From NCBI GenBank assembly GCA_043803745.1, contig JAZDJS010000021.1:1-64000 (forward strand): 64,000 nucleotides of DNA. The letters run 5' to 3'. Source of the stretch: an archaeon. GTDB lineage: Archaea > SpSt-1190 > DYHY01. Shown here piece by piece: positions 1-64,000 of the stretch. The first letter of the stretch is position 1, and each line of letters opens with the position of its first letter. The notes beneath the pieces are model-generated. The model worked only from the letters and a program-made list of their open reading frames with translations. It did no database searches and was not told the DNA's origin. The translations under genes were made by a program, and so were the position numbers.

Positions 1-639
1 GAGCTTGCGATCAAGGCGCAGGCGATGCCGATTGCGGTTGCGTATGCGCTGAGGCAGGATTTGGGATATACGAGGAAGGACTTCCAGAAGATAATACGGC
101 GGGCTTCGGCTGCCGAACGGATTCCGGAAAAGCGGAAGGGAGAAAGCAGGAACGAGCGGGTTTACAGGGAGCTTTGCGAGGGCTGCCGAACGGATTGGCT
201 CCATTCCCCCCGCGCGCTGGAATATATGAAGGATAAGGGGCTTTCTGGGGAAGCTGCGGCGGCGGAATTCCTTGCCCGGCTCGGGATTGGCAAGTTCAAG
301 ACTGAAAACGAGCAGGACAAGAGCGGAAAAACCCCGGATTTCCTTTTTGAGAAGCTGGAAACGCTTCCAGGGGTGAACGGCGAGGTCAAGTGGTTCGAAA
401 GCAAGGCAACCTTCGGGACCCTTTCGGAAGTCAGGGAGGATTTCAAAACCCAGCTTTCATTCTACATCGGGATTTTCGGACCGGGCGCGATAATATACTG
501 GCTCGGGCTTACGAAGGAGGCTCGCGAGTTTCTCGCGAGGGAATCCGAGGGGAAGATAACCCCGTTCGAGGGCAGGGAGCTTGAAGGATTTGTCGGGGAA
601 AGCGTGAAGGCGATAAATTCGAAAGGGCTTGTCGGCTGA
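1..639 (+). CDS. C15orf41/CDIN1-like (TPD domain) PD-(D/E)xK nuclease family protein, probably 5'-truncated by the window edge
   Basis: Frame open from base 1; motifs KTPDFL...KWFESKATFG...QLSFY..IFGPGAIIYWLG. Confidence 0.75.
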   Translation, partial: ELAIKAQAMPIAVAYALRQDLGYTRKDFQKIIRRASAAERIPEKRKGESRNERVYRELCEGCRTDWLHSPRALEYMKDKGLSGEAAAAEFLARLGIGKFKTENEQDKSGKTPDFLFEKLETLPGVNGEVKWFESKATFGTLSEVREDFKTQLSFYIGIFGPGAIIYWLGLTKEAREFLARESEGKITPFEGRELEGFVGESVKAINSKGLVG

Positions 640-767
640 GAAAATCTGTTCAGTTCTCTTTTGGTCCCGAGGAGCTTTTTCAAGCGGAACCGAGCGAATG
701 CGAGGTCAAGCCCGGCTTGGCGTTGATCCTCTGACGAGGGCTCTTTCAAGAGAAGAAAGGGGCTCTG

Positions 768-807
768 TCAGAATCTGGCAAGGTTCTTCAGAATCTGGCA
801 AGGTTCT
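768..807. repeat. Two perfect 20-bp tandem repeats (TCAGAATCTGGCAAGGTTCT) abutting the ABC permease stop codon
   Basis: Units 768-787 and 788-807; resemble the gene end at 808-823. Confidence 0.9.
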
Positions 808-1584
808 TCAGAATCTTGCCAGGGACCCGTCCCTTCTTGCCCGCCTTATCGAGAAAATGAAGAGGATTATTGCGACTGACAGATAGAAGACAATCGGAAG
901 CGCAATCCCCGGGAGGGAGAATGAATAGTTCCCGGATGCGACAAGCTCCTTCATCTGCTGGAACGGGATGAAATAGGGGGACAACCGGGCAATCGGCTGG
1001 AAGACTGCTGGGAGGATTTCGGCGGGATAGTAGGGGCAGGAGAAGAGGACTATCAGGCTGTTGGCTGACCAGGCAATTGACTGGGCTTCCCTTCCTCCGA
1101 CAAGTATTATCGCGTCAATAATTATCGCGATTGCCGTTGCGAGGAGGAAAAGCTCGGCAACAACGAGGAGGTATTTTCCGGGGTTCGCCGCGAATACTGA
1201 ATAGTCGAAAAATAGGGCTGCGAGGAAAACCATTATTCCGACCTTGAGCGCGTTCCTCAGGAAGGATGCGATGAACTTTGAAACCAGGTATTCCCAAAGC
1301 CTGAGCGGGATGATCATAAGCTCCTTGAAGCAGTCGTTCCAGATATCCTCAAGAGTCAGGAGGTTGAATGTGCTCTGGAAGGAATAGGAAAGGTGCCAGA
1401 GGATGCTTGACGAGAAGAAAATGGCTGCTATCGGGGAGTTCCGGAATGTTATGAAGAAGAAGCCCCAGGTTACCAGGAGGACAATCGGGTCGTAGAAGAA
1501 TTCGATTTTCCGCGAGTTCGACCTGAAAAGTATCCGGAAGAACCTCCGGACTGTTGCGAAAATGCGCCTGACGGAGGGATTCAT
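808..1584 (-). CDS. ABC-2 type transporter permease
   Basis: 258 aa, about 6 hydrophobic segments, PLRLWEYLVSK and CPYYP motifs; directly downstream of an ABC ATPase. Confidence 0.85.
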   Translation of the reverse strand: MNPSVRRIFATVRRFFRILFRSNSRKIEFFYDPIVLLVTWGFFFITFRNSPIAAIFFSSSILWHLSYSFQSTFNLLTLEDIWNDCFKELMIIPLRLWEYLVSKFIASFLRNALKVGIMVFLAALFFDYSVFAANPGKYLLVVAELFLLATAIAIIIDAIILVGGREAQSIAWSANSLIVLFSCPYYPAEILPAVFQPIARLSPYFIPFQQMKELVASGNYSFSLPGIALPIVFYLSVAIILFIFSIRRARRDGSLARF

Positions 1585-2519
1585 TTCGTTTCCCCGTCCT
1601 CCCGTTTCCGGTTTTCCGGCTCCGCCGCATCCTCAGTCATCCTTATGAAATATTCCTCAAGCCCGGGCTTGACAACATCTATCTCGCCAATCTGGATTCC
1701 CGCTTCGGAAAGGGCTTTCAGGATTGCTCCGGCTTCCCTGCGGGGCGCCTGCTTCGAGACGATGTTCCCGGCAACTCGGAAGCCCAGTTTCAGGAGGCGG
1801 GCCTCCTTTTCAGGCGGGATTCCCCGACCCTCGACAAGGAAATTGAAAACCGGATTCGCGCCGAACTTTCTCCCCTTGAGCTCGGAAACGCTCCCTATTT
1901 CCGCGATTCTCCCGTCCGAGATGAAGGCAATCCTTCCGCAGAGCTCCTCGACCTCCTTCATGTAGTGGCTTGTCAGGAGTATTGTTATGCCCTCTCTTGA
2001 AAGGCCCCTTATGTTCTCCCGAACCTTCGCTGAAATGTCCGGGTCAAGCCCGAGGGTCGGCTCGTCAAGTATGAGGACCTTCGGCCTGTTGAGGAGCGCT
2101 TTTGCGAGGAGTACCCGCGCCTTCTGCCCGGTCGAGAGCCTGCCGAATTCGGTCTTCAGGAAGGGCCTTATCCCAAAAAGGTCGATTACCTCGTCAATCT
2201 TCCTCGGGCTTGAGAAAATCTGCGCATAGAACTTGAGTATGTTTTCCGGGGTTTCCCTCCGGTGGAAGGCGGAGTTTCCGGAAACAAAGTTTATCTCCTC
2301 GAAAAGGTCCCTTCCCGAGGCCCTGACATCCCTGCCGAAAATCAGGCAATCCCCGGAATCCGGAGAAACCAGGCCGCAGAGGCAGTTGACAATCGTGGTC
2401 TTGCCGGCGCCGTTCGGGCCGAGGATTCCGAAAATCTCGCCCCTGCCGACGGAGAAGCTTATCGAGTCAAGGACCCGCTTGCCGAAGAATTTCTTGGAAA
2501 GGTTCCTTACCTCGATTAC
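1581..2519 (-). CDS. ABC transporter ATP-binding protein (start codon non-canonical or uncertain)
   Basis: Hand translation upstream of the listed ORF is stop-free: VIEVRNLSK...GPNGAGKTT (Walker A), LSTGQ, LILDEPT (Walker B), TSHY. Confidence 0.85.
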   Translation of the reverse strand, partial: VIEVRNLSKKFFGKRVLDSISFSVGRGEIFGILGPNGAGKTTIVNCLCGLVSPDSGDCLIFGRDVRASGRDLFEEINFVSGNSAFHRRETPENILKFYAQIFSSPRKIDEVIDLFGIRPFLKTEFGRLSTGQKARVLLAKALLNRPKVLILDEPTLGLDPDISAKVRENIRGLSREGITILLTSHYMKEVEELCGRIAFISDGRIAEIGSVSELKGRKFGANPVFNFLVEGRGIPPEKEARLLKLGFRVAGNIVSKQAPRREAGAILKALSEAGIQIGEIDVVKPGLEEYFIRMTEDAAEPENRKREDGETK

Positions 2520-3784
2520 CGGCTTGTCGTCCGACCCCGTCCGAAGCTCCCTCCTCTCCTATTGCTTTGCGGGCCGCGCCGTCCTCCGAAGCGCCCACCG
2601 GGCCTTTGACGATGCTGGAATTCGAGCCGGAAATTCTCCCCGGGAAGGAGCGGAATCTCCAGCTTCTCTATCTTTCCACCCATCAGATCCATCAGTTTCC
2701 TGAACGTCAAGTGGTTGTCGTGGACAACGAAGGTTATTGCGCGCCCCTCCTTCCCGGCGCGAGCGGTGCGTCCGATCCTGTGGATGTATGTGTCGAGGTC
2801 GTCCGGGAAATCGTAGTTGACGACCGTCGAAACCCCGTCAATATCCAAACCCCGCGCCGCAACATCGGTTGCAACCATGACCTGCAGATTCCCCTCCTTG
2901 AAAAGCTGCATCGTCCGCTCCCTTTGGGCCTGGGTGAGATTGCCGTGTATGCTTTCCGCCGGGATGCCGTGCTTCTTGAGGAAAGTCCCGACCGCCTGCG
3001 TCTTTTCCCTAGTCCTGCAGAAAACCAGCGTCGTCTCGGGGGTTTTGGAAAGAAGCTTGAAGATCTGCCCGGGCTTGTTCCCTTCCGCGGAATCGACATA
3101 GAACTGGGAAACCCCTTCCGCAGTCGGCGCGCCCCCGACTGAAACGTCAATCGGATTGTTCAGGAACCTTTCGGCAAGATAGCGTATTTTGTCGGGAATT
3201 GTCGCTGAGAAGAACATCGTCTGCCTTTCGCGCGGGACCCGGGAAACTATCTGCTCAATGTCCTCTATGAATCCCATGTCGAGCATCCGGTCGACCTCGT
3301 CAAGGACGAGGACCTTCACGTTCGAGAGATTTATCGTCCCCCGGGAAATATGGTCAAGGAGGCGTCCCGGGGTTCCGACGACAATTGAAGCGCGTCGAAG
3401 CTTGTCAATTTGGGGCTCGATTGAAACCCCGCCATATGCCGCAACAGTCTGGGGGGGCTCCGTCGAATAGCTTGAGATTTCGTCGGCAACCTGGACTGCG
3501 AGTTCCCTTGTCGGGACTATTATCAATGCGAAAATCCCGCGGGAGCCTGCGGGAAGCCTGTTGAGTATCGAAAGCCCGAAGACCGCCGTCTTCCCCGTTC
3601 CGGTCTGCGCCTTTGCAACCAAATCCCGCCCGGCAAGCGCGGGAGGAAGCCCTTTCGCCTGTATCGGGAAAGTGTCCTCGAATTCGAGGGCGCGCAGCGC
3701 CTGGAGTATTTCCGGTTTGAGGGACAGCTCAGAGAATTTCGATATTTCCTTCAATTCTGACATTGAAAATGCCTGCGCGGGCAC
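2516..3784 (-). CDS. DEAD-box RNA helicase (start may be ATG at 3763)
   Basis: AQTGTGKT, PTRELA, TPGR, DEVD, SAT, ARGLD, HRIGRTAR; RGG-rich tail. Confidence 0.95.
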   Translation of the reverse strand: MPAQAFSMSELKEISKFSELSLKPEILQALRALEFEDTFPIQAKGLPPALAGRDLVAKAQTGTGKTAVFGLSILNRLPAGSRGIFALIIVPTRELAVQVADEISSYSTEPPQTVAAYGGVSIEPQIDKLRRASIVVGTPGRLLDHISRGTINLSNVKVLVLDEVDRMLDMGFIEDIEQIVSRVPRERQTMFFSATIPDKIRYLAERFLNNPIDVSVGGAPTAEGVSQFYVDSAEGNKPGQIFKLLSKTPETTLVFCRTREKTQAVGTFLKKHGIPAESIHGNLTQAQRERTMQLFKEGNLQVMVATDVAARGLDIDGVSTVVNYDFPDDLDTYIHRIGRTARAGKEGRAITFVVHDNHLTFRKLMDLMGGKIEKLEIPLLPGENFRLEFQHRQRPGGRFGGRRGPQSNRRGGSFGRGRTTSR

Positions 3785-3789
3785 CGTTT

Positions 3790-4059
3790 TTATTTCTGCG
3801 CTTTATTCGCTTTTTTGCCCCTTTTCCTGGGAAGGGTCATTACATATGATTTGCGCGCCGATTCAACCGCGTCGTTCAGGATCGGTATCAGGGTTTCGTC
3901 GTCCATCCCTTGGATCTTCTTTTCAGCATCCGGACCGAGCGAGCTCGCAAGAACGGCCTCGATTTCGGAGATGAAGCGCGCCTTTTCAAGCCCCTTGAAC
4001 TTTTTCGAGAGAACAAAGAACGCAACTTCTATTTTCCTTCCCATCCTTTCGTCGTTCAT
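3790..4059 (-). CDS. hypothetical protein
   Basis: 89 aa ATG ORF tightly packed between co-oriented genes. Confidence 0.6.
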   Translation of the reverse strand: MNDERMGRKIEVAFFVLSKKFKGLEKARFISEIEAVLASSLGPDAEKKIQGMDDETLIPILNDAVESARKSYVMTLPRKRGKKANKAQK

Positions 4060-4068
4060 TTCAGCGAA

Positions 4069-4740
4069 TCACTCTATCACGTGCGGCCCGAGGAGAATTA
4101 TCCTCTGGTTTATGTTCCTCACCGAGATTTCAAGGCTCGCAGCCCGCAGCTCGATTGTCTGAAGCCGCCTGAGGATTTCCGAGGAATCGACCGACTGGGA
4201 AAGCTTCCGCTCAAGCTCAGTGACCCTTCCAAGAAGCGCCCCGCCCGAATAGGCCGCGTCCGCACGTCCGGAAATCTCAGTAATCAGATTCTCCATTGCA
4301 TCGCTTGCGCTGTCTATTGCTCGGACCTTCCGCTCAAGGTCCGCCAGGTGGGTCTCCATCTCCGCGGAGCCGGCGAAACCTGGCCTGCGCTCAAGGGTGA
4401 GAAAACGCTCGTTGATTTCATTCTCCCACTTGTTAAGCTCGTTCCGCAGAAGCGCTGTGCTTTCGGAAAGCTCGGATTGCTTGTTCCTCATCTCGCTGAC
4501 CGAATTCGCAACGGAAGTATCCCGCGTGGAATATTGGGACAGGAGAGCTGTCGGGCTTTTCACCGTTTCCTCAATCGAGGAAAGCCTCCGGGTAAGCTCG
4601 GCGAACTTCTCCTCGGAATCCCGCAGGAAATCCTCGACAAGGTTCGACTGCTCATATACCGCTGAGAACAGCTCCCGTATCTGCCCCGGGTCCGCCGTCG
4701 CCGCAGGAAGGGGCTTGACTTGGAATTTTTCAGTAGGCAT
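4069..4740 (-). CDS. coiled-coil hypothetical protein
   Basis: ATG at 4740 (MPTEKF) avoids overlap with the GIY-YIG gene; heptad-like E/L/R/S-rich sequence. Confidence 0.65.
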   Translation of the reverse strand: MPTEKFQVKPLPAATADPGQIRELFSAVYEQSNLVEDFLRDSEEKFAELTRRLSSIEETVKSPTALLSQYSTRDTSVANSVSEMRNKQSELSESTALLRNELNKWENEINERFLTLERRPGFAGSAEMETHLADLERKVRAIDSASDAMENLITEISGRADAAYSGGALLGRVTELERKLSQSVDSSEILRRLQTIELRAASLEISVRNINQRIILLGPHVIE

Positions 4741-4794
4741 TTCTGCTAGAGGGGGCCGCTCTTTAAAAAACCTGCCCGTCTCCACCCTGGGAAA

Positions 4795-5091
4795 GTGGCA
4801 GAATTCTTTGTATATGTCCTGAGATGCGCGGACGGGACGCTTTACGTCGGTTCGACGGACAACATCGAGAGGCGGGTCGTTGAGCACCAGCTTGGCAAGG
4901 GCGCGAAATACACCCGGGGCAGGGCGCCCGTGAGGGTCGTTTATCTCGAGACTTTCCCGAGCCGCTCCGAGGCAATGAGGCGAGAGAAGGCGGTTAAGAA
5001 GCTAGGGAAGGCCGGGAAGGAGAAACTGGTTGAGAGATTTGGATTGGAGGGGAAGACCGGGCCGCGGCGAGGTCCGGAGCAAGTCGGCTGA
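4795..5091 (+). CDS. GIY-YIG nuclease family protein (UPF0213-like)
   Basis: FVYVLRCADGTLYVGST...RRVVEH...GAKYTRGR.P...A.RRE. Confidence 0.92.
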   Translation: MAEFFVYVLRCADGTLYVGSTDNIERRVVEHQLGKGAKYTRGRAPVRVVYLETFPSRSEAMRREKAVKKLGKAGKEKLVERFGLEGKTGPRRGPEQVG

Positions 5092-5177
5092 TCCGGTGAC
5101 GGAAGAAGCTTGTGGCCGGGTTCGGAAAATCAGGCAGAGGGAGGCCAAGCTGAGAATCCTCTGCTTTTGAAGCTTAC

Positions 5178-6461
5178 TCAGGAAACGAGCCCGAAAAACG
5201 AGAAAAGCCCGGGGAAGAACATCGAAGCAATCATGAGGACAGTCAGGACCATCAGAACAATCGAGGTTGTCCAGGCAATTAGGTTGAAGATGGGTCCGTT
5301 GACGTGCTTGCCCATCAGTTCCCTGTTGTTGATTAGGGAAAGCATGAAAATCAGTATGAACGGAAGGAGAATCCCGTTCAGGACCTGGGAGAAGAACATT
5401 ATCTCCAGAAGGGGCGCCCTCGGAATGAGGACTACCGCGACCCCGAAAAGGAGCGTTATCGTGAAGAGTGTGTAGAAGGCCGGGGCATCCTTGAGCTTCT
5501 TGTTTATTCCCGCTTCCCAGCCGAACCCTTCGCAAACGTGGTATGCGGTTGTCAGGGGAATCACCGCCGCCCCGAGAAGGGATGCGTTCAGAAGACCGAA
5601 TGAAAAAAGGATTGCCGCATAATTTCCGTCAAGCGGCGCGAGCGCCCGGGCGGCATCCCCGGCGCTTTCAACCGGGATTCCGGCGGCGAAAAGGGTTGCG
5701 GCGGTTGCGACAATTATGAAGAAGCTTATGACATCGGTCATTATGCAGCCGACGATCACGTCAAGACGGGAATATTTGTAGTCCTTCAGCTTTATCCCCT
5801 TTTCAACGATTGAGGACTGGAGATAGAACTGCATCCACGGGGTTATGTTGGTCCCGATGAGGGCTATCAGCACAGTGAGGTACGGGGTCGAGAACTGTAT
5901 CGAGGGTGTGACGAGGCTTTTCAGCGCAACGCCCCAGTTCATTCCGGGGACGAGGAAAGCCGAAATGACGTAGGAGAAATAGAAAAGGATTGAGAAAAGG
6001 AAAATCTTCTCGACAATCTTGTAGTTGCCCTTCACGACGAGGACCCAGACGAGCGCCGCCGCAAGGGGCACTGCAAGGTATTTGCTGAAGCCGAGAATCT
6101 CCCCGGCTGCCGCGACCCCCGCGAATTCCGCTGCCGAAGTCCCTGCGTTGGCAAGGAGGAGGGCGCCCATTACGAAGAATATTGTCTTGACCCCGTATTT
6201 TTCCCGTATGAGGTCGGCGAGGCCCTTGCCGGTCACCACGCCCATCCTTGCCGACATTTCCTGGATTACGACAAGGGAGACCGTTATCGGCACCAGCGCC
6301 CAGAGGAGGGCATATCCGAACTGTGAGCCCGCAATCGAGAAGGTTGCGATTCCCCCGGCATCGTTGTCAACGTTTGCCGTAATCAGGCCGGGCCCGACTA
6401 TCGCGAGGAAAACCGCGAGCATTTTCAGCCTTTGGGAAATCGAGACCTTGATCCCCATCAA
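5178..6461 (-). CDS. NRAMP-family divalent metal transporter
   Basis: GPGLITANVDNDAGGIAT, QEMSARMG..TGKGL, GTNITPW; about 11 TM segments. Confidence 0.9.
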   Translation of the reverse strand: MMGIKVSISQRLKMLAVFLAIVGPGLITANVDNDAGGIATFSIAGSQFGYALLWALVPITVSLVVIQEMSARMGVVTGKGLADLIREKYGVKTIFFVMGALLLANAGTSAAEFAGVAAAGEILGFSKYLAVPLAAALVWVLVVKGNYKIVEKIFLFSILFYFSYVISAFLVPGMNWGVALKSLVTPSIQFSTPYLTVLIALIGTNITPWMQFYLQSSIVEKGIKLKDYKYSRLDVIVGCIMTDVISFFIIVATAATLFAAGIPVESAGDAARALAPLDGNYAAILFSFGLLNASLLGAAVIPLTTAYHVCEGFGWEAGINKKLKDAPAFYTLFTITLLFGVAVVLIPRAPLLEIMFFSQVLNGILLPFILIFMLSLINNRELMGKHVNGPIFNLIAWTTSIVLMVLTVLMIASMFFPGLFSFFGLVS

Positions 6462-7705
6462 ATCCGCTCCCGCTCAACCAAAAAGTGCGGAAGGTTTCCG
6501 CTGACCCGCGGCGGAAGTATTGCGGAAATTGCGTCGTCTGCCGTGACAACTCCCCTGAGCTTGCCCCTTGAATCGACGACCGCTATTGTCACGAAATCGT
6601 ATTTCGCCATGAGCTTCGCAGCCTTCGACTTGTTCGCGTGCAGGTTCACCTTCACCGCGCGCGTCCTTGAGACTATTTCGGAAAGCCTGCTGCTCTTCCT
6701 TGAAAGGACCAGCCGCCTTATCGAAACCGCCCCCTTCGGCCTGCCTTCCTTGTCGACCAGGTAGATTATGTTGAAGACCTTTGCATCCGGCCTTGCCCTC
6801 ATCCGGGAGATTGCCTCCCTGACCGTTATCTCCGGGGGAAAGCTGAAGAAGTCGGTTGTCATTATGCTCCCGACGGAACGGTTGCTGTACTTCAGGAGCT
6901 CGGAAATCCTGGCGGAAAGGTCTTCCGGCATAAGCGAAAGGATTATCTTCGCCTTTTCCGGGGCAACAATCGAGAGGATGTCCGCAGATTCGTCCGGAGG
7001 AAGCTCCTTGAGGAGTTCGACTGCGCGCTCATCGTCAAGGCGCTCGAAGAAGGAGACCTTTGAGCTTGCGTCCATCTTGGCAATGGTGTCCGCGAACTTC
7101 TCCCTGTCAAGCCCATTCATCAGGATTTCCCGCTCATACGTCGAAAGCTCCGTCACGACGGATGCAATGTCGGCGGGGTGCAGGTCCTCAAACTTCCTTT
7201 TCGGGATCTTTATTTTTATCTGCCGAAGGGTCGGCTGGAGGGGCTCCGCATATCCCCAAGGCAGGAGACGCTCCTTTATTGAAAAAAGGTTCGCAAGCTT
7301 CTCAACCCCGAGGCGGCGCAGCAACCCCCGTGTCCCGACATCGATGCTGACAACGCAAAGCTTGCCGCCGACCTCGGAAAGGACAATGTCGTTCACACGC
7401 ACAACCTTCAGGCCGTCGGTATCGACAATCTGCTGGTCGAGGAGCGACTTGGAAAGGAGGATGTCCTTCCGCGAGACCTGCTCAAGCCTCAGCAGGGTCC
7501 CCTTTACCGAAAGGGTTATCTTCTTGTCGACCCTGTTTACGAAGCTCCAGGGAAACTTCCTCCCGTTGATCACGATGTGGGAAACTTCCGGGAACTTCTC
7601 CCCTATCGGGGAGATGACGAGCTCCCTTATCCGCCCGATCTTTTCGCCGTTGATGTCAACAATCTCCCTACCGAGAATCTCGCTGAGGTAGAAAAAGCTG
7701 ACCAT
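6458..7705 (-). CDS. PRC-barrel / MgtE N-terminal / CBS-pair protein (cytosolic MgtE-like partner)
   Basis: LLDQQIVDTDG.KVVRVND, LHPADIA, GSIMTTDF, CBS repeats, no TM; overlaps the NRAMP gene by 4 nt. Confidence 0.85.
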   Translation of the reverse strand: MVSFFYLSEILGREIVDINGEKIGRIRELVISPIGEKFPEVSHIVINGRKFPWSFVNRVDKKITLSVKGTLLRLEQVSRKDILLSKSLLDQQIVDTDGLKVVRVNDIVLSEVGGKLCVVSIDVGTRGLLRRLGVEKLANLFSIKERLLPWGYAEPLQPTLRQIKIKIPKRKFEDLHPADIASVVTELSTYEREILMNGLDREKFADTIAKMDASSKVSFFERLDDERAVELLKELPPDESADILSIVAPEKAKIILSLMPEDLSARISELLKYSNRSVGSIMTTDFFSFPPEITVREAISRMRARPDAKVFNIIYLVDKEGRPKGAVSIRRLVLSRKSSRLSEIVSRTRAVKVNLHANKSKAAKLMAKYDFVTIAVVDSRGKLRGVVTADDAISAILPPRVSGNLPHFLVERERI

Positions 7706-7762
7706 CCCGGGCTGAAGAGTCTTCCCGGGTATAAAGTGCTTTCGGGAGGGGATTTTTCCAGC

Positions 7763-8158
7763 CTATTTTCCCGGGACAACCGTCGTATTGTTGCAGGCAA
7801 TTGTATCGGCGACGCCCCTGTAGATGCAGAAGCCTCCGGAGGGCCCGTTGCAGTTCCCGTAAAGGAAGAAATTGTAGATTCCCTGCAGGGAAAAGAAGAG
7901 GCTCGCAAAGGTGGCGATAACGAGCAGCCAGGAAAGGAGCTCGAAATTCCTGTTTATGAAGCGCGCAAGCGCCGGATTCTTCGGAAGAACCTTCGAAACT
8001 ATCTTCGCCTTTATCCTCTCGTCAAGCCTGCTTGTGCAGGGTCGGAAAGTCACGCGCCGAAGCACGCAATCGAACGCCTCGCCCGCGAGGTTCCGGTATT
8101 TCAGGGAAAATATCCCCAGGACCGCGAAGACCCCGAGCGCAATGAAACAGATGACCAT
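7763..8158 (-). CDS. Cys-containing small membrane protein
   Basis: Two hydrophobic segments; EAFDCV.RR.TFRPC and YGNCNG...FC motifs. Confidence 0.7.
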   Translation of the reverse strand: MVICFIALGVFAVLGIFSLKYRNLAGEAFDCVLRRVTFRPCTSRLDERIKAKIVSKVLPKNPALARFINRNFELLSWLLVIATFASLFFSLQGIYNFFLYGNCNGPSGGFCIYRGVADTIACNNTTVVPGK

Positions 8159-8167
8159 TCCGGAAAA

Positions 8168-9283
8168 CTATCCCCCTGCTGGCACGACAACCTTACCGGT
8201 TGACAGGTCCTTGTAGGTCCCGAGAGCTCCGGGGTTCCTGAACACCATTGTCCCGTCCTCTTCGACCGTCCCGACCTGCTGCCAGACCTTTACAAGGGAG
8301 GAATAAATCCCCGGCTCTCCTGTAAGGATGAACGCCGGAGCATTCGTCATGTTGTATTTAGCGAGAATCGCCTTGCCCTGGGAGGATGAAACGTCCAGAT
8401 AGGTCTTGTTTGCGGGAACAACCCCGTAGTTGGCAAGGACAAGGAGGTTGTATGTCACGTCCGAGCAGGTTGTGCAGGAGGAGTCGTTGAGGAAGGTTAT
8501 TCCGACAATTCCGCGCGTCCGGTTCTGGGAAAGATCGTAATAAAGCGGCGTCTTCCTCTCGTAAACATAGCTTTCCCCTGAAATCCTTGCGGAAACCTGG
8601 GAAAGAATTTCCCTGTATTCGGAGGCTTCCGAGGAAAGGACAACTGCGGGTAGCGAACGTATGGAATGGCTTGAGATCGCTTCAGCGCCTTCGGCTGATG
8701 TTGAATTGACTGCCTTGCTTGAGGCAAAGTACATTCCCGAATATGCGAGGTTCGACAGCATTGCTTCCGGGCTCTGGCAGGCCTGGCAGGAAGGCTCGCC
8801 AATTGCAACCGCTTTCACAAGCCCCTTTACCGAAGAGGATCCCGTGTCGAAATAGGGCGCATACGGCGTTTCAAGGACCAGGTAGTTCCCGACCCTGCGG
8901 AAACCGAGGCTTGAAAGGAGCTTGGAAAGGGAGGTTGTCTTGTTCGTTTCGCCGGAAATTATCACGGCAGGCAGGCGCGAAACCTGGGGAAACCCGGAAG
9001 CCTGCGCCGAGCCAAGGTAAACCTGGCTTGTCTTAGTGAAATTCACCCGCTCGTCCCTTATCGAATCAACATACTCCCCTATTTCCGCGCATTCGCTGCA
9101 GCCAGAGGAAAGCAGGGTTGTCATTTCCAGCTTCGCAGGTCTGGTCTCCTCGACAAGCGCGGCAATCCGCCCGTCAAGAACGGATGCCGAGTAAACGAGG
9201 AGGGTTGTGTTCACTATCGCGAACAGGGCAAGGAGGGCGAGAAAGGCGAAGATGATGTTTTTCAAGTGCTTATTGCCCGCCAT
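8168..9283 (-). CDS. Membrane-anchored protein with three CxxC (thioredoxin-like) modules
   Basis: ATG 9283; N-terminal TM; CSEC, CQAC and CTTC, each followed by an LPA/APA cis-Pro-like motif. Confidence 0.75.
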   Translation of the reverse strand: MAGNKHLKNIIFAFLALLALFAIVNTTLLVYSASVLDGRIAALVEETRPAKLEMTTLLSSGCSECAEIGEYVDSIRDERVNFTKTSQVYLGSAQASGFPQVSRLPAVIISGETNKTTSLSKLLSSLGFRRVGNYLVLETPYAPYFDTGSSSVKGLVKAVAIGEPSCQACQSPEAMLSNLAYSGMYFASSKAVNSTSAEGAEAISSHSIRSLPAVVLSSEASEYREILSQVSARISGESYVYERKTPLYYDLSQNRTRGIVGITFLNDSSCTTCSDVTYNLLVLANYGVVPANKTYLDVSSSQGKAILAKYNMTNAPAFILTGEPGIYSSLVKVWQQVGTVEEDGTMVFRNPGALGTYKDLSTGKVVVPAGG

Positions 9284-9284
9284 T

Positions 9285-9503
9285 TCAGCCGCAGCCTCCT
9301 CCTGAAAGGGGCGCCCCGCTTGAAGCCGGTGCGGAATAGGGGGAAGAGGATTTTCTTTCGGCAAGGGCGCCGTTGGGCGTGAGCGTAATTGAGCCCGTGC
9401 CTGCGCGCGACACAAGGTCGACGAGTTGGACCGTCTGAACCGCCGACACTATTATGAGCAATCCGAGGAGGACCGCAACAACGAGTTCGCCGCTTACTTT
9501 CAT
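9285..9503 (-). CDS. small membrane-anchored protein ending in GGGCG
   Basis: 72 aa; N-terminal TM, S/P/A linker, one C-terminal Cys; TATA-like box about 25 nt upstream. Confidence 0.7.
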   Translation of the reverse strand: MKVSGELVVAVLLGLLIIVSAVQTVQLVDLVSRAGTGSITLTPNGALAERKSSSPYSAPASSGAPLSGGGCG

Positions 9504-9610
9504 GGGCGCCTGCCCCCGAACTCTGCTTAAATAGTTTTTGCAGGGAGTTTGAACAGGTCACAAGAGTATACCTTTCCGGGACGGGGCGCCCTGAACAGTT
9601 CCCCGAAGGA

Positions 9611-9964
9611 CTACCAGCCGTCGATTTCCCTGAAGACCCCGGAAACCCACGAATTTGCGGACGCCTTCATCCTGCGCCGTATCTCTCCCGGAGCCTTCGC
9701 CGAGTAGAGGAAGGAGAACCCGCCGGACGCGCGGTCGGACTTTTTCCTTTCCGCAAGTTTCTTCCGGACGAGCCCCTTTACGCTCTTCTGAATCCCGGTC
9801 CGGTCAAGGGACAGGCGCGCAGCAATTTCCGAAACCCCGAGCCCCTTCCCGGACCGCATAAGGATTGAGAGGATTTTATATTCCGTCTTGGAAAGCGCAA
9901 AGCTGCACCTGACTATTTCCTCCATTTCAATCCGCTTGCAGGCGAAATGTATCATTGACATCAC
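9611..9964 (-). CDS. TrmB-like winged-HTH transcriptional regulator
   Basis: LSKTEY.IL...EIAARLSLDRTGIQKSVKGL..K.L..R. Confidence 0.85.
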   Translation of the reverse strand: MMSMIHFACKRIEMEEIVRCSFALSKTEYKILSILMRSGKGLGVSEIAARLSLDRTGIQKSVKGLVRKKLAERKKSDRASGGFSFLYSAKAPGEIRRRMKASANSWVSGVFREIDGW

Positions 9965-11427
9965 CTCAGATTCAGGACAGTCGACTTTAGTCTCGTGAGG
10001 TTCTCAATGCTGTAGCGTATCCCCTGGGCGCCTATCCCGGAGGATTTGGCTCCGACAAACGGGAAGTTGTCCGGACCCCTTGCCGGCTTGCCGTTTATCT
10101 GCACGGTTCCTACTTCGAGGGCGCGGGCAATCTCGAAAGCCCGGTCGATGTTCTCCGTGAAAACCGACGCCTGGAGTCCGTATTCGGATTTGTTCGCTAT
10201 CTCGACTGCTTCGGCAACCGACTTGACCCGGATCACCGGGAGAACCGGCCCGAAAGGTTCCTCCCAGGCGAGGCGGGATTCGAGCGGAACCCGGTCAAAT
10301 ACGACGGGATGTATCAGGGAGCCCTCCCGCTTAAGCTCGTTCAGGGGAATCGCTCCGAGTTTCCTCGCTTCCTCTATCAGTTCCCAGACATATTCGGCTG
10401 CTCCGTCGTCAATGAGGTTCGTTATGTCGCTGTCATCCTCGGGCCTCCCGACCGTGAGCTTCCCGGCGAGTTCCGCAACAAGTGAGACCACCCGCTCCCC
10501 CGTGCTGTCGCCGTCAATCGTCAGGACCCTTTTCACCGCAGTGCATCTCTGCCCGGAATAAGAAAACGCTCCCGAGACAATTGCCTTGGCGGTCTCCTCG
10601 ACGTTTGCGTCCGGAAGTATTATTGCGGCATCCTTCCCCCCAAGCTCGAGAAGGAGCGGAATCATCCCGGAGCTTTTCGCTATTCGCATCCCCGTTGGCG
10701 TTCCCCCGGTGAAATAGACTGCGGATGCTTTCGGATGCGTGACCAGATAATCCCCGATCTCGGAGCCCCGCCCCGTCATTGCCGAGAGGCAGCCCTTTGG
10801 CAGGCCCGCGCGGACGAAAACCTCGGCAAGGTAAAGCCCGGAAACCGACCCCTGGGTTGCCGGCTTGAAAACGACCGAATTTCCGGCAACAAGAGCCGGG
10901 CCTATTTTCGACGCGGCAAGGTTTATCGGATAGTTGAATGGGGAAATCGCAACAACAACCCCGAGGGGCACGCGCTCGACAAGGGAAACTTTGTTTCTCT
11001 TTCCCCCCGGAAGCGAGTCCCCGTGGACGATCTCCCCGGAAATGCGCTTCCCTTCCTCGGCGGAATATTCCAGGAGTTCTGCCGTCCTGAGAACCTCGTC
11101 ATCCGCAAGCTTTTTCGGCTTGGAAATCTCCCTGACGAGGATTTGCGAAAGTTCCTCCTTGTTCTCCCGGATTATTGCCGCAGCCCGCTGCATTACGCCT
11201 GCCCGGTCAACCGCGGGAATCTCGGCCCAGATTTTCTGGGCGCGGAAAGCCTCCGAAAACGCGATGTCTATCTCCCCCTTTGCAGCCTGCTGTATCCGGC
11301 CAATCAACTCCCTGCTATGGGGCGACCTCACCTCAACGGTCCTCCCTGACGAGGATTTTTTCCATTCACCGCCGAGGAGAAGGAGGAATTCGCCACCGGC
11401 CGTTATTGAGGAAACAATCGAAGGCAT
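9961..11427 (-). CDS. gapN: NADP-dependent non-phosphorylating glyceraldehyde-3-phosphate dehydrogenase (ALDH superfamily)
   Basis: PFNYP.NL, FKPATQG, LELGGKD, YSGQRCTA, EEPFGP, RGPD.FPF. Confidence 0.88.
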   Translation of the reverse strand: MPSIVSSITAGGEFLLLLGGEWKKSSSGRTVEVRSPHSRELIGRIQQAAKGEIDIAFSEAFRAQKIWAEIPAVDRAGVMQRAAAIIRENKEELSQILVREISKPKKLADDEVLRTAELLEYSAEEGKRISGEIVHGDSLPGGKRNKVSLVERVPLGVVVAISPFNYPINLAASKIGPALVAGNSVVFKPATQGSVSGLYLAEVFVRAGLPKGCLSAMTGRGSEIGDYLVTHPKASAVYFTGGTPTGMRIAKSSGMIPLLLELGGKDAAIILPDANVEETAKAIVSGAFSYSGQRCTAVKRVLTIDGDSTGERVVSLVAELAGKLTVGRPEDDSDITNLIDDGAAEYVWELIEEARKLGAIPLNELKREGSLIHPVVFDRVPLESRLAWEEPFGPVLPVIRVKSVAEAVEIANKSEYGLQASVFTENIDRAFEIARALEVGTVQINGKPARGPDNFPFVGAKSSGIGAQGIRYSIENLTRLKSTVLNLR

Positions 11428-11433
11428 CCCGGT

Positions 11434-11769
11434 TCACTCCTCAATATCCTTCAAGAGGCCTTCAATGTCCTTCCTCAGGGCGGCCTCCGGACGGAAGCCG
11501 ACGAGTTTCGCATGGGGTTTTCCCCCCTTGAAAACCAGGAGGGTCGGTATGCTCATTATCCCGTAGCGCCCCGCAATTTCCTGGTTCGAGTCGGTCTCCA
11601 ACTTCGCGAACTTGAGCTTGCCGGAAAATTCTCCGGAAAGCTTCTCGAAAACCGGCCCCATCATGCGGCAGGGCCCGCACCATTCCGCCCAGAAATCGAC
11701 AATCACCGACTTCGCGCTCTTCTCAACTTCCCTTTGGAAATTCTCCCCGTCCAAATGCACTATTGACAT
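11434..11769 (-). CDS. trxA: thioredoxin
   Basis: DFWAEWCGPC and SIPT motifs. Confidence 0.97.
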   Translation of the reverse strand: MSIVHLDGENFQREVEKSAKSVIVDFWAEWCGPCRMMGPVFEKLSGEFSGKLKFAKLETDSNQEIAGRYGIMSIPTLLVFKGGKPHAKLVGFRPEAALRKDIEGLLKDIEE

Positions 11770-11788
11770 CCCGTTTCCCTCTTACTGT

Positions 11789-11824
11789 GTGAATTTTCCA
11801 TTCACCTGTGAAAATAATAATCAC
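11789..11824. promoter_or_regulatory. Tandem GTGA-N9-TCAC palindromes (candidate operator) between the TATA box and trxA
   Basis: 11789-11805 GTGA-ATTTTCCAT-TCAC and 11808-11824 GTGA-AAATAATAA-TCAC; minus-strand TATTTAAA at about 11830-11837. Confidence 0.55.
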
Positions 11825-11878
11825 TACCGTTTAAATAAGTTTCGGAGGGGGGAATCAAAGAAAAAAGAGAAAGAAAAA

Positions 11879-11959
11879 TCATTTTTTCTTCTTCGTGACC
11901 TTCGGCTTCTTCTTCTTTTTCACCGAGTGGGCCCCCCCGCAGTCGCAGCAGCATTTCAT
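11879..11959 (-). CDS. 26-aa Cys/Lys-rich microprotein MKCCCDCGGAHSVKKKKKPKVTKKKK
   Basis: ATG 11959 to TGA 11879; GGGGTGA SD-like motif upstream; U-rich tract downstream. Confidence 0.6.
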   Translation of the reverse strand: MKCCCDCGGAHSVKKKKKPKVTKKKK

Positions 11960-12056
11960 TTTTTTCCTTATCACCCCTTTTCAGCTTGGGCCTGTTGTAG
12001 GTATTTATCCTTAATTGGACGGCATTTCTTAAAAAGGACTGGCGAGTTTCCGGCTT

Positions 12057-12962
12057 ATGGAAAAAAGACCCCTTGCGTCCCTGGCTTCCGCGGCTTCCCT
12101 GGCAATTGCGCTTGTCGTCCTTGCGGCGCTTCTTGTGGCTGTCCCGGCGGGCTTCTCGGCATGCCCTGTCGGGACCTACCCGGATTCCGACGATTCCGAC
12201 TGCAAGGAAGGCGTCCCCTATTCCGTTTCCGTTGCGCACAGGAACCTCGGGAGCGGAAGGATGCAGTTTGACATAACGATAACCAACATTGCCCAAAGGT
12301 CCGTTATCGGGATAACCTCGAGCTCCGAACATGTCGTTCCCGCTTTCTATTATTCGGACGGGTCGAAGGTCCAGCTAGGGGATTATTCCCGGGAAACCAC
12401 GACTGCAAGCATTGCAAAGGGCGGCTGCGGAATCTACCCGGTTTATCCCGGAGAATCCGTGACCTTCTCGACAGTTTCGGTGTTCAAGCCGGGCCAGGAT
12501 GGGAAAGCGCTGACCGCCTCGGCCGACATAATAAACTGGATGGTCCTCCCAGCATACCCGACCTGCTCGCCAATAGGCGCCCAGGGGAGGGAGAACCGGG
12601 CGGGAACCGACAAGTTCGTTTTCAGGTATGAAAATGCGGGCTCTTCTGAGGCTTCTTGCTCAGCCGAAGGAACGAGCTGCGTCGGAAAGGTCTGCTGCGA
12701 AGGGCTTTACTGCAATTCCGCGGGAGCCTGCGCGAAAATAACGAGCGGCTCGCCTTCCGCCGGCGACAGCGGAGACGGGCCGGGAAGTCCGGCCGGAAGC
12801 CGGAGCGGGAACCCGGCCTGGAACGGCACCGGGAGCCTGATAAGCAACCCGGTTGTCCTCGGAATGCTCCTTGGCGTTGTTGTCCTTGGCGCGGTTGCAT
12901 ATTTCGTTTTCATCAGGGGGAAAAATGGAGAGGAAAGCGGCCGCCAGAGGCACAAAAAGTAG
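12057..12962 (+). CDS. Secreted, C-terminally membrane-anchored Cys-rich surface protein
   Basis: Signal peptide, Cys-rich module, G/S/P linker, C-terminal TM and basic tail. Confidence 0.75.
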   Translation: MEKRPLASLASAASLAIALVVLAALLVAVPAGFSACPVGTYPDSDDSDCKEGVPYSVSVAHRNLGSGRMQFDITITNIAQRSVIGITSSSEHVVPAFYYSDGSKVQLGDYSRETTTASIAKGGCGIYPVYPGESVTFSTVSVFKPGQDGKALTASADIINWMVLPAYPTCSPIGAQGRENRAGTDKFVFRYENAGSSEASCSAEGTSCVGKVCCEGLYCNSAGACAKITSGSPSAGDSGDGPGSPAGSRSGNPAWNGTGSLISNPVVLGMLLGVVVLGAVAYFVFIRGKNGEESGRQRHKK

Positions 12963-14466
12963 GGCGTTGAAGGGAAGAAAGCCCCGCCTCCTCCTTGTGA
13001 ACCCGCCGCACACCCTTTACAGGAACTCCCCGATTTTTTCAGTTTACGTTCCTACGGGATTGCTCGGCCTTGCCGCGAATGTGAGGGATTTGTGCGGCGA
13101 GATTTCTGTGCTCGATTGCCTTATCGAGAATCCAATCCCAAGGAAAAATCCGGACGGAAGCGTTTCCTGCGGCTTGGGTTTTCCGGAAATAGCAAGGCGG
13201 CTTTCCGAATTCGCCCCGGATTTCGTCGGGATTGCGAGCCCGTTCGCATCCCAGGCGGGGAATGCGAGGGAGATTGCGGGAATCTGCAGGAAAGTCTGCC
13301 CGGGTGCGGAAATAATTTTCGGGGGGCCCGACGCATCAACACGGTTCAGGGAATACCTCGGGAAGGGCGTTGCCGATTACTGCGTCGTCGGGGAAGGGGA
13401 GTTCATCCTCCGGGATTTCTTCAGGGGCCTTTCCAAGGTGAAGGGGCTTGCGGTCAGGAAAGGCGGGAAAATCCTCCTTACGCCCCGGAAATTCGAAAGG
13501 AACCTTGACAAGCTTCCGCTCCCGGCATATGACCTGGTGGACCTTGGGAAATACCTTTCGAATCCGCGTCTTTATTCCGGAAGGGGGCTCATTCCCGAAA
13601 GGTCGGTCCCCATTGTCACAAGCAGGGGCTGCCCCTACAAATGCACCTTCTGCTCAATACATCTCCACATGGGGAGGAGGTTCAGGGCGCATTCCCCGGA
13701 ATATGTCGTCAGGCACATAAGGCTGCTTTATGAAAAATACGGCGTGAGGAACTTCCATTTCGAGGATGACGGGCTTTCCCTCGACAGGAAACGGTTTGAA
13801 AAGATCCTCGATCTCCTGATTAAAAGCGGGATGAGAATCAAGTGGGACGCCCCGAACGGCGTAAGGGCGGACAGCCTCGACAGGAAGCTTATCGGGAAGA
13901 TGAAGAAAAGCGGGTGCTTCCAGGTGAAGATAGGGATCGAATCGGGGAACCAGCGGATTCTTGACGGGGTTGTGAGAAAGAACCTTTCCCTTGGGAAAGT
14001 CGTCTCGGTTGCGAAGGAATGCAAGGAAGCTGGCCTGAACTGCGCGGCGTTCTATGTCATCGGCTTCCCGGGGGAGACAATACGGAACATGGAGGAAACT
14101 TCTGAATTCGCGCTCAGGCTCCTCAGGGAATGTGACGTTTTCCCCCATCTTTTCATCGCAACCCCGATATACGGAACGGAACTTCACAGGCTTTGCGTTG
14201 AGAAAGGCTATGTTTCCGAGGTTACTGAAAGGGCGCTTGCGGAATCAACGGTTTCCTGGGGCGAGAACGTCATAGAAACCGGGGAGTTCAGCAAGAGGGA
14301 TGTCAGACAGGTTCTTGAAAGGTTCTACCGGAAAGCGCTTCCCGAGTTCATCGGATATTTCATTAGGAAGCCGGGACTCCTCGCAAGGGCCGGAAAGCTC
14401 GCGCTCTTGAACGGGTCCACCCTCTTCTTCCTCGGAAAATACTTTTCTTTCAGGAAAGGAGCTTGA
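12925..14466 (+). CDS. B12-binding domain radical SAM protein (start approximate)
   Basis: LLVNPP..P.GL, GGP, GEGE, TSRGCPYKCTFC (CxxxCxxC), GIESG, IGFPGET. Confidence 0.92.
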   Translation: MERKAAARGTKSRALKGRKPRLLLVNPPHTLYRNSPIFSVYVPTGLLGLAANVRDLCGEISVLDCLIENPIPRKNPDGSVSCGLGFPEIARRLSEFAPDFVGIASPFASQAGNAREIAGICRKVCPGAEIIFGGPDASTRFREYLGKGVADYCVVGEGEFILRDFFRGLSKVKGLAVRKGGKILLTPRKFERNLDKLPLPAYDLVDLGKYLSNPRLYSGRGLIPERSVPIVTSRGCPYKCTFCSIHLHMGRRFRAHSPEYVVRHIRLLYEKYGVRNFHFEDDGLSLDRKRFEKILDLLIKSGMRIKWDAPNGVRADSLDRKLIGKMKKSGCFQVKIGIESGNQRILDGVVRKNLSLGKVVSVAKECKEAGLNCAAFYVIGFPGETIRNMEETSEFALRLLRECDVFPHLFIATPIYGTELHRLCVEKGYVSEVTERALAESTVSWGENVIETGEFSKRDVRQVLERFYRKALPEFIGYFIRKPGLLARAGKLALLNGSTLFFLGKYFSFRKGA

Positions 14467-14797
14467 TTCCTGCGGGCATCAGGAGAAGCCAGTTCTCGTC
14501 AAGCTGCATTATGTTTCCGGTTTTCTCAACCTGGAGCTTCAGCCGATCGACCGCGCGCCTGAGCTCTTCCCCCTTCTTAGCCCGGAGAGGCCTTATGTCG
14601 ATAAGGATTGCCCGGTTGCCCTCGCGGAAAGAGTCAAGAATCCATTCAACCGCGGGCATCTTGTCAAGGACCGTTGTCTGGAAGAAGGCGATTTTCTCAT
14701 TCACGCCCTCGACAAGCCCGGCCTCCAGAACGTCGTCGCTCTTCTCCTTGAGGGGCCTCAGCTTGAACTTTCCATCCGGAGCGTTTGTGGTAACCAT
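14450..14797 (-). CDS. sepF: cell division protein SepF (DUF552)
   Basis: FREGN..ILIDIRPL....ELRRAVDRLK...G.I......WLLL.P. Confidence 0.8.
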   Translation of the reverse strand: MVTTNAPDGKFKLRPLKEKSDDVLEAGLVEGVNEKIAFFQTTVLDKMPAVEWILDSFREGNRAILIDIRPLRAKKGEELRRAVDRLKLQVEKTGNIMQLDENWLLLMPAGIKLLS

Positions 14798-14885
14798 GCG
14801 GGGGTTCCGGGAGTTGGGATATAAAACACTTTCCGAGGGCTGGGAATGGATGGATACAAGGAAACGTCACTAACGGGAATCTGAG

Positions 14886-15506
14886 CTAGCCACTTTCCTC
14901 GCCAACAGGCGCTGCTAACTTTTCCGCTCTCAAAAGGACATACCTGTCCGGTCCTTCCCGGGGGAAAATGCTCCCGTCTTTTTCAAGGGAGAGCCCGCCT
15001 TCCGGAGTGAAGGAATATGTGTTGCAGCTGAGAACGTTGTAACCGTGTCTTTCAAGTATTTCCGAATAAGCTAACCTCGTAGCGTCCCAGTCCGCTCCTG
15101 CCGCAAGCCGTAACACTAGCGGGTTTATTTTCTCGGCGATTATCAGTTCCCCTTCTTCTTTGGTGTTGTATTCAGCAAAGGCGAGAGTAGTTCCCGCAAC
15201 CGCATCGGCCTTAGCTTTCGTTCCGTCGTTTCCAGATTCAATCGCTGAAGCGAAAGTGTCGCACATGACGAAGGTGTCGGCAAGGAAGGGGTAACCGGGC
15301 GACTCGAGTGTTTCTTGTAGAGGTTTGACTCTAGGAGCGAGGCCAAGCAGGTTATTGCTCAGCGCCTTCCAAATCAAATGGTCCATCGGGTCCTCAAACG
15401 GTTCAGCCTGCCCTTGGAATATTTTCACCCTGTGCTCGACAAGGTCTGCTCTATTGTTTTCAATAGAGTTTGGCTCGTAATAATAGACGTTCTTTGGGTC
15501 AGCCAT
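14886..15506 (-). CDS. orphan hypothetical protein (appears lower in GC)
   Basis: ATG 15506 about 25 nt after TTTAAA; long ORF filling the gap. Confidence 0.65.
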   Translation of the reverse strand: MADPKNVYYYEPNSIENNRADLVEHRVKIFQGQAEPFEDPMDHLIWKALSNNLLGLAPRVKPLQETLESPGYPFLADTFVMCDTFASAIESGNDGTKAKADAVAGTTLAFAEYNTKEEGELIIAEKINPLVLRLAAGADWDATRLAYSEILERHGYNVLSCNTYSFTPEGGLSLEKDGSIFPREGPDRYVLLRAEKLAAPVGEESG

Positions 15507-15587
15507 TGAAGAAAAAACCAGGTGTGATTTAAAAAGATTCACCACTTTGGAAGAAGATTCTAGAGAATTGCGTTCTCCAGATGCCTC

Positions 15588-18386
15588 TTATTCGAAATAA
15601 ATCGCCGGTTTCCCAGGGAGAGCCTGCTTTGCCTTTGGATTCTGCGAGCCTTCCGCAAGCTCGACAGCAACGGGCTTTCCGAGCTCGGCGGAAAGGAAAC
15701 TTGCCGCCCCGGAGAGGATTGCCTGCTCCTTTCCGGAATCAATCGAGGTGTCCGGGAGCTTTGACGGGTCTTTCAGGAGCTTCTGGATAAGCTGGACTGC
15801 CGAGCCTCCGGCCGCTTTCGCCCCGGGAATTCCCATCGCCGCCTTGATCACTTCCTGCTGGGACTTGCCCGCGCTTTCCCGGACGAGCTTGACTGTTTCA
15901 GCCTTCCAATTTTCGGCAACATAGAGGTGGATTTTGGAATATTCCTTCTGGAAAATCTTGGAAATCTCCCTGCAATCCTCTAGGATGCGCCCGAGAATTT
16001 CCTCGCCAGCCCAGGTCGATTTGTCAACCGGCAGGGAGGGCCAGGAAACCGTTGAGACAAGCCCGACCTCTTTCAGATTGCTCCAGATTCTCTCGGAGGA
16101 GAAGGGAGTCACCGGGGAAAGACCTATTGCAAGAGCGCGGTAGAATTTGCGGAGGGTTTCCGGGCTTTCGCCGCCCCGCTTCTGATACCATCTCAGGTCG
16201 GAAAGCGAATCGAAGAAAATCGCCTGGAGAGCTGTCCTCGTCTTTATCTCGGAATATGCCGCGTAAGCCCGCTCAAGATTTCCCGCAATCCGGGAGTCTA
16301 ACCAGGAGTCGAGCTGGGGATTTTTCGTTCCCTCTGGAATCTCGGCTGACTGGACAACAAGCGCGCCAAGCTTCTGCCTGAAGCTTTCGGCATCCGAACG
16401 CCGCCAGTCCGGATCGTTCGCCTCCTCAGCTGCGTAGACAAGGGAGAACCGGACGGCATCCGCGCCGTACTTCGAAAGGGCTTCCTTGAGCGTGACGAAA
16501 TTGCCCTTTGATTTCGACATCTTCTCCCCCTCGACGTTCACATAGCCATTGGCTGCGATTGAAACCGGCCAGAATTTTTCTTCAAAGAGGGCAACGTGAT
16601 GGAAAATGTAGAAAGTCAGATGATTCTGGACAAGGTCCTTCCCGCTTCCCCGCAAATCAACCGGATACCAGTATTCGAAGCTTGCCTTCATCCTTTCAGC
16701 CCAGGCTCCGGCTGAAGAAGGCCTTTTGCCGTTCCTGAAGATGTAGTCAAGGATCTCGTCCGTAAGGTCTGCCGGAGTCAGTTTCTCCTCCTTGATTATG
16801 TGGGAAACTGTGTAGTAAGCCATGTAAATCACCGAATCCGAAAGGGTTTCGACAATCCAGGATTTGTCCCAGGGCAAAGGGGTGCCGAGCCCGGAGCGGC
16901 GGGCGCAGGCCTTGTCATGGAGCCAGTCGACCGTGTTCTCGAACTGGGTCCGGTAGGTTTCGGGACGGAAGTTCATTTTCGAGATTGCCTTCTTCACTTT
17001 GACCTTCCAGGCTTCGTCGGAGAATTTCAGGAACCACTGGTTCTCGAGAATCTTCACAATGCAGGTCGTTCCGCAGCGGCAGACAACATTGTCGTCGGCT
17101 TCCCAGATGAAATCCAGGATTCCCGCCGCGAAGAAATCTTTCTTAAGCTGCTCCTTGCATGCGTCAACGGACATCCCGGCGTATTTGCCGGAGACTGGGA
17201 GCATCTTTCCCTCGTGATGTTCCTTCCGGTAAATTTCCTCCTTCGCCTTCTGGAGCTTGTCGGCATCCTTCTGGCTTGATATTCCGAGGCGCTCGACAAT
17301 CTCCTTCGAGGGATGCTCGCCATATCCCGGGACGGTTATCACCGCAACGGGCGTCAGCGAAGAGATTTCTTCGGGGTCGATCCCGTATTCGCTGAGGATG
17401 GAGGGATTTTTCTTCAAATCCTCCTCCCCGACCCAGTCGAAAGGGGCGTGCGAGGGAACGGACATCACAACCCCCGTCGTATGGCTACCATCTACGAAGT
17501 CGGCTGGAAGGATTATCATCCATTTGCCGTTCGCCGGATTCCTGCATTTCTTCCCGAAGAATTCCCTCGGGCTGAAAGGCGGGCTGACCTCCCCGACATC
17601 ATTCCGCTGGTTCCGGAGTTTCTCAACCGACTTTTCCGAGACAATCCAGGTTTCCTTTCCGATTTTCACGTCAACATACTTTTCGCTAGGATTGAGGAAC
17701 ATCGAAGTCACTCCGAAGATTGTTTCGGGCCGGAGGGTTGCCGGGGTGAGGATTCTCCCGTCCTCGAGAGGGAACTTGAGAATTGAAAAGTCCTGGGGAC
17801 TTGCGCCCTCCCCGTAAAGTCGGTCATGGTCGCCGGTCGGGCTCTGGCATCTTGTGCAGTAGATTACCGGATGAGTCCCCTGGACAACATATCCCAGCGC
17901 GCGGAGGGTGTTGTATTGCCATTCGATGAAGCGGGAGAATGTCGGGGTGAGCTGCGTCGTGACGAAGGTCCTCCTCCAGTCAATCGAGCCTCCGATTGCG
18001 TCAAGGGTTTCCTTGAAAATCCCCTTCCAATAGTTCACAATGTAGACCGGTTCGGTGAACTTGCCCAGTTCCCCTTCCGGGACCCCCGAATCAAGGAGAA
18101 TTTGCCTCTGCTTCTCGTCGCCGGCTTTCAGGCGGGAGGCAACACCGGCAATAGGCTCGCCGGTCGCGTGGAAACCGAACGGGAAGAGGACGTTTTTTCC
18201 TTTCAGCCTTTGGAACCTTGCGGAAACGTCAAGGCGGGTGAATGTATAGCCATGCCCCATGTGCATTGCGCCGTTGACATATGGGAAGGGGAAAGTGAGG
18301 AAGAACTTTTGGCGCGAGTCTGGCTCCGCCTCGAAAACCCGCTCCTCCTGCCAGGTTTTGGAGATTTCGGATTCTGATCGTTCCAT
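15588..18386 (-). CDS. leuS: leucine--tRNA ligase (archaeal type)
   Basis: PFPYVNG.MHMGH, ATLRPET, KMSKSKGN, C-terminal KAKQALPGKPAIYFE. Confidence 0.97.
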   Translation of the reverse strand: MERSESEISKTWQEERVFEAEPDSRQKFFLTFPFPYVNGAMHMGHGYTFTRLDVSARFQRLKGKNVLFPFGFHATGEPIAGVASRLKAGDEKQRQILLDSGVPEGELGKFTEPVYIVNYWKGIFKETLDAIGGSIDWRRTFVTTQLTPTFSRFIEWQYNTLRALGYVVQGTHPVIYCTRCQSPTGDHDRLYGEGASPQDFSILKFPLEDGRILTPATLRPETIFGVTSMFLNPSEKYVDVKIGKETWIVSEKSVEKLRNQRNDVGEVSPPFSPREFFGKKCRNPANGKWMIILPADFVDGSHTTGVVMSVPSHAPFDWVGEEDLKKNPSILSEYGIDPEEISSLTPVAVITVPGYGEHPSKEIVERLGISSQKDADKLQKAKEEIYRKEHHEGKMLPVSGKYAGMSVDACKEQLKKDFFAAGILDFIWEADDNVVCRCGTTCIVKILENQWFLKFSDEAWKVKVKKAISKMNFRPETYRTQFENTVDWLHDKACARRSGLGTPLPWDKSWIVETLSDSVIYMAYYTVSHIIKEEKLTPADLTDEILDYIFRNGKRPSSAGAWAERMKASFEYWYPVDLRGSGKDLVQNHLTFYIFHHVALFEEKFWPVSIAANGYVNVEGEKMSKSKGNFVTLKEALSKYGADAVRFSLVYAAEEANDPDWRRSDAESFRQKLGALVVQSAEIPEGTKNPQLDSWLDSRIAGNLERAYAAYSEIKTRTALQAIFFDSLSDLRWYQKRGGESPETLRKFYRALAIGLSPVTPFSSERIWSNLKEVGLVSTVSWPSLPVDKSTWAGEEILGRILEDCREISKIFQKEYSKIHLYVAENWKAETVKLVRESAGKSQQEVIKAAMGIPGAKAAGGSAVQLIQKLLKDPSKLPDTSIDSGKEQAILSGAASFLSAELGKPVAVELAEGSQNPKAKQALPGKPAIYFE

Positions 18387-18481
18387 CGGCGGAAAGGGCG
18401 CGCAGGCTGTTTTTAAGGGTTGAGGGGGGATTGGACGAAAAGGACGGAAAGTTTTAAAATCACTTGAATGTGGTCACAAAC

Positions 18482-19096
18482 GTGGCGAAAGATTTCGTTG
18501 TTGTTACCGGGATTGGCGAGTTTTCTCTTCTTACTGACCTTTTGGAAACTCCTGGAAGGGAAAATCTTGACCTAAAATATTCGGCGAGGGTTTCGACAGG
18601 CCTCTTGGGCCTCGCAACCTGTCCCGCAGGAAACGCTTCCTATGCCCCGAAAGGGATGCCGGATGTTCTTATTGCGGACGGGCCCGAAGGAGTCGCTGGC
18701 CTTGTTGCCCTTGGTTTCATACCTTGCCCTGTTTGCAAGCCGGAAGAGCAGGCGGATTTCTGGCCTGCTGTCGGGGAACTTGTCGGGGAGAAATATCCGG
18801 GGATAGCTTCGCCAAAGGATTTCGCTGACAAGGAAAAGGTTCCGTATGATGTCAGAGAAACGGCTCTGAAAGCAATAGTTTTGCGGACCGGAGCTTTCCC
18901 TAACCGGCTCTATCTTCCAAGAGACTTGAGCGAGCAAGAAATTCTGCAACTTGCGGCGAGGCTCGGAGACATTCAGGATCTTGTTTTGGCTGGCTCCGGA
19001 AAATCAATTCATCTGCCGCAGGTAGGATGTTACGACCGCGATGCGCCAGGTCACTTCAGGGAATACGAACTTCCAAAACTCAGGTCTGATATTTAG
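18482..19096 (+). CDS. hypothetical protein with an Ada-like metal-binding motif
   Basis: STGLLGLATCPA...GFIPCPVCKP resembles Ada TTGIFCRPSC...GFRPCKRC.P. Confidence 0.6.
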   Translation: MAKDFVVVTGIGEFSLLTDLLETPGRENLDLKYSARVSTGLLGLATCPAGNASYAPKGMPDVLIADGPEGVAGLVALGFIPCPVCKPEEQADFWPAVGELVGEKYPGIASPKDFADKEKVPYDVRETALKAIVLRTGAFPNRLYLPRDLSEQEILQLAARLGDIQDLVLAGSGKSIHLPQVGCYDRDAPGHFREYELPKLRSDI

Positions 19097-19769
19097 CAGC
19101 CGCTCTCCCAAGGAATTCGGCGGGAATTTTCGCAGTTCTCAGGTTGTCCCGCAGGAGTCCGAGAGCGACCGCATCCAAGTAATCTGAATGGCTCCCAGCG
19201 AAATCTCCAATGTGCAGAACGCCCCTTTCCGCTTTGTCGAGGTTCTCTTGAACAACCTCCTCTATCCGCGACCGCTCAGCCCTTCGTAAAGTTGGCTCGA
19301 TTTTCCCGTTTTCTTTTCCAAGAACCTGTGCAATGGCAGCCATTGTGCAGGGCGTCTCGACAACAGTGTAAGAATATACATCGCCCTCCCTTGAGAGAAT
19401 TGCCAGCATACGGAGATTCTCGGTAGCATAGCGAGAATATTCCCCAACGCAGTAAACAACGCTCCCGTCCGATTCGGGCTCAGGGGAAATCCGGGCATAC
19501 ATGTCCGCTATTGCCCAAGCATCCCTGCGGGGATGAGGCATTTCAAGAAAATATTCAATTATTTCTTCCTCAGGGTATATCTCGCCGGGTTTTGCCAGAT
19601 CGTCTATCCACAAAATCGCGCTCGCAGGATCCCTTTCAAGGGAGCCTATTTCTAAGGAAAAATCCAGGAACGCCTGAAGGTCCCCCTTTTCTTCGGATTC
19701 TGCAAGCTTTTCGCGCAGTCTGGGGACTAGTTTTTCATTCGCAAAGGCGGCATAATCCCGGACAAACAT
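19080..19769 (-). CDS. orphan hypothetical protein
   Basis: 229 aa ATG ORF with a TATA-like box about 25 nt upstream. Confidence 0.65.
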   Translation of the reverse strand: MFVRDYAAFANEKLVPRLREKLAESEEKGDLQAFLDFSLEIGSLERDPASAILWIDDLAKPGEIYPEEEIIEYFLEMPHPRRDAWAIADMYARISPEPESDGSVVYCVGEYSRYATENLRMLAILSREGDVYSYTVVETPCTMAAIAQVLGKENGKIEPTLRRAERSRIEEVVQENLDKAERGVLHIGDFAGSHSDYLDAVALGLLRDNLRTAKIPAEFLGRAAAKYQT

Positions 19770-19902
19770 TAGCTACTATGTAGTAACTAATCTTTATAAG
19801 AGTTTTGGGTTTAAAAAGGCTGGCAAAATGACTGAAATGTTACTTGCAGGTTTTGCCACAAACCCGCTTTTCAATCTGAACCAACCAACGCAGTTACGCG
19901 TT

Positions 19903-20102
19903 TTTTCTTTTGCGCCCGTCAACGGAGCTTTTCTTTTGCGAAAAGAAAAGATGGGTTGGGAGTGGACTGGACGGGAGTCCCCTACCGGACTTCGGCTAGC
20001 GCCTCAGGAACCCGTGACAGTGGGGTTTTCTTTTGCGCCCGTCAACGGAGCTTTTCTTTTGCGAAAAGAAAAGATGGGTTGGGAGTGGACTGGACGGGAG
20101 TC
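19903..20102. repeat. 77-bp direct repeat (period 123) containing the tRNA-Ala 3' end and its trailer hairpin
   Basis: 19903-19979 matches 20026-20102. Confidence 0.92.
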
Positions 20103-20157
20103 GAACCCGTGACCTCAGCGTTGCGAACGCCGCATTCTACCACTGAACTACCAGCCC
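20086..20157 (-). tRNA. tRNA-Ala(CGC)
   Basis: GGGCTGG/CCAGTCC acceptor with G3:U70; anticodon arm CGGCG-TT-CGC-AA-CGCTG; GGTTCGA T-loop. Confidence 0.96.
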
Positions 20158-20190
20158 GTGCGTCTATCCAAGTTCAGTGGCGGTATATTA

Positions 20191-20312
20191 GCATTCCTGA
20201 GCCATCAGGCAAAGTCCGTGAGCGCACGGATACCACTGAACTACCCGCCCTTTTTTTACTGAACCCGAGCCATCGCAGGCGAGGTCCGCGCTTGATGCAC
20301 GGATACCGGCCC
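20191..20312 (-). repeat. Two interrupted copies of the tRNA-Ala 5' end
   Basis: GGGCGGGTAGTTCAGTGGTA[34 nt]GAATGC (20250-20191) and GGGCCGGTA[39 nt]GTTCAGT (20312-20258). Confidence 0.85.
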
Positions 20313-20405
20313 TTGAACTTTTGGAAACTCTTCCGGGTTTTTAATAGATTCTGTAGGTCTGCAAAGGTAAGATATTTAAATAATCACTAGGTAATGATGA
20401 ATTAG

Positions 20406-20813
20406 ATGACTAAAAAGAGGGGCTACGCACTGCGCGTCGGGGAGTATCTTCACGAGCTTTGGCCCAACGCAATCCTCTGCCGCCCTGACAAGGAAATCCC
20501 TCAGAAAAACGGAAAGAGGCCTGACTGGCTTGTTCTCGACTCGGTTGATGAGCTTGACGGACGGACAACATATCGAGTTTTTCCCGTTGAAGTCAAACAG
20601 AGACACGCGCTGGATGGAGAAGAACAAATACGCAGGGCGACTACAAGGGCTGTTGTCGATTTTTACCGCAGAAGACCTGATGTAAGACCTGCGGTGACTG
20701 AAATTCTCCGGGGAAGTTGGGAACTTCTTCCAGGGTATGTTGCTTCATCTGAATCGCCTCCGGAAGGCGCGCCAATTCAACACCTGCTCGTTCCTTTGAG
20801 CTATCATCGTTGA
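20406..20813 (+). CDS. putative PD-(D/E)xK nuclease
   Basis: KRPDWLV...PVEVKQ motif in a 135 aa ORF. Confidence 0.55.
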   Translation: MTKKRGYALRVGEYLHELWPNAILCRPDKEIPQKNGKRPDWLVLDSVDELDGRTTYRVFPVEVKQRHALDGEEQIRRATTRAVVDFYRRRPDVRPAVTEILRGSWELLPGYVASSESPPEGAPIQHLLVPLSYHR

Positions 20814-22012
20814 GCGCTTCTCAAATCCCGTTTAGGAAACAGGAAAATCCCCAGCGCGAACAGAGGAATGACTGCGGCGAATGCGAATGCTGCAGAAGGC
20901 CCGGAATATTTCCAGAGGAGCCCCGCAATAGCCGAAGCTGGAAGATAGACAAGCCCGGTTACGAAGCTGTAGAGACCGATTGCGCTTGCCCGGGTCTCCT
21001 TTGCGGATGTGTCGGAGATGTAGGCTTTGCTCTGCGCCTCGTCAAGCGTGTAGAAGATTCCGAAAAGGAGGAACAGGATGATTATCGTCTCCCGGGAATT
21101 CGCAAGAAGGAAGCCTATTGAGATTGCGGAGTACAGGACATATTCTCCGGCAACAAGATATTTCCGGCCTATCTTGTCGCCCAGTTTCCCGAGGGGGACT
21201 GCAAACAGGAAGAAGGAAACGTTGAAGGTTGCATAGAGGAGAACGACCTCGCTTGCGGAGAAGCCGACAAGATATGCCTTGAGGAGGAGGAAGGAGAAGC
21301 TGAAATAGGAAAGGGAGAAGACTGCCGAGGAAAGAAGGTAGCGCTTCAAATCCCCGGAGAGGGTTCCGAGAATCTGGAAGGGATTCGCGCGGATTGCTCT
21401 TTTCCTCGGCTTCCGGTCCTTCACGAAAAGGACAAGGACAAGGACGGAAAGAATTGCGGGAACGAGAGCGACTGCGAAGAGGAACCGGAACGCTGAAGGG
21501 GTTTCCCCGAGGGACTTGAGAATCAGATATGCAACGAAAGGTCCCAAAATTGCCCCGGCCTTGTCAAGCATTTTGTGGATTCCGAACGAAGCCCCGGTCT
21601 TCCCTTCCGAGGAAATCGTTGATATTAGCGCATCTCTCGGAGCGCCGCGGATCGATTTTCCTAGGCGCTCGACAACCCGGAAAAGGGCTGCCCCGAAAAC
21701 CGTCGGGAGGAAAAGGATTATTGATTTCGCAGCAGTCGAGAATCCGTAGCCGAAAACCGCGAACGGCTTTCTTTTGCCAGTTTTGTCGGAAAGGTAGCCG
21801 GAAACAAAGTCAAGGGAGGAGGCCGCGAAATCAGAAAGGCCCTCGACAAGCCCGAGGAGCGCCTGGGATGCCCCAAGGATTACAGTGAAGAAAACGGAGA
21901 AAACGGAGAAAATCATTTCCGAGCTTATGTCAGTCAGGAAGCTGACGATTCCTAGAATAATTATTTCTAGGGGAACCCCGAAAATCTGCCTTGGCTTTCT
22001 TTTCTCGCCCAT
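20804..22012 (-). CDS. MFS transporter
   Basis: DISSEM, GYLSDKTGKRK, RLGKSIRGAPRDA, GKLGDKIGRK. Confidence 0.93.
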   Translation of the reverse strand: MGEKRKPRQIFGVPLEIIILGIVSFLTDISSEMIFSVFSVFFTVILGASQALLGLVEGLSDFAASSLDFVSGYLSDKTGKRKPFAVFGYGFSTAAKSIILFLPTVFGAALFRVVERLGKSIRGAPRDALISTISSEGKTGASFGIHKMLDKAGAILGPFVAYLILKSLGETPSAFRFLFAVALVPAILSVLVLVLFVKDRKPRKRAIRANPFQILGTLSGDLKRYLLSSAVFSLSYFSFSFLLLKAYLVGFSASEVVLLYATFNVSFFLFAVPLGKLGDKIGRKYLVAGEYVLYSAISIGFLLANSRETIIILFLLFGIFYTLDEAQSKAYISDTSAKETRASAIGLYSFVTGLVYLPASAIAGLLWKYSGPSAAFAFAAVIPLFALGIFLFPKRDLRSAQR

Positions 22013-22070
22013 TTAGGTCGTGGTCCTTTTTCGTTTTCCCGTGAAAGGTCCTCTGCAGAGGAGGTTTCAG

Positions 22071-22157
22071 CGCCGAGAATGGGATTTGAACCCATATATC
22101 CCCGAAGGGAAACCAGCTCTCAAGGCTGGCGCGTTGACCGGATTTCGCTATCTCGGC
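22071..22157 (-). tRNA. tRNA-Ser(UGA)
   Basis: GCCGAGA/TCTCGGC-G; anticodon arm CCAGC-CT-TGA-GA-GCTGG; long variable arm. Confidence 0.96.
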
Positions 22158-22192
22158 AGGTTCTAAGGCTTGATGGTAGTTTATAAAATGAA

Positions 22193-22310
22193 GTTTTTCT
22201 TACGCCCGTCAACGGATTTTCTTTTTGCCAAAAAGAAAATGGGTTGGATGTTGACCGGATTTCGCTCTTATCTCGGCGTGCGTTAAGGCAAGGAGGGAGT
22301 TTATAAAATG
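22193..22310. repeat. Shared hairpin module plus a duplicate of the tRNA-Ser 5' end and its promoter
   Basis: 22250-22277 copies 22133-22157 (+3 nt); AGTTTATAAAATG at 22178-22190 and 22298-22310; 22203-22247 resembles 19913-19959. Confidence 0.85.
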
Positions 22311-22332
22311 GGCGCTGATTGGAAGAGAGACG

Positions 22333-22521
22333 ATGGATTCTCCTTCTCACCAAGCGAAACCCGCAAGGGAAAAGCGCCTCCAGGTGGACTGCATGAACTG
22401 CGGGGAAGCGGTTGACATAACTGGCAAGGCTGCGGGGGAGAGAATATTCTGCCCTGAATGCAAAGCGGAATTCGTCGTTGCCCTGATAGACGGGCATCTT
22501 GATATCGAATTCCTGACCTGA
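22333..22521 (+). CDS. small Zn-ribbon protein (LysW-like spacing)
   Basis: CMNCG...GE.I.CPECK; no C-terminal EDWGE. Confidence 0.7.
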   Translation: MDSPSHQAKPAREKRLQVDCMNCGEAVDITGKAAGERIFCPECKAEFVVALIDGHLDIEFLT

Positions 22522-22564
22522 TTCGGCCGGAAAAACTTTTAACCTAGGAACGTGACGTTCCGGG

Positions 22565-24661
22565 ATGGCAAAGAGGAAACTCATCTTGGTGGGCTTGGTT
22601 TTGGCATATTTGGTTATTGTCGGGGGATTTTCTCCGGGGACTGGGGATTCCGCGCTCTCTTCGGGAAGCGCTCTTGTCGCATGCACAATGGATGCGAAAA
22701 TCTGCCCCGATGGCAGCGCGGTTGGAAGGACCGGACCGAACTGCGAGTTTGCGCCCTGCCCTGAAGATTCAACATCATCTGGGGGAGGCCAAACTGAGAT
22801 TGCGAACCCCGCTTCGGTGAAATGCATCAGGGAGGGGGGGAAACTGGCAATCAAAGAAGCTGACGGGGGACAAATCGGCATCTGCCACTTTCCCGACGGA
22901 ACCTCCTGCGAAGAATGGGCATATTACCGGGGCGAGTGCGGGACGAATTCCGGAGGGGAAATTTCGCTGCCGACAACCCTAATACAGCCAATTGACTCCG
23001 CATGCGCAAGAATCGCCCTCCTAAGGCAGGAGCTTGCGAAATATAGGGAACTTGTCTCCCTAACCGAAAACGAGCTTTCCTCAAGGGGATATTCCCTTGA
23101 AAAACTCAAGCTCATTATCAGCGAAAAGGAGAAACTTGTAAGGGAGAAAATCTCCGAGTGTCCTGAAAGCTCGGAAACCGGCGGAACAAGCACATCCTCT
23201 TCCGGAGGCTCCGGGCAGGGGGTCCTCCAAAGCGGCGACGGCTGCCTTGAAATCCAAAACAGGATACAGAAATACAAGGAAATTCTCCTTCTGAATGACG
23301 AGCTCCTTTCCGAGAAAGGGCTTGCCAGGGAGAAAATCAAGGCTCTGCTTGATGCGGAAGCTGGGAAATATTCCGCCTGCTTGGGTGCAAATCGGGCAAC
23401 TGAAACCTTGCCTGCGGTCCCGGTGCTTACGCCCTGCGGCGAGGCGAAGGGGCTTTCCGAAAACGTTCTCTATTACAAGAAGCTCCTTTCATTGACTGAT
23501 GAAGAGCTTGCGGAAAAGGGCCTTGAAAGGGCGCTGGTCCAGAAGAAATTCGAGCAAGCTGACGCTACGCACAACAATGCAGTCTCCAACTGCGTTGTCA
23601 CAAAAGCGGAGCCGATTTCTTCCGAGGCAGTCCCGATAGGTCCCTGCGAACAGGTCAGACTTGTCGAGCAGAAAATCCTCTACTACAAAAAGCTCCTTGG
23701 CCTTACGGATTCGGAGCTTGCGGAGAGGGTGAAGGAATACACGCGCGAGAACCTGAAGGCGAACCTCGAGTCTCTTGAGAAAACTTATGCCGAGTTCGTC
23801 CGCAAATGCAGGGCGGCTTCCGGGGAAACCCGGGCGCAACCTTGTGTTCCCTCCCAGGAAAAGATGCGGGAGTATGAAGGTCTTTCCGAAAAGCTCAAGG
23901 CAGCGAACGCTAACGGAGACAAGGCGCTCGCAGAGGAGATAATGCAGGAAATCCGGGCTGTGAAGGCTGAGATTGCCGCGTCGAATTCCTGCGCCCAGGA
24001 AATTTCTGCAGCGGCAATTGCAAAGCCGACTGCAGTTGAAAATTCCCAGGAAATTTCCAGCTATTACAAGAACAAGCTGGCGACGGTGATGTCGTCCGCC
24101 TCGGGAGTTGACAGCCAAATCTCCTCCCTGAAGGAACTCAGGACCGAGATAGACAAGATGATTGAAGCGCTCCTGAAGAGGAAGGAAAGCGTTGATGCCG
24201 AAGAGCTTTCAGGTCTCGCAACTGTCGAGATTTCGGAAGACGGGATGAAGGTCAACAACAAGGTTGTCGAATCCCTTGTAAGCAACGAGATTGTCACAAG
24301 GATAAACAACCGGGAGATGAAGGTTCTGAAGGGCGCTTCCGGGGTTTCCCTTGACGACGGCTCGGAAATAAAGCCGGATGTCGGAGAGCCGGTGATTGTC
24401 GAGGATGGGAAAGTGAATATTGGCGGAAATGAGCTGAAAATCCTTCCTGGCGAGCTTGGGACCTTGATTGGCTTCGCCCCCGACTCGGTTGAGTTGGGGT
24501 CTGAGGATGGGAAGCTCGTCTATGTTGCAAGGATGAATGAAAAAAGGAAGCTTTTCTGGATAATCCCAGTTCAGGTCGAGAAAACGGAGAAAATAGACGC
24601 TGAGAACGGTGAGTCCCTCGGGGAAAGCATGCCTTGGTGGTCAGCCCTGGCTTCAAGATAG
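22565..24661 (+). CDS. Large exported protein: Cys-rich module, DUF333-like domain, four helical repeats
   Basis: Signal/TM; ACTMDAKICPDGS.VGR.GPNCEFAPCP; ANPAS..C...GG...CEEW.YYRGEC; repeated Y..LL.L...EL. Confidence 0.8.
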   Translation: MAKRKLILVGLVLAYLVIVGGFSPGTGDSALSSGSALVACTMDAKICPDGSAVGRTGPNCEFAPCPEDSTSSGGGQTEIANPASVKCIREGGKLAIKEADGGQIGICHFPDGTSCEEWAYYRGECGTNSGGEISLPTTLIQPIDSACARIALLRQELAKYRELVSLTENELSSRGYSLEKLKLIISEKEKLVREKISECPESSETGGTSTSSSGGSGQGVLQSGDGCLEIQNRIQKYKEILLLNDELLSEKGLAREKIKALLDAEAGKYSACLGANRATETLPAVPVLTPCGEAKGLSENVLYYKKLLSLTDEELAEKGLERALVQKKFEQADATHNNAVSNCVVTKAEPISSEAVPIGPCEQVRLVEQKILYYKKLLGLTDSELAERVKEYTRENLKANLESLEKTYAEFVRKCRAASGETRAQPCVPSQEKMREYEGLSEKLKAANANGDKALAEEIMQEIRAVKAEIAASNSCAQEISAAAIAKPTAVENSQEISSYYKNKLATVMSSASGVDSQISSLKELRTEIDKMIEALLKRKESVDAEELSGLATVEISEDGMKVNNKVVESLVSNEIVTRINNREMKVLKGASGVSLDDGSEIKPDVGEPVIVEDGKVNIGGNELKILPGELGTLIGFAPDSVELGSEDGKLVYVARMNEKRKLFWIIPVQVEKTEKIDAENGESLGESMPWWSALASR

Positions 24662-24670
24662 AAAGGAGTT

Positions 24671-25876
24671 TCACTTGAGGCTTTCCCGGGCTGCTGAGAT
24701 TGCGGCAGGGATTCCTTCCGGGTTCCTGCCCGAACCGGTGATGAGCGTAGGTTTTCCGCCGCCCCTTCCGGAAACAAGTGGGAAGAGTTTTTCCGAGAGC
24801 TTCGGAAGGTCGAGCGCGCATTCAGGAGATTTGGCAAGGACGACCGTGAAGAAATCCTGTTCAATTCCGCCGAAGATAAGGGCAACCGCGCACGCCTGAG
24901 AAACGAGCCTTTCCGCAAGCTCCGCAAGGTCCCTCCGGTCAAGAATCCCGCAGTAGTTTTTCGAATAGAAGGAAATTTCCCCGAACTTTTCCGGGACGGG
25001 GTTCTCCGATTTGGCAATCAGGGCGGATTGCCTCCGGGAAGTTTCCCTGAGATGGAGGAGTTCCTTCTTCTGATTGACCGCGGTAGGGACGAGCTTTTCC
25101 GGCTCAACCTGGAGGGCAAGGGCCAGCTCAAGCGCCCGGTTCGCAAGGGAGCCTGATTCGGAAACCGCCCGCTCGCCGGCAGCGAACTCTACTATTGTGG
25201 ACTTTCCGGATTTGTTTATTGAAAGAATCTTGAAATGGCCTATTTCCGATGTGTTCTGCAAATGCGTCCCCGAGCATGCCGCGAAATCCTCCCCCTCGAT
25301 TTCGACAATCCGGATGTCCTTTTCCGGAAGCCGTTCCTCCTTCAGGCGCGAATCCGGGAGGGCTGATTTTGCCTCGGCAAGCGTGGAAAAGATTCTGCTT
25401 TTGACTGGGATTGCCCTCCTGATTGCGGAGTTCGTCAGTTCTTCGGCCTCAAGGAGCTGCCTTGGCTCAAGCTCCCCGGAGAGGAAGAGCTTGCCGCGCT
25501 CGGGGGAGAAATCAACCTTGTCTATCCGGACCTCCGGGCAGACAATTTCGAGCCTTGAGAAAAAGAGGTGCTCTCCGGTGTGGAGCTGCATCAACGGGAA
25601 GCGAAAGCCCCATTCTATTTTGCAGTTACAGTCGCCTGGGGAAAGCGGGGAATCTATTTGATGGAGGATTTCCCCGTCCTTCTCAATTGTGTCAAGGACG
25701 CGGGCGGTCCCGATAGCCCCCCTGTCGCCCGGCTGGCCTCCTCCCTGCGGATGGAACGCCGTCCTGTCAAGGATTGCGAAGGTTTTTCCTGCGAGGATCT
25801 TGATTCCTGTGATTCTTGTGGAGAATTCCTTGAGGAAGGGATCGGCAAGATAGATTTTTCCAGTCTTGGTGGACAT
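24671..25876 (-). CDS. AlaX-family alanyl-tRNA editing protein with DHHA1 domain
   Basis: TAFHPQGGGQPGD, MQLHTGEH, CSGTH, GRGGG. Confidence 0.9.
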   Translation of the reverse strand: MSTKTGKIYLADPFLKEFSTRITGIKILAGKTFAILDRTAFHPQGGGQPGDRGAIGTARVLDTIEKDGEILHQIDSPLSPGDCNCKIEWGFRFPLMQLHTGEHLFFSRLEIVCPEVRIDKVDFSPERGKLFLSGELEPRQLLEAEELTNSAIRRAIPVKSRIFSTLAEAKSALPDSRLKEERLPEKDIRIVEIEGEDFAACSGTHLQNTSEIGHFKILSINKSGKSTIVEFAAGERAVSESGSLANRALELALALQVEPEKLVPTAVNQKKELLHLRETSRRQSALIAKSENPVPEKFGEISFYSKNYCGILDRRDLAELAERLVSQACAVALIFGGIEQDFFTVVLAKSPECALDLPKLSEKLFPLVSGRGGGKPTLITGSGRNPEGIPAAISAARESLK

Positions 25877-25964
25877 GCTCTTGACCCCCTCGGGGGTTTA
25901 TTTAGCTGCTTTTTGGGAAAGCTTAATAAGCTTGAAAAAGAAACCACTTGAAAGGGGTTTAGAA

Positions 25965-27389
25965 TTGCCAGAAGAGGATGTCAGGGAGAACTACCAGGTA
26001 GATCCCGAGAGGCTCCAAAATCACCTGCTTTCCGAGGGAACTGACCTTTCCGGCGGAAAGCCCGTTTATGGCTCGATTGTCCGGGCGATTTCTGATGTTG
26101 CAAGGACAACTGATGTCCAGGTTGACGGCGCCCCGAAGGATTCGGTTTTCGTGCGCGAGCTTTTGGAAGCAATTCCAGAGGCTGAAATTATTTCATCTCC
26201 TGGGAAAAGAATCAAGAGGGGTGTCGGAACGGCTGTAGTCGAGTCATATCCCGGGCTTGACCCCGAAGGATTCCAGGAACTTGTTTCAGCGAACGGCAAG
26301 TTGCGGTTCGTTGTCCTCAGATATCCCTCGGATGACGGATTGCTGGCCTCCTCACCGGAGCTCCTCCCGAGCAGGGGCGCCGCGGTTTTCGCCGGAGCCG
26401 AGCAGGATCCGTATTCAACCAAAGAAGACAGGGCGGCAAGAATTGCAGGGCTTGTCATGCGCGAAGCTGAGTCGCGGGGGGCGGTCATTGAAGGCGCAGC
26501 TCTACACCTTGCCTGCGAGCAAACTCTCCGGTTCTGCGAGGTAAGCAGGTCCGCTGAGGAAGGAGGGATTGACGGAAATTTCGCGGCAATCATTGTTGCA
26601 AGGGCGCGGGCAAATGCGGGAAATTCTAGGGAAATTGCGGAAGATGCAGTGAGGGAAGTAATTCAAAAGGAAGAAGCCCGGATGAAGGGGAAATACGAAA
26701 GCTTTGCCAGGTATTTTCCAAAGGGTTATTCGGGAAACGGGCGCCTGGTGTTTGAGCTTGGCGTCGATGTTTTCGAAACGGGCGCCCTGGGCGACATGAA
26801 CATGATGGGGCTTGTAATTGCCCCGGGGCGGGGAAGGATAGTTGATTCGCTTGCGAGGTTCGATCCGGAGAACGGGGACCGCGGCGGCGCGTTCTCAAAA
26901 GGGAACGACGATGTCCTAAGCTACCTCCTTGACAGATACCCGGGAATATTCTCCTTGCGCGACGCCCGGATAGTTTCGATGTACTGGAACGAGGTGACTG
27001 GAGCAAGCTCCTCCGCAATAAAGGCCGCGGGTCTTGAGGCCTGCATTGCCGGGGTCCCTATACTTGAGAATTTTGCAGGGACTGGAGCAATCGGGGCTAA
27101 CGGCCTTGTCGAGCATATAGGGGGGGTTAATGAGAAAATAGAAGCGGCCCATTACATTTTCAAGAGAAATCGGGCCGGAGAGAACTCGCCGTTCGGTTCA
27201 GTCATAATCCCCAGGAGAAATCTTGGAAGGCTTGCCCTGCCAGACGAGGTTGCCCAGGATGTCCGGGATGGAAACTTCAGGATTTACGCGGTTGACACAA
27301 TTGAGGAATATGTCGAATGCCTAACTGGAAAAAGCTATCAAGAAGTTCACGCGGCTGCGCTTGAAAAAAATCGGACAGGTTCGGGCTAG
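25965..27389 (+). CDS. Lon-like S16 serine protease lacking a recognisable ATPase P-loop (start approximate)
   Basis: GASSS, TGAI...G.V..IGGVNEKIE, VIIP..N, RIYAVDTIEE. Confidence 0.8.
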   Translation: MPEEDVRENYQVDPERLQNHLLSEGTDLSGGKPVYGSIVRAISDVARTTDVQVDGAPKDSVFVRELLEAIPEAEIISSPGKRIKRGVGTAVVESYPGLDPEGFQELVSANGKLRFVVLRYPSDDGLLASSPELLPSRGAAVFAGAEQDPYSTKEDRAARIAGLVMREAESRGAVIEGAALHLACEQTLRFCEVSRSAEEGGIDGNFAAIIVARARANAGNSREIAEDAVREVIQKEEARMKGKYESFARYFPKGYSGNGRLVFELGVDVFETGALGDMNMMGLVIAPGRGRIVDSLARFDPENGDRGGAFSKGNDDVLSYLLDRYPGIFSLRDARIVSMYWNEVTGASSSAIKAAGLEACIAGVPILENFAGTGAIGANGLVEHIGGVNEKIEAAHYIFKRNRAGENSPFGSVIIPRRNLGRLALPDEVAQDVRDGNFRIYAVDTIEEYVECLTGKSYQEVHAAALEKNRTGSG

Positions 27390-28282
27390 TTTTTCAAAAG
27401 GACCCAGATTTCCTTTCTCATTATCGGGGGCTTCCTTATTCCAGCTGAACCGGAGAATTTCGCCCCGCCGATTGTTTTCTTGATGAACTCCCTTGCTTCC
27501 GCGGAAGGAGCGAAAAAAACGTTCCTTTTCTTTTCAAGGTCAAGGCAGGAGAGGAATCCTATTGAAACCCCCCGGGCGGAAAAAAGCTTCGGGAGCTCCC
27601 TTGAGAGGAGGGAACGGTTGCGCCTAACGAAACTTGCCCCGTCAGCAGTCTCAATCTGGATTATTCCGACATCGTCTTGGCCTGCAAACTCTTCAGAAAG
27701 AACCTTCCCGAGAGGAATTGAAAAATTTTCGGATGCCTTGAAAAGCCGCTTCAGGAAGCCGTTCGGGAGGCGCGCAATTTTCCTAAGCTTTGAGGCTGCC
27801 CGCCGGTCCCGGCCCGTCGTGACCTTTGAACTGAAGTTAGTTGTGTTGACTGTTATTGCCGAAAGGAGGAGCGCCGCCGAAATCCTTGACGGAACAATCC
27901 CTGCTGAAAAGAACCGCTCGGCAACAAGGGTTGCGGCCGCCCCCACTTGCTCGTTCTGGACCTTCCTTGCGTTAGGGAACAGGTGGAGCTCCCTTGATTT
28001 CCTGTGGTCTATTATCTCGACAACATTTTCAAGGGGAATTTCCTTCGGAAGCCCGCCCAGCTGGCTTGCGTCAACGAGGATTATTTCGTCGCTTTTGGAA
28101 ATCCTTTGCTTTTCTGCCCTTAACTTCAACTCATTCAGAAGAAATTGGCCCATGGGGTCCGGCTTGTCCGAGAAGTGAATCTTGTTCTCTGTTCCGCTCT
28201 TCGAAAGGAACTCGGAATAAGCGAGGATACAGGCAGTGCCATCGGTATCGGGAGACCTGTTCGAGGTTATTATCAGGGACAT
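27386..28282 (-). CDS. DHH-family (family II) inorganic pyrophosphatase-like protein
   Basis: PDTDG, ILVD, IIDHR, VGAAATL, C-terminal MRKEI; several His positions diverged. Confidence 0.75.
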   Translation of the reverse strand: MSLIITSNRSPDTDGTACILAYSEFLSKSGTENKIHFSDKPDPMGQFLLNELKLRAEKQRISKSDEIILVDASQLGGLPKEIPLENVVEIIDHRKSRELHLFPNARKVQNEQVGAAATLVAERFFSAGIVPSRISAALLLSAITVNTTNFSSKVTTGRDRRAASKLRKIARLPNGFLKRLFKASENFSIPLGKVLSEEFAGQDDVGIIQIETADGASFVRRNRSLLSRELPKLFSARGVSIGFLSCLDLEKKRNVFFAPSAEAREFIKKTIGGAKFSGSAGIRKPPIMRKEIWVLLKN

Positions 28283-28283
28283 C

Positions 28284-29267
28284 TCAGATCTTCACCGAAA
28301 GCCTATTCCCCGTTGCGGGAACTGCCTCGAACCCGAGAACCCTGAGGGCGGAAAGGATTGGCGCGTCCTTTTTCGTATGGGCGACGACTACTTTTTCCGG
28401 GTTGCAGCCGGAAACGAAATCAAGGATTTCCTGGAAATCGGCATGGTCGGAAAGGGGGATTGCGGAAGAATATCCCCTGAAGAAGCGCGCGCCGGCAGCC
28501 CAACCGGTGAAAACCGCAGAGCGGAAACCGCTCTTCTCAAGCCTTGCCGAGAATGGCGTGTTCTTGACTGTCAAGGGAGCGACCACAATCACAGGGTCCT
28601 TGGAATGGATAAGCTTGTCAGCCTGCTTCGTGCCGAAGAGGAGGGACGCCCCGACCGGATGGTTGAATTTCTCCGAGATTCTGTTCGCGGCGAAAACCTC
28701 CGCCTGGGCAATCACGGGGATTGAGAGTTCGCTTGCAATCCGGGTTAGGAGCTGGGCCTTGCCATAGGAATAGCCATAGAAGATCGCCCTGCTCCCGGAG
28801 GCTTCGAGAAATTCCTTTGCGGAATCTATTACCGAATCGAGCCGGGGGAAGGAAAATTCGGGCTTGCCGAAGGTTGCGTCGACAATCAGGACCTTGCATT
28901 CCTCGGGGCGGGCGCCCTTGAGGAAGAACCGGTCCCTCGTTGAAAAATCTCCCGTGTAAAGGACCTTTCCCGCCTTGGTTTCAACCGAGATCATCTTGGA
29001 GCCGACCATGTGACCGGCATCGGAAAGCTTCACCCGGTTTATTCTGGGGCTTTCCGGAAGCTCAAGTCCCCATCTTTCCCTTGCAAAAGCCCGTGTTTCC
29101 TTCGAGGCAATCCCGAGCGCATCTGGAAGGAGCTTCCCGGGGAGATGGTCTGTGTGCGCGTGGGAAACGAAGGAAAGTCCTGATGCGGTTTTCCCGTCAA
29201 GGAGGATTGAAAAATCGCTTTCCCTGATCAGGAAGCCTCCTCCGGGGTTTGACGAGATTTCAGCCAT
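28284..29267 (-). CDS. MBL-fold / beta-CASP exonuclease
   Basis: SHAHTDH, AGHMVGS, YTGD, DATFG, YSYGKAQ, TGW, LSDHAD. Confidence 0.9.
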   Translation of the reverse strand: MAEISSNPGGGFLIRESDFSILLDGKTASGLSFVSHAHTDHLPGKLLPDALGIASKETRAFARERWGLELPESPRINRVKLSDAGHMVGSKMISVETKAGKVLYTGDFSTRDRFFLKGARPEECKVLIVDATFGKPEFSFPRLDSVIDSAKEFLEASGSRAIFYGYSYGKAQLLTRIASELSIPVIAQAEVFAANRISEKFNHPVGASLLFGTKQADKLIHSKDPVIVVAPLTVKNTPFSARLEKSGFRSAVFTGWAAGARFFRGYSSAIPLSDHADFQEILDFVSGCNPEKVVVAHTKKDAPILSALRVLGFEAVPATGNRLSVKI

Positions 29268-29307
29268 TTTTTCCTTTTCTTCTTTTCAACGGCGCGGAAG
29301 AAGCTGC

Positions 29308-29514
29308 CTACTCCGCCTTTCCTTCGTGCTTTTCCCTGGTCCTCGAGAAATTGATGTTGTCAACGAAAAGCGCTGCAAGGAGTAATGGTATTGAGAAGGC
29401 GCCTGCAATTGCGGGCCAGTAGGCATAGTTCCAATTCGTTGCCCCTCTGATTATCCCGACAAGGAGGATTCCCGCCAAAATCCCTATTAGGATTTTCTGC
29501 TTCCGTTCTTCCAC
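29308..29514 (-). CDS. small two-TM membrane protein
   Basis: 68 aa with two hydrophobic segments. Confidence 0.6.
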   Translation of the reverse strand: MEERKQKILIGILAGILLVGIIRGATNWNYAYWPAIAGAFSIPLLLAALFVDNINFSRTREKHEGKAE

Positions 29515-29579
29515 GAAGGGGATTTTCCGGCAAGGATATAAAACAGTTGCCCCTTTCTCCCTTGCCGGGGAAAAGTGAA

Positions 29580-30620
29580 ATGGGCCTTCAGATAAGGGAA
29601 ATCATTCCGAAATCCGCCGTTAGCGCGGTTTCCCTGGATTCTTTCAAAGGAACCGTCGTTGCGGTCGATGCATTCAACGCGCTCTACCAGTTCCTTGCGA
29701 CAATCCGGCAGCAGGACGGTACGCCTCTTATGGATTCGGCGGGGAAGGTTACGAGCCATTTGTCCGGGATTTTCTACAGGAACATCCGGCTTCTTGAGGC
29801 TGGGGCGCGGATTGTCTATGTTTTCGACGGGAAAGCCGGGGCTGAAAAGGCGGAGACAATCAGGAAGCGGGAGGAAACCAAGAAGAAAGCCGAGGAGAAA
29901 TACGAGGCAGCTGTTGAGGAAGGGGACCTTGAATCGGCAAGGAAATATGCCCAGGCAACAAGCAGGCTTGACACCCAGATGATTGAGGAGGCGAAAAGCC
30001 TCCTGAAAGCAATGGGAATTCCCGTTGTTAACGCGCCCTCCGAGGGGGAATCCCAGGCAAGCTTCCTTGCAAAGGAAGGGAAAGCGAATTTTGCGGCAAG
30101 CCAGGATTACGACTGCCTCCTTTTCGGCGCGCCAATCCTTGTACGGAACCTGAGCGCAACAAGCAGAAGGCGCGCGCCCGGCGGGAAATATGTCGAGGTT
30201 CCGATTGAGGCAATTGAGCTTGCGAAGGTTCTTGAGGGTTTGAAGCTTGACAGGGAACAGCTTGTTGCGCTCGGGATTCTTGTCGGAACTGATTATAATC
30301 CGGGGGGAATCAAGGGGATTGGCCCGAAAAAGGCGCTCAATTTGATTGAAAGTGAAAAAACCTTTGAAAGGATTTTCAAACAGGTTTCGGACAAATGGAC
30401 TTTCGGGATAACTCCGGAGGAAATCCGGGAGCTTTTTCTGAATCCGAAAGTTGACTCTTCAGTTGAAATCGGCGAGGAAACTCTCGATTCAGCCAAGATA
30501 AAGGAGATTCTTTGCGGCAAGCACGAGTTCTCAGCAGAGAGAATTGATTCATCGCTCAGCAAGCTTCAGAGTATTGTTTCCGAGTCTAAAAAGCAGAAAG
30601 GCTTGAATGAGTGGTTTTAG
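29580..30620 (+). CDS. fen: flap endonuclease 1
   Basis: AVDAFNALYQFL, VFDG, APSEGE.QA, SQDYD, GTDYN, C-terminal PIP box KQKGLNEWF. Confidence 0.97.
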   Translation: MGLQIREIIPKSAVSAVSLDSFKGTVVAVDAFNALYQFLATIRQQDGTPLMDSAGKVTSHLSGIFYRNIRLLEAGARIVYVFDGKAGAEKAETIRKREETKKKAEEKYEAAVEEGDLESARKYAQATSRLDTQMIEEAKSLLKAMGIPVVNAPSEGESQASFLAKEGKANFAASQDYDCLLFGAPILVRNLSATSRRRAPGGKYVEVPIEAIELAKVLEGLKLDREQLVALGILVGTDYNPGGIKGIGPKKALNLIESEKTFERIFKQVSDKWTFGITPEEIRELFLNPKVDSSVEIGEETLDSAKIKEILCGKHEFSAERIDSSLSKLQSIVSESKKQKGLNEWF

Positions 30621-30767
30621 AGCTGAAAAAGAGATTTTCCCGGCTATAGCCCCTAAATGCAAAAACCGAGATTGCATTAACCGTATTTCGTCTGTTTGCG
30701 TTCTTCTTTTCCATTTCCTTGTTTTCCAGGTTCCGGTGTTCTTTTTTCTTTTCTTGATCAGTCCTTT

Positions 30768-30878
30768 TTACTCAACAAGAGCCAATATCTTGCTGAGAAG
30801 AACTGCGTTTGCAGCTACCAGGGCTGCGATTGCTCCCAGTAGTGCTCCTGTCACTACCACGTTCTCCCCCCTCCCCAT
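30768..30878 (-). CDS. 36-aa single-TM microprotein (or 30 aa from GTG 30860)
   Basis: MGRGENVVVTGALLGAIAALVAANAVLLSKILALVE*; TATA-like TTTAAG upstream. Confidence 0.5.
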   Translation of the reverse strand: MGRGENVVVTGALLGAIAALVAANAVLLSKILALVE

Positions 30879-30966
30879 TACATATGCCCTCAATTTGCTT
30901 AAAGAGTTTATTGTAAGTACCTTACAACAGTGCTATTCCTGATTTTGACCGGATAGGGACAAATTT

Positions 30967-31821
30967 TCAATTTCTTGCGCTGAAAAAACCGTCGAAATCC
31001 TCGTATTTTTCCGCCCCGTCAGCTTCCTTAAGGAGCGCAAAGCCGTCCTTCAGGTCCTTCCCAAGGCAGGCTCCGGCAAGGATTGCGGAAACGATCGGGG
31101 TCCTCCGCTTGAACTTCCCAATCCTTTCTTGGGAGAACCTTTCCAAATAGACTTGCTTCTCTCCGGAAGTGAGCTCGTCCCAGGAAACGAACCCCCAGTT
31201 GGAAAAGCCGGAGATTTCCGCTTCATCCCTGACTGATTTTACCAGAGAGAGGGCGCCGTTCAGGGAAGTTGCCCGCTCCTTTCTCCTTGTATGCCAGCCG
31301 GTAAGGGCTTCGCCATAAAGGCAGTCCCCGTCGAAAAGAAGGAGGAGCTTTTCGTGGTTGAGGTTGTATCTCCTGGGGCGGAAGCTTCCGGCCTCGGAAA
31401 TTGGATGGTGTTCCGAAACCCTTGGGAACCCCGTGGGGAACTCTCGGGGAAGGCCGGCAGTAACATAGACGGTTCGCTTTTTCTTGGCAATTTCCGGGCT
31501 GAATGAGGAGCAGCCAATGCTTCCTGGGGAATACTGGGTGTCTGTGTGCTGGTCAACGAATAGGACGGGGTGTTCCGCGGAGTATTTTGCTGAGAAAGGA
31601 TAGTCATAGTGATGAAATGCGTTGGACGGTCCAAGAATGTATGCAGGAACTTGAACCTGTTCGAACGTCTTTAGGAGGGCTGCGTTACCAGGTTCCCATA
31701 TGAAAAAGTCCTCCGCAGGAAGGGGGAGCGGAGCAAGAGTCTCACCCCAGAGGAGCTTGAGAACCTTCGCAGTCCGTTCGGGGGATTCCGAGCCGGCTAT
31801 TTCAAGGGCGTAGCCTTGCAT
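30967..31821 (-). CDS. arginase/ureohydrolase-fold protein (divergent)
   Basis: LGP...FHH, FVDQHTD, IGCSS, LFDGDCL metal-ligand pattern. Confidence 0.7.
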   Translation of the reverse strand: MQGYALEIAGSESPERTAKVLKLLWGETLAPLPLPAEDFFIWEPGNAALLKTFEQVQVPAYILGPSNAFHHYDYPFSAKYSAEHPVLFVDQHTDTQYSPGSIGCSSFSPEIAKKKRTVYVTAGLPREFPTGFPRVSEHHPISEAGSFRPRRYNLNHEKLLLLFDGDCLYGEALTGWHTRRKERATSLNGALSLVKSVRDEAEISGFSNWGFVSWDELTSGEKQVYLERFSQERIGKFKRRTPIVSAILAGACLGKDLKDGFALLKEADGAEKYEDFDGFFSARN

Positions 31822-31950
31822 TCCGAGAGAAAGGAGAGACCACTTAATAATGGTTTCTCAGGCAAATATGTTTCTGAGTTTAATGGTTACTTAAAAGGAG
31901 TAAAAAAAGAAAGGATTATAAGGCTGCCTTGACCGATATAGGCTGCTGAA

Positions 31951-33417
31951 ATGGCGAACTTTGGAACTGAGGAGCTTGAAAGAGAGCTTGGGGGAGCTTT
32001 CGCAATATTCTCAGTTTCTCCCTCCGACCAGGAAAAGATCCGCGCCCGGCTTAAAGAGATCAGGGAAGTTGACGAGGAAACATACCGGCATTCTGTGCGG
32101 GACGGACTGAAAGCTTCTGAAATCGCGAGCTACCTGAATCTTGACCCGAAACCGGCTCTCATTTCAGGGAGCCTTCATGATTTCGGGAAAACTAAAGTTC
32201 CTGAAGCGCTCCTTAGAAAAAAATCCGGCTTTTCCGAGGAAGATTATGCTGTAATGGAAGGGCACGTCCTTGCCGGCTACGAGGCTCTTAAGGTTGATTT
32301 CCCCTTCTCAGCTGAAATCCTCCTAAGGCATCACATATTCCAGGAAAGGGGTTATCCGAAAAGCCTGCCAAAGCCAAGCAAACCATTTTCCGAAGGAACC
32401 CTTGCAACAATCGGCTTCTATTCAAGGCTGCTTGCCCTTGCGGATTTTTACGACGCAATAACAACGAGGAAGAACGACATGTTCGGGGGGGCGCTTTCGA
32501 AAGCTGATGCAAAGGCCATTTTCCTTGCCAAGAGCCCGGACCAAAAAAGGCTGATAAATGCTCTTTACAATAATTCGGTTTTCGACAGCGGGGAGAAAGC
32601 TGATTCCGGAAAGGAGGGAATTTACCCCCTTGCGTTTGGAAGGGCTGCGGAAACCAGGCAACCGCGGGAAATAAGGCGGCTTGTGACCCTTGCCTCCGCC
32701 CTTGAGCCCCTCTCCGACAAACCTGGACTGACAACAAGGCATTCTGACATTAGCAGGCACCTGAAACTTCCCTATTTCGTTGCTTCAGCAATAAACATCG
32801 GGGATGCTTTCGAGGATTTGGCTGAATCCCTGGCCGGAGGGACCCAACCAGATGAAATTTACAGCCACGCCCTTACCGCGCAACTCGAAGCTGTAAGAAA
32901 TAGGGATGGGGGAAGGGTAATACAGGGAGAAATAGAGCTTTTCCTCCCAATTGTTGCGGCGCAGATTCTCTATGACCGGGACAGAACCCTTTCCGTTGAC
33001 GAACTTCTTGGCAAGGCTGTTGAAGTCCTGAAAGCGACGGGTGAAGTGGATGTGAAAAATCTCTGGGAAATGAAAGCTGCCGCGAACGCCCTTTCAGAAT
33101 ATGCGCGGACAGTTCCGGAGCATCCGGAAGCCAAAAGCGTTTACGACTATTACCTCTTCGACCTTGGCTCGTCTGAAGGGAAGCCGACAAGCGTTGCCCA
33201 TAACGGAGAGTTCGTGCGGGGATTCCCAGCTGTCAGGAAAGCTTACGAGCTTATTTCAGGAAGTGGGAAGAAGGATTTCAACAAGCGGGTTGAGGAAGCT
33301 TATGCACAAATCCGGCTCGAAACCCCGGAAGTTTCCCCCGGCTTCACCGCCGACTGCATTGCGGCTGGGATTTACCTAGCGCTTTCCCAGAACCCTAGAG
33401 AGAAATTAATCAAATAA
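31951..33417 (+). CDS. HD-GYP domain fused to a CitG (triphosphoribosyl-dephospho-CoA synthase)-like domain
   Basis: N-term HS.R, LHDFGK, HH...GYP, ADFYDA; C-term ALE...KPGLTTR..D...F.ASA, G.I.LF.P.VAA, SPGFTAD..AA. Confidence 0.75.
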   Translation: MANFGTEELERELGGAFAIFSVSPSDQEKIRARLKEIREVDEETYRHSVRDGLKASEIASYLNLDPKPALISGSLHDFGKTKVPEALLRKKSGFSEEDYAVMEGHVLAGYEALKVDFPFSAEILLRHHIFQERGYPKSLPKPSKPFSEGTLATIGFYSRLLALADFYDAITTRKNDMFGGALSKADAKAIFLAKSPDQKRLINALYNNSVFDSGEKADSGKEGIYPLAFGRAAETRQPREIRRLVTLASALEPLSDKPGLTTRHSDISRHLKLPYFVASAINIGDAFEDLAESLAGGTQPDEIYSHALTAQLEAVRNRDGGRVIQGEIELFLPIVAAQILYDRDRTLSVDELLGKAVEVLKATGEVDVKNLWEMKAAANALSEYARTVPEHPEAKSVYDYYLFDLGSSEGKPTSVAHNGEFVRGFPAVRKAYELISGSGKKDFNKRVEEAYAQIRLETPEVSPGFTADCIAAGIYLALSQNPREKLIK

Positions 33418-33419
33418 GT

Positions 33420-33764
33420 CTAGGCAAAGTTCTCGAAAAGCTCGGATTTCTGGGCCATCAGGGCGGCTCCAATGAAGGAAATCGCGACAAGGAACCGGAG
33501 GATGAAGTCGACAAGGAGGAGAATCGGAATTTCCCCGTGGTTCGTTATTATCTCCGAGGAGATGAAAAGCGTGAACCCGTTGAAGAAAAGCGCGAGATAG
33601 AGGAGGACGAATACGAGGTCGTTCTTGGTCATCGTGACATATGTTTTCGAGACTGTTATCTTCTTGAAGACAATTGACGTGAATATCCGGAGGGCTGCCG
33701 CATAGCCGAGGAGGTAGACTACTGATGCAATGAATCCGGGGGAAATGTGTATGCTTACCGCCAT
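33420..33764 (-). CDS. small three-TM membrane protein
   Basis: 114 aa hydrophobic ORF. Confidence 0.65.
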   Translation of the reverse strand: MAVSIHISPGFIASVVYLLGYAAALRIFTSIVFKKITVSKTYVTMTKNDLVFVLLYLALFFNGFTLFISSEIITNHGEIPILLLVDFILRFLVAISFIGAALMAQKSELFENFA

Positions 33765-33815
33765 CCCCCATTCTAGGCTGCCGATACTATTTAATGAGAT
33801 TGGAAAAACCGCTTT

Positions 33816-34709
33816 TCACCTGACAATCGCGCCCGGATATTTTTCAGCCAGGCTTTCGACTTCGCCGGGGTCGAAGGGAACTGAACTGATGATGATGTCG
33901 GGAGCTTTTGCAAGCCCGTCCTTGTATTTCCTCAAGGCGCCTTCGGGATTCACAAGAAGTTCGCTCAGGAATGCGAGCTCATTACCCGCGGACGGATATT
34001 CCCGAGAGCTTATCGGAAGGGCCTGCCACAGGAAGCCGTACCAGTGTGTTAGGATGTTGTCAGTTACTGCCTCAAGCAGTCCGGGAGTTTTCAAGTTCTT
34101 CCGGGGTTCCGGACGACCCATTCCGGGAACTTTCAGTTCCGGAACATCCCAGCCCGCCGCAACAGTTTCCCCGACACTGGAAATTAGCTCATCGGCTGCG
34201 GAATATCCCGCGCCTTCCCGGAGCTTGGAACGCCTTCCCAGCGACAGGTATTCGCCTTTCGGAAGGGTGAAAAGAACGTCCGGAGGATATTCGGTCTCCG
34301 TCTTGTAGGGAGGGAATTTCCCGGAAAAAACGTGCATAATTCCGTGGGCAATTTCTCTTGAACCGGCCCAGGGGGCAAGGAAAACGATTGGATGACCGCA
34401 CGCGGACTGCTCTGAAAGCAAGGTGTATTCGCTAAGGATGGATTCCCTTGGAAAGTCCGCGAGCTCCCAACCCCCTTCGCACGGAAGGAAGGTTTCCACG
34501 CGTTTGGGACCTCTGGGAAGCGCAGGTACGAAATAAGCGTCAATTGAAACTTCCAGAACCTGTTCAAACTTTCCAGCAATTATTTCCGCCTGTTTTGCAA
34601 TCCTGGAGTATTCTCGCTCAAGGAGAAAGGGCGGGAGGGGAAAAGAGCTTGCTTCGGAAAGCAGAGCAAGATCTTCTTTGCCGAATCCAATTGCGGTCAA
34701 GTCGGGCAT
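33816..34709 (-). CDS. orphan hypothetical protein
   Basis: 297 aa ATG ORF with TTTAAA upstream. Confidence 0.65.
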   Translation of the reverse strand: MPDLTAIGFGKEDLALLSEASSFPLPPFLLEREYSRIAKQAEIIAGKFEQVLEVSIDAYFVPALPRGPKRVETFLPCEGGWELADFPRESILSEYTLLSEQSACGHPIVFLAPWAGSREIAHGIMHVFSGKFPPYKTETEYPPDVLFTLPKGEYLSLGRRSKLREGAGYSAADELISSVGETVAAGWDVPELKVPGMGRPEPRKNLKTPGLLEAVTDNILTHWYGFLWQALPISSREYPSAGNELAFLSELLVNPEGALRKYKDGLAKAPDIIISSVPFDPGEVESLAEKYPGAIVR

Positions 34710-34772
34710 TCTTGCGGGGAAAAATCAGGCTTGCTTTAAAACAATTATCTATTTTCAAGTGGTCAATTCGAC

Positions 34773-35519
34773 TTAGGAATACTTGCCCGTTGAAACCGTC
34801 CCGAACCAGGGCCTCACTTCAACTGCAACGCTCGGATAATTCTCCCCGACCTTTTCAAACCGGAAAAGCGTTGCGTTCTCCGGGCAACCCGGACCTATTT
34901 CGGTGCAGAGGCAGAGGTCGAGGCGCTTGCCAAGCGGCAGTTTGTCCGGAAGAGTCGACCGGTTCCAGGAAACCGACGAATTGTCAATTGAGAAAACTAT
35001 CCTGTCCAAGTCCTCGCGGGGAAGCACTATTTTCCCTGTGTTCCTCAGTTCGGCGCAGAGAATCGGCCCCTCGTGCCAGATTAGTTCCAAGCTATAGGAA
35101 GTCAGCTTATCCCTCTTCAGGTCGGAAAGCTGGAGGGGAGGCTCATTCGGCCCGATAATATCTGCGATGTGAAAGTCAGGAATTGAGAGGATTATCCCGA
35201 AATAGAGGATTAACGGAACCAGGGCAATCAGGGCGATAGGAAGTATTTTCATCAAAAGCGGAGCCTTCTTGGCCCGCCGTATCCGCTCGAGCTGGAGATA
35301 TTTCGAGTTCTGATACTCCTTTATTTTTCCCGTGACAACTGCCTCGCCCTCGAAATCAGGTCCCCAGGCATAGATTGTGTCGCTCGTGTCGGTGATTGTG
35401 AGCCAACCTTCCCCGGCCGGCTTTACGAGCCCGCTGACCTTTGCGGAAGAGTCCACTGGCAGTGCCAAGGCTTCCGAAACTTTCATCAGCGGCTCCAAAG
35501 GGGCTTTTTGCTCCGGCAT
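34773..35519 (-). CDS. membrane protein with an N-terminal OB-fold-like segment
   Basis: LTITDTSDTI..W...VVTGKIKEYQ...LQL, then one TM and a soluble domain. Confidence 0.65.
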   Translation of the reverse strand: MPEQKAPLEPLMKVSEALALPVDSSAKVSGLVKPAGEGWLTITDTSDTIYAWGPDFEGEAVVTGKIKEYQNSKYLQLERIRRAKKAPLLMKILPIALIALVPLILYFGIILSIPDFHIADIIGPNEPPLQLSDLKRDKLTSYSLELIWHEGPILCAELRNTGKIVLPREDLDRIVFSIDNSSVSWNRSTLPDKLPLGKRLDLCLCTEIGPGCPENATLFRFEKVGENYPSVAVEVRPWFGTVSTGKYS

Positions 35520-35816
35520 TTTCCGCTGAACCCCGGATTTCCGTGCTTATAATGTTTGTCGGTTTTCGGGAGCGCCGCTCTTCGAGCTTGGACTCTGCTG
35601 AAATTGGTGGGGGCCTGTCAGAAATTCCGACAGGCCCTGTTTCCCTTGGGAGGGGGGAAAATGAGCAACCGGAGGAATTTTTGTCCAATATAGTATAAAA
35701 GGCTTTTGGTTGTATGGAGCATACAACAGGAATCATTTATAAGTGCTGGCTGCTATTTATTCCAGGGGGGTAAAACCAACTTGACTGCTTCGTCCGGACA
35801 GGGTCCAAACCGCCGC

Positions 35817-36149
35817 ATGGAGGCGATAACTCGGACCTTTGTCAACACAATCAGGCAGGTGACGCCGACCTACCAGAGGAGGATACTCTGCTTCCTTGCG
35901 AAAAACCCCGGGAAGAAATTCACCAACATCCAGGTTTCCCAGTCCCTTTCCGAGGACAGGAGCAACATCTGGAGATTCATGAACGCGATAATCGAGGACT
36001 CCGGGGAGCATGCGATGATTGACAAGATAATCGAGGGCGGGGACATCTACTATAGCTGGAAGGAACCGAAGATAACGATAGACGGGCTGAAGATCTCAGA
36101 AATATTGCGCGTGCTTGAGGAGCTTGAGAAGGAGGCGGAAGAAAAGTAG
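35817..36149 (+). CDS. winged-helix DNA-binding protein
   Basis: YQRRIL.FL....FT..QVS..L..DRSNIWR.M. Confidence 0.6.
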   Translation: MEAITRTFVNTIRQVTPTYQRRILCFLAKNPGKKFTNIQVSQSLSEDRSNIWRFMNAIIEDSGEHAMIDKIIEGGDIYYSWKEPKITIDGLKISEILRVLEELEKEAEEK

Positions 36150-36151
36150 AA

Positions 36152-36784
36152 ATGGAATTCGCCCAGACATTCAGGCTTGCCTCGTTCGGTCTTGTAGGGA
36201 TTCTTGGACTGGCGCTTACCCTGCTGCGCCTGGGCAAGGTTGGAAAGCGGCGACCTTGGCTTTCGGTTGCGGGGATCGGACTTTCCCTTTCATTCGGCTT
36301 TTACACTTTCGCAGAGCTCTACGGGCTTTTCGGGGAACCTGAACGGGAGTTCATACATGCTGCGAGCTTCCTGTTCTTCTGGGCGCTTGCAACGGTCAAT
36401 TTGCTCGGCTGCCAGAGAAGCACGTTCGTTCTTCCCGTGCTTGAAACGGGCGCTGCCGCAGCAGTCTCCTGGCTTGTGCTCGGAGAGAAGGGGCTTTTCT
36501 TCGCCGCAATTGTCGCGCTCGGGGTGACGATGCATTTCACCTCCCTTTACCACGGATTGCTCCGCAGGGTCAACGCCCTTTCGACCGCGCTCAATTTCGG
36601 CGTTGTGCTCTGGATGTTCCACGTTTTCGCGCTCTCGACGGGAGCTTCGCCGCCAGTCTGGCTCGACATCCTGAGGGGGCTCATTGCCCTTGCCTGCCTT
36701 TTCCTTTATTTCAGGTTTGCCTCGCCCCAGATTCTGCAGACAAGGATTCAGGCCAACGCGCTCAAGAAGGCGTTCAAGGTTTGA
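36152..36784 (+). CDS. multi-pass membrane protein
   Basis: About 7 hydrophobic segments; follows the wHTH gene by 2 nt. Confidence 0.7.
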   Translation: MEFAQTFRLASFGLVGILGLALTLLRLGKVGKRRPWLSVAGIGLSLSFGFYTFAELYGLFGEPEREFIHAASFLFFWALATVNLLGCQRSTFVLPVLETGAAAAVSWLVLGEKGLFFAAIVALGVTMHFTSLYHGLLRRVNALSTALNFGVVLWMFHVFALSTGASPPVWLDILRGLIALACLFLYFRFASPQILQTRIQANALKKAFKV

Positions 36785-36797
36785 GAAAATAAAGAGT

Positions 36798-37412
36798 TCA
36801 AAGGGAGCCGCCGCTAACGATTAACTCCCCATTTTCCTGAACGGACACTAGTGTGAATTTCTCATTGACGTAAATTGCCTGCTGCCCGCAAATTTCCGGG
36901 TTAAATCCCTTGTAGACTGCATCAACCTTCCTTGCCAAATCGGAACTCTTGTAGCTTAAGGCGGAGCGCGCCAGCCCCTCCACAAACTTACTCTCATCAT
37001 ATGAACCGTTAAAAGAGATTATAGGAAATCTATCTATTTCAATCAATCGAGTTTCGAATTTTCCTCCCCTGCGCGCCATCGTGTAAATGAAACCTTCATA
37101 AGGCGAAATGCCAAAGCAAACGTCGGTTTTTTCAGCAGATTCAGGTTCCAATTTGGCACTTTTTAATTTCTCAGCTAACTCTTCAAAAGTTTTTGCACCC
37201 GCCAAGTCAAGATGATTGTACTCACCGGGCTTTTCGTTAGGGAGAATGAATGCTTGTTTTTTGTCAGATGTCAGGTGTATTTCTAAGGGAGGTACGTTAG
37301 GAATAGCATAAGAGGCTAACGCAGCACTAGTCGTAGGTTCGTCTGTTGTCGCAATTGCTGAAACGTAACAGTTCGGGACTTCTGAATCGTCCATAGCTAG
37401 TAAACAATCCAA
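36798..37412 (-). CDS. orphan hypothetical protein, visibly AT-richer
   Basis: 204 aa ORF; composition differs from its neighbours. Confidence 0.65.
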   Translation of the reverse strand: MDCLLAMDDSEVPNCYVSAIATTDEPTTSAALASYAIPNVPPLEIHLTSDKKQAFILPNEKPGEYNHLDLAGAKTFEELAEKLKSAKLEPESAEKTDVCFGISPYEGFIYTMARRGGKFETRLIEIDRFPIISFNGSYDESKFVEGLARSALSYKSSDLARKVDAVYKGFNPEICGQQAIYVNEKFTLVSVQENGELIVSGGSL

Positions 37413-37417
37413 CTTCC

Positions 37418-37756
37418 TTATAAGCTTTTCGCCACTGCGAAATGGTATTCAAATCTTGAACTTGTCCTTGCCAAAATCCGTATTCTTCCGCCGGGGGAAA
37501 TCGCAATTCCGTCTTTCGAAAGGAGGGCTTGCTTGCGAAAAACACCGCCCGGGCCGGAATAGTTCCCGATTCTCCCGTCCGAGAGGACGACCTTGTAGCA
37601 GGGGATTTTGTCCGGGTTTGGATTCTTCCTCATCAGGGTCCCGACTGCCCGGGCTGCCCGGGGCGAGCCCGCCGCCCTTGCAAGGGCTGAATATGTTGTG
37701 ACCTTTCCCTTTGGGACTTTCTTGAGGAGGGAATAGACCTTTTCGGAGAAATTCAT
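37418..37756 (-). CDS. MGMT-family methylated-DNA--cysteine methyltransferase (single domain)
   Basis: VPKGKVTTY..LA...AARAVG..M..NP....PCYKVV.SDG.IG.Y. Confidence 0.9.
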   Translation of the reverse strand: MNFSEKVYSLLKKVPKGKVTTYSALARAAGSPRAARAVGTLMRKNPNPDKIPCYKVVLSDGRIGNYSGPGGVFRKQALLSKDGIAISPGGRIRILARTSSRFEYHFAVAKSL

Positions 37757-37822
37757 TTCTTTTCAAAAGTTTTTAAACTGCCTGGTAGAAATGCTTTTCC
37801 AACAGGCAAGGAACTGTCCCAA

Positions 37823-38845
37823 ATGAATCCAAAATCTAGCGACGCATTCATCGAGAAATCCCTCCCAAGGAAACAGACGAAAGAAGGCATTGAGACGCTC
37901 CTTGGCAAGCCGAAATTCGCATATGATGTTGAAGCGATAAATTCGGCGATAAATTCTCCCGCCTGGGACCTCCTTGACAGGGGCGGAAAGAGATGGAGAC
38001 CGCGGCTTTTCTCCCTCATTGCCGGGGCTTTCGGGAAGCGGGATCCCTGCGGGCTTGAGGCTCTTGTGGAAATAGTCCACAGCGGCACCCTGATTGTTGA
38101 CGATGTCGAGGATTCCTCGGAAAGCCGCAGGGGCAAACCAGCTCTTCACACAATCTACGGAACAGACGTTGCGATAAATCTCGGGAACACACTATATTAT
38201 CTCCCGCTGAAGCGGGTTCTTGCTGCTAGAATTCCGGGGAAAATGAAACTGGAAATCCTCGAGACATATTCGATTGAGATGATCAGAATCTCGCACGGCC
38301 AGGGGCTTGACATCTGGTGGCACAGGCACGGGAAAATCCCGACGGAGAAGCAGTATCTGCAGATGTGCGCATACAAGACCGGCACGCTCGCGCGGATGGC
38401 TGCGGAATTCGCGGGGATTGTCGCGGGGCTTGACAGGAGGAAACGGAAGGTCCTCGGGGAATTTACCGAATCCCTTGGGGTCGCCTTCCAGATACAGGAT
38501 GATTTGCTTAACCTTGTCGGGGATTTCGGAAAATACGGAAAGGAAATCGGCGGCGACATCACTGAAGGGAAGAAGACGCTTGCAGTCATTTTCGCTGTCG
38601 GAAAGCTCGGGAAGGAAGAGGCAAGCGAGCTGGAAAAGATAATCGCGGAACACACCAAGGAACCCGGGAAAATTGAGCGGGCAGTCAGGCTGATCAGGAA
38701 ATCAAAGGCAATCGAATATTGCAGGGAGAAGGCAAGAGAGCTTGTAAAGGTATCTTGGGCGAAGGCTGAGAATGTCCTGCCCCCTTCCGAAGAGCGGGAA
38801 GAGCTTGGGCGGCTTGCAAGGTTCCTTATTGAAAGGGATTTTTGA
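37823..38845 (+). CDS. polyprenyl (geranylgeranyl) diphosphate synthase
   Basis: GGKR.RP, DDVED....RRG, GQGLD, KTG, FQIQDD, DITEGK. Confidence 0.95.
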   Translation: MNPKSSDAFIEKSLPRKQTKEGIETLLGKPKFAYDVEAINSAINSPAWDLLDRGGKRWRPRLFSLIAGAFGKRDPCGLEALVEIVHSGTLIVDDVEDSSESRRGKPALHTIYGTDVAINLGNTLYYLPLKRVLAARIPGKMKLEILETYSIEMIRISHGQGLDIWWHRHGKIPTEKQYLQMCAYKTGTLARMAAEFAGIVAGLDRRKRKVLGEFTESLGVAFQIQDDLLNLVGDFGKYGKEIGGDITEGKKTLAVIFAVGKLGKEEASELEKIIAEHTKEPGKIERAVRLIRKSKAIEYCREKARELVKVSWAKAENVLPPSEEREELGRLARFLIERDF

Positions 38846-38912
38846 ATTACCATACCCGGAACCGGCAAGTCGAACCGACAAGTATTTTAGCCCCGTTTGC
38901 CGCTGCAAGCGG

Positions 38913-39431
38913 ATGGCAAAGATTGCGCCGGCAAGCTTCTTCAAGGCGGGGGATTTCTCGGAAGGGGTCCTGGCGGAAATGAAGGAAACCGCAAGATTCA
39001 TCTTCGAAATGGAGGGTTTCCAGGAGGCTTTCGCAACGAGGAAGGGATTCACCAAAATGGATCTCAAGGGGATTGGGAAAATCCTCAAGCCGGAGGAAAT
39101 CCTCCTTGGCGCGCCCTATATCGAAAACTTCTCCTTCGTCAAGAAGGAGGGAGAATATCCTGGAACCCTGATAATCCTCCGGGACAGGCTGATTTTCCAC
39201 ACAACCTGCGCATACCGGCTTTCCGGGGCAACGGGGAATGGGAAGGAAGGGGAGCTTGCGAGGATGAAGGGCGAGGTCGTCGCAAAGGCGAATTCCAAGA
39301 ACCTCTATTTCGAGGGTTCGCTGGAAAAATTCTCATTCACCCGGCTTGCGGATTTCTCAAAGCTGAACACAATCGGGTTCATGCAGGATGTGAAGAGCGC
39401 GCTTTACGGGCTTGAACTGAAAGCTTTTTAA
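38913..39431 (+). CDS. hypothetical protein
   Basis: 172 aa from ATG 38913; codon style like the core genes. Confidence 0.7.
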   Translation: MAKIAPASFFKAGDFSEGVLAEMKETARFIFEMEGFQEAFATRKGFTKMDLKGIGKILKPEEILLGAPYIENFSFVKKEGEYPGTLIILRDRLIFHTTCAYRLSGATGNGKEGELARMKGEVVAKANSKNLYFEGSLEKFSFTRLADFSKLNTIGFMQDVKSALYGLELKAF

Positions 39432-39453
39432 TTCCCCGGAGAGGTTTACTAAG

Positions 39454-39642
39454 ATGGCTGGCAAGGAAGAACTCAACGTCTGCTGCCGAAGGAGACCATC
39501 CGGACTGGGGATTTTCCTGATGCTTCTGGGCGCGTTCTTCCTGCTCCAGGAGTACGGCTTTCTTCCGAAGAACCTTCCGGTTTTCCCGCTTGTCCTGATT
39601 ATCGGCGGACTTTTCCTAGTTATAACGAGCGTTCTTGGATGA
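39454..39642 (+). CDS. small LiaI/LiaF-like two-TM protein
   Basis: GIFL.LLG.FFLL...G......FP..LII.G. Confidence 0.65.
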   Translation: MAGKEELNVCCRRRPSGLGIFLMLLGAFFLLQEYGFLPKNLPVFPLVLIIGGLFLVITSVLG

Positions 39643-39675
39643 CCCGCAGCGCAGGAGAGTTCCCGGACCGCGCGC

Positions 39676-39867
39676 CTATTTCTTCTCAGGCATCACGATC
39701 CACGCGATTATGTATGCCAAGAGTCCGGCTCCGCCGGCAAGGCAGAAGAATATCCAAAGGAGCCTTATGAGCGTTGGGTCAACTCCGAAATACTCGGCAA
39801 GCCCGCCGCAGACTCCGGCGAGTTTCCGGTTCCTCTTCGACCTATAGAGATTTTTAACGCGCGCCAT
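39676..39867 (-). CDS. pspC: PspC domain protein
   Basis: LYRS..NRKLAGVCGGLAEYFGVDPTLIR...YIIAWIVMP. Confidence 0.93.
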   Translation of the reverse strand: MARVKNLYRSKRNRKLAGVCGGLAEYFGVDPTLIRLLWIFFCLAGGAGLLAYIIAWIVMPEKK

Positions 39868-39902
39868 CCGAGCAAAGGGCAACCCTTGCTTAAAAATAGA
39901 TT

Positions 39903-39925
39903 GGCCGCCGGTCTCCCCGGCGGCC
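39903..39925. terminator. GC-rich 9-bp hairpin downstream of the DUF4870 gene
   Basis: GGCCGCCGG-TCTCC-CCGGCGGCC. Confidence 0.5.
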
Positions 39926-39936
39926 GCTCAATTTTC

Positions 39937-40266
39937 TCAGAATTTCTGTTTCTTGACGAAGGGACCCACGATCGGGAGCTCGAACGTTTTTCCCTGGTAT
40001 GCCTTGAACATGCAGTAAATCCACAAAATCAAACAACCCAGCCCCCATATTGAGGTGAGAATTCCCCCGATTAGCGGGAATATCCCAAGAACCCAGAAAA
40101 TCGCATACGCAGCAACTGAAACAACTATCGACTGCAGCGCGTGGAAACGCACCGACTTGCTCTTCTTTTCAGCCAAAAGGAACGCCAGTCCCGTAATGAA
40201 ACCAAGCAGGTATGCCAGTGCACCTTCCAACTTTTCATCTAATCCTAGAGATGTATTCTTTGCCAT
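39937..40266 (-). CDS. DUF4870 (Tic20-like) membrane protein
   Basis: TSLGLDE...GALAY.LG...EK....VRFHALQS...KAYQG..F.LP..G. Confidence 0.88.
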   Translation of the reverse strand: MAKNTSLGLDEKLEGALAYLLGFITGLAFLLAEKKSKSVRFHALQSIVVSVAAYAIFWVLGIFPLIGGILTSIWGLGCLILWIYCMFKAYQGKTFELPIVGPFVKKQKF

Positions 40267-40440
40267 AGTTGCCACCGCAGACGGTGCTGATTTATGTAGT
40301 TTTGGGTTTTGGCATTCGAATCCATCTATTTTGGGCAGTTGGGGGATTTCCTCGAGAAGCGGATCGGGAGCTCTTTGCTCGGGCGGGACCGCTTGAAAAT
40401 AAAAAATTGGGGGATTTCTCCCCCGTTGCATAGAAAAGCC

Positions 40441-40920
40441 TTACAGACTCTGCCGCATTCCGCGGGTTCCAGGGCTCTGGAACCTTCTTCCGCCGAATCG
40501 GCTCCGTCCGCCACTTCCGCCACCGAATGGGCGGGGCGGGCGTTCGACCTGGCGGTCGGAAAGGTTGTTGTCCATCTTCACGTCTGCGATTTCCTCTGTC
40601 GCGGGCGTGATTTTTCCGTACTTGCCCGGGTTGAGCCGCATCGACGTTTCGAAAACGGTTATCCTTGCGTTCGTAATGTCATAGGTCTTTCCGGCCTCAA
40701 TCTGGTTGATTGAGTCGTCCCACAGGCTCATTACAATGCATCCTGTTTCGTCGCCAACTAGGAACTCGGCAACCTTGTGGCTGCTTCCGTCCATCTTGGA
40801 AACTACGTCCTTTTCGTTCTTCTTCTCTACAACCTTCACCCTTGCGTTAATTTCCTTTGAGTTTACCCCAAGGGTTTCCAGTTTTACTGCTGCCTGTTGT
40901 GTTTGTCCTTGTTCTTCCAT
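40441..40920 (-). CDS. single-OB-fold single-stranded DNA-binding protein (SSB/RPA)
   Basis: VAE.LVGDETG.I..SLWD...I.NA...LN.GKYG; G/R-rich tail. Confidence 0.9.
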   Translation of the reverse strand: MEEQGQTQQAAVKLETLGVNSKEINARVKVVEKKNEKDVVSKMDGSSHKVAEFLVGDETGCIVMSLWDDSINQIEAGKTYDITNARITVFETSMRLNPGKYGKITPATEEIADVKMDNNLSDRQVERPPRPFGGGSGGRSRFGGRRFQSPGTRGMRQSL

Positions 40921-41073
40921 TTTGTTACTTGTTCACTTCTCTTTTTTTGTTTTTTAAAACAGCTGCTCGTCGCTTCTTTTTTTTTCTTCAAAAAATTTCC
41001 GCTTCTTCGCTTCGCTGCTTGGGAACGGTTCGCAAACACGCTTTATTAAGCTATTTGATGGGCGGATTTTGGG

Positions 41074-41718
41074 CTATACGATTGCTCGGTATGCTTCCGA
41101 AACTCTTGAAACCTCGGCTGAAAAACTTTCCTCAAGGAATTGGGTTATTCCCGGAATGTGGGAAAGGCTACTTGGGAGAAGGCGCCTTGCTTCCTCGGCA
41201 GCTGAGAGAATCCTCCTGTTGAACTCAATTTCGTGGAAGGTCAAATATGCGCTTGCAAGCTCGTAGACTGAAGAGACCTCCGGGCGAATTTCCTTGGCTT
41301 GCACCTCTTCCGGCTTGATTTTTGGCCTGCCGTTATGGAGATAGCTCAGGAATTCATCGGCTGCGGAAATTCTTCCCTCGAAATTCCCATCAAGCCCGTC
41401 AATTAGAAGCCGGTCCTGAATATTAGCCAGGAGGGAACTTAACTTTGAGTATTCTGATTCCCTCAAGCCATATGTCCTTTTCGCAACTTCCTTGAGGACC
41501 CAGTTTAAGCAGGCAAGTGCGTGTTCCCCTGCCCTGTTTGATTCAGCTGATTTGACTAGCGAAAGAAATCCCCGGGCCTCCCTGAAATTGTAATCTTCTG
41601 CATTTTCAAAAGCATATTCCGAAAAGAGGCGCGCCCGGGCAAGGTCGCCCTCCTCAAAGGACTTCCTCGCAATTCCCAAAAGCGTCTGGTAATCCATCTG
41701 TGGCGCCATTTTTTTCAC
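41074..41718 (-). CDS. helical orphan protein
   Basis: 214 aa; overlaps the upstream ORF by 4 nt. Confidence 0.6.
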   Translation of the reverse strand: MKKMAPQMDYQTLLGIARKSFEEGDLARARLFSEYAFENAEDYNFREARGFLSLVKSAESNRAGEHALACLNWVLKEVAKRTYGLRESEYSKLSSLLANIQDRLLIDGLDGNFEGRISAADEFLSYLHNGRPKIKPEEVQAKEIRPEVSSVYELASAYLTFHEIEFNRRILSAAEEARRLLPSSLSHIPGITQFLEESFSAEVSRVSEAYRAIV

Positions 41719-42359
41719 TCGGTAATTCCAAGCATTGTCGGGTATCTCGAAACCTCTTCCATCCCTACGCTCTTCATCATTTCCCAGGAACGCGCATAGA
41801 CGTTGTTAGGAGGAATCCCAAGTTCAGCTCCCAGGGAAATCCGCCGCTCGCAGTCGGCAAGATAGTCCTTCTCAATTTCATATTTGGCTGAAAGGAAGAT
41901 TCTCTCAATCCGCCGATGAGCGGCCTTCCCCGAAATTCCGGGGGTTGCAGCAGCCCATCTTTCAGTTAGTTCGGCAAGCAACTCGGAAAACGCGAGGGCA
42001 ATCGAGTCGGTTGCAACAAGGTCTGCTTTCGAATTCGCTATTGTGGTCAGCCCAAAGTTTCCGGCAAGCCGCGCCTCTTCCTGAACCAATTCGGAAACGT
42101 GTGTCCAGTCCGCGGAGCGCATCCCAAGGTCGGCATATTTTCCTTCGCTTGTGCACTCGGCTGCAAGGGCAAGAAGGCGTCCCATCTGATACGCTGCTTT
42201 CCTTGCCAAAACTGCTTCGTGAACTTTCTCCGCGTCAGCAGACCCTTCCCTGAAAAGGGCGGCCCTTACGGCATATGTTTCGGCAGCTGGAAAATCATTT
42301 TCCTTGAGAGCCGCCTCGGCCTTTTCGATGCAGGATTCACAAGTCATAGGTTCAGGCAT
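41715..42359 (-). CDS. helical orphan protein
   Basis: 214 aa ATG ORF; TTTAAA upstream. Confidence 0.6.
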   Translation of the reverse strand: MPEPMTCESCIEKAEAALKENDFPAAETYAVRAALFREGSADAEKVHEAVLARKAAYQMGRLLALAAECTSEGKYADLGMRSADWTHVSELVQEEARLAGNFGLTTIANSKADLVATDSIALAFSELLAELTERWAAATPGISGKAAHRRIERIFLSAKYEIEKDYLADCERRISLGAELGIPPNNVYARSWEMMKSVGMEEVSRYPTMLGITE

Positions 42360-42384
42360 TTGACCACTTCAAAGTCGCTTATTT

Positions 42385-43242
42385 TTAAACTTTCCCGTCC
42401 TTTCCGGAACTGAAACCCTCTATTTCCTTCAGGACTGCTGCGGCAAGGGGGCGCTCGAAACCGAAGAAGCCGTGCTCGCCCTCGACGAAGAGTATCCTTG
42501 CGCCGGGAAGCCTTACGGAAAGCTCTGCTGTTCGCGCGCGGGTGTTGAAAATCTCTATCAGGAAATCCCCCTTCCCGATAAGGAAGGTTGTCGGGCATGA
42601 GATCTTCTCTGAGAAATCCATTATCGGGGGGGTTGAAATGAATTTCCTCTCGGCTGAAACGAGGTCCCTTGCCCTGAGCTTGTAGAGGGAAATCGGGTCT
42701 TTTGACCTTGACCTGTCGTGGATTTCCTGGGGAAGCTCGACAAGGAACTTTTCAAGGAACTTGCTGATTGTCGCGTGCTTCTCGAACCTGAAAACCACGG
42801 GGGAGGATATTGCAACAACCCCTGAAATCCGCTTGTCCTCGGCAGCGGTCCTCAGGCAGACATATCCCCCGAGGGAATGGCCGACGAGGAAGATTTTCAA
42901 TCCCGCTTCATCCACCAGGCCAAGCTTCGAAACAAGGAAATTGAGCGCAATTGAGACGTCCGGAACCATCTGCTCAGGGTCGAAATAGTCCCCGAACTCC
43001 CCCGTTGCGGAATCGGTGCAGGAACGCCCGTGCCCGCGGGCGTCGTAGGAGGCAACCGCGGTGTCCGGCAGTCCGAGCAGGGCGCGGATTATCTCCTGCT
43101 GGAACGGGGGGAAGAAGGCGTCGACCCAAAGCCCGTGGTGGAAAAGCACAAGTGTCCCGACCCGCTTTTCCTTCGGATAAGTCAGGTTGCCAACTATTTT
43201 CACTCCGCCGGTCCCCTGGAATGAAAATTCCTCTGAAATCAT
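42385..43242 (-). CDS. alpha/beta hydrolase
   Basis: HG oxyanion, YDARGHG.S, GHSLGG nucleophile, G..D, EH. Confidence 0.9.
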   Translation of the reverse strand: MISEEFSFQGTGGVKIVGNLTYPKEKRVGTLVLFHHGLWVDAFFPPFQQEIIRALLGLPDTAVASYDARGHGRSCTDSATGEFGDYFDPEQMVPDVSIALNFLVSKLGLVDEAGLKIFLVGHSLGGYVCLRTAAEDKRISGVVAISSPVVFRFEKHATISKFLEKFLVELPQEIHDRSRSKDPISLYKLRARDLVSAERKFISTPPIMDFSEKISCPTTFLIGKGDFLIEIFNTRARTAELSVRLPGARILFVEGEHGFFGFERPLAAAVLKEIEGFSSGKDGKV

Positions 43243-43251
43243 CCCCCAACT

Positions 43252-44538
43252 TCAGCCTCCGATGAAAATCAGTCCGATGATGAACCCGGCAAAGAGCAGG
43301 GCGCCCGCCCCGAATACCCTGAACACCTTTGAGCCGAGTTGCGCGCCCCCGATACGGTATGCAAGCGCAAGGTTGACTACTGCCGAACTCAGGCAGCCGA
43401 TCAGGATTGCGACCGCCGCCTCGAGCGGGGAAATGCTTCCCACCGCGGAAAGGGATGTTATCGAAACGACAAGCGCGTTGAGGCTGCCGAATCCGGCGAA
43501 GGCTGCTGCAGCATAAAGACCGTACTTTCCAAAGAAGGTCATCAGGAGCTTGAAAAGGATCACGAGCCCTGTGAAAAGGACCGTGAACCTGATTGCCGTT
43601 GAGAATGAGAAGGGCGATGTCTTTTTCATCCCGAGGGAAATGCGTTTCCTGCTTCCCGAAAAATTGCCGCTCCGCATTGAAAGCGCAAGGGAGACCGCTG
43701 AAACGAAGATAAGCGGGAAGATCAGATATGCGAAAACCTCCCTGCTGCCGACAAGCGAAAGCAGGAGAACCCGGACTGTTGTCACTGAAAAGGCGACCGA
43801 GAGAACGAGGGCAATCCCGTCGGAAAGGCTGCGATCCTTCCGCGCATTTTCGGAAACCGCAAAAGTGGTTGCAATGAGCGAGGCAAGCCCCCCGGCAGCC
43901 CCGATTATTCCGGCTGAAACGCGGGTTTCCTTGAAAATCCGGGCTACGAGGTGCCCTGCAAAACCGAGAGCGAGCACAAGAAGGGTCATTGACCAGACGA
44001 CGAAGGGATTGAAAATCCCCCAGGGGTCGATTGAGCGGTTCGGGAGAACCGGGAGCATTATGAAGGAGAAGAAACCGAGCGCAAGCGTTTCGATGAGCTC
44101 TTTTTCCGAAAGGTGCTTCACGAAGAACTTGGCGAACGGCTTTATCGCAAGGAGGAGGGTCAGTATTATCGAAGCCGCTATCGCCTCAAGGAAAAGCCCC
44201 AGTTCGACGAGAAGCCCCAGGCAGAAAAGAAGGACGAACGCGGTGCTTGTGGTGAGTCCGGGGTGCCGCTCGCGCTTCGAGCGGGCGTAGTAGATCAGGA
44301 GGGCGACGGATATTGAGAAAAGGAGCCCGAGGACAACGATTGAAGGGGCTGAGAACGCCCGCGCAAGGAAGGAGGAGAAAAAGCCGAGGGAAGCAACGAG
44401 GAGGGAGGTCCGAAGGCCGGCGAACTTCTTCGCCTTTTCCCGCTCAAGCCCGATCGGAAGCGCGACTATTATCGTCAGGAAAAACCTCCATAGGAAGGAG
44501 GAAAAGTTCCCGCCGCTGCTTGAAAAGAACTCGAACAT
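43252..44538 (-). CDS. MgtC/SapB family protein with DUF4010
   Basis: IGLERE....AGLRT, GLTT, PVLPN..IDPW..FNP. Confidence 0.88.
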   Translation of the reverse strand: MFEFFSSSGGNFSSFLWRFFLTIIVALPIGLEREKAKKFAGLRTSLLVASLGFFSSFLARAFSAPSIVVLGLLFSISVALLIYYARSKRERHPGLTTSTAFVLLFCLGLLVELGLFLEAIAASIILTLLLAIKPFAKFFVKHLSEKELIETLALGFFSFIMLPVLPNRSIDPWGIFNPFVVWSMTLLVLALGFAGHLVARIFKETRVSAGIIGAAGGLASLIATTFAVSENARKDRSLSDGIALVLSVAFSVTTVRVLLLSLVGSREVFAYLIFPLIFVSAVSLALSMRSGNFSGSRKRISLGMKKTSPFSFSTAIRFTVLFTGLVILFKLLMTFFGKYGLYAAAAFAGFGSLNALVVSITSLSAVGSISPLEAAVAILIGCLSSAVVNLALAYRIGGAQLGSKVFRVFGAGALLFAGFIIGLIFIGG

Positions 44539-44628
44539 CCGCAGGAAGAGGAGGCCGCGATTTATAAAAACTGTTTTCACCGCCTCCCGCGGCAAAAGTA
44601 TTAAGTGCCGGACAGGCAAAACCCACGA

Positions 44629-45408
44629 ATGGACGGGAAAACCGCCGAAAAGGCAATTGAAAAATCCGGGCAGAACCTCCTGATCTTCCTGATAATCCTG
44701 ACCTTCCTATACGTGATACTCCAAAACTTCTCGCCCTTTTTCAGGATTGCCGTCCCCCTTGCAACGGCAATCGCGGTCTACCGCACAATGAAGGCGTCGG
44801 AGAGAAAATCTCCTGAGACGATAGAAACGAAGACCTGGAAGCTTGTCGCAGTCTGCCTCGGAATATGGCTCGCAGGGGAGCTTTCGGTGGTTGCTTTTTT
44901 CGCCAGGGAGGGCTTCGTTCCCTATCCATCCCTTGCCGAAATTTCCTATCTCATCGGGTATGTGCTCATGGGCGCGGGGGCTTTCAGCATAATAAGGAAG
45001 GTCGATGTCAAGCTTCCGATAACGCACATCCTGACGTTCACCCTAGTGGTCCTGCTTTTTTCCGGAGCGGTGACAAACTTCGTTATAGCGCGCGCCCTTA
45101 TGAGCGAAGCCCCTTTTCTCGAAAAGGCGTTCAACATCGGCCTCCCGATTGCCGACATGATGCTGATAATAGTCGTTTTCGCAATCTACTTCGTCTACTT
45201 CGGTTCCGGAAGGAAGGAACGCCTCCTTGAAGAAAGCTGGGCCGTTGTAATACTCGGAATGACCTTTTCGGCTTTCGCGGACATAATAATGACGTACAGC
45301 AAGATAAGGCTAATCGATTCGATTTACCTTGCGCTCCTCCCCGGAATCCTCTACATCTGGTCGCGGGGGGTTGTCGGGCTTGGAGCGAAGGCGCGGTCTT
45401 CCAACTGA
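44629..45408 (+). CDS. multi-pass membrane protein (sensor-type TM domain without output domain)
   Basis: W.L...G...W..GE, PYPSLAE..YL.GY, P.AD motifs. Confidence 0.7.
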   Translation: MDGKTAEKAIEKSGQNLLIFLIILTFLYVILQNFSPFFRIAVPLATAIAVYRTMKASERKSPETIETKTWKLVAVCLGIWLAGELSVVAFFAREGFVPYPSLAEISYLIGYVLMGAGAFSIIRKVDVKLPITHILTFTLVVLLFSGAVTNFVIARALMSEAPFLEKAFNIGLPIADMMLIIVVFAIYFVYFGSGRKERLLEESWAVVILGMTFSAFADIIMTYSKIRLIDSIYLALLPGILYIWSRGVVGLGAKARSSN

Positions 45409-45573
45409 ACTACCTGCCCGTCAAAGATCCCCCCTAACGGGGGGCTTTCTGTGTTTGCGAACACGGATCGCGCTGGAGCAGGAGACATGAATCGCGGGAT
45501 ATCTTACCACGGCCCAAAAGCCGAGGCTTTCGCGATTCAGTAAACGAGCGGGGGTCAATATAGGCAGTAGTTC
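45406..45573. mobile_element. 168-bp MITE-like element with terminal inverted repeats and IS200/IS605-end-like hairpins
   Basis: TGAACTACCTGCC ... GGCAGTAGTTCA; internal CCCCC-TAAC-GGGGG and CCACGGC-CCAAAA-GCCGAGG hairpins. Confidence 0.55.
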
Positions 45574-45616
45574 ATGTCACGCCGCCTTTCCGGTGCGGGG
45601 GTTCGATGCGGCGGGA

Positions 45617-46354
45617 CTAACGATTGAGGCTGCCGGTCGGCTCCCTGAAAAAGGCGATTCTTGCGGATGCTTCTGAATAGACCTTCCTGGAAATCAAGGA
45701 GGCTGAAACGCATTCCCCGGCCTCCAGAAGGGTTTCAGCAGTCCGAAGGGTTTCGTTCGCTGAGGAGGCCTCCCTCTCCGAGAAAAACCCGAGCTCCTCG
45801 ACAGCCTTCTCGGCAACCCTCAGGTCGCGTTCGGCATCAAGCCGTGCCGAGGAAAAAAGGGAATCGCGGGGGGAAATCGTCCCCACTTTCGAAGCAGCCC
45901 GCCTGATTGAAGCGACTATTATCGAAAAGGTCAGGCGGTTTGCCTCGGAAATCACGGACTTGTCAACGTAATCCTCAAGAATCTGGATGTTCCGGGCGTG
46001 GCGGGAAAAGTCGGTTTCCGTGACGGGAAGCTGGTAGTAGGAATCGAGGAGAAAAGTGTATTCGGCAAGTATTTTCTGGAGGCCTTCCGTCCGGTTGAGC
46101 GCAAGGAGCGCGTTTATTTCAGAAAGGCGGCCGTCCGCAAGGAAGAGGATTCTTGATGCCCTTGCCTCGCCGGAAAAAGAGAACGCAACCGAAAAATGCT
46201 CAAGGGAAAGCTTGGCTGGATAGAGGATGCTGCCCGGGAGGATTGAAGGAGTCCGAATGAAGACACTTCCCGGAGAGTCCGAGGCATGACCGGGGGCAAG
46301 TAGTAGGAGTAGAGTCATGAGGAAGACGACGAGAATAGTTTTTCCGGCGAACAT
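45617..46354 (-). CDS. exported DUF5667-like helical protein
   Basis: Signal peptide; LPGS.LYP.K...E...A..RL.E. Confidence 0.75.
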   Translation of the reverse strand: MFAGKTILVVFLMTLLLLLAPGHASDSPGSVFIRTPSILPGSILYPAKLSLEHFSVAFSFSGEARASRILFLADGRLSEINALLALNRTEGLQKILAEYTFLLDSYYQLPVTETDFSRHARNIQILEDYVDKSVISEANRLTFSIIVASIRRAASKVGTISPRDSLFSSARLDAERDLRVAEKAVEELGFFSEREASSANETLRTAETLLEAGECVSASLISRKVYSEASARIAFFREPTGSLNR

Positions 46355-46410
46355 CTTTCCGGGTAGGAATGCGGCTCTTTTTTATAATACCGGCGCACAA
46401 GGGGATTTTG

Positions 46411-47109
46411 ATGGAGCCGGCTTTCACAAAATTCAGGATTTCGAAGATAACCGAGGCGCTCCCGGGGAAGGTCAGGATTTTCCGGCTTGAGCCTGTTGAA
46501 GGGACGGTTCCTGGAAGAAAGCCGGGCCAGTATGTTGCGCTGAAGCTTGGCGAGGTCGAGCGGTCCTATTCGCTTTCAGGACCCGTCGAGGCGGACTATC
46601 TTGAGGTGACTGTCAAGCTTGCCGGGTCGTTCACTGGAAAGCTTTTCGGGCTTGGCGAGGGGGCGGAGATTCTCGCTTCCCCGCCCCAAGGCAGGTTTGT
46701 TCTTGAAGTGGAAAAGGTCGGGGCGGCGGAAATCGTTTTCCTTGCCGGGGGGGTAGGAATAACCCCCTTCTCCTGCTTTGCAGATTACATTTCCCGGAGA
46801 AGAATGGAGAACAAGGTGACCCTGATTTACGGGAGCCGGGTTCCCTCGGAAATAATATTGCGGGAGAGAATTGAGCTGCTTTTCTCGGAAATTCCTAACG
46901 GGAAGATTGTCTACACCGTCGACTCTGCCGAGCCCGGCTGGACTGGGAACGTCGGCTTCATCGGGAAGGACCTGCTTGAGAAAAGCGTTGCGGCTCCGAA
47001 GGAAGCGAAATATTTCATCTGCGGCCCGCCTCCGATGGTGAAGGCAATTGTCGAGGTCCTGAAGGAAATGCAAGTTCCCCTGCAGAACATCGCTTTGGAA
47101 GGCTGGTAA
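46411..47109 (+). CDS. FAD/NAD(P)-binding oxidoreductase (FNR / cytochrome b5 reductase-like)
   Basis: PGQY, RSYS, G.FT, AGGVGITP, ICGPP.M, terminal EGW. Confidence 0.92.
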   Translation: MEPAFTKFRISKITEALPGKVRIFRLEPVEGTVPGRKPGQYVALKLGEVERSYSLSGPVEADYLEVTVKLAGSFTGKLFGLGEGAEILASPPQGRFVLEVEKVGAAEIVFLAGGVGITPFSCFADYISRRRMENKVTLIYGSRVPSEIILRERIELLFSEIPNGKIVYTVDSAEPGWTGNVGFIGKDLLEKSVAAPKEAKYFICGPPPMVKAIVEVLKEMQVPLQNIALEGW

Positions 47110-47790
47110 ATGCTTGTCCTTTTCGACATTGACGGAACTTTGGTTGCGAAAGGAACGGGCGCACACGAGCGGGCCTTCGTCTTGGCAATTGACAAAATAT
47201 ATTCAGTTGACTCGGAGAAGGCATTCTATTCTCTCAAATTGCACGGCAGAGTTGACAAGGAGATAATAGTTGAAACTGTCGGGAAACTGGGGATCCCGGA
47301 ATCACTTGCAAAGAAAAAGGTTCCTGACTGCAAAAAGCTTGTCGAGGGCTTATTTCCCGGGGAGTTGAAACGGGATTTCTCTGGCCAAGTGCTTCCCGGA
47401 GTCAGGGAAATTCTCTCCAAACTGAAGAAACGAAAAGTCAAGCTCGGGCTGCTCAGCGGGAACTTCCCGAATGTTGCCTACGGCAAGCTGAAACGGGTCG
47501 GGTTAGAGAAGTTCTTTTCCAAAAAACTGAGCGGGCTTGGGGATTCGGGATTCAGCCGGGTCGAGGTTGCCTGCAAGCTTGCCCGGAAGGTTGTAAGGAG
47601 AACAAGGGGAGAGAAGATAGTCCTTGTCGGGGACACGCCCAAGGACATCCTTGCAGGCAAGGCCATCGGAGCAGTGACTGTCGCAGTTGCAACCGGGGGA
47701 GCAACGAAAGCCGAACTTGCACGGGCAAAACCGGATTTCCTTATCCGAAATATGTGGGGCTTTAGAAAGATTATTGAAAACCTTATTTGA
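47110..47790 (+). CDS. HAD-family hydrolase
   Basis: FDIDGTL, LLSGN, VGDTPKD. Confidence 0.92.
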   Translation: MLVLFDIDGTLVAKGTGAHERAFVLAIDKIYSVDSEKAFYSLKLHGRVDKEIIVETVGKLGIPESLAKKKVPDCKKLVEGLFPGELKRDFSGQVLPGVREILSKLKKRKVKLGLLSGNFPNVAYGKLKRVGLEKFFSKKLSGLGDSGFSRVEVACKLARKVVRRTRGEKIVLVGDTPKDILAGKAIGAVTVAVATGGATKAELARAKPDFLIRNMWGFRKIIENLI

Positions 47791-48442
47791 AAATCTCGCC
47801 GGTCCCGTCGGACCAGAGTAGGAGGTCCAGTTCCGCGAGGGGGATTTTCACCTTCCGGGAAAATGCGCGGAGTTTCTCCTCAAGCTCAAGGTACTTCTTG
47901 GGCGGGATGCTTTTCGGGATTTCCTTTAGTATTCCGAGGGGAACAAGCCGCCGAAGGACGTGGATGTCGAGGATTGCAAGGTCCTCGCCGAAGCCGATGT
48001 TCCGGAGGAAATGGCTTGCCTCCTTCATCCCAAGCCCCTTGACGCGCGCGACTAGCAGCTTTCGGGATAGGAGGGGGTTTGAAAGGGGGAGGGAAGGGGT
48101 TATGGAGATTTTTCCTCCTTCTGAGAAGACTCGTCTCGCCAAAGAAACATATCTTGCCTTGTTATTCGGGAACCTCACCCCCGAAAGGCTTGAGCGGATT
48201 TGTGTGAGCGGGAGGCTCTTGCGCGGGAACCTCTTGTTTCTGAGGGAATCCGCTGCTTTCTCCGCTGCCCGCGCGCGCGACTGGGGGGTGAGGAGGCAGA
48301 AGACGAGCTCAAGGAAGATCTCTTCCTCGGGAAGCCTTCCGGCCTTTTCGAAATCGGAGAGGCGAGATGCAATTTCAGCTTTCTTCCGAGAATGGTCCTT
48401 CAAGAGTCTCTGGATTGAAAGGGAACTTCTTGCTCCGGTCAT
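47783..48442 (-). CDS. ogg: 8-oxoguanine N-glycosylase/DNA lyase
   Basis: ELVFCLLT, RFPNNKARY, KGLGMKEASHFLRN.G, AILD.H, LDL.LW. Confidence 0.93.
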   Translation of the reverse strand: MTGARSSLSIQRLLKDHSRKKAEIASRLSDFEKAGRLPEEEIFLELVFCLLTPQSRARAAEKAADSLRNKRFPRKSLPLTQIRSSLSGVRFPNNKARYVSLARRVFSEGGKISITPSLPLSNPLLSRKLLVARVKGLGMKEASHFLRNIGFGEDLAILDIHVLRRLVPLGILKEIPKSIPPKKYLELEEKLRAFSRKVKIPLAELDLLLWSDGTGEIFK

Positions 48443-48493
48443 TTTTCTTGGGGGTGCGCAAGGGTTTATATTCTTGGGCCTCGCGGGGCTAAA

Positions 48494-48892
48494 GTGAGTT
48501 TTTCCAAACTCGATTATGAGAAAACTTCCGCCAAGGGGGTCCTGATTGCAGCCGTTGAAACTGGCCGGGCAAAATCTGTCTCGGTGATAAAATTCCTCCC
48601 CGGCTCAAGCTTTCCAAGCCATTCCCACGGGAAAGCAACGGAGCGTTATTTCGCGGTTTCAGGCAAGGGCATCGTTTCCGTTGGGAAGCTGAAACGGGTT
48701 CTGGACAAGGGGGATTCAATCGAGATTGGGCGAGGAAGGGTTCATTCCGTTTCCAATCCGTTCAAGAGGCAGTTCGTAATGGTCGAGATTTCAATTCCCG
48801 GATTTGACGAAAAAGACGTTCTGTTTGGACCAAAAGGCCGGAAGATTCAAGCGGAAAGGATTAAATACCGGAAGAGCCGGCCTTTCCACTAA
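48494..48892 (+). CDS. cupin domain protein
   Basis: HSH....E.Y...SG.G...G..H.V.N. Confidence 0.85.
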   Translation: MSFSKLDYEKTSAKGVLIAAVETGRAKSVSVIKFLPGSSFPSHSHGKATERYFAVSGKGIVSVGKLKRVLDKGDSIEIGRGRVHSVSNPFKRQFVMVEISIPGFDEKDVLFGPKGRKIQAERIKYRKSRPFH

Positions 48893-48893
48893 T

Positions 48894-50051
48894 ATGAGGG
48901 GCAGCCTTTTTGCGGATTCAACTGGATTCTCCGAGAAAAACCTTTTCAGGGACGAGGGGATCCTTTACTCGGATTTCCTTCCGGACAAGCTGCCGCACAG
49001 GGAAGGCCATGCGCGCTTCCTTGCTGATTGCCTGAGGCCAATCACCGGCGGGAAGAGCCCGGAGAACGTTTTCATCTGGGGTCCCGCAGGGGTCGGGAAA
49101 ACCTCCGTTGCGAAGTTCGTCCTCCGGGAGATGAAGGAGCACACCGAAATCCCTGTTGTCTACATAAACTGCTGGCAGAACGACACGAGGCACGCGGTCC
49201 TGACGACAATCGCATATGCGCTTGGGAGCTTTGCGCCCCGGAGGGGGACTGCGACCGATGAAATCTTCGAAAAGGCCTGCGAGGGGATGAAAAGGCGCGG
49301 GGGGAAGGGGCTTGTGATCGTGCTTGACGAGATTGACAAGCTCCTTGCGAACGACGGGGGGCGGCTTCTCTACGACCTTGCAAGGGGACCGGTCTTTACC
49401 GGAAAGACGGGAATCGTCATGATTTCTAACGACGAATATGCCCTCCGGAAACTCGACGACCGGACGAGGAGCAGCCTCTCCTACCAAGAGTCCTCATATC
49501 CCGCATATTCCTTCGAGGAGCTGAAAGGGATTTTCTCGGAAAGGATCGGGGCTGCGTTCGTCGAGGGTTCCGTGAAAGCGGGAGTGAACTCCGCGGTTGC
49601 GAGGATTGTCGCGGATTCCGGCGGGGACGTAAGGCTCGGGCTCGACTGCCTCCTCAAGGCGGGACGGCTTGCAGAATCCGACGGGAAGGATTTTTCGGTC
49701 GAGCACGTCCAGAAGATGATTGGGAAGATCCAGAACAGCAAGACGAAGGCGATAATCACGGGGCTCGAGAGAAACCTCCTTGGAATCGTCAGGATTCTCG
49801 CTGCGACCGGGATAAGGGAGAAAACAACCGGGGAGCTTCTTGCCGATTATTCGCGGGAAATGGGGGAAACGAACGAGCGGACCTTCAGGAACTACCTGAC
49901 TGAGCTCGAGACGAAGGGAGTGATAACCTCGGTGATGAGCGGCAAGGGCCAACGGGGGAAAACAAGGATAATCACGCTGAAGAACTCCGAGATGGTAAGG
50001 AGAATCCTTCAATCAGCTAATGAGGATGGCAAAGGAGGAAAGGAAAAATAA
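48894..50051 (+). CDS. cdc6: Orc1/Cdc6 replication initiator
   Basis: P..LPHRE, GPAGVGKT, YINC, VLDEID, LD.RTRS, GDVR, wH-domain G.RG.T. Confidence 0.93.
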   Translation: MRGSLFADSTGFSEKNLFRDEGILYSDFLPDKLPHREGHARFLADCLRPITGGKSPENVFIWGPAGVGKTSVAKFVLREMKEHTEIPVVYINCWQNDTRHAVLTTIAYALGSFAPRRGTATDEIFEKACEGMKRRGGKGLVIVLDEIDKLLANDGGRLLYDLARGPVFTGKTGIVMISNDEYALRKLDDRTRSSLSYQESSYPAYSFEELKGIFSERIGAAFVEGSVKAGVNSAVARIVADSGGDVRLGLDCLLKAGRLAESDGKDFSVEHVQKMIGKIQNSKTKAIITGLERNLLGIVRILAATGIREKTTGELLADYSREMGETNERTFRNYLTELETKGVITSVMSGKGQRGKTRIITLKNSEMVRRILQSANEDGKGGKEK

Positions 50052-50053
50052 AT

Positions 50054-50560
50054 ATGGTTGACACGGGAGAGCCGGAGGGAGAAAAGGGCGGGGAGGGAAT
50101 GCTTGAGAAGCTCCCCTATCTTCTGAGGAAGCAGACGCTTCAGGAGGAGATGCCCGAGTTCTCGGAGGAGCGGGACATTTTCAGGCGGGCGCAGGCGGGA
50201 GCGGTCGGGAGCACCCTCCATACCGACAGAATACTCGTCCTTGTCGCAAACTGCAGGGAGGGGACGAAGGCGCTTAACGCGGCAATCGACATTGCCCGCC
50301 AGAACGGAAGCGAACTGGTGGTTGCGTTCTACACCGAGATTATTCCCGCACTGAAGGACCGGGTCATCAGCAGCGGCATAAGGTACAAGCTCATTGCAAA
50401 GCCGACAAGCGCAACGGGCGACATAATGTTCGTGATAAAGAAGGAGAAGGTCGACCTTGCGATAATACCTGAAAAATTCTCGGACAAGCTTTCCGGGATA
50501 AGCCAGGTTACCAAGCAGATTGTGGAGGCTTCCGAGTCCTCGGTCCTTGTCGTAAGGTAG
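50054..50560 (+). CDS. universal stress protein family
   Basis: RILV......AL..A..IA...DL.I...V...IV..S..SVLVVR. Confidence 0.8.
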   Translation: MVDTGEPEGEKGGEGMLEKLPYLLRKQTLQEEMPEFSEERDIFRRAQAGAVGSTLHTDRILVLVANCREGTKALNAAIDIARQNGSELVVAFYTEIIPALKDRVISSGIRYKLIAKPTSATGDIMFVIKKEKVDLAIIPEKFSDKLSGISQVTKQIVEASESSVLVVR

Positions 50561-50571
50561 TAGAAGAACGA

Positions 50572-51816
50572 ATGAGCTTTCCAGTCCTCCCGGTTGCGAT
50601 TTTCGCAATAACCTTTTTCCTTATATTCACCGAGAGGATTAACAGGACGCTTGCGGCGCTCCTCGGAGGATTTTCAATGGTCGCCTTCGGGGTGATAACC
50701 GGAGGGGAAGCGCTCGCATCAATCGAATTCACCGCAATTTCCTCGATTATCGGAATACTCATCCTGGTCTCCGTCGTGAGATCGAGCGGGCTTTTCGCAT
50801 GGCTCGCGATAAAGGTGGTCAAACTTTCGAAGGGGAATCCCGCAAAGCTGATGGTTGCGCTTTCGCTTCTTTCCGCTTTTGTTGCGTCATTCCTAGGGGG
50901 GACTGCGACAATCCTGATAATGGGCGGACTGATCGTCACGATCTGCAAGCAGCTGAACCTGAAAGTTCCGCCTTACCTGATGGCTTCGGCTCTGATGACT
51001 TCGGTTGGGGGGGGATTCTTCCTTACAGGGAGCTCGATAAACATACTCCTTTCAAACGCGGGAGGGTTCTCATTCATTGACTTCTTCAGCAACAGCCTCC
51101 CGATTTCCCTCCTGCTCGGGATAATCACCTCCCTGTTCTTCGTCTGGTATTTCAAAATAGAGAACAAGGAATCGGGGGAAATCCTTCTTGACGAAAAGCA
51201 GGCGATTACGGACTGGAAGAAATTCTGGATTACAATGGCGCTCCTATCCGGGACAATCTTCCTTTTCATAATCTCCGGATTCGTCGGCCTGACCGTCGAG
51301 ATGATTGCAATCGGCTCCGGGATACTTGCGCTTCTCCTTACGGGATTCGAGCCTGAAAAGGCTTTCAGGGAGGTTCAGTGGGAAACCCTGTTCTTCCTGA
51401 TTGGCGTTTTCGTTGTAATGGGCGGCCTTGAGAAGAGCGGGGTCTTCCACGCCGTTGCAAGCGTGCTTGCCCCGATCGTGAAGGGGGATTCCGGAAGGCT
51501 CCTGCTCATAGGGATAATCGGGCCAATATCGGGGATAGTCCACTCCCTTCCGATAACGGTCGCGCTGATACCGATTGTGAAGGAGATTGTCGGAATAACG
51601 GGTGAATTGGCGGGACCCATCTTCTGGACGCTGATTCTTGCCATAAATTTCGGGGAGAACCTGACTCCGCTCGGCTCAACTTCCAGCATACTTGCGATGG
51701 GGATTGGAAAGACCTCCGGCCAGCCGGTCAGCTTCGCGGAATTCCTGAAAATAGGCGCAATTCTCTGCGCAATCCACCTGACGATCGCCGGGATATGGGT
51801 TTTCTTCAGGTACTAG
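50572..51816 (+). CDS. ArsB/NhaD (SLC13/P-permease) ion transporter
   Basis: RTLAAL.G, SGLF.WLA, V.W.TL.FL.G.F, G.NLTPLGS, SF.EF.K.G. Confidence 0.88.
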   Translation: MSFPVLPVAIFAITFFLIFTERINRTLAALLGGFSMVAFGVITGGEALASIEFTAISSIIGILILVSVVRSSGLFAWLAIKVVKLSKGNPAKLMVALSLLSAFVASFLGGTATILIMGGLIVTICKQLNLKVPPYLMASALMTSVGGGFFLTGSSINILLSNAGGFSFIDFFSNSLPISLLLGIITSLFFVWYFKIENKESGEILLDEKQAITDWKKFWITMALLSGTIFLFIISGFVGLTVEMIAIGSGILALLLTGFEPEKAFREVQWETLFFLIGVFVVMGGLEKSGVFHAVASVLAPIVKGDSGRLLLIGIIGPISGIVHSLPITVALIPIVKEIVGITGELAGPIFWTLILAINFGENLTPLGSTSSILAMGIGKTSGQPVSFAEFLKIGAILCAIHLTIAGIWVFFRY

Positions 51817-51862
51817 GTACTAAAAGTAAACTATTTAAGCCGGTCGGGCCCTCCGAGCCCCG

Positions 51863-52258
51863 ATGAGAAACGGAATGTTTTTTGTTGCCTCAGGGATACT
51901 GATTTTCGCGGGGATACTCCTCGCTGGGTGTGTTTCATCAGCGCAGGGACTGGGGGGGAGCCCGGGGGGGAGCCCAGGGGGGAGCCTTAGCACGCCTCCG
52001 ACAACCGCCCCCGCTCCGGAAGAGAAAACCTTCACTCTTTCTGAGATTGCCGGATATTCGACAAAGGAAAACTGCCTGATTGCGATAAACGGGAGCGTCT
52101 ACAACATTACGGGGTATTTCGGCAAGCATCCTGCGGGGGACCGGACTTTGCTTTCCGGCTGCGGGAAGGATGCGACGGGAATCTTCAGCGAGAAGCATTC
52201 CCAGACGGCGTGGCAGCTTCTGCCCTCGTTCTATGCCGGAAAACTGGCCGGGCAATAA
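51863..52258 (+). CDS. cytochrome b5-like heme/steroid-binding lipoprotein
   Basis: Lipobox LAGC; C.I.I.G.VYNIT.Y...HP.G......CGKDAT..F...H. Confidence 0.85.
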   Translation: MRNGMFFVASGILIFAGILLAGCVSSAQGLGGSPGGSPGGSLSTPPTTAPAPEEKTFTLSEIAGYSTKENCLIAINGSVYNITGYFGKHPAGDRTLLSGCGKDATGIFSEKHSQTAWQLLPSFYAGKLAGQ

Positions 52259-52312
52259 AAAAGGATAAAAAGACGTTTTGTCCTCTCTTGACTGAGGCGA
52301 GCGAAAAGAGAA

Positions 52313-52564
52313 ATGTCCTTCCTTGACACACTGAAAGTAATTACCTTCTTCGGAATTCTTGCAGCAGTCTTCATAGTCAGCCTTGGAAGGCGGCTTTTCG
52401 GCTGGGGGATAAAGCCAACTCAGGCCCAGCCTCCACCGCCAAATCCGCCGGGCCCTCAGCAGGTCAGGTCCCCTCAGCCTCCCGAGCAGGGCCGGATTCC
52501 GTCTCCAGCTCGACAACAGCAGTATCCTCCTCAGCAACCACAACAGCAACAGAGGAAGTTCTGA
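52313..52564 (+). CDS. small TM protein with a Pro/Gln-rich tail
   Basis: 83 aa; N-terminal hydrophobic helix and low-complexity PQ tail. Confidence 0.6.
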   Translation: MSFLDTLKVITFFGILAAVFIVSLGRRLFGWGIKPTQAQPPPPNPPGPQQVRSPQPPEQGRIPSPARQQQYPPQQPQQQQRKF

Positions 52565-52590
52565 TTATTTGAAACGGGAAAATGGTTCCC

Positions 52591-52767
52591 GTGCTCCCGA
52601 CGGTTGAGTCATCTTCAGAGGACGAAATCTCGGGACGCGAGCGCGTTAGACCCGCCAGACGAAAAAGTGCGAGTGCTCCCGACGGTTGAGTCATCTTCAG
52701 AGGACGAAATCTCGGGACGCGAGCGCGTTAGACCCGCCAGACGAAAAAGTGCGAGTGCTCCCGACGG
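52591..52767. repeat. Two perfect 82-bp tandem repeats, each carrying the tRNA-Glu 3' end
   Basis: 52591-52672 equals 52673-52754; GTGCTCCCGACGG recurs at 52591, 52673 and 52755. Confidence 0.95.
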
Positions 52768-52830
52768 GATTTGAACCCGTGTCTCGGGCTCGAGAAGCCC
52801 AGATCCTTGGCCGAGCTAGACGACAGGAGC
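52756..52830 (-). tRNA. tRNA-Glu(CUC)
   Basis: GCTCCTG/CGGGAGC-A; anticodon arm TGGGC-TT-CTC-GA-GCCCG; GGTTCAA T-loop. Confidence 0.95.
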
Positions 52831-52924
52831 TTGAGAATCGGGTCTTTCTCCCCGTTTTAAACGTTTTCCATCGAGTTTCGCCCAACCCAAAAATCTTTTT
52901 AACCTCTGTTCTTCCGGTTAGGCC

Positions 52925-53042
52925 GGGTCCATAGCTCAGCCCGGTAGAGCGGCAGTCTTATATGACTGTGTTCTATACACAAAGGATAGACTAGGTCTGA
53001 GTCAGCTGTTGGTCATGGGTTCGAATCCCATTGGGCCCACCA
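52925..53042 (+). tRNA. tRNA-Ile(UAU) with a 41-nt intron (52963-53003) at position 37/38; CCA encoded
   Basis: GGGTCCA/TGGGCCC-A-CCA; anticodon TAT 52959-52961; canonical BHB (CUUA:UGAG helix, UAU and UCA bulges, GACU:GGUC outer helix). Confidence 0.92.
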
Positions 53043-53102
53043 GCCCCTTCAGGGGCTGAAGAAATTCCCACAGCCAGCATTCCCTTTGCGCTCTGAGGGG
53101 CT

Positions 53103-53117
53103 CATTGGGCCCACCAG
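53103..53117 (+). repeat. 15-bp duplicate of the tRNA-Ile 3' end
   Basis: CATTGGGCCCACCAG at 53029-53043 and 53103-53117. Confidence 0.85.
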
Positions 53118-53163
53118 AGCCCGTTTTCTTTTCCGAAAGAAAAAGCCTTCGGGGAAAAAGAAA

Positions 53164-54063
53164 TCATTGGAGCGGGAAATACCTGCAAAAGGCGCAGAGC
53201 TTTCCCGAGGTCGGCTCCCTGCCGCAGGAGGGACAGAGCCGCGTCTCCTTCCCGAGGAGGGGGGCAAAAACCGGCTGGCCCTTGGAAAGATAGCTCAAGT
53301 AGAATTTCAGCCTGAATCCCGGTTCCCTCTTTTCAGCTGAAGAGAGGATTGCTTGCCACTTTTCCGTCTTCGGCTCCTTTGAAAAATTGCATTTCTTCTT
53401 CAAGTAGGGGAGTTTGAATAGTTTCGCCCAGTTTGAAAGCTCCTCCTTCGAGAAGAGGCAGAGCGGCTTTACCTTCTTCCCGAATCCAGGCAAGAGGCCG
53501 GAAACAATGGGAGTTCTCCGGGAAAGAATGTCTGGATTCCAGGAATATACGCCGCCGAAAATCGCGGCTGTTTCGTCGTCAAGGTGATGGCCGGTTGCGA
53601 ACGGGATTCCGGATTCCCGCGCCTCCCGGTTCAGGAGGGCGTTCCTTATTTCGCTGCAGGTTGCGCAGGGGTTTCGCCCCGTTCTTGAAAGTATTTCCCC
53701 GAGGGATTTATCCGGCTTTAGCAGCTTCAACTCAACGCCGCAGAAGCCGGAAATTCTCTCCGCAGCTTTTCTCGATTTGACTGAGAAAGCCCCGTTGCCC
53801 AAATCAACATGGATTGCGCGGACATTGAAACCGGCAAGCTTGAGCGAGTGGCAGAGGACGGAGCTGTCAAGGCCTCCGGAAAGCGCGACAAGGAAGGAGT
53901 TTCCCATCTGGAAATTCTTGACAGTCCAGTTTATTCTCCGAAGGAACCATTCCTTGTAATGCTCCCTGCAAAGGTCGTATTTGTGAGCCGGGAGGTGGAA
54001 GATTGCCTTTTTCTTCGCCGGGGCGTTCTTCTTGATGCAGATTGTGCAGTAAGGTGAAGACAC
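53164..54063 (-). CDS. TtuA/NcsA-family tRNA thiolation PP-loop ATPase
   Basis: N- and C-terminal Zn fingers, SGGLDS, PCATC, ATGHHLDDE, KPL. Confidence 0.88.
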   Translation of the reverse strand: MSSPYCTICIKKNAPAKKKAIFHLPAHKYDLCREHYKEWFLRRINWTVKNFQMGNSFLVALSGGLDSSVLCHSLKLAGFNVRAIHVDLGNGAFSVKSRKAAERISGFCGVELKLLKPDKSLGEILSRTGRNPCATCSEIRNALLNREARESGIPFATGHHLDDETAAIFGGVYSWNPDILSRRTPIVSGLLPGFGKKVKPLCLFSKEELSNWAKLFKLPYLKKKCNFSKEPKTEKWQAILSSAEKREPGFRLKFYLSYLSKGQPVFAPLLGKETRLCPSCGREPTSGKLCAFCRYFPLQ

Positions 54064-54174
54064 TTTCGGATTCTAAAGGGTTGCTTTTAACGGAATTGGT
54101 GTGGCTTGCAAAAGTCTTGAAATAACCCTGCTTAAGTAGTAAATGTTATAAAGGAAAAGGTATCTTTAGCGCGT

Positions 54175-55008
54175 ATGTTCGAAGTTGCCCAAGCGCTTTA
54201 TGAGTTCACCGTAGGGCCGATTATTGAGGGCCTGGGTGCTGCCAAGCAAGATTTAGATTTGTCTCAATTTGAGCTTGGCAAGGGGAATGTTCCGCAAATC
54301 CCGGCGCGGATTTCTGGAAGGCGGGGCGCTCCCGAAAGACCTGAAAGTTATCAGGCACTCCTTGATGCCGCTTTGAAAGTCGCATCTGGCCCAAAAGGCA
54401 CACGGGTTGCTGGAAAGTACGTCAATCCCGAAAACCCGGACGGGCTTCCGCAAGGGTTCCACATTGCAAAGGTTTCCCAAGTGACTGCCAGCGTAAGAGA
54501 AGTTCCGGAACCGGGATATTTGTGGAATCGGCCGAAAACACCAGTTCATTACGCGCAAGTCAAAATTGCAAGAAGGGGTGAACTGGATGTCGCATGGCTC
54601 GATAACTCTGCTTCCGATTTCTTCGAGGGCATGGTTGGAACACACAAATTCATTTTCGAAAAGTCCGAGCTAGGAGACCCCAAAATTTCAACTGACAACG
54701 CTATTGACAGGTATCACGGCATCTGCCGAACAAATTGCACTGTTCCGATACGGGTTGGTGGCGAAGAAATGGCGGCAATGCAGCTTTACCAGGAAAGCAA
54801 CGGCAAACCCGTCTATTTGCGCCTTGCGATAGCTGGTCCTCTCGGAAATCCGACTGGGAAACGTGAGCTTTTGACGGAGTCTTTGTGCACGTTTGTTGCA
54901 GCAACCGGGGTTCTCTGGCAAGCTTGGCAGGAAAGCGAAAGCCTGAAAGAGTTCGAAAGATATGCCAACGCAGCTTTTTCGGGGAAACGCGCTAGGGCAA
55001 ATTGTTAA
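54175..55008 (+). CDS. orphan hypothetical protein
   Basis: 277 aa ATG ORF with TTATAAA about 25 nt upstream. Confidence 0.65.
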   Translation: MFEVAQALYEFTVGPIIEGLGAAKQDLDLSQFELGKGNVPQIPARISGRRGAPERPESYQALLDAALKVASGPKGTRVAGKYVNPENPDGLPQGFHIAKVSQVTASVREVPEPGYLWNRPKTPVHYAQVKIARRGELDVAWLDNSASDFFEGMVGTHKFIFEKSELGDPKISTDNAIDRYHGICRTNCTVPIRVGGEEMAAMQLYQESNGKPVYLRLAIAGPLGNPTGKRELLTESLCTFVAATGVLWQAWQESESLKEFERYANAAFSGKRARANC

Positions 55009-55034
55009 TATACCGGAACGTTTGGGACCAGGAA

Positions 55035-55259
55035 ATGGCGGAAAAGGTTGGCAAGAAGAAATCCGAAGAGTGCCGCAGTTGCAGCTGCTGGAAGGGGCAG
55101 GGGGCTTCCGGAGGAATCTACGGCCTCGGATTCATAGGCGCGCTTTTCTATTACATTCCCCAGGCAGCAACATTTTGGGCGGGAGTTCTCGGTTTCCTAA
55201 AGGCGCTTGTCTGGCCGGCATTCCTCGTTTACAGGCTACTGTCTTTTCTGAAAGCTTAG
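55035..55259 (+). CDS. small conserved-looking membrane protein
   Basis: GGIYGLGFIGA..YYI..A..FW.GVLG.LKALVWPAFLVY. Confidence 0.75.
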   Translation: MAEKVGKKKSEECRSCSCWKGQGASGGIYGLGFIGALFYYIPQAATFWAGVLGFLKALVWPAFLVYRLLSFLKA

Positions 55260-55273
55260 GTTCCCGAAAGAAA

Positions 55274-55510
55274 ATGAAATTCAGTAAAGTCATCCTTGCT
55301 CCCGGGGGGGAAATGAAAGCGCATTCGAACGGGGCTTCCGAGGAACTCATTGTCGTTGTAAGGGGAACCGCGGCCGTTTCATTTGGCGGAGTTGAACGGG
55401 AGGCTTCTGCGGGAGGCCATCTTCTGATACCGAGGGAAACCTTGCATTCGGTCAGGAACCGGGGGAGCGCGCCTTTAGAGTATTACTATATCCTTCCCGA
55501 GAAAAACTAG
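55274..55510 (+). CDS. cupin domain protein
   Basis: LAPG.....HS....EE......G...IP....HSV.N. Confidence 0.8.
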   Translation: MKFSKVILAPGGEMKAHSNGASEELIVVVRGTAAVSFGGVEREASAGGHLLIPRETLHSVRNRGSAPLEYYYILPEKN

Positions 55511-56148
55511 GGTTGCTGCTGCTGAAGAACTTGGGAAGAAACCTGCTTTTTCAGGGCATCGATTTTCCTTCTCCTGACAACGAAAAATCCTGCGACTTGG
55601 AAACCTATTGTAGCTAATGCGAAAATAACCAGCAGGAATTCGACGAGGTTCGGGCGGGACAAGTCAAGGCCGTTCGCCTTGAAAATGAAATGATAGAGGG
55701 AGAGCGCAAAGGCAAGATAGTTGAACCTTTGGATTCCTTTCCAGACGGGAGTGCCGAGGAGCTTCGTCGCCCAGTCAGCTGAGGTCAGGGCGAGGGGAGT
55801 GAAGATTGCAAGGGCGATTGTCCCTGCCGTGAAAGGCAAATAGGAAAAAAAGAGGGAAAAATCCCAGCCAAGCTGGAAAGAAAGGGAAAGGATCCCGTGG
55901 AAAAGGACGAGGAAGAATGAAGCAATCCCGACCGCGCGCCTCGGCTCGACAAGCTGTGCGAACCTCTGGGGCCAGATTACCGCAAGGGGCCCAATCAGGA
56001 GGGTCACCGTAATCAGGAAGAACCCTGAGAGGGCGAGGAACCTTGTTCCCGAGGAAACCCCTGCCGGGGCCGGAACGGTAGAATTGTAGAACGCAATTGC
56101 GGCAAGGGCGAGGAAAAGGTAGAGGAAAAGCTGGCTTGTCTTGTTCAT
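55507..56148 (-). CDS. MsrQ / ferric reductase-like transmembrane heme protein
   Basis: TL.I.PL, RRAVGI..F....H, LALTS, WK.IQR..Y......H. Confidence 0.85.
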   Translation of the reverse strand: MNKTSQLFLYLFLALAAIAFYNSTVPAPAGVSSGTRFLALSGFFLITVTLLIGPLAVIWPQRFAQLVEPRRAVGIASFFLVLFHGILSLSFQLGWDFSLFFSYLPFTAGTIALAIFTPLALTSADWATKLLGTPVWKGIQRFNYLAFALSLYHFIFKANGLDLSRPNLVEFLLVIFALATIGFQVAGFFVVRRRKIDALKKQVSSQVLQQQQP

Positions 56149-59100
56149 TCTTTTTCCCCTGCAGGTTCTCTTGAGGACTCCGACCCTTCCCGGGAGAAAC
56201 CGATTTCCGCGGCCCCGAGCCCGAGGTCGCCGAGGGAAACGCTGTCGCAGAAAACTTTCGAGCCACTCATTATCCTCACAAGCTCCATTTCCTGCGCCCC
56301 GACCTTCTCTTTCATAGCGGGGAGGAAGGGCGTTATCAGCTGCTCGGCCTTTTCGTCAAGACCGAGCTCAAGGACTATTTTCTGGGAAACCGTGAAACCG
56401 GAATCCTTCCGCATTGCCTGAATCTTGCGCGTGATTTCCCGGGAAGCTGCCTCGCCAAGCAGCGCGTCGTCAAGCTTCTTGTCAACGAAAACGACGAAGC
56501 CCGCTTCCTCGCCTCTCGCGTAATCGCCTGCGGGCTCCTCCGGGGAAACCTCGATTTTCTTGCAGTTCGCAAGGCGGGAGATAATTTCCCCCGCGAGGGA
56601 AATTGCCCTGGAAATGCCCTCTTCCTTGGAAACCACGATTGCCTTCGCAACTGGATATCTGAGTTTTATTCCGGCAGCGTTCCGCGCAGCCATCAGAGCC
56701 TCAATTACTTTCTGGGCTGTGAAGACGGCCTCCTCAAGGGCTGAGTCGATTTTCCCTTCCTCGCATTCCGGCCAGGAACAGAGATGAATCGACTCTGAAA
56801 CGGAGGAATCAAAGCTCTTCTCAAAGTTCTGGTAGATTTCCTCGGAAATCATTGGGACGATTGGCGCCGAAAGCCGCAGTAGCTTTGAAAGAACCTCGTA
56901 AAGGGTCTGGTATGCGGCAAGCTTGTCCTCCCCCTGCGCGCCGGGCCAAGTCCTCTCGCGGATCAGCTTGATGTATGTCCGAGAAAGGTCGTTCACGAAA
57001 AACTTTTGGAGTGTCTCGGAAGTCTCCTCAATCTTGTAGTTGTCGAATGCTTCCGTAAGCCCTCGCACAAGGCTGTTGAGCCTTGAGAGAATCCATTTGT
57101 CCTCGATTTTCTTCTCGACCTGAGCCCCGCCGGGCCTGAATCCGTCAACGGACATGTAGCCGTGGGCGAAAGAATAGCTGTTGTAGAGAATCCGGAGATT
57201 GTTGAAAGCGTCCCTGACATATCTTTCGGAATATGACATGTCTTCCCCCGCCTTTGCGGAGGAGATGAAGAACATCCGGAGGCTGTCCGCCCCGTATTTC
57301 GGAAGGACTTCCTCGGGGGAAACGAAATTGCCAAGGGATTTCGAGAATTTCCGCCCAATCTCGTCGTTAACGAATCCGTGCATGTAAACCGCCTTGTAGG
57401 GCGCTCGCCCGGTTGCAAGGACGCCGAGGCACATCAGGCTGTTGAACCAGCCGCGTATCTGGTCCTTGCCCTCGATTATGAAGTCGACAGGATAGGAGTC
57501 CGAAAGAACGTTCGGGTTTTCCGCCGGGAAGCGCTGGGCCGCCCAGGAGGCGGAACCGGCTTCTCCCCAGACATCGAAAATATCTGGCACGCGCGTCATG
57601 GCGTCCCGCTTGCATTTCTTGCACGCGAACTTTATCTCGTCAATCCAGGGCCTGTGCAAATCCTTCGGCTGGGTCGGGAGCTCTTTCGCGGAACCGACAA
57701 CCTCTATTTCCCCGCAGTATTCGCATTTCCATATTGGGAGGGGAACGCCCCAGTATCTCTGGCGGGAGATGCACCAGTCCTGGAGGTTATCGAGCCAGGA
57801 ATCGAACCAGGAAGAACCCGCCCAGTCCGGGACCCACTTGACCTGCTTGTTCGCCTCGCGCATCTTCTCCTTGAGGCTTGCGGTTGAGAAGAACCACTGA
57901 GTCGTCGCAAGGAATATCAGGGGCGTCTTGCATCTCCAGCAAATCGGGTATTCGTGCGTGAATTTCTCGGTTGAGAAAAGCAGGCCTTTCTTCTCAAGAT
58001 CCTCGATTATTTTCGGGTCGGCGTCCCTCTTGGCAATGAATCCGTGATATTTGCCGGCCTCCTCGGTGAATGCTCCGGAAAGCTTGATCGGGCAGAACAT
58101 GTCAAGGCCCTCCTTCTTCCCAACCTCAAAATCCTCGGGACCGGTTCCCGGAGCCAGGTGGACGCATCCGGTTCCGGCATCAAGATGGACATATTCCTTC
58201 GAGAGGACGACTGAATGGTTCTTATTGTCCTTCTCAGCAAACTTCCTCTGGGCGGGGATCTCGTCAATCAGGGGGTGGACGTACTTCAGACCGGCAAGCT
58301 CGGAGCCGGGAACCTCCTTCACGATTTTGTATCCGCGCCCGGCAAGTATCTTTTCCGCAAGCTCCTTTGCAAGTATCAGGGTCTCCCTCGGGGTCTCCCT
58401 CGGGGTCTCCCCGGGGAGCTCCCCGCCGCACTCGGCATAGACATACTGGAAATCCGGGTTTACCATCACCCCCATGTTTGTCGGGAGCGTCCAAGGGGTT
58501 GTCGTCCATATCAGTATGAATGTTTTCTCGGCTCCGGCGACCGGGAACTTCACGAATATCGAGTTCTCAGTTATGTTCGCGTATTCCTGCTCGTGCTTGG
58601 CAAGGGCGGTTTCGCAGCGGGGGCATGCCGTAAGGACCTTCGGCCCGTTGACAAGGTAGTTGCTGAGATATGCCTGCTTTATTCCCCACCAGACACCCTC
58701 GATGTAATAGTTCTCGATTGTCAGGTAGGGATTCTCCCAATCCATCCAGACCCCGAGGCGGATGAACTGGCCGTTCATTATCGCCAGGTTCTTCTTCGCG
58801 AAATTCCGGCAGTAGTTCACGAAATTCCCGACGCCGTATTCCTCAATCTGCTTTTTGGATTTTATCCCGATTTCCTTCTCGACCTTGAGCTCGACCGGGA
58901 GCCCGTGCATGTCGTATCCCGGGGTGTCATTTACCGAAAAGCCCCGCATTGCCTTGTAGCGGAGGACCGAATCCTTCATTATCTTGTTCCAGGCGGTTCC
59001 GAGGTGTATTGCGCCGGTCGGATAGGGGGGTCCGTCAATGAACGTGAACCTAGGCTTGCCGGACTGACCGGCCTTCCATTTTGAATAAATCGACTTCTCT

Positions 59101-59174
59101 TTCCAGAACGAAAGAATCCGCTCTTCTGTTGGAACTATTTCGAACGCGCCCCCGCTACCATCGCCAAAGACCAT
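56145..59174 (-). CDS. ileS: isoleucine--tRNA ligase
   Basis: DGPPY..G.IHLGT, WTTTPWTLP, GTG.VH.AP, DWCISRQRYWG, KFSKSLGN. Confidence 0.97.
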   Translation of the reverse strand: MVFGDGSGGAFEIVPTEERILSFWKEKSIYSKWKAGQSGKPRFTFIDGPPYPTGAIHLGTAWNKIMKDSVLRYKAMRGFSVNDTPGYDMHGLPVELKVEKEIGIKSKKQIEEYGVGNFVNYCRNFAKKNLAIMNGQFIRLGVWMDWENPYLTIENYYIEGVWWGIKQAYLSNYLVNGPKVLTACPRCETALAKHEQEYANITENSIFVKFPVAGAEKTFILIWTTTPWTLPTNMGVMVNPDFQYVYAECGGELPGETPRETPRETLILAKELAEKILAGRGYKIVKEVPGSELAGLKYVHPLIDEIPAQRKFAEKDNKNHSVVLSKEYVHLDAGTGCVHLAPGTGPEDFEVGKKEGLDMFCPIKLSGAFTEEAGKYHGFIAKRDADPKIIEDLEKKGLLFSTEKFTHEYPICWRCKTPLIFLATTQWFFSTASLKEKMREANKQVKWVPDWAGSSWFDSWLDNLQDWCISRQRYWGVPLPIWKCEYCGEIEVVGSAKELPTQPKDLHRPWIDEIKFACKKCKRDAMTRVPDIFDVWGEAGSASWAAQRFPAENPNVLSDSYPVDFIIEGKDQIRGWFNSLMCLGVLATGRAPYKAVYMHGFVNDEIGRKFSKSLGNFVSPEEVLPKYGADSLRMFFISSAKAGEDMSYSERYVRDAFNNLRILYNSYSFAHGYMSVDGFRPGGAQVEKKIEDKWILSRLNSLVRGLTEAFDNYKIEETSETLQKFFVNDLSRTYIKLIRERTWPGAQGEDKLAAYQTLYEVLSKLLRLSAPIVPMISEEIYQNFEKSFDSSVSESIHLCSWPECEEGKIDSALEEAVFTAQKVIEALMAARNAAGIKLRYPVAKAIVVSKEEGISRAISLAGEIISRLANCKKIEVSPEEPAGDYARGEEAGFVVFVDKKLDDALLGEAASREITRKIQAMRKDSGFTVSQKIVLELGLDEKAEQLITPFLPAMKEKVGAQEMELVRIMSGSKVFCDSVSLGDLGLGAAEIGFSREGSESSREPAGEKE
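58379..58426. repeat. In-frame 12-bp tandem repeat inside ileS
   Basis: GGGTCTCCCTCG x2 plus two degenerate units; encodes GELPGETPRETPRET. Confidence 0.8.
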
Positions 59175-59254
59175 TTGAGGCGGGGGATGAAACGGAGGTT
59201 TTTAACTATTTTTCCCCGTAGGGCGAGTTTTCCCCGGGAAATTTTGGGTAAGGG

Positions 59255-59363
59255 TTGAACCACCTCGGGCTAAGGCCTGGGAGTTCATCAAATAGCTCGG
59301 CGTAGCTGGACCCAAATCCGTGAAATCCTTGGAGCGTCGCGGACGAAGACCGCCCGCATCTCC
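59255..59363 (-). ncRNA. Candidate structured small RNA ending in an IS200/IS605 right-end-like hairpin
   Basis: TATA-like CTTAAAT 59382-59388; hairpin 59331-59363; terminal GAACTCCCAGGC-CTTA-GCCCGAGGTGGTTCAA. Confidence 0.35.
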
Positions 59364-59426
59364 GGCCTGAAAGGTTGTTAGATTTAAGCGGAAAGGATTA
59401 AAAACAAACGCAGAGTCCGGATTACC

Positions 59427-61292
59427 GTGATGCGCGCGGGGAAACGTGGCGGAAGAAGGGGAATTGACGCGATTCTAACGACAATTCTCCTGGTCCTGCT
59501 TGTGATTGCCTCGGTCGGGGGCGCCTGGTTTTTCTTCTCGAAAATGCAGGGCAAGTTCCAGAGCTCCGGCGAGGGCAGCGCGGAGGAGCAGATAGAAACC
59601 ACCGGAGGAATGCTCTCAATTGACTCGGCATACTCGAGGGAAGTCTACATAAGGAACGTCGGCAGGACTACCCTGCGAACCTTCGACCTTTACCTTAACG
59701 AGGAAAAACTCTTCCTGACAACGAGGCCGGAACCGCTCACCTCCGGGCAGTCCGGAATACTCAAGATTGCAATCGAGCTCAAGAAGGGCGACTGGGTCAA
59801 GGTAATCTCGGACAAGAGCGTCATCGCCTCCTACAAGGTTGAGCGGACGAAGACCGCCCGCTGCGGGAACCTGCGCTGCGAATTCCCCTCCGAGGAAAGC
59901 TGCACAAGCTGCCCCGAGGACTGCGGATATTGCACGGACTTTGTTTCCGCAAGAATGTATCCGAAAAACACCCAGGTCGGGGGGACTCTGACAATAGAGC
60001 TTTCCCTCGAGGCGAAGATGCTTGTTGAATCGGCAATAGCAAGAATGAGCCTTCCGAACAGGACTGTCGAGGAAATCCCGATGAGGAACGCGGGCGGGCT
60101 TTGGAGCGTCACAAGAGTCTCGGACCAGACGGGCCTTTATGTTGCCGATGTCAGGGTCAAGGAGAAGAACGGGCCCTTCCTTCCGGATGTACGGGCAGGA
60201 ATTTCAAGCACATCCGGATGGGGAAGCAACGACTGGAAGAGACGGAAGGCGATAATGGCAAGCGAAGGAGTCGGCTTTGAGAGGGTTTTCGAATATGTCA
60301 GGGCTAACTTCACCGGGCTCGTTCTCTCTTCCGGAAGCTGCAGGGAAGTCAAGATAACGGACATTTTCGGCAACCCGAGGCCGAGCCAGGTCATTGACGG
60401 GGGAAGCGACTGGTGCGAAATGATTGCCCCGCTTGACGCGCTCGAGGGTGTTTCCGACCAGATAATCGGGTTCATCTATTATGACAACCCCAGTCCGCCG
60501 GGGCCTGGCGCGCCAACCGACCTGCTTCCTTTCGACAATTCGACTAAATGCGCGGAAAGCGGGAATCTCAGGCTCTGCTTCGGCGGGGCGGATGACGGCG
60601 GGATGCGCTCCCTTTCCTCGTCAATTGTCGGAAAGGACACCAATCTCCTTTCGGCGCACACCCGGGACAGCAAATACTACCGGAGCGGAATACAGCCGCA
60701 GATGGACTATCCGATTGGGCTCGACCTCCTCTGGTGCTCCAATTACACGAGCATAGGCTCCCCGGAAATAATTGTCGGAGGGGGGCTTTACCAGCGGGTC
60801 AGGTATGACCTAGGGGTGACCTGCTCCGGAACCGAATACAACTACCGGATTTTCCTCGACTTTTATTCGAACAAGAGCTTCTACGACTTTTCGGCGCAGA
60901 CGCTCTCGGAAATAGAAACTGGAAAGGGCGGGGAGAGCGTCCTTTTCGCTCCCAACTGGAACATGGATGCGGTCTATTTCACGCAGGAAGGAACGACCTG
61001 CAGCGGCGACGCATGCTTCTACTGGAGCGACCTCCTGAAATCCCCGGCAGACCTTGGGATAGGAGCGACTCCGATTGAGAATTCGCAATACGTTCTTTTC
61101 GAATCCCTCACGCCCCCGCACACCTACAAAGTTCCGGAAGGCAGCTCAATTCCCCCGGGGGAGCTGCTCTACCGCGTGAGAACGTTCCTGGCGACAAGGG
61201 ATGACATTTTCTTCAACGCAATATCAGTTCCGCCAATTGCAAGGAACCCGATTTCGAGTTCAGTTTACTTGGGTGAGGAGGAAATAGCATGA
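59427..61292 (+). CDS. Large class III signal-peptide (type IV pilin/archaellin-like) protein with a DUF2341-like region
   Basis: RRG|IDAIL plus hydrophobic helix; YIRN.G; W...DWKRRKAI...YYDNP. Confidence 0.8.
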   Translation: MMRAGKRGGRRGIDAILTTILLVLLVIASVGGAWFFFSKMQGKFQSSGEGSAEEQIETTGGMLSIDSAYSREVYIRNVGRTTLRTFDLYLNEEKLFLTTRPEPLTSGQSGILKIAIELKKGDWVKVISDKSVIASYKVERTKTARCGNLRCEFPSEESCTSCPEDCGYCTDFVSARMYPKNTQVGGTLTIELSLEAKMLVESAIARMSLPNRTVEEIPMRNAGGLWSVTRVSDQTGLYVADVRVKEKNGPFLPDVRAGISSTSGWGSNDWKRRKAIMASEGVGFERVFEYVRANFTGLVLSSGSCREVKITDIFGNPRPSQVIDGGSDWCEMIAPLDALEGVSDQIIGFIYYDNPSPPGPGAPTDLLPFDNSTKCAESGNLRLCFGGADDGGMRSLSSSIVGKDTNLLSAHTRDSKYYRSGIQPQMDYPIGLDLLWCSNYTSIGSPEIIVGGGLYQRVRYDLGVTCSGTEYNYRIFLDFYSNKSFYDFSAQTLSEIETGKGGESVLFAPNWNMDAVYFTQEGTTCSGDACFYWSDLLKSPADLGIGATPIENSQYVLFESLTPPHTYKVPEGSSIPPGELLYRVRTFLATRDDIFFNAISVPPIARNPISSSVYLGEEEIA

Positions 61293-63190
61293 AGGTCCGT
61301 GAGCGGGGACGGATAAGGAAGGGCCTTGCGCCCGTTGCGATAATGCTGATCCTGCTTCTGACGCTTTCCATTGCCCTCTCGGCATGGCTTGTGATCAGCG
61401 GGCTCAATAACCAGGCAAAAACGCAGGCGGAAGCTGATGCCGCGGCGGCAAGGAAGAAAATATCGACGGGAATTGCAATTGACGGGATAGACAGCAACCG
61501 GCTTTTCATAAGGAATTCTGGCAAGGGAAGGATAAACGACGTAAGCGTTTATGTTGACAACGTGCCAATAGAGATCGTCGAGCAGTTCAGGGGGCTTGAC
61601 GCTGGGCAGAGCGGGGAAATCAGCCTTGAGAAGGCCCCCACTTTCGGGGACCACAGGATAAAGATAATTGCAAACTCGGCGGTCCAGGACGAAATAACAG
61701 TTTCCGGGCGGGCGCTCTCGGGATTTGACGCAAGAATCCCGATTAGGGTCACAAACCAGTATCCGCGGGACTATCGCTCAGTCTGGGCTTTCGGAGGCTC
61801 CGGAAAGAATGTGACGATTTCAATCCCGGTTTCAAGCCGCACATCGGTGGTCCTTGATTCCGAAGGGCTCGAATATCCGAGCAGGGTAAAGACGAGCTGG
61901 TATGACCCGGCGTGGAAAAAGCGCAGGCCGCTCGTTTTCTCGGACCTCTCCGGCGTCGGTTTCTCCGGGGAGCCGGTCGAATTCACGCTTTCCAGCCTCG
62001 CCCTTTCAACGGGGCGCTGCGAAGAAGTCAGGATTACCGATGATTCCGGGGCGCTCGTCAGGTCGGATTTCGTTTCCGGTTCCGGAGCAACGTGCAAATT
62101 CAGGATGCAGTTTTTCTCCCCTCCGAACGGGTCAACGAGATATTACGCATATTATGCGAATCCTACGGCGGAAATTCAGAATGCCGAAACCGGGATAAAC
62201 GTCTCGGAAATGGGCGACCGGCTCTGCCTCGACAACGGGAAGCTTCTTGTCTGCCTTGGACTTGACAAGGGGGGCGTCTTGAACATTTCCGAGTCCGAAA
62301 TGCAGAACCTGCTTGCCGAAAACGTCGGTCCGGACGGGAAATATTCCGGTCTTGCCCCTTCGGTGAAATACAAGGAGGGTTGGGACTACTCCGTCTGCTC
62401 GCCATACAGATTCAGCGAGTATGCAATCACGGAAGGCTCGAAGGATCATGCGGGAAAAACCAATTCAACGAGCGGCGCAAGCAAGAAAATCGGCGTGAAG
62501 GTTTCCTCGACAAGAACAATTGTGGAATACGTTTTCGGGACAACCTGCTCCGGCACGGAATACCTGTACAAATACCTCCTTACGATTTACCCGGATACCC
62601 TCTTTTACGACATCGAAATCCAGAACCTCGCCCAGATTGATTTCGGGGGGAGCCTGCAGAACTTCTTCGCCCAGGCAAATTGGGCGAAGGTTTACCCGAG
62701 CGGGAACTCCGTTGTTGCCGACGGGAACTATTCCGCATACTGGAACGAAAAGATTCCAGACGGAACCGGCATAGGCGTTGTTGCGCTCGAGCTTTCCCCG
62801 CGGGCAATTGCCGGCTTCCTAAGACCGCCAAGCTTCATCGTTGTCGAGGATTCCGAACCCCTTCAGGCCGGGACGATAATTTCCGCAAGGACGGTCCTTT
62901 CGAAGAACTACGCGGGTGCCGAGGAAACCCGGCGCGCCTTCATCAGAAGCCAGGGGGGTTACATAAATATTTCCGAGGGCGGCGACGAGGGCATCCCAGT
63001 AAACACGACTGCAACGGTTGATTTCGCGCTTGCGATCGACAAGGGCGCCTCCCGGAGCGTTTATTTCTATTACGCTGACAGGGGACCTGAGGGCGCTTCA
63101 CGGGAAAAGCCGGAACATCCGAGTTCCATTTCCGGATATGCCCTGGAAGCCTCCTTGGTCGGAAAGGAAGAGCGCCTCTCTTCCAGGTGA
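61289..63190 (+). CDS. Paralogous large class III signal-peptide protein with a DUF2341-like region
   Basis: RKG|LAPV plus hydrophobic helix; FIRN.G; WYDPAWKKRRPL...YYANP; shares TCSGTEY with the upstream gene. Confidence 0.8.
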   Translation: MKVRERGRIRKGLAPVAIMLILLLTLSIALSAWLVISGLNNQAKTQAEADAAAARKKISTGIAIDGIDSNRLFIRNSGKGRINDVSVYVDNVPIEIVEQFRGLDAGQSGEISLEKAPTFGDHRIKIIANSAVQDEITVSGRALSGFDARIPIRVTNQYPRDYRSVWAFGGSGKNVTISIPVSSRTSVVLDSEGLEYPSRVKTSWYDPAWKKRRPLVFSDLSGVGFSGEPVEFTLSSLALSTGRCEEVRITDDSGALVRSDFVSGSGATCKFRMQFFSPPNGSTRYYAYYANPTAEIQNAETGINVSEMGDRLCLDNGKLLVCLGLDKGGVLNISESEMQNLLAENVGPDGKYSGLAPSVKYKEGWDYSVCSPYRFSEYAITEGSKDHAGKTNSTSGASKKIGVKVSSTRTIVEYVFGTTCSGTEYLYKYLLTIYPDTLFYDIEIQNLAQIDFGGSLQNFFAQANWAKVYPSGNSVVADGNYSAYWNEKIPDGTGIGVVALELSPRAIAGFLRPPSFIVVEDSEPLQAGTIISARTVLSKNYAGAEETRRAFIRSQGGYINISEGGDEGIPVNTTATVDFALAIDKGASRSVYFYYADRGPEGASREKPEHPSSISGYALEASLVGKEERLSSR

Positions 63191-63195
63191 GCCAT

Positions 63196-64000
63196 TCAGA
63201 GTCCGGCGACTTTTTTCCTTGCGGCCTTCACCGCCTCGCCAAAGGCAAGAATCCCCTCCTCACAAACAATCCCCCTGACGAACTTTTTCGGGATGAAGTC
63301 AAATGCGGGATTCTCAAGGCGGGCGCCGTGAAGGTGGAAGCCGAGTTCGGAAACCGGCCTCTTCTCAATGTGGATTTTCCCGGTTTCGGCAAACTTGATT
63401 AACCCGAGGACTGCATAAAGGGGCTTTCCGTGCTCCCTTGCGGAAAGGGCTAGGAGGGACGTCCCTATTTTGTTGACGAATCCGTCCGGGAGGAGCGCGT
63501 CAGCTCCGACGAGCGCAATGTCGGCTTCGGGCATGAAATAATTCATCGCCGAATCAACGAACATCGTCTGGCGGATTCCCCCGGAGACGAGGTCCCTGGC
63601 AGTGCGGTGACCCTGGTAGCGGGGGCGCGTTTCAGTGTGGAGGACAGAGAATCTCGTACCGCGCGCCCGTGCTTCCCTGAGAAGTGATGTGACTGAAGAG
63701 GCGTGGCAATGTGTGATTATCGTCGAACCGGGCTTTACGAGCGGGAGCCCCGACCGGACAATCCTGTCGGAATCGACCCCTATTTCGGAAAGGAGCTTGT
63801 CGCATTTCTTTTCGGGATTTCCCGAGCGAAGGACTGCGGAAAGGAGGTTCTGGAGGGCGGGCTCGGTTGGTCTCTGGGCGGCGAGGAGGGCTGCGCTCTT
63901 TTCAATCCCCGCTTTTCCCGGCTTCTCCGAAACAATGTAAAACCGCAGGGCTGAAAGGGCGCTCCGCGCAACGTTGATTGCGCCCTGGATTTGGAGGTCC
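63196..64000 (-). CDS. ribose-1,5-bisphosphate isomerase / eIF-2B family protein (5'-truncated by the window edge)
   Basis: IQGA..VA, RPTEPAL.N, THCHASSV, ETRPRYQG, VGAD, NKIGT, NPAFD. Confidence 0.9.
   Translation of the reverse strand, partial: DLQIQGAINVARSALSALRFYIVSEKPGKAGIEKSAALLAAQRPTEPALQNLLSAVLRSGNPEKKCDKLLSEIGVDSDRIVRSGLPLVKPGSTIITHCHASSVTSLLREARARGTRFSVLHTETRPRYQGHRTARDLVSGGIRQTMFVDSAMNYFMPEADIALVGADALLPDGFVNKIGTSLLALSAREHGKPLYAVLGLIKFAETGKIHIEKRPVSELGFHLHGARLENPAFDFIPKKFVRGIVCEEGILAFGEAVKAARKKVAGL

Follow-up and report, generated by a model that had tools for sequence, protein, structure and literature searches.

Partial copies of tRNA gene ends, together with small conserved hairpins, accompany the majority of tRNA genes in the genome of a tiny Micrarchaeota-like archaeon, available as a 51-contig MAG. 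This pattern is genome-wide, and classical integrated elements are an inadequate account of it. Our literature search found no published description of such tRNA-flanking hairpin modules, in which we term "echo" a short partial copy of a tRNA gene's own 3' end. The original prediction concerned a stretch of 64,000 nt (hereafter, the window) and stated that all four of its tRNA genes are flanked by copies of their own ends; we located these repeats at the tRNA-Ala, tRNA-Ser, tRNA-Glu and tRNA-Ile genes, and thus the observation is confirmed at the four window loci as well as genome-wide. As a tentative explanation, favored here at somewhat less than even chances, the echo modules would be non-coding hairpin cassettes, acting as DNA, which colonise tRNA ends, expand by slippage and turn over fast.

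tRNA-end copies at the four window loci

ARAGORN run with default settings retrieved three tRNA genes in the window, the fourth, tRNA-Ile(UAU), being recognized by Rfam and by ARAGORN with introns allowed. The intact tRNA-Ala(CGC) gene maps to the minus strand at 20085..20157 (ARAGORN; Rfam 67.2 bits). Its last 18 nt and 59 nt of trailer make up an exact 77-nt direct repeat (19903-19979 and 20026-20102, spacing 123 nt). Repeat and palindrome searches revealed that the trailer portion is a T-rich terminator-like palindromic module, with the first copy at 20026..20084 and the second, also exact, at 19903..19961. The distal 3' copy is longer than originally described and consists, in this order and on the minus strand, of tRNA positions 45-55 (20008..20018; T-stem 5' strand plus GGTTC), a 28-nt insert that splits the T-loop (19980..20007) and an exact copy of positions 56-73 (19962..19979). 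Within the insert, the conserved hairpin core described below is inverted (plus strand, 19989-20007), as reflected by a partial plus-strand match to the hairpin model R1 (E 0.29).

On the 5' side of the same gene, a first copy (20231..20250, minus strand) matches tRNA positions 1-20 in 19/20 nt. It is interrupted after GGTA, at the D-loop position, by a double-hairpin insert (20191..20230; partial R1 match, E 0.24) in which the conserved core forms the second hairpin (20197-20215); tRNA positions 21-26 come next. The D-arm portion of this 5' copy recurs in inverted form at 20171..20184 (minus strand) and is predicted to pair with 20233-20244 in an 11-bp helix, yielding a long hairpin whose loop contains the gene's own TATA-like box. 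A degenerate second 5' unit occupies 20252..20312 (minus strand; partial R1 match, E 0.2). Of the one 3' and two 5' copies proposed at this locus, the second 5' copy is the weakest element, since it comprises just a 9-nt stretch (20304-20312) matching the tRNA 5' end by eye in 8/9 nt, followed by a module homologous to that of the first unit (core at 20265-20285).

The intact tRNA-Ser(UGA) gene (22070..22157, minus strand; ARAGORN, Rfam) is preceded by a second TATA promoter (22281-22310) and a 5' fragment of the gene (22250-22277; positions 1-25, interrupted by 3 inserted nt), which together span 22250..22310 on the same strand. Promoter and first nucleotides are repeated with 76% identity over 42 nt (22269-22310 versus 22149-22190) and positions 9-25 exactly (17 nt, 100%; 22250-22266 versus 22133-22149), in agreement with the proposed duplication of the promoter plus the first 25 nt. 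Between the fragment and the real promoter lies a terminator-like palindromic module (22191..22249, minus strand). It and the Ala trailer module are members of one family, with 19-26-nt matches common to six loci.

Downstream of the intact tRNA-Glu(CUC) gene (52755..52830, minus strand; ARAGORN, Rfam), we found the two anticipated 82-nt units, identical to each other, at 52673..52754 and 52591..52672 on the same strand. Both combine a 69-nt spacer, 100% identical between units, with a 13-nt copy of the tRNA 3' end (52673-52685 and 52591-52603, respectively), and both contain the conserved hairpin (52673-52721 and 52591-52639; R1 37.4 bits each). On the plus strand, tRNA-Ile(UAU), whose gene encodes the CCA and is split by a 41-nt intron (52925..53042; Rfam 57 bits, ARAGORN -i), is followed by a hairpin-rich 60-nt spacer that is unique in the genome (53043..53102) and by the expected 15-nt 3' copy, an exact echo of the last 14 nt of the tRNA including CCA plus 1 nt (53103..53117, matching 53029-53043); a T-rich terminator-like module comes next.

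The spacers between copies at the window loci are 28-92 nt long, which leaves no room for a gene, as the original prediction held. Scanning of neighboring window genes assigned PP-loop ATPase and MFS transporter families, two of the scanned genes having no family, and returned no integrase or cargo family.

Extent in the genome and among relatives

Alignment of every tRNA of the genome to its own flanks uncovered, at distances of up to 600 bp, exact copies 11 nt or longer for 30 of the 44 genes, as compared with 493 of 5000 random 75-mers (9.9%) and 63 of 1884 pairings (3.3%) between a tRNA and the flanks of another. Copies of the 3' end accompany 30/44 genes and those of the 5' end 13/44; nearly all lie on the same strand as the gene, the former downstream and the latter upstream. 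The 3' echoes occur 30-280 nt downstream, often as perfect tandem units, are mostly 9-19 nt long and are separated by spacers of 28-139 nt. They start in the T-loop or in the 3' strand of the T-stem, and the match stops at the tRNA 3' end, that is, at the base after the discriminator, or at CCA where encoded. The 5' copies are placed ~100 nt upstream of the gene and end at tRNA positions 10-25; those of Gln(UUG) and Val(UAC) sit between a TATA box and the gene. The number of units per gene varies from 0 to 4 or more, and for Glu, Arg(UCG) and Thr(CGU) the tandem units are 100% identical. Copies of the Lys(CUU) and His spacers, likewise 100% identical, turn up where other contigs terminate, and we interpret them as arrays that continue past the contig boundaries. 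A run of at least five T precedes the echo in 7/26 echo-bearing genes, so echo and tRNA are not generally co-transcribed, and in 12/26 a T-run begins within 40 nt past the last echo. Real cargo is evident at one locus, tRNA-Ser(CGA), where the last 16 nt, trailer and unit are repeated 1.48 kb downstream with 100% identity, flanking a Fic/DOC gene.

Five small-genome relatives of the same class carry 5-12 echoes per 21-26 tRNAs examined, which together with the 30/44 tRNAs affected here supports the lineage-wide process that had been proposed. At orthologous tRNAs of these relatives the spacers are unrelated, but every echo corresponds to the tRNA beside it. Comparison of 19 tRNA types shared by the congeneric G000 and G001 evidenced fast turnover, with an echo in both for seven types, in G000 only for four, in G001 only for four and in neither for four. 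We saw no empty-versus-filled site polymorphism, a point against movement of the modules.

A conserved hairpin closed by the echo

Most spacers are unique in the genome and share only a 20-45-nt hairpin core, which speaks against a single long element with defined ends. R1 yielded 24 matches at E ≤ 0.001 in the genome, training sequences included, and by coordinates 22 of them fall in the trailers of 14 tRNA loci. For Ala, Thr(GGU), Ile(GAU) and Pro(UGG), the hairpin directly follows GGTTC of the echo, and in the Ala 5' units it comes after GGTA; the same hairpin thus occupies either the D-loop or the T-loop of partial tRNA copies. The R1 core is absent from 14 of the 17 genomes examined for the class, where echoes use other hairpins or none.

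Base pairing is conserved by compensatory changes. Pairs 13-57 and 14-56, in which CG/UA and UA/CG replace each other, are formed in 29/29 units, pair 24-52 occurs as six pair types, and the covariation score (0.292) was reached by none of 500 shuffles (0.147). A bulged A is invariant (29/29), and 23/29 units have a TC/TC internal loop, equivalent to tandem GA/GA on the strand opposite the tRNA. That strand folds better in 28/29 units; pair 10-59 is A:C in 12/29 units and G:U on the other strand. Loci share the core, whereas every tRNA has its own arms, and the arm opposite the echo is often an inverted tRNA-end copy. The 5' arm of a unit pairs with its own echo at a median of −9.5 kcal/mol versus −5.7 with other echoes (p = 2e-5). 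The echo closes the conserved hairpin in two genera, the closing helix being significant in g1 and g3 but not in G002 or G004. The inverted tRNA-end copy, the covariation and the strand asymmetry had not figured in the original prediction.

Origin of the echo modules

Searches of the source genome found no integrase, Cas1, Y1 transposase, TnpB or reverse transcriptase. Across five genomes, Phage_integrase (a tyrosine integrase) and Cas1 were each detected in G001 only (1/5), RVT_1 in G002 only, and Y1_Tnp and TnpB in none (0/5 each). Direct repeats of the tRNA 3' end are a hallmark of classical site-specific integration, with 44-bp repeats described in PMC9897764, and the echoes might accordingly be scars left by viruses or plasmids (attL/attR remnants, or integrase-less mini-elements whose integrase acted in trans or was lost). 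The repeat pair around the Fic/DOC cargo and the G001 integrase would fit, but this origin is improbable: 30/44 tRNAs with differing ends would demand dozens of integrase specificities, most echoes are far shorter than those 44-bp repeats, the spacers hold no integrase remnants, Phage_integrase is missing from 4/5 echo-bearing genomes, integrases do not make 5' copies, inverted copies or loop-internal hairpins, and precise excision is scarless. The short echoes and the integrase-free genome render decoy att sites, one of the three candidates originally put forward, unlikely too. Transcribed tRNA-fragment RNAs, another of these candidates, might exist; a run of five or more T stands ahead of the echo in 7/26 echo-bearing genes. 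That the duplications are assembly artefacts is hardly credible. The fragmented MAG, the recurrence of Lys and His spacers at contig ends and N-runs inside the G001 and G005 arrays would be compatible with it, but many of the copies are inexact and surrounded by unique sequence, the same architecture recurs with different sequences in six other genomes and in metagenome contigs, and mis-assembly cannot generate covariation.

Two further explanations we regard as rather unlikely. Units could be functional structured RNAs tied to their own tRNA, either as a pre-tRNA trailer or leader signal (processing, protection, termination) or as an antisense hairpin RNA with sense and antisense 3'-end copies. 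Covariation and a conserved internal loop are also expected of a functional RNA, and the strictly covarying pairs, the bulged A, the concentration of G:U-type pairs on one strand, an echo that always fits the local tRNA even when the spacer is replaced, the T-runs shortly after the last echo, as if units were within the transcription unit, and the Gln(UUG) and Val(UAC) copies downstream of the TATA box all favor it. However, presence per tRNA is not kept between congeneric species, spacers are replaced wholesale, unit number varies widely, T-runs may precede the echo, and the core occurs in both orientations, as in the Ala echo, and at a few non-tRNA sites. Moreover, the strand that folds better runs antisense to the tRNA, with no promoter noticed for it in a non-systematic look, no Rfam family matches the units, and both RNase P RNA and RNase Z are present, leaving no processing gap to fill. 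Alternatively, no cassette would exist and the units would be by-products of replication errors, with forks stalling at heavily transcribed, cloverleaf-forming tRNA DNA, two template switches and hairpin-driven slippage left unrepaired in reduced genomes. The direct-inverted-direct layout on both gene sides and in 2/3 unrelated echo-bearing metagenome contigs, the perfect tandem units, the lack of transposase or integrase hits, the greater hairpin stability on one strand, which expansion driven by flaps or nascent strands would predict, and the class-wide echoes with different hairpins are in line with this possibility. Yet 14 unrelated tRNA loci have near-identical cores that share one apical loop, an outcome that independent local errors would not give, the core variant is independent of the local T-loop sequence (a few units, by eye), and the local-repeat background in random segments is low.

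Under the favored cassette model, a hairpin cassette would enter the tRNA gene at a conserved loop, namely the T-loop after GGTTC or the D-loop after GGTA or GGTCAA, either through template switching or through an insertion that duplicates sequence. Everything between the entry point and the gene end, sometimes with trailer or promoter, would be placed on both sides, and such duplicative entry would keep an intact tRNA gene beside a truncated echo. The duplication would be created as the cassette inserts, and not earlier, through staggered breaks or template switching in replication. The stem would often extend into the flank as an inverted tRNA-end copy, giving a direct-inverted-direct (X..X'..X) layout, and slippage or unequal recombination between direct repeats would expand units in tandem, with rapid gain and loss. 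A tRNA-specific 5' arm cannot stem from a generic element, so an extra step, such as palindrome extension or templated copying, has to be postulated, which weighs against the model. Of the three original candidates, a non-autonomous mini-element with duplication rescue fits best, given one hairpin at 14 loci and within D- and T-loops; its mobility is only inferred, and no mobilizing enzyme was found in the genomes searched, which counts against a cassette. Further points against it are the significance of the closing helix in g1 and g3 only and the lack of the R1 core in 14/17 genomes. The tRNA-Ser 5' duplications carry the terminator-like module in place of the core, and the copies may not all stem from a single process. 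Under the cassette model, these modules would be mobile and selfish or neutral rather than useful.

Copies of tRNA gene ends in the window and across the genome

The original prediction claimed repeats of the gene ends at all four tRNA loci of the window, and every one of them was found where it had been placed. ARAGORN with default settings called three tRNA genes within 19903..53145, and Rfam together with ARAGORN with introns allowed added the fourth, tRNA-Ile(UAU). At tRNA-Ala(CGC) (20085-20157, minus strand), a 77-nt exact repeat comprises the last 18 nt of the tRNA and 59 nt of trailer, and the 5' side carries one copy matching at 19 of 20 nt plus a second, weak unit. The distal Ala copy exceeds its earlier description: it holds tRNA positions 45-55, a 28-nt insert and then positions 56-73, and is thus a T-arm and acceptor fragment with the T-loop split directly after GGTTC. 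tRNA-Ser(UGA) (22070-22157, minus strand) has its promoter and first 25 nt duplicated, tRNA-Glu(CUC) (52755-52830, minus strand) has two 82-nt units, each with the last 13 nt of the tRNA at its end, and an exact 15-nt copy lies 60 nt past tRNA-Ile(UAU) (52925-53042, plus strand). As judged by ARAGORN and Rfam, the adjoining tRNA genes at the window loci are intact and devoid of inserts, which sit in the truncated copies. No kb-scale cargo was found between the repeats at these four loci. We refer to such a partial own-sequence copy of a tRNA gene end, downstream for the 3' end and upstream for the 5' end, as an echo, and to a spacer with its echo as a unit.

A T-rich palindromic module, consisting of a short stem around a 1-3-nt centre and then a small CCGTTGACGG-type hairpin, occurs at window positions 19913-19959, 20036-20082 and 22200-22246 and on other contigs, behind many tRNA genes or last echoes. 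It looks like the tRNA terminator of the lineage, and it is found behind the tRNA-Ser 5' fragment too. A small open frame (22330-22530, plus strand, limits approximate) diverges from tRNA-Ser and is zinc-ribbon-like, with paired CxxC motifs by eye; its apparent start lies just past the duplicated tRNA-Ser promoter, whose palindromic TATA box could act both ways. tRNA-Ile(UAU) has a 41-nt intron. An intron, at the canonical position, is likewise described for the pre-tRNA-Ile(UAU) of ARMAN-2 in the available part of PMC3239211, so that this tRNA is intron-bearing in both organisms. Only two CAU tRNAs, one initiator-like and one elongator, were found in the genome under study (G000), so that the decoding of AUA may not depend on an agmatidine-type tRNA-Ile2.

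Alignment of the tRNAs of the whole 1.23-Mb assembly (51 contigs), in which the window is C21:1-64000, with their own flanks bore out the expected excess of own copies, which extends to 30 of 44 tRNAs. This tRNA set derives from 48 ARAGORN calls made with introns allowed; four of them, on contigs C3, C7, C21 (76751-77200) and C26, were discarded because they had giant introns of 355-1498 nt and mature sequences without tRNA likeness. An exact own copy of at least 11 nt lies within 600 bp of 30 of the 44 genes, almost always on the same strand. At a 9-nt threshold and considering the terminal 30 nt, 3' ends are copied downstream at 30 and 5' ends upstream at 13 of the 44. As controls, random 75-mers had a same-strand local copy in 493 of 5000 cases, and setting a tRNA against a different tRNA's flanks yielded one in 63 of 1884 pairings. 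We also sampled metagenome contigs sharing an identical 26-nt 3' part of tRNA-Glu; 80 loci were retained, of which 73 extend 150 nt or more downstream, and only three of these bear an echo of at least 10 nt. A search of metagenomes with the neighbouring PP-loop protein as query found no close relatives.

Echoes start in the T-loop or the 3' strand of the T-stem, usually measure 9-19 nt and match the gene as far as the tRNA 3' end, that is, to the base after the discriminator or to CCA where this is encoded (Tyr, Arg(UCG), Ile(UAU) and Met). Retro-copying of mature tRNA is not supported, as, in tandem units, echoes of genes that lack an encoded CCA continue into the trailer of that gene; the base after the echo completes CCA in four last-position cases, which is within chance. 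Many loci carry two to four units with spacers of 28-139 nt, and at Glu, Arg(UCG) and Thr(CGU) the tandem units show 100% identity. For Lys(CUU) (44-nt units) and His (73-nt units), the spacers reappear with 100% identity at other contig ends, in pairs formed by the starts of C24 and C19 and by the ends of C10 and C14, respectively. We read these two echo arrays as running on across contig breaks, so that the repeats seem to fragment the assembly; N-runs are located within arrays of the relatives G001 and G005. The remaining spacers are mostly unique, as revealed by BLAST of all spacers against G000, and we therefore dropped a single MITE family in favor of a short shared core. A uniform placement within the tRNA transcription unit was likewise discarded, since T-run positions are mixed: a run of at least five T precedes the echo in 7 of 26 echo-bearing genes, and in 12 of the 26 a T-run begins no more than 40 nt past the last echo. 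The arrays are not CRISPRs either, as spacers within one array are identical, Cas1 is not in G000 and there are no cas genes.

The sole cargo-bearing island found in G000 lies at tRNA-Ser(CGA) on C45 (3300-5400), where the last 16 nt of the tRNA, the trailer and the unit are repeated 1.48 kb downstream with 100% identity. The 1.4-kb insert between the repeats holds a Fic/DOC gene (297 aa, PF02661, E 4e-19), which indicates that echo sites can bracket larger DNA.

The conserved hairpin core

Motifs were scored in 53 unique units with an echo starting in the T-stem, taken from the two genera whose echoes close a conserved hairpin. The five bases ahead of the echo read C-T-C-R-R, with C, T and C present in 36, 34 and 38 of the 53, and the echo begins with CC in 42. 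A GAYYTYR word lies 12-41 nt upstream of the echo in 36 of the 53 units, as opposed to 1148 of 20000 random 55-mers. Folding uncovered a recurrent hairpin with the order 5' arm, GG, bulged A, YY, TC, variable stem-loop, TC, RR, CC and echo. A loose text descriptor of this core proved uninformative (1809 matches vs ~883 in shuffled genomes), and a covariance model, R1, was used instead.

Covariation was assessed in an alignment of 29 units picked by the GAYYTYR word and the echo, the RR bases being left out of the selection. All 29 units form both YY:RR pairs, where CG/UA and UA/CG swaps occur; the pair that follows is present in 26 of 28, and an inner pair occurs as six pair types. The covariation score was 0.292 vs 0.147 in shuffled alignments, none of 500 reaching the former and all slid controls scoring lower, although these figures overstate independence because the units are paralogues. 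Furthermore, pairing of the 5' arm is stronger with the echo of its own unit (median -9.5 kcal/mol) than with echoes from other tRNAs (median -5.7 kcal/mol across 740 mismatched pairs; p = 2e-5). The partners of this arm often include the discriminator and the next base, which identifies the arm as an inverted copy of the tRNA end and not of the tRNA 5' strand, and the resulting layout is direct-inverted-direct. The Ala 5' units share this layout, in that their 5' copy pairs with an inverted one immediately ahead of the real gene, and it also occurs in two of the three echo-bearing metagenome contigs. Over all 81 units, the closing helix is significant in G000 and in G003 (same family), marginal in the congener G001, and absent from G002 (same family) and G004 (same order).

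The strand opposite to the tRNA folds better in 28 of the 29 aligned units (mean -19.0 vs -13.2 kcal/mol). On that strand the TC/TC loop becomes a tandem GA/GA mismatch, and the A:C found at one pair in 12 of the 29 units reads as G:U. Partial R1 matches further located the core inside truncated tRNA copies, after GGTA and in sense orientation in both Ala 5' units, and after GGTTC and inverted in the Ala echo. A second family of double-hairpin inserts occupies the same two positions, after GGTA and after GGTTC, in other echoes.

Within the window, Rfam reported no family other than tRNA above the gathering score, and at E <= 1 a scan of 20 tRNA loci of G000 returned the tRNA genes and chance matches on them, with none on units; the unit is not a known RNA family. 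A top-half tRNA minihelix found no support, given that the discriminator and next base, or part of the T-stem, are frequent partners of the 5' arms, outside the acceptor register. A C/D-box guide or K-turn on the antisense strand was dropped: CUGA adjoins the antisense tRNA end, and there is no 3-nt bulge by the tandem GA, no properly spaced C box and no Rfam match. Derivation of the core variant from the local T-loop found no correspondence in the few units compared by eye.

Spread, turnover and encoded enzymes

At E <= 0.001, R1 yielded 24 matches in G000, 14 in G001 and 5 in G003, and no others among 17 genomes of the class. By coordinates, 22 of the 24 in G000 fall in the trailers of 14 tRNA loci; one of the other two sits at the right repeat of the C45 island and one is remote from any tRNA. 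Relaxing the threshold to E <= 1 gave 37 matches in G000, with about ten more at non-tRNA intergenic places. Weaker or solitary copies away from tRNA genes include window 5044-5084 (minus strand), C15:27304-27342, C48:68995-69033 and C18:2861-2907, among others; they lie mostly in apparent intergenic stretches, with a small cluster on C18.

IleRS points to a MAG labelled Candidatus Micrarchaeum sp. as the closest named relative (63% identity). In the subset of tRNAs examined per genome, own 3' echoes of 11 nt or longer occur at 12 of 25 tRNAs in G001 (same genus), 5 of 25 in G003 (same family; 12 of 25 at 9 nt), 5 of 21 in G002 (same family), 9 of 25 in G004 (same order), 7 of 26 in G005 (same class) and 2 of 18 in the 3.6-Mb G006 (same class). 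At orthologous tRNAs the spacers are unrelated, and the echo still fits the local tRNA end. Among the 19 tRNA types shared by G000 and G001, the echo is present in both genomes for seven, in G000 only for four, in G001 only for four and in neither for four; echo presence is thus nearly independent between these congeners.

We searched five echo-bearing genomes (completeness 84-94%) with enzyme profiles. G000 returned no Phage_integrase, Cas1, Y1 transposase, TnpB or reverse transcriptase. Phage_integrase (PF00589) is equally absent from G002, G003 and G004, only G001 having a match, and neither the Y1 HUH transposase (PF01797) nor TnpB (PF07282) was detected in any of the five. Cas1 was found only in G001 and reverse transcriptase only in G002. 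The IS91-type Y2 transposase profile (PF04986) matched in none of the five, but its control likewise matched nowhere, which renders this search uninformative. A substitute for missing RNase P or RNase Z was dismissed, as all five genomes have both RNase P RNA and RNase Z.

Possible origins and relation to known systems

The reading that we favor, with confidence a little short of even, is a DNA-level process in which a small hairpin cassette enters tRNA genes. The cassette would enter at either conserved loop, and its entry would duplicate the stretch from the entry point to the end of the gene, so that an intact gene survives. Growth of the palindrome into the flank would produce the inverted copy, and units would then multiply by slippage with fast turnover. 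The analysis directly shows the anatomy, the dispersed core, its covariation and strand bias, the identity of tandem units and their turnover, whereas movement of the cassette, its enzymology and its neutrality are what we infer. Covariation also fits a functional RNA, and we regard this alternative as possible yet rather unlikely. Template switching during replication, alone and with no cassette, appears just as doubtful, and the sharing of the core among loci speaks against it. Scars of classical integration are more improbable still, given that G000 has no integrase and the spacers are too short for remnants, whereas we consider it very improbable that the repeats are an artefact of assembly.

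Partial tRNA gene copies are usually taken as footprints of integrated viruses or plasmids, and att duplications are left by tyrosine or SSV-type integrases. In Thermococcaceae, the att partial tRNA duplications made by integrative elements are repeats of ~44 nt, according to the available part of PMC9897764. Echoes resemble such sites in that the tRNA 3' part is directly repeated downstream of an intact gene (30 of 44 tRNAs), with the 1.4-kb cargo bracketed on C45, but differ from those of that source in being mostly 9-19 nt long, with gene-free spacers of 28-139 nt and no integrase in the genome. They also depart from att sites by the 30 of 44 tRNAs affected, the copying of 5' ends, the inverted copy and the conserved hairpin. 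The tandem 3' repeats of E. coli tyrT, with the tRNA 3' end in each unit, recall the trailer units of this genome, two of 82 nt at Glu and two of 64 nt at Arg(UCG), and, as read across contig ends, the 44-nt Lys and 73-nt His units. However, tyrT is a single bacterial locus, whereas echoes are genome- and lineage-wide, with a shared hairpin and inverted and 5'-side copies. REP/BIME with RAYT and IS200/IS605-derived PATEs are small dispersed imperfect palindromes with one-strand folding bias and conserved bulges or mismatches, and the hairpin described here is similarly dispersed in many copies, with a conserved core, one-strand folding and conserved bulged or mismatched positions. Unlike them, it comes with no Y1 (HUH) or TnpB in the five genomes and no fixed tetranucleotide target seen, and the modules are linked to tRNA ends, of which they contain copies.

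Transposition of tRNA introns occurs in Thermoproteales. The Micrarchaeota member ARMAN-2 has non-canonical tRNA introns at T-loop positions 53/54 and 59/60 and a broad-specificity epsilon2 splicing endonuclease, as stated in the available part of PMC3239211, and the echo-module inserts share with these the phylum and the nature of short structured inserts in the T-loop or D-loop. They differ from archaeal introns in residing at position 56/57 of truncated copies, not of the functional gene, and in not being needed to restore a tRNA. In minimum free energy folds, the T-loop of the Thr(GGU) echo forms two plain hairpins and the Ala echo takes another structure, neither with a 3-4-3 bulge-helix-bulge. 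On C10 (17898-18019), ARAGORN called a tRNA-Arg(GCG) with an intron; by our reading this is a tRNA-Leu(CAA) with a ~30-nt hairpin-forming D-loop insert. The insert resembles the core by eye, and a presumably functional gene would then itself contain a related hairpin. In Caldiarchaeum subterraneum, a tRNA 5' fragment upstream of an intact tRNA gene is ascribed to mobile-element activity and comes with a 1.8-kb recombinase-encoding element, as far as the available part of PMC3293823 describes it. That archaeal arrangement is like the 5' echoes, but it concerns one locus with a recombinase, whereas the loci described here number in the dozens, have spacers of ~100 nt and lack a recombinase. Our literature search, which covered articles without their supplementary tables (those of tRNAs in PMC3239211 included), found no account of genome-wide tRNA-end copies with hairpins, and in none of the systems compared do copies of a gene's own ends occur genome-wide on both sides together with an inverted copy and a hairpin that covaries.

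A bolder proposal, which we consider unlikely, is that echo modules constitute a new integrase-free element class specific to tRNA ends. Such elements would write inverted and direct copies of the target end on arrival, in a target-templated manner driven by host replication or an unnamed enzyme, and would be the DNA-level source of the non-canonical D- and T-loop introns and tRNA fragments of ultrasmall archaea.

Two thirds of the tRNA genes thus carry partial copies in an integrase-free genome, built around a covarying hairpin and renewed between sister species. Whatever the nature of the modules, their arrays seem to interrupt assemblies at tRNA genes, and they can mislead tRNA finders, as in the four false giant-intron tRNAs of ARAGORN, and mimic att sites in searches for genomic islands. 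If the modules are functional RNAs, most tRNAs of these organisms would have a dedicated, so-far-unknown partner RNA. If they are mobile, they would represent a new mode of tRNA gene targeting and a concrete path to the disrupted tRNA genes of DPANN archaea, with their introns at odd positions and gene fragments.
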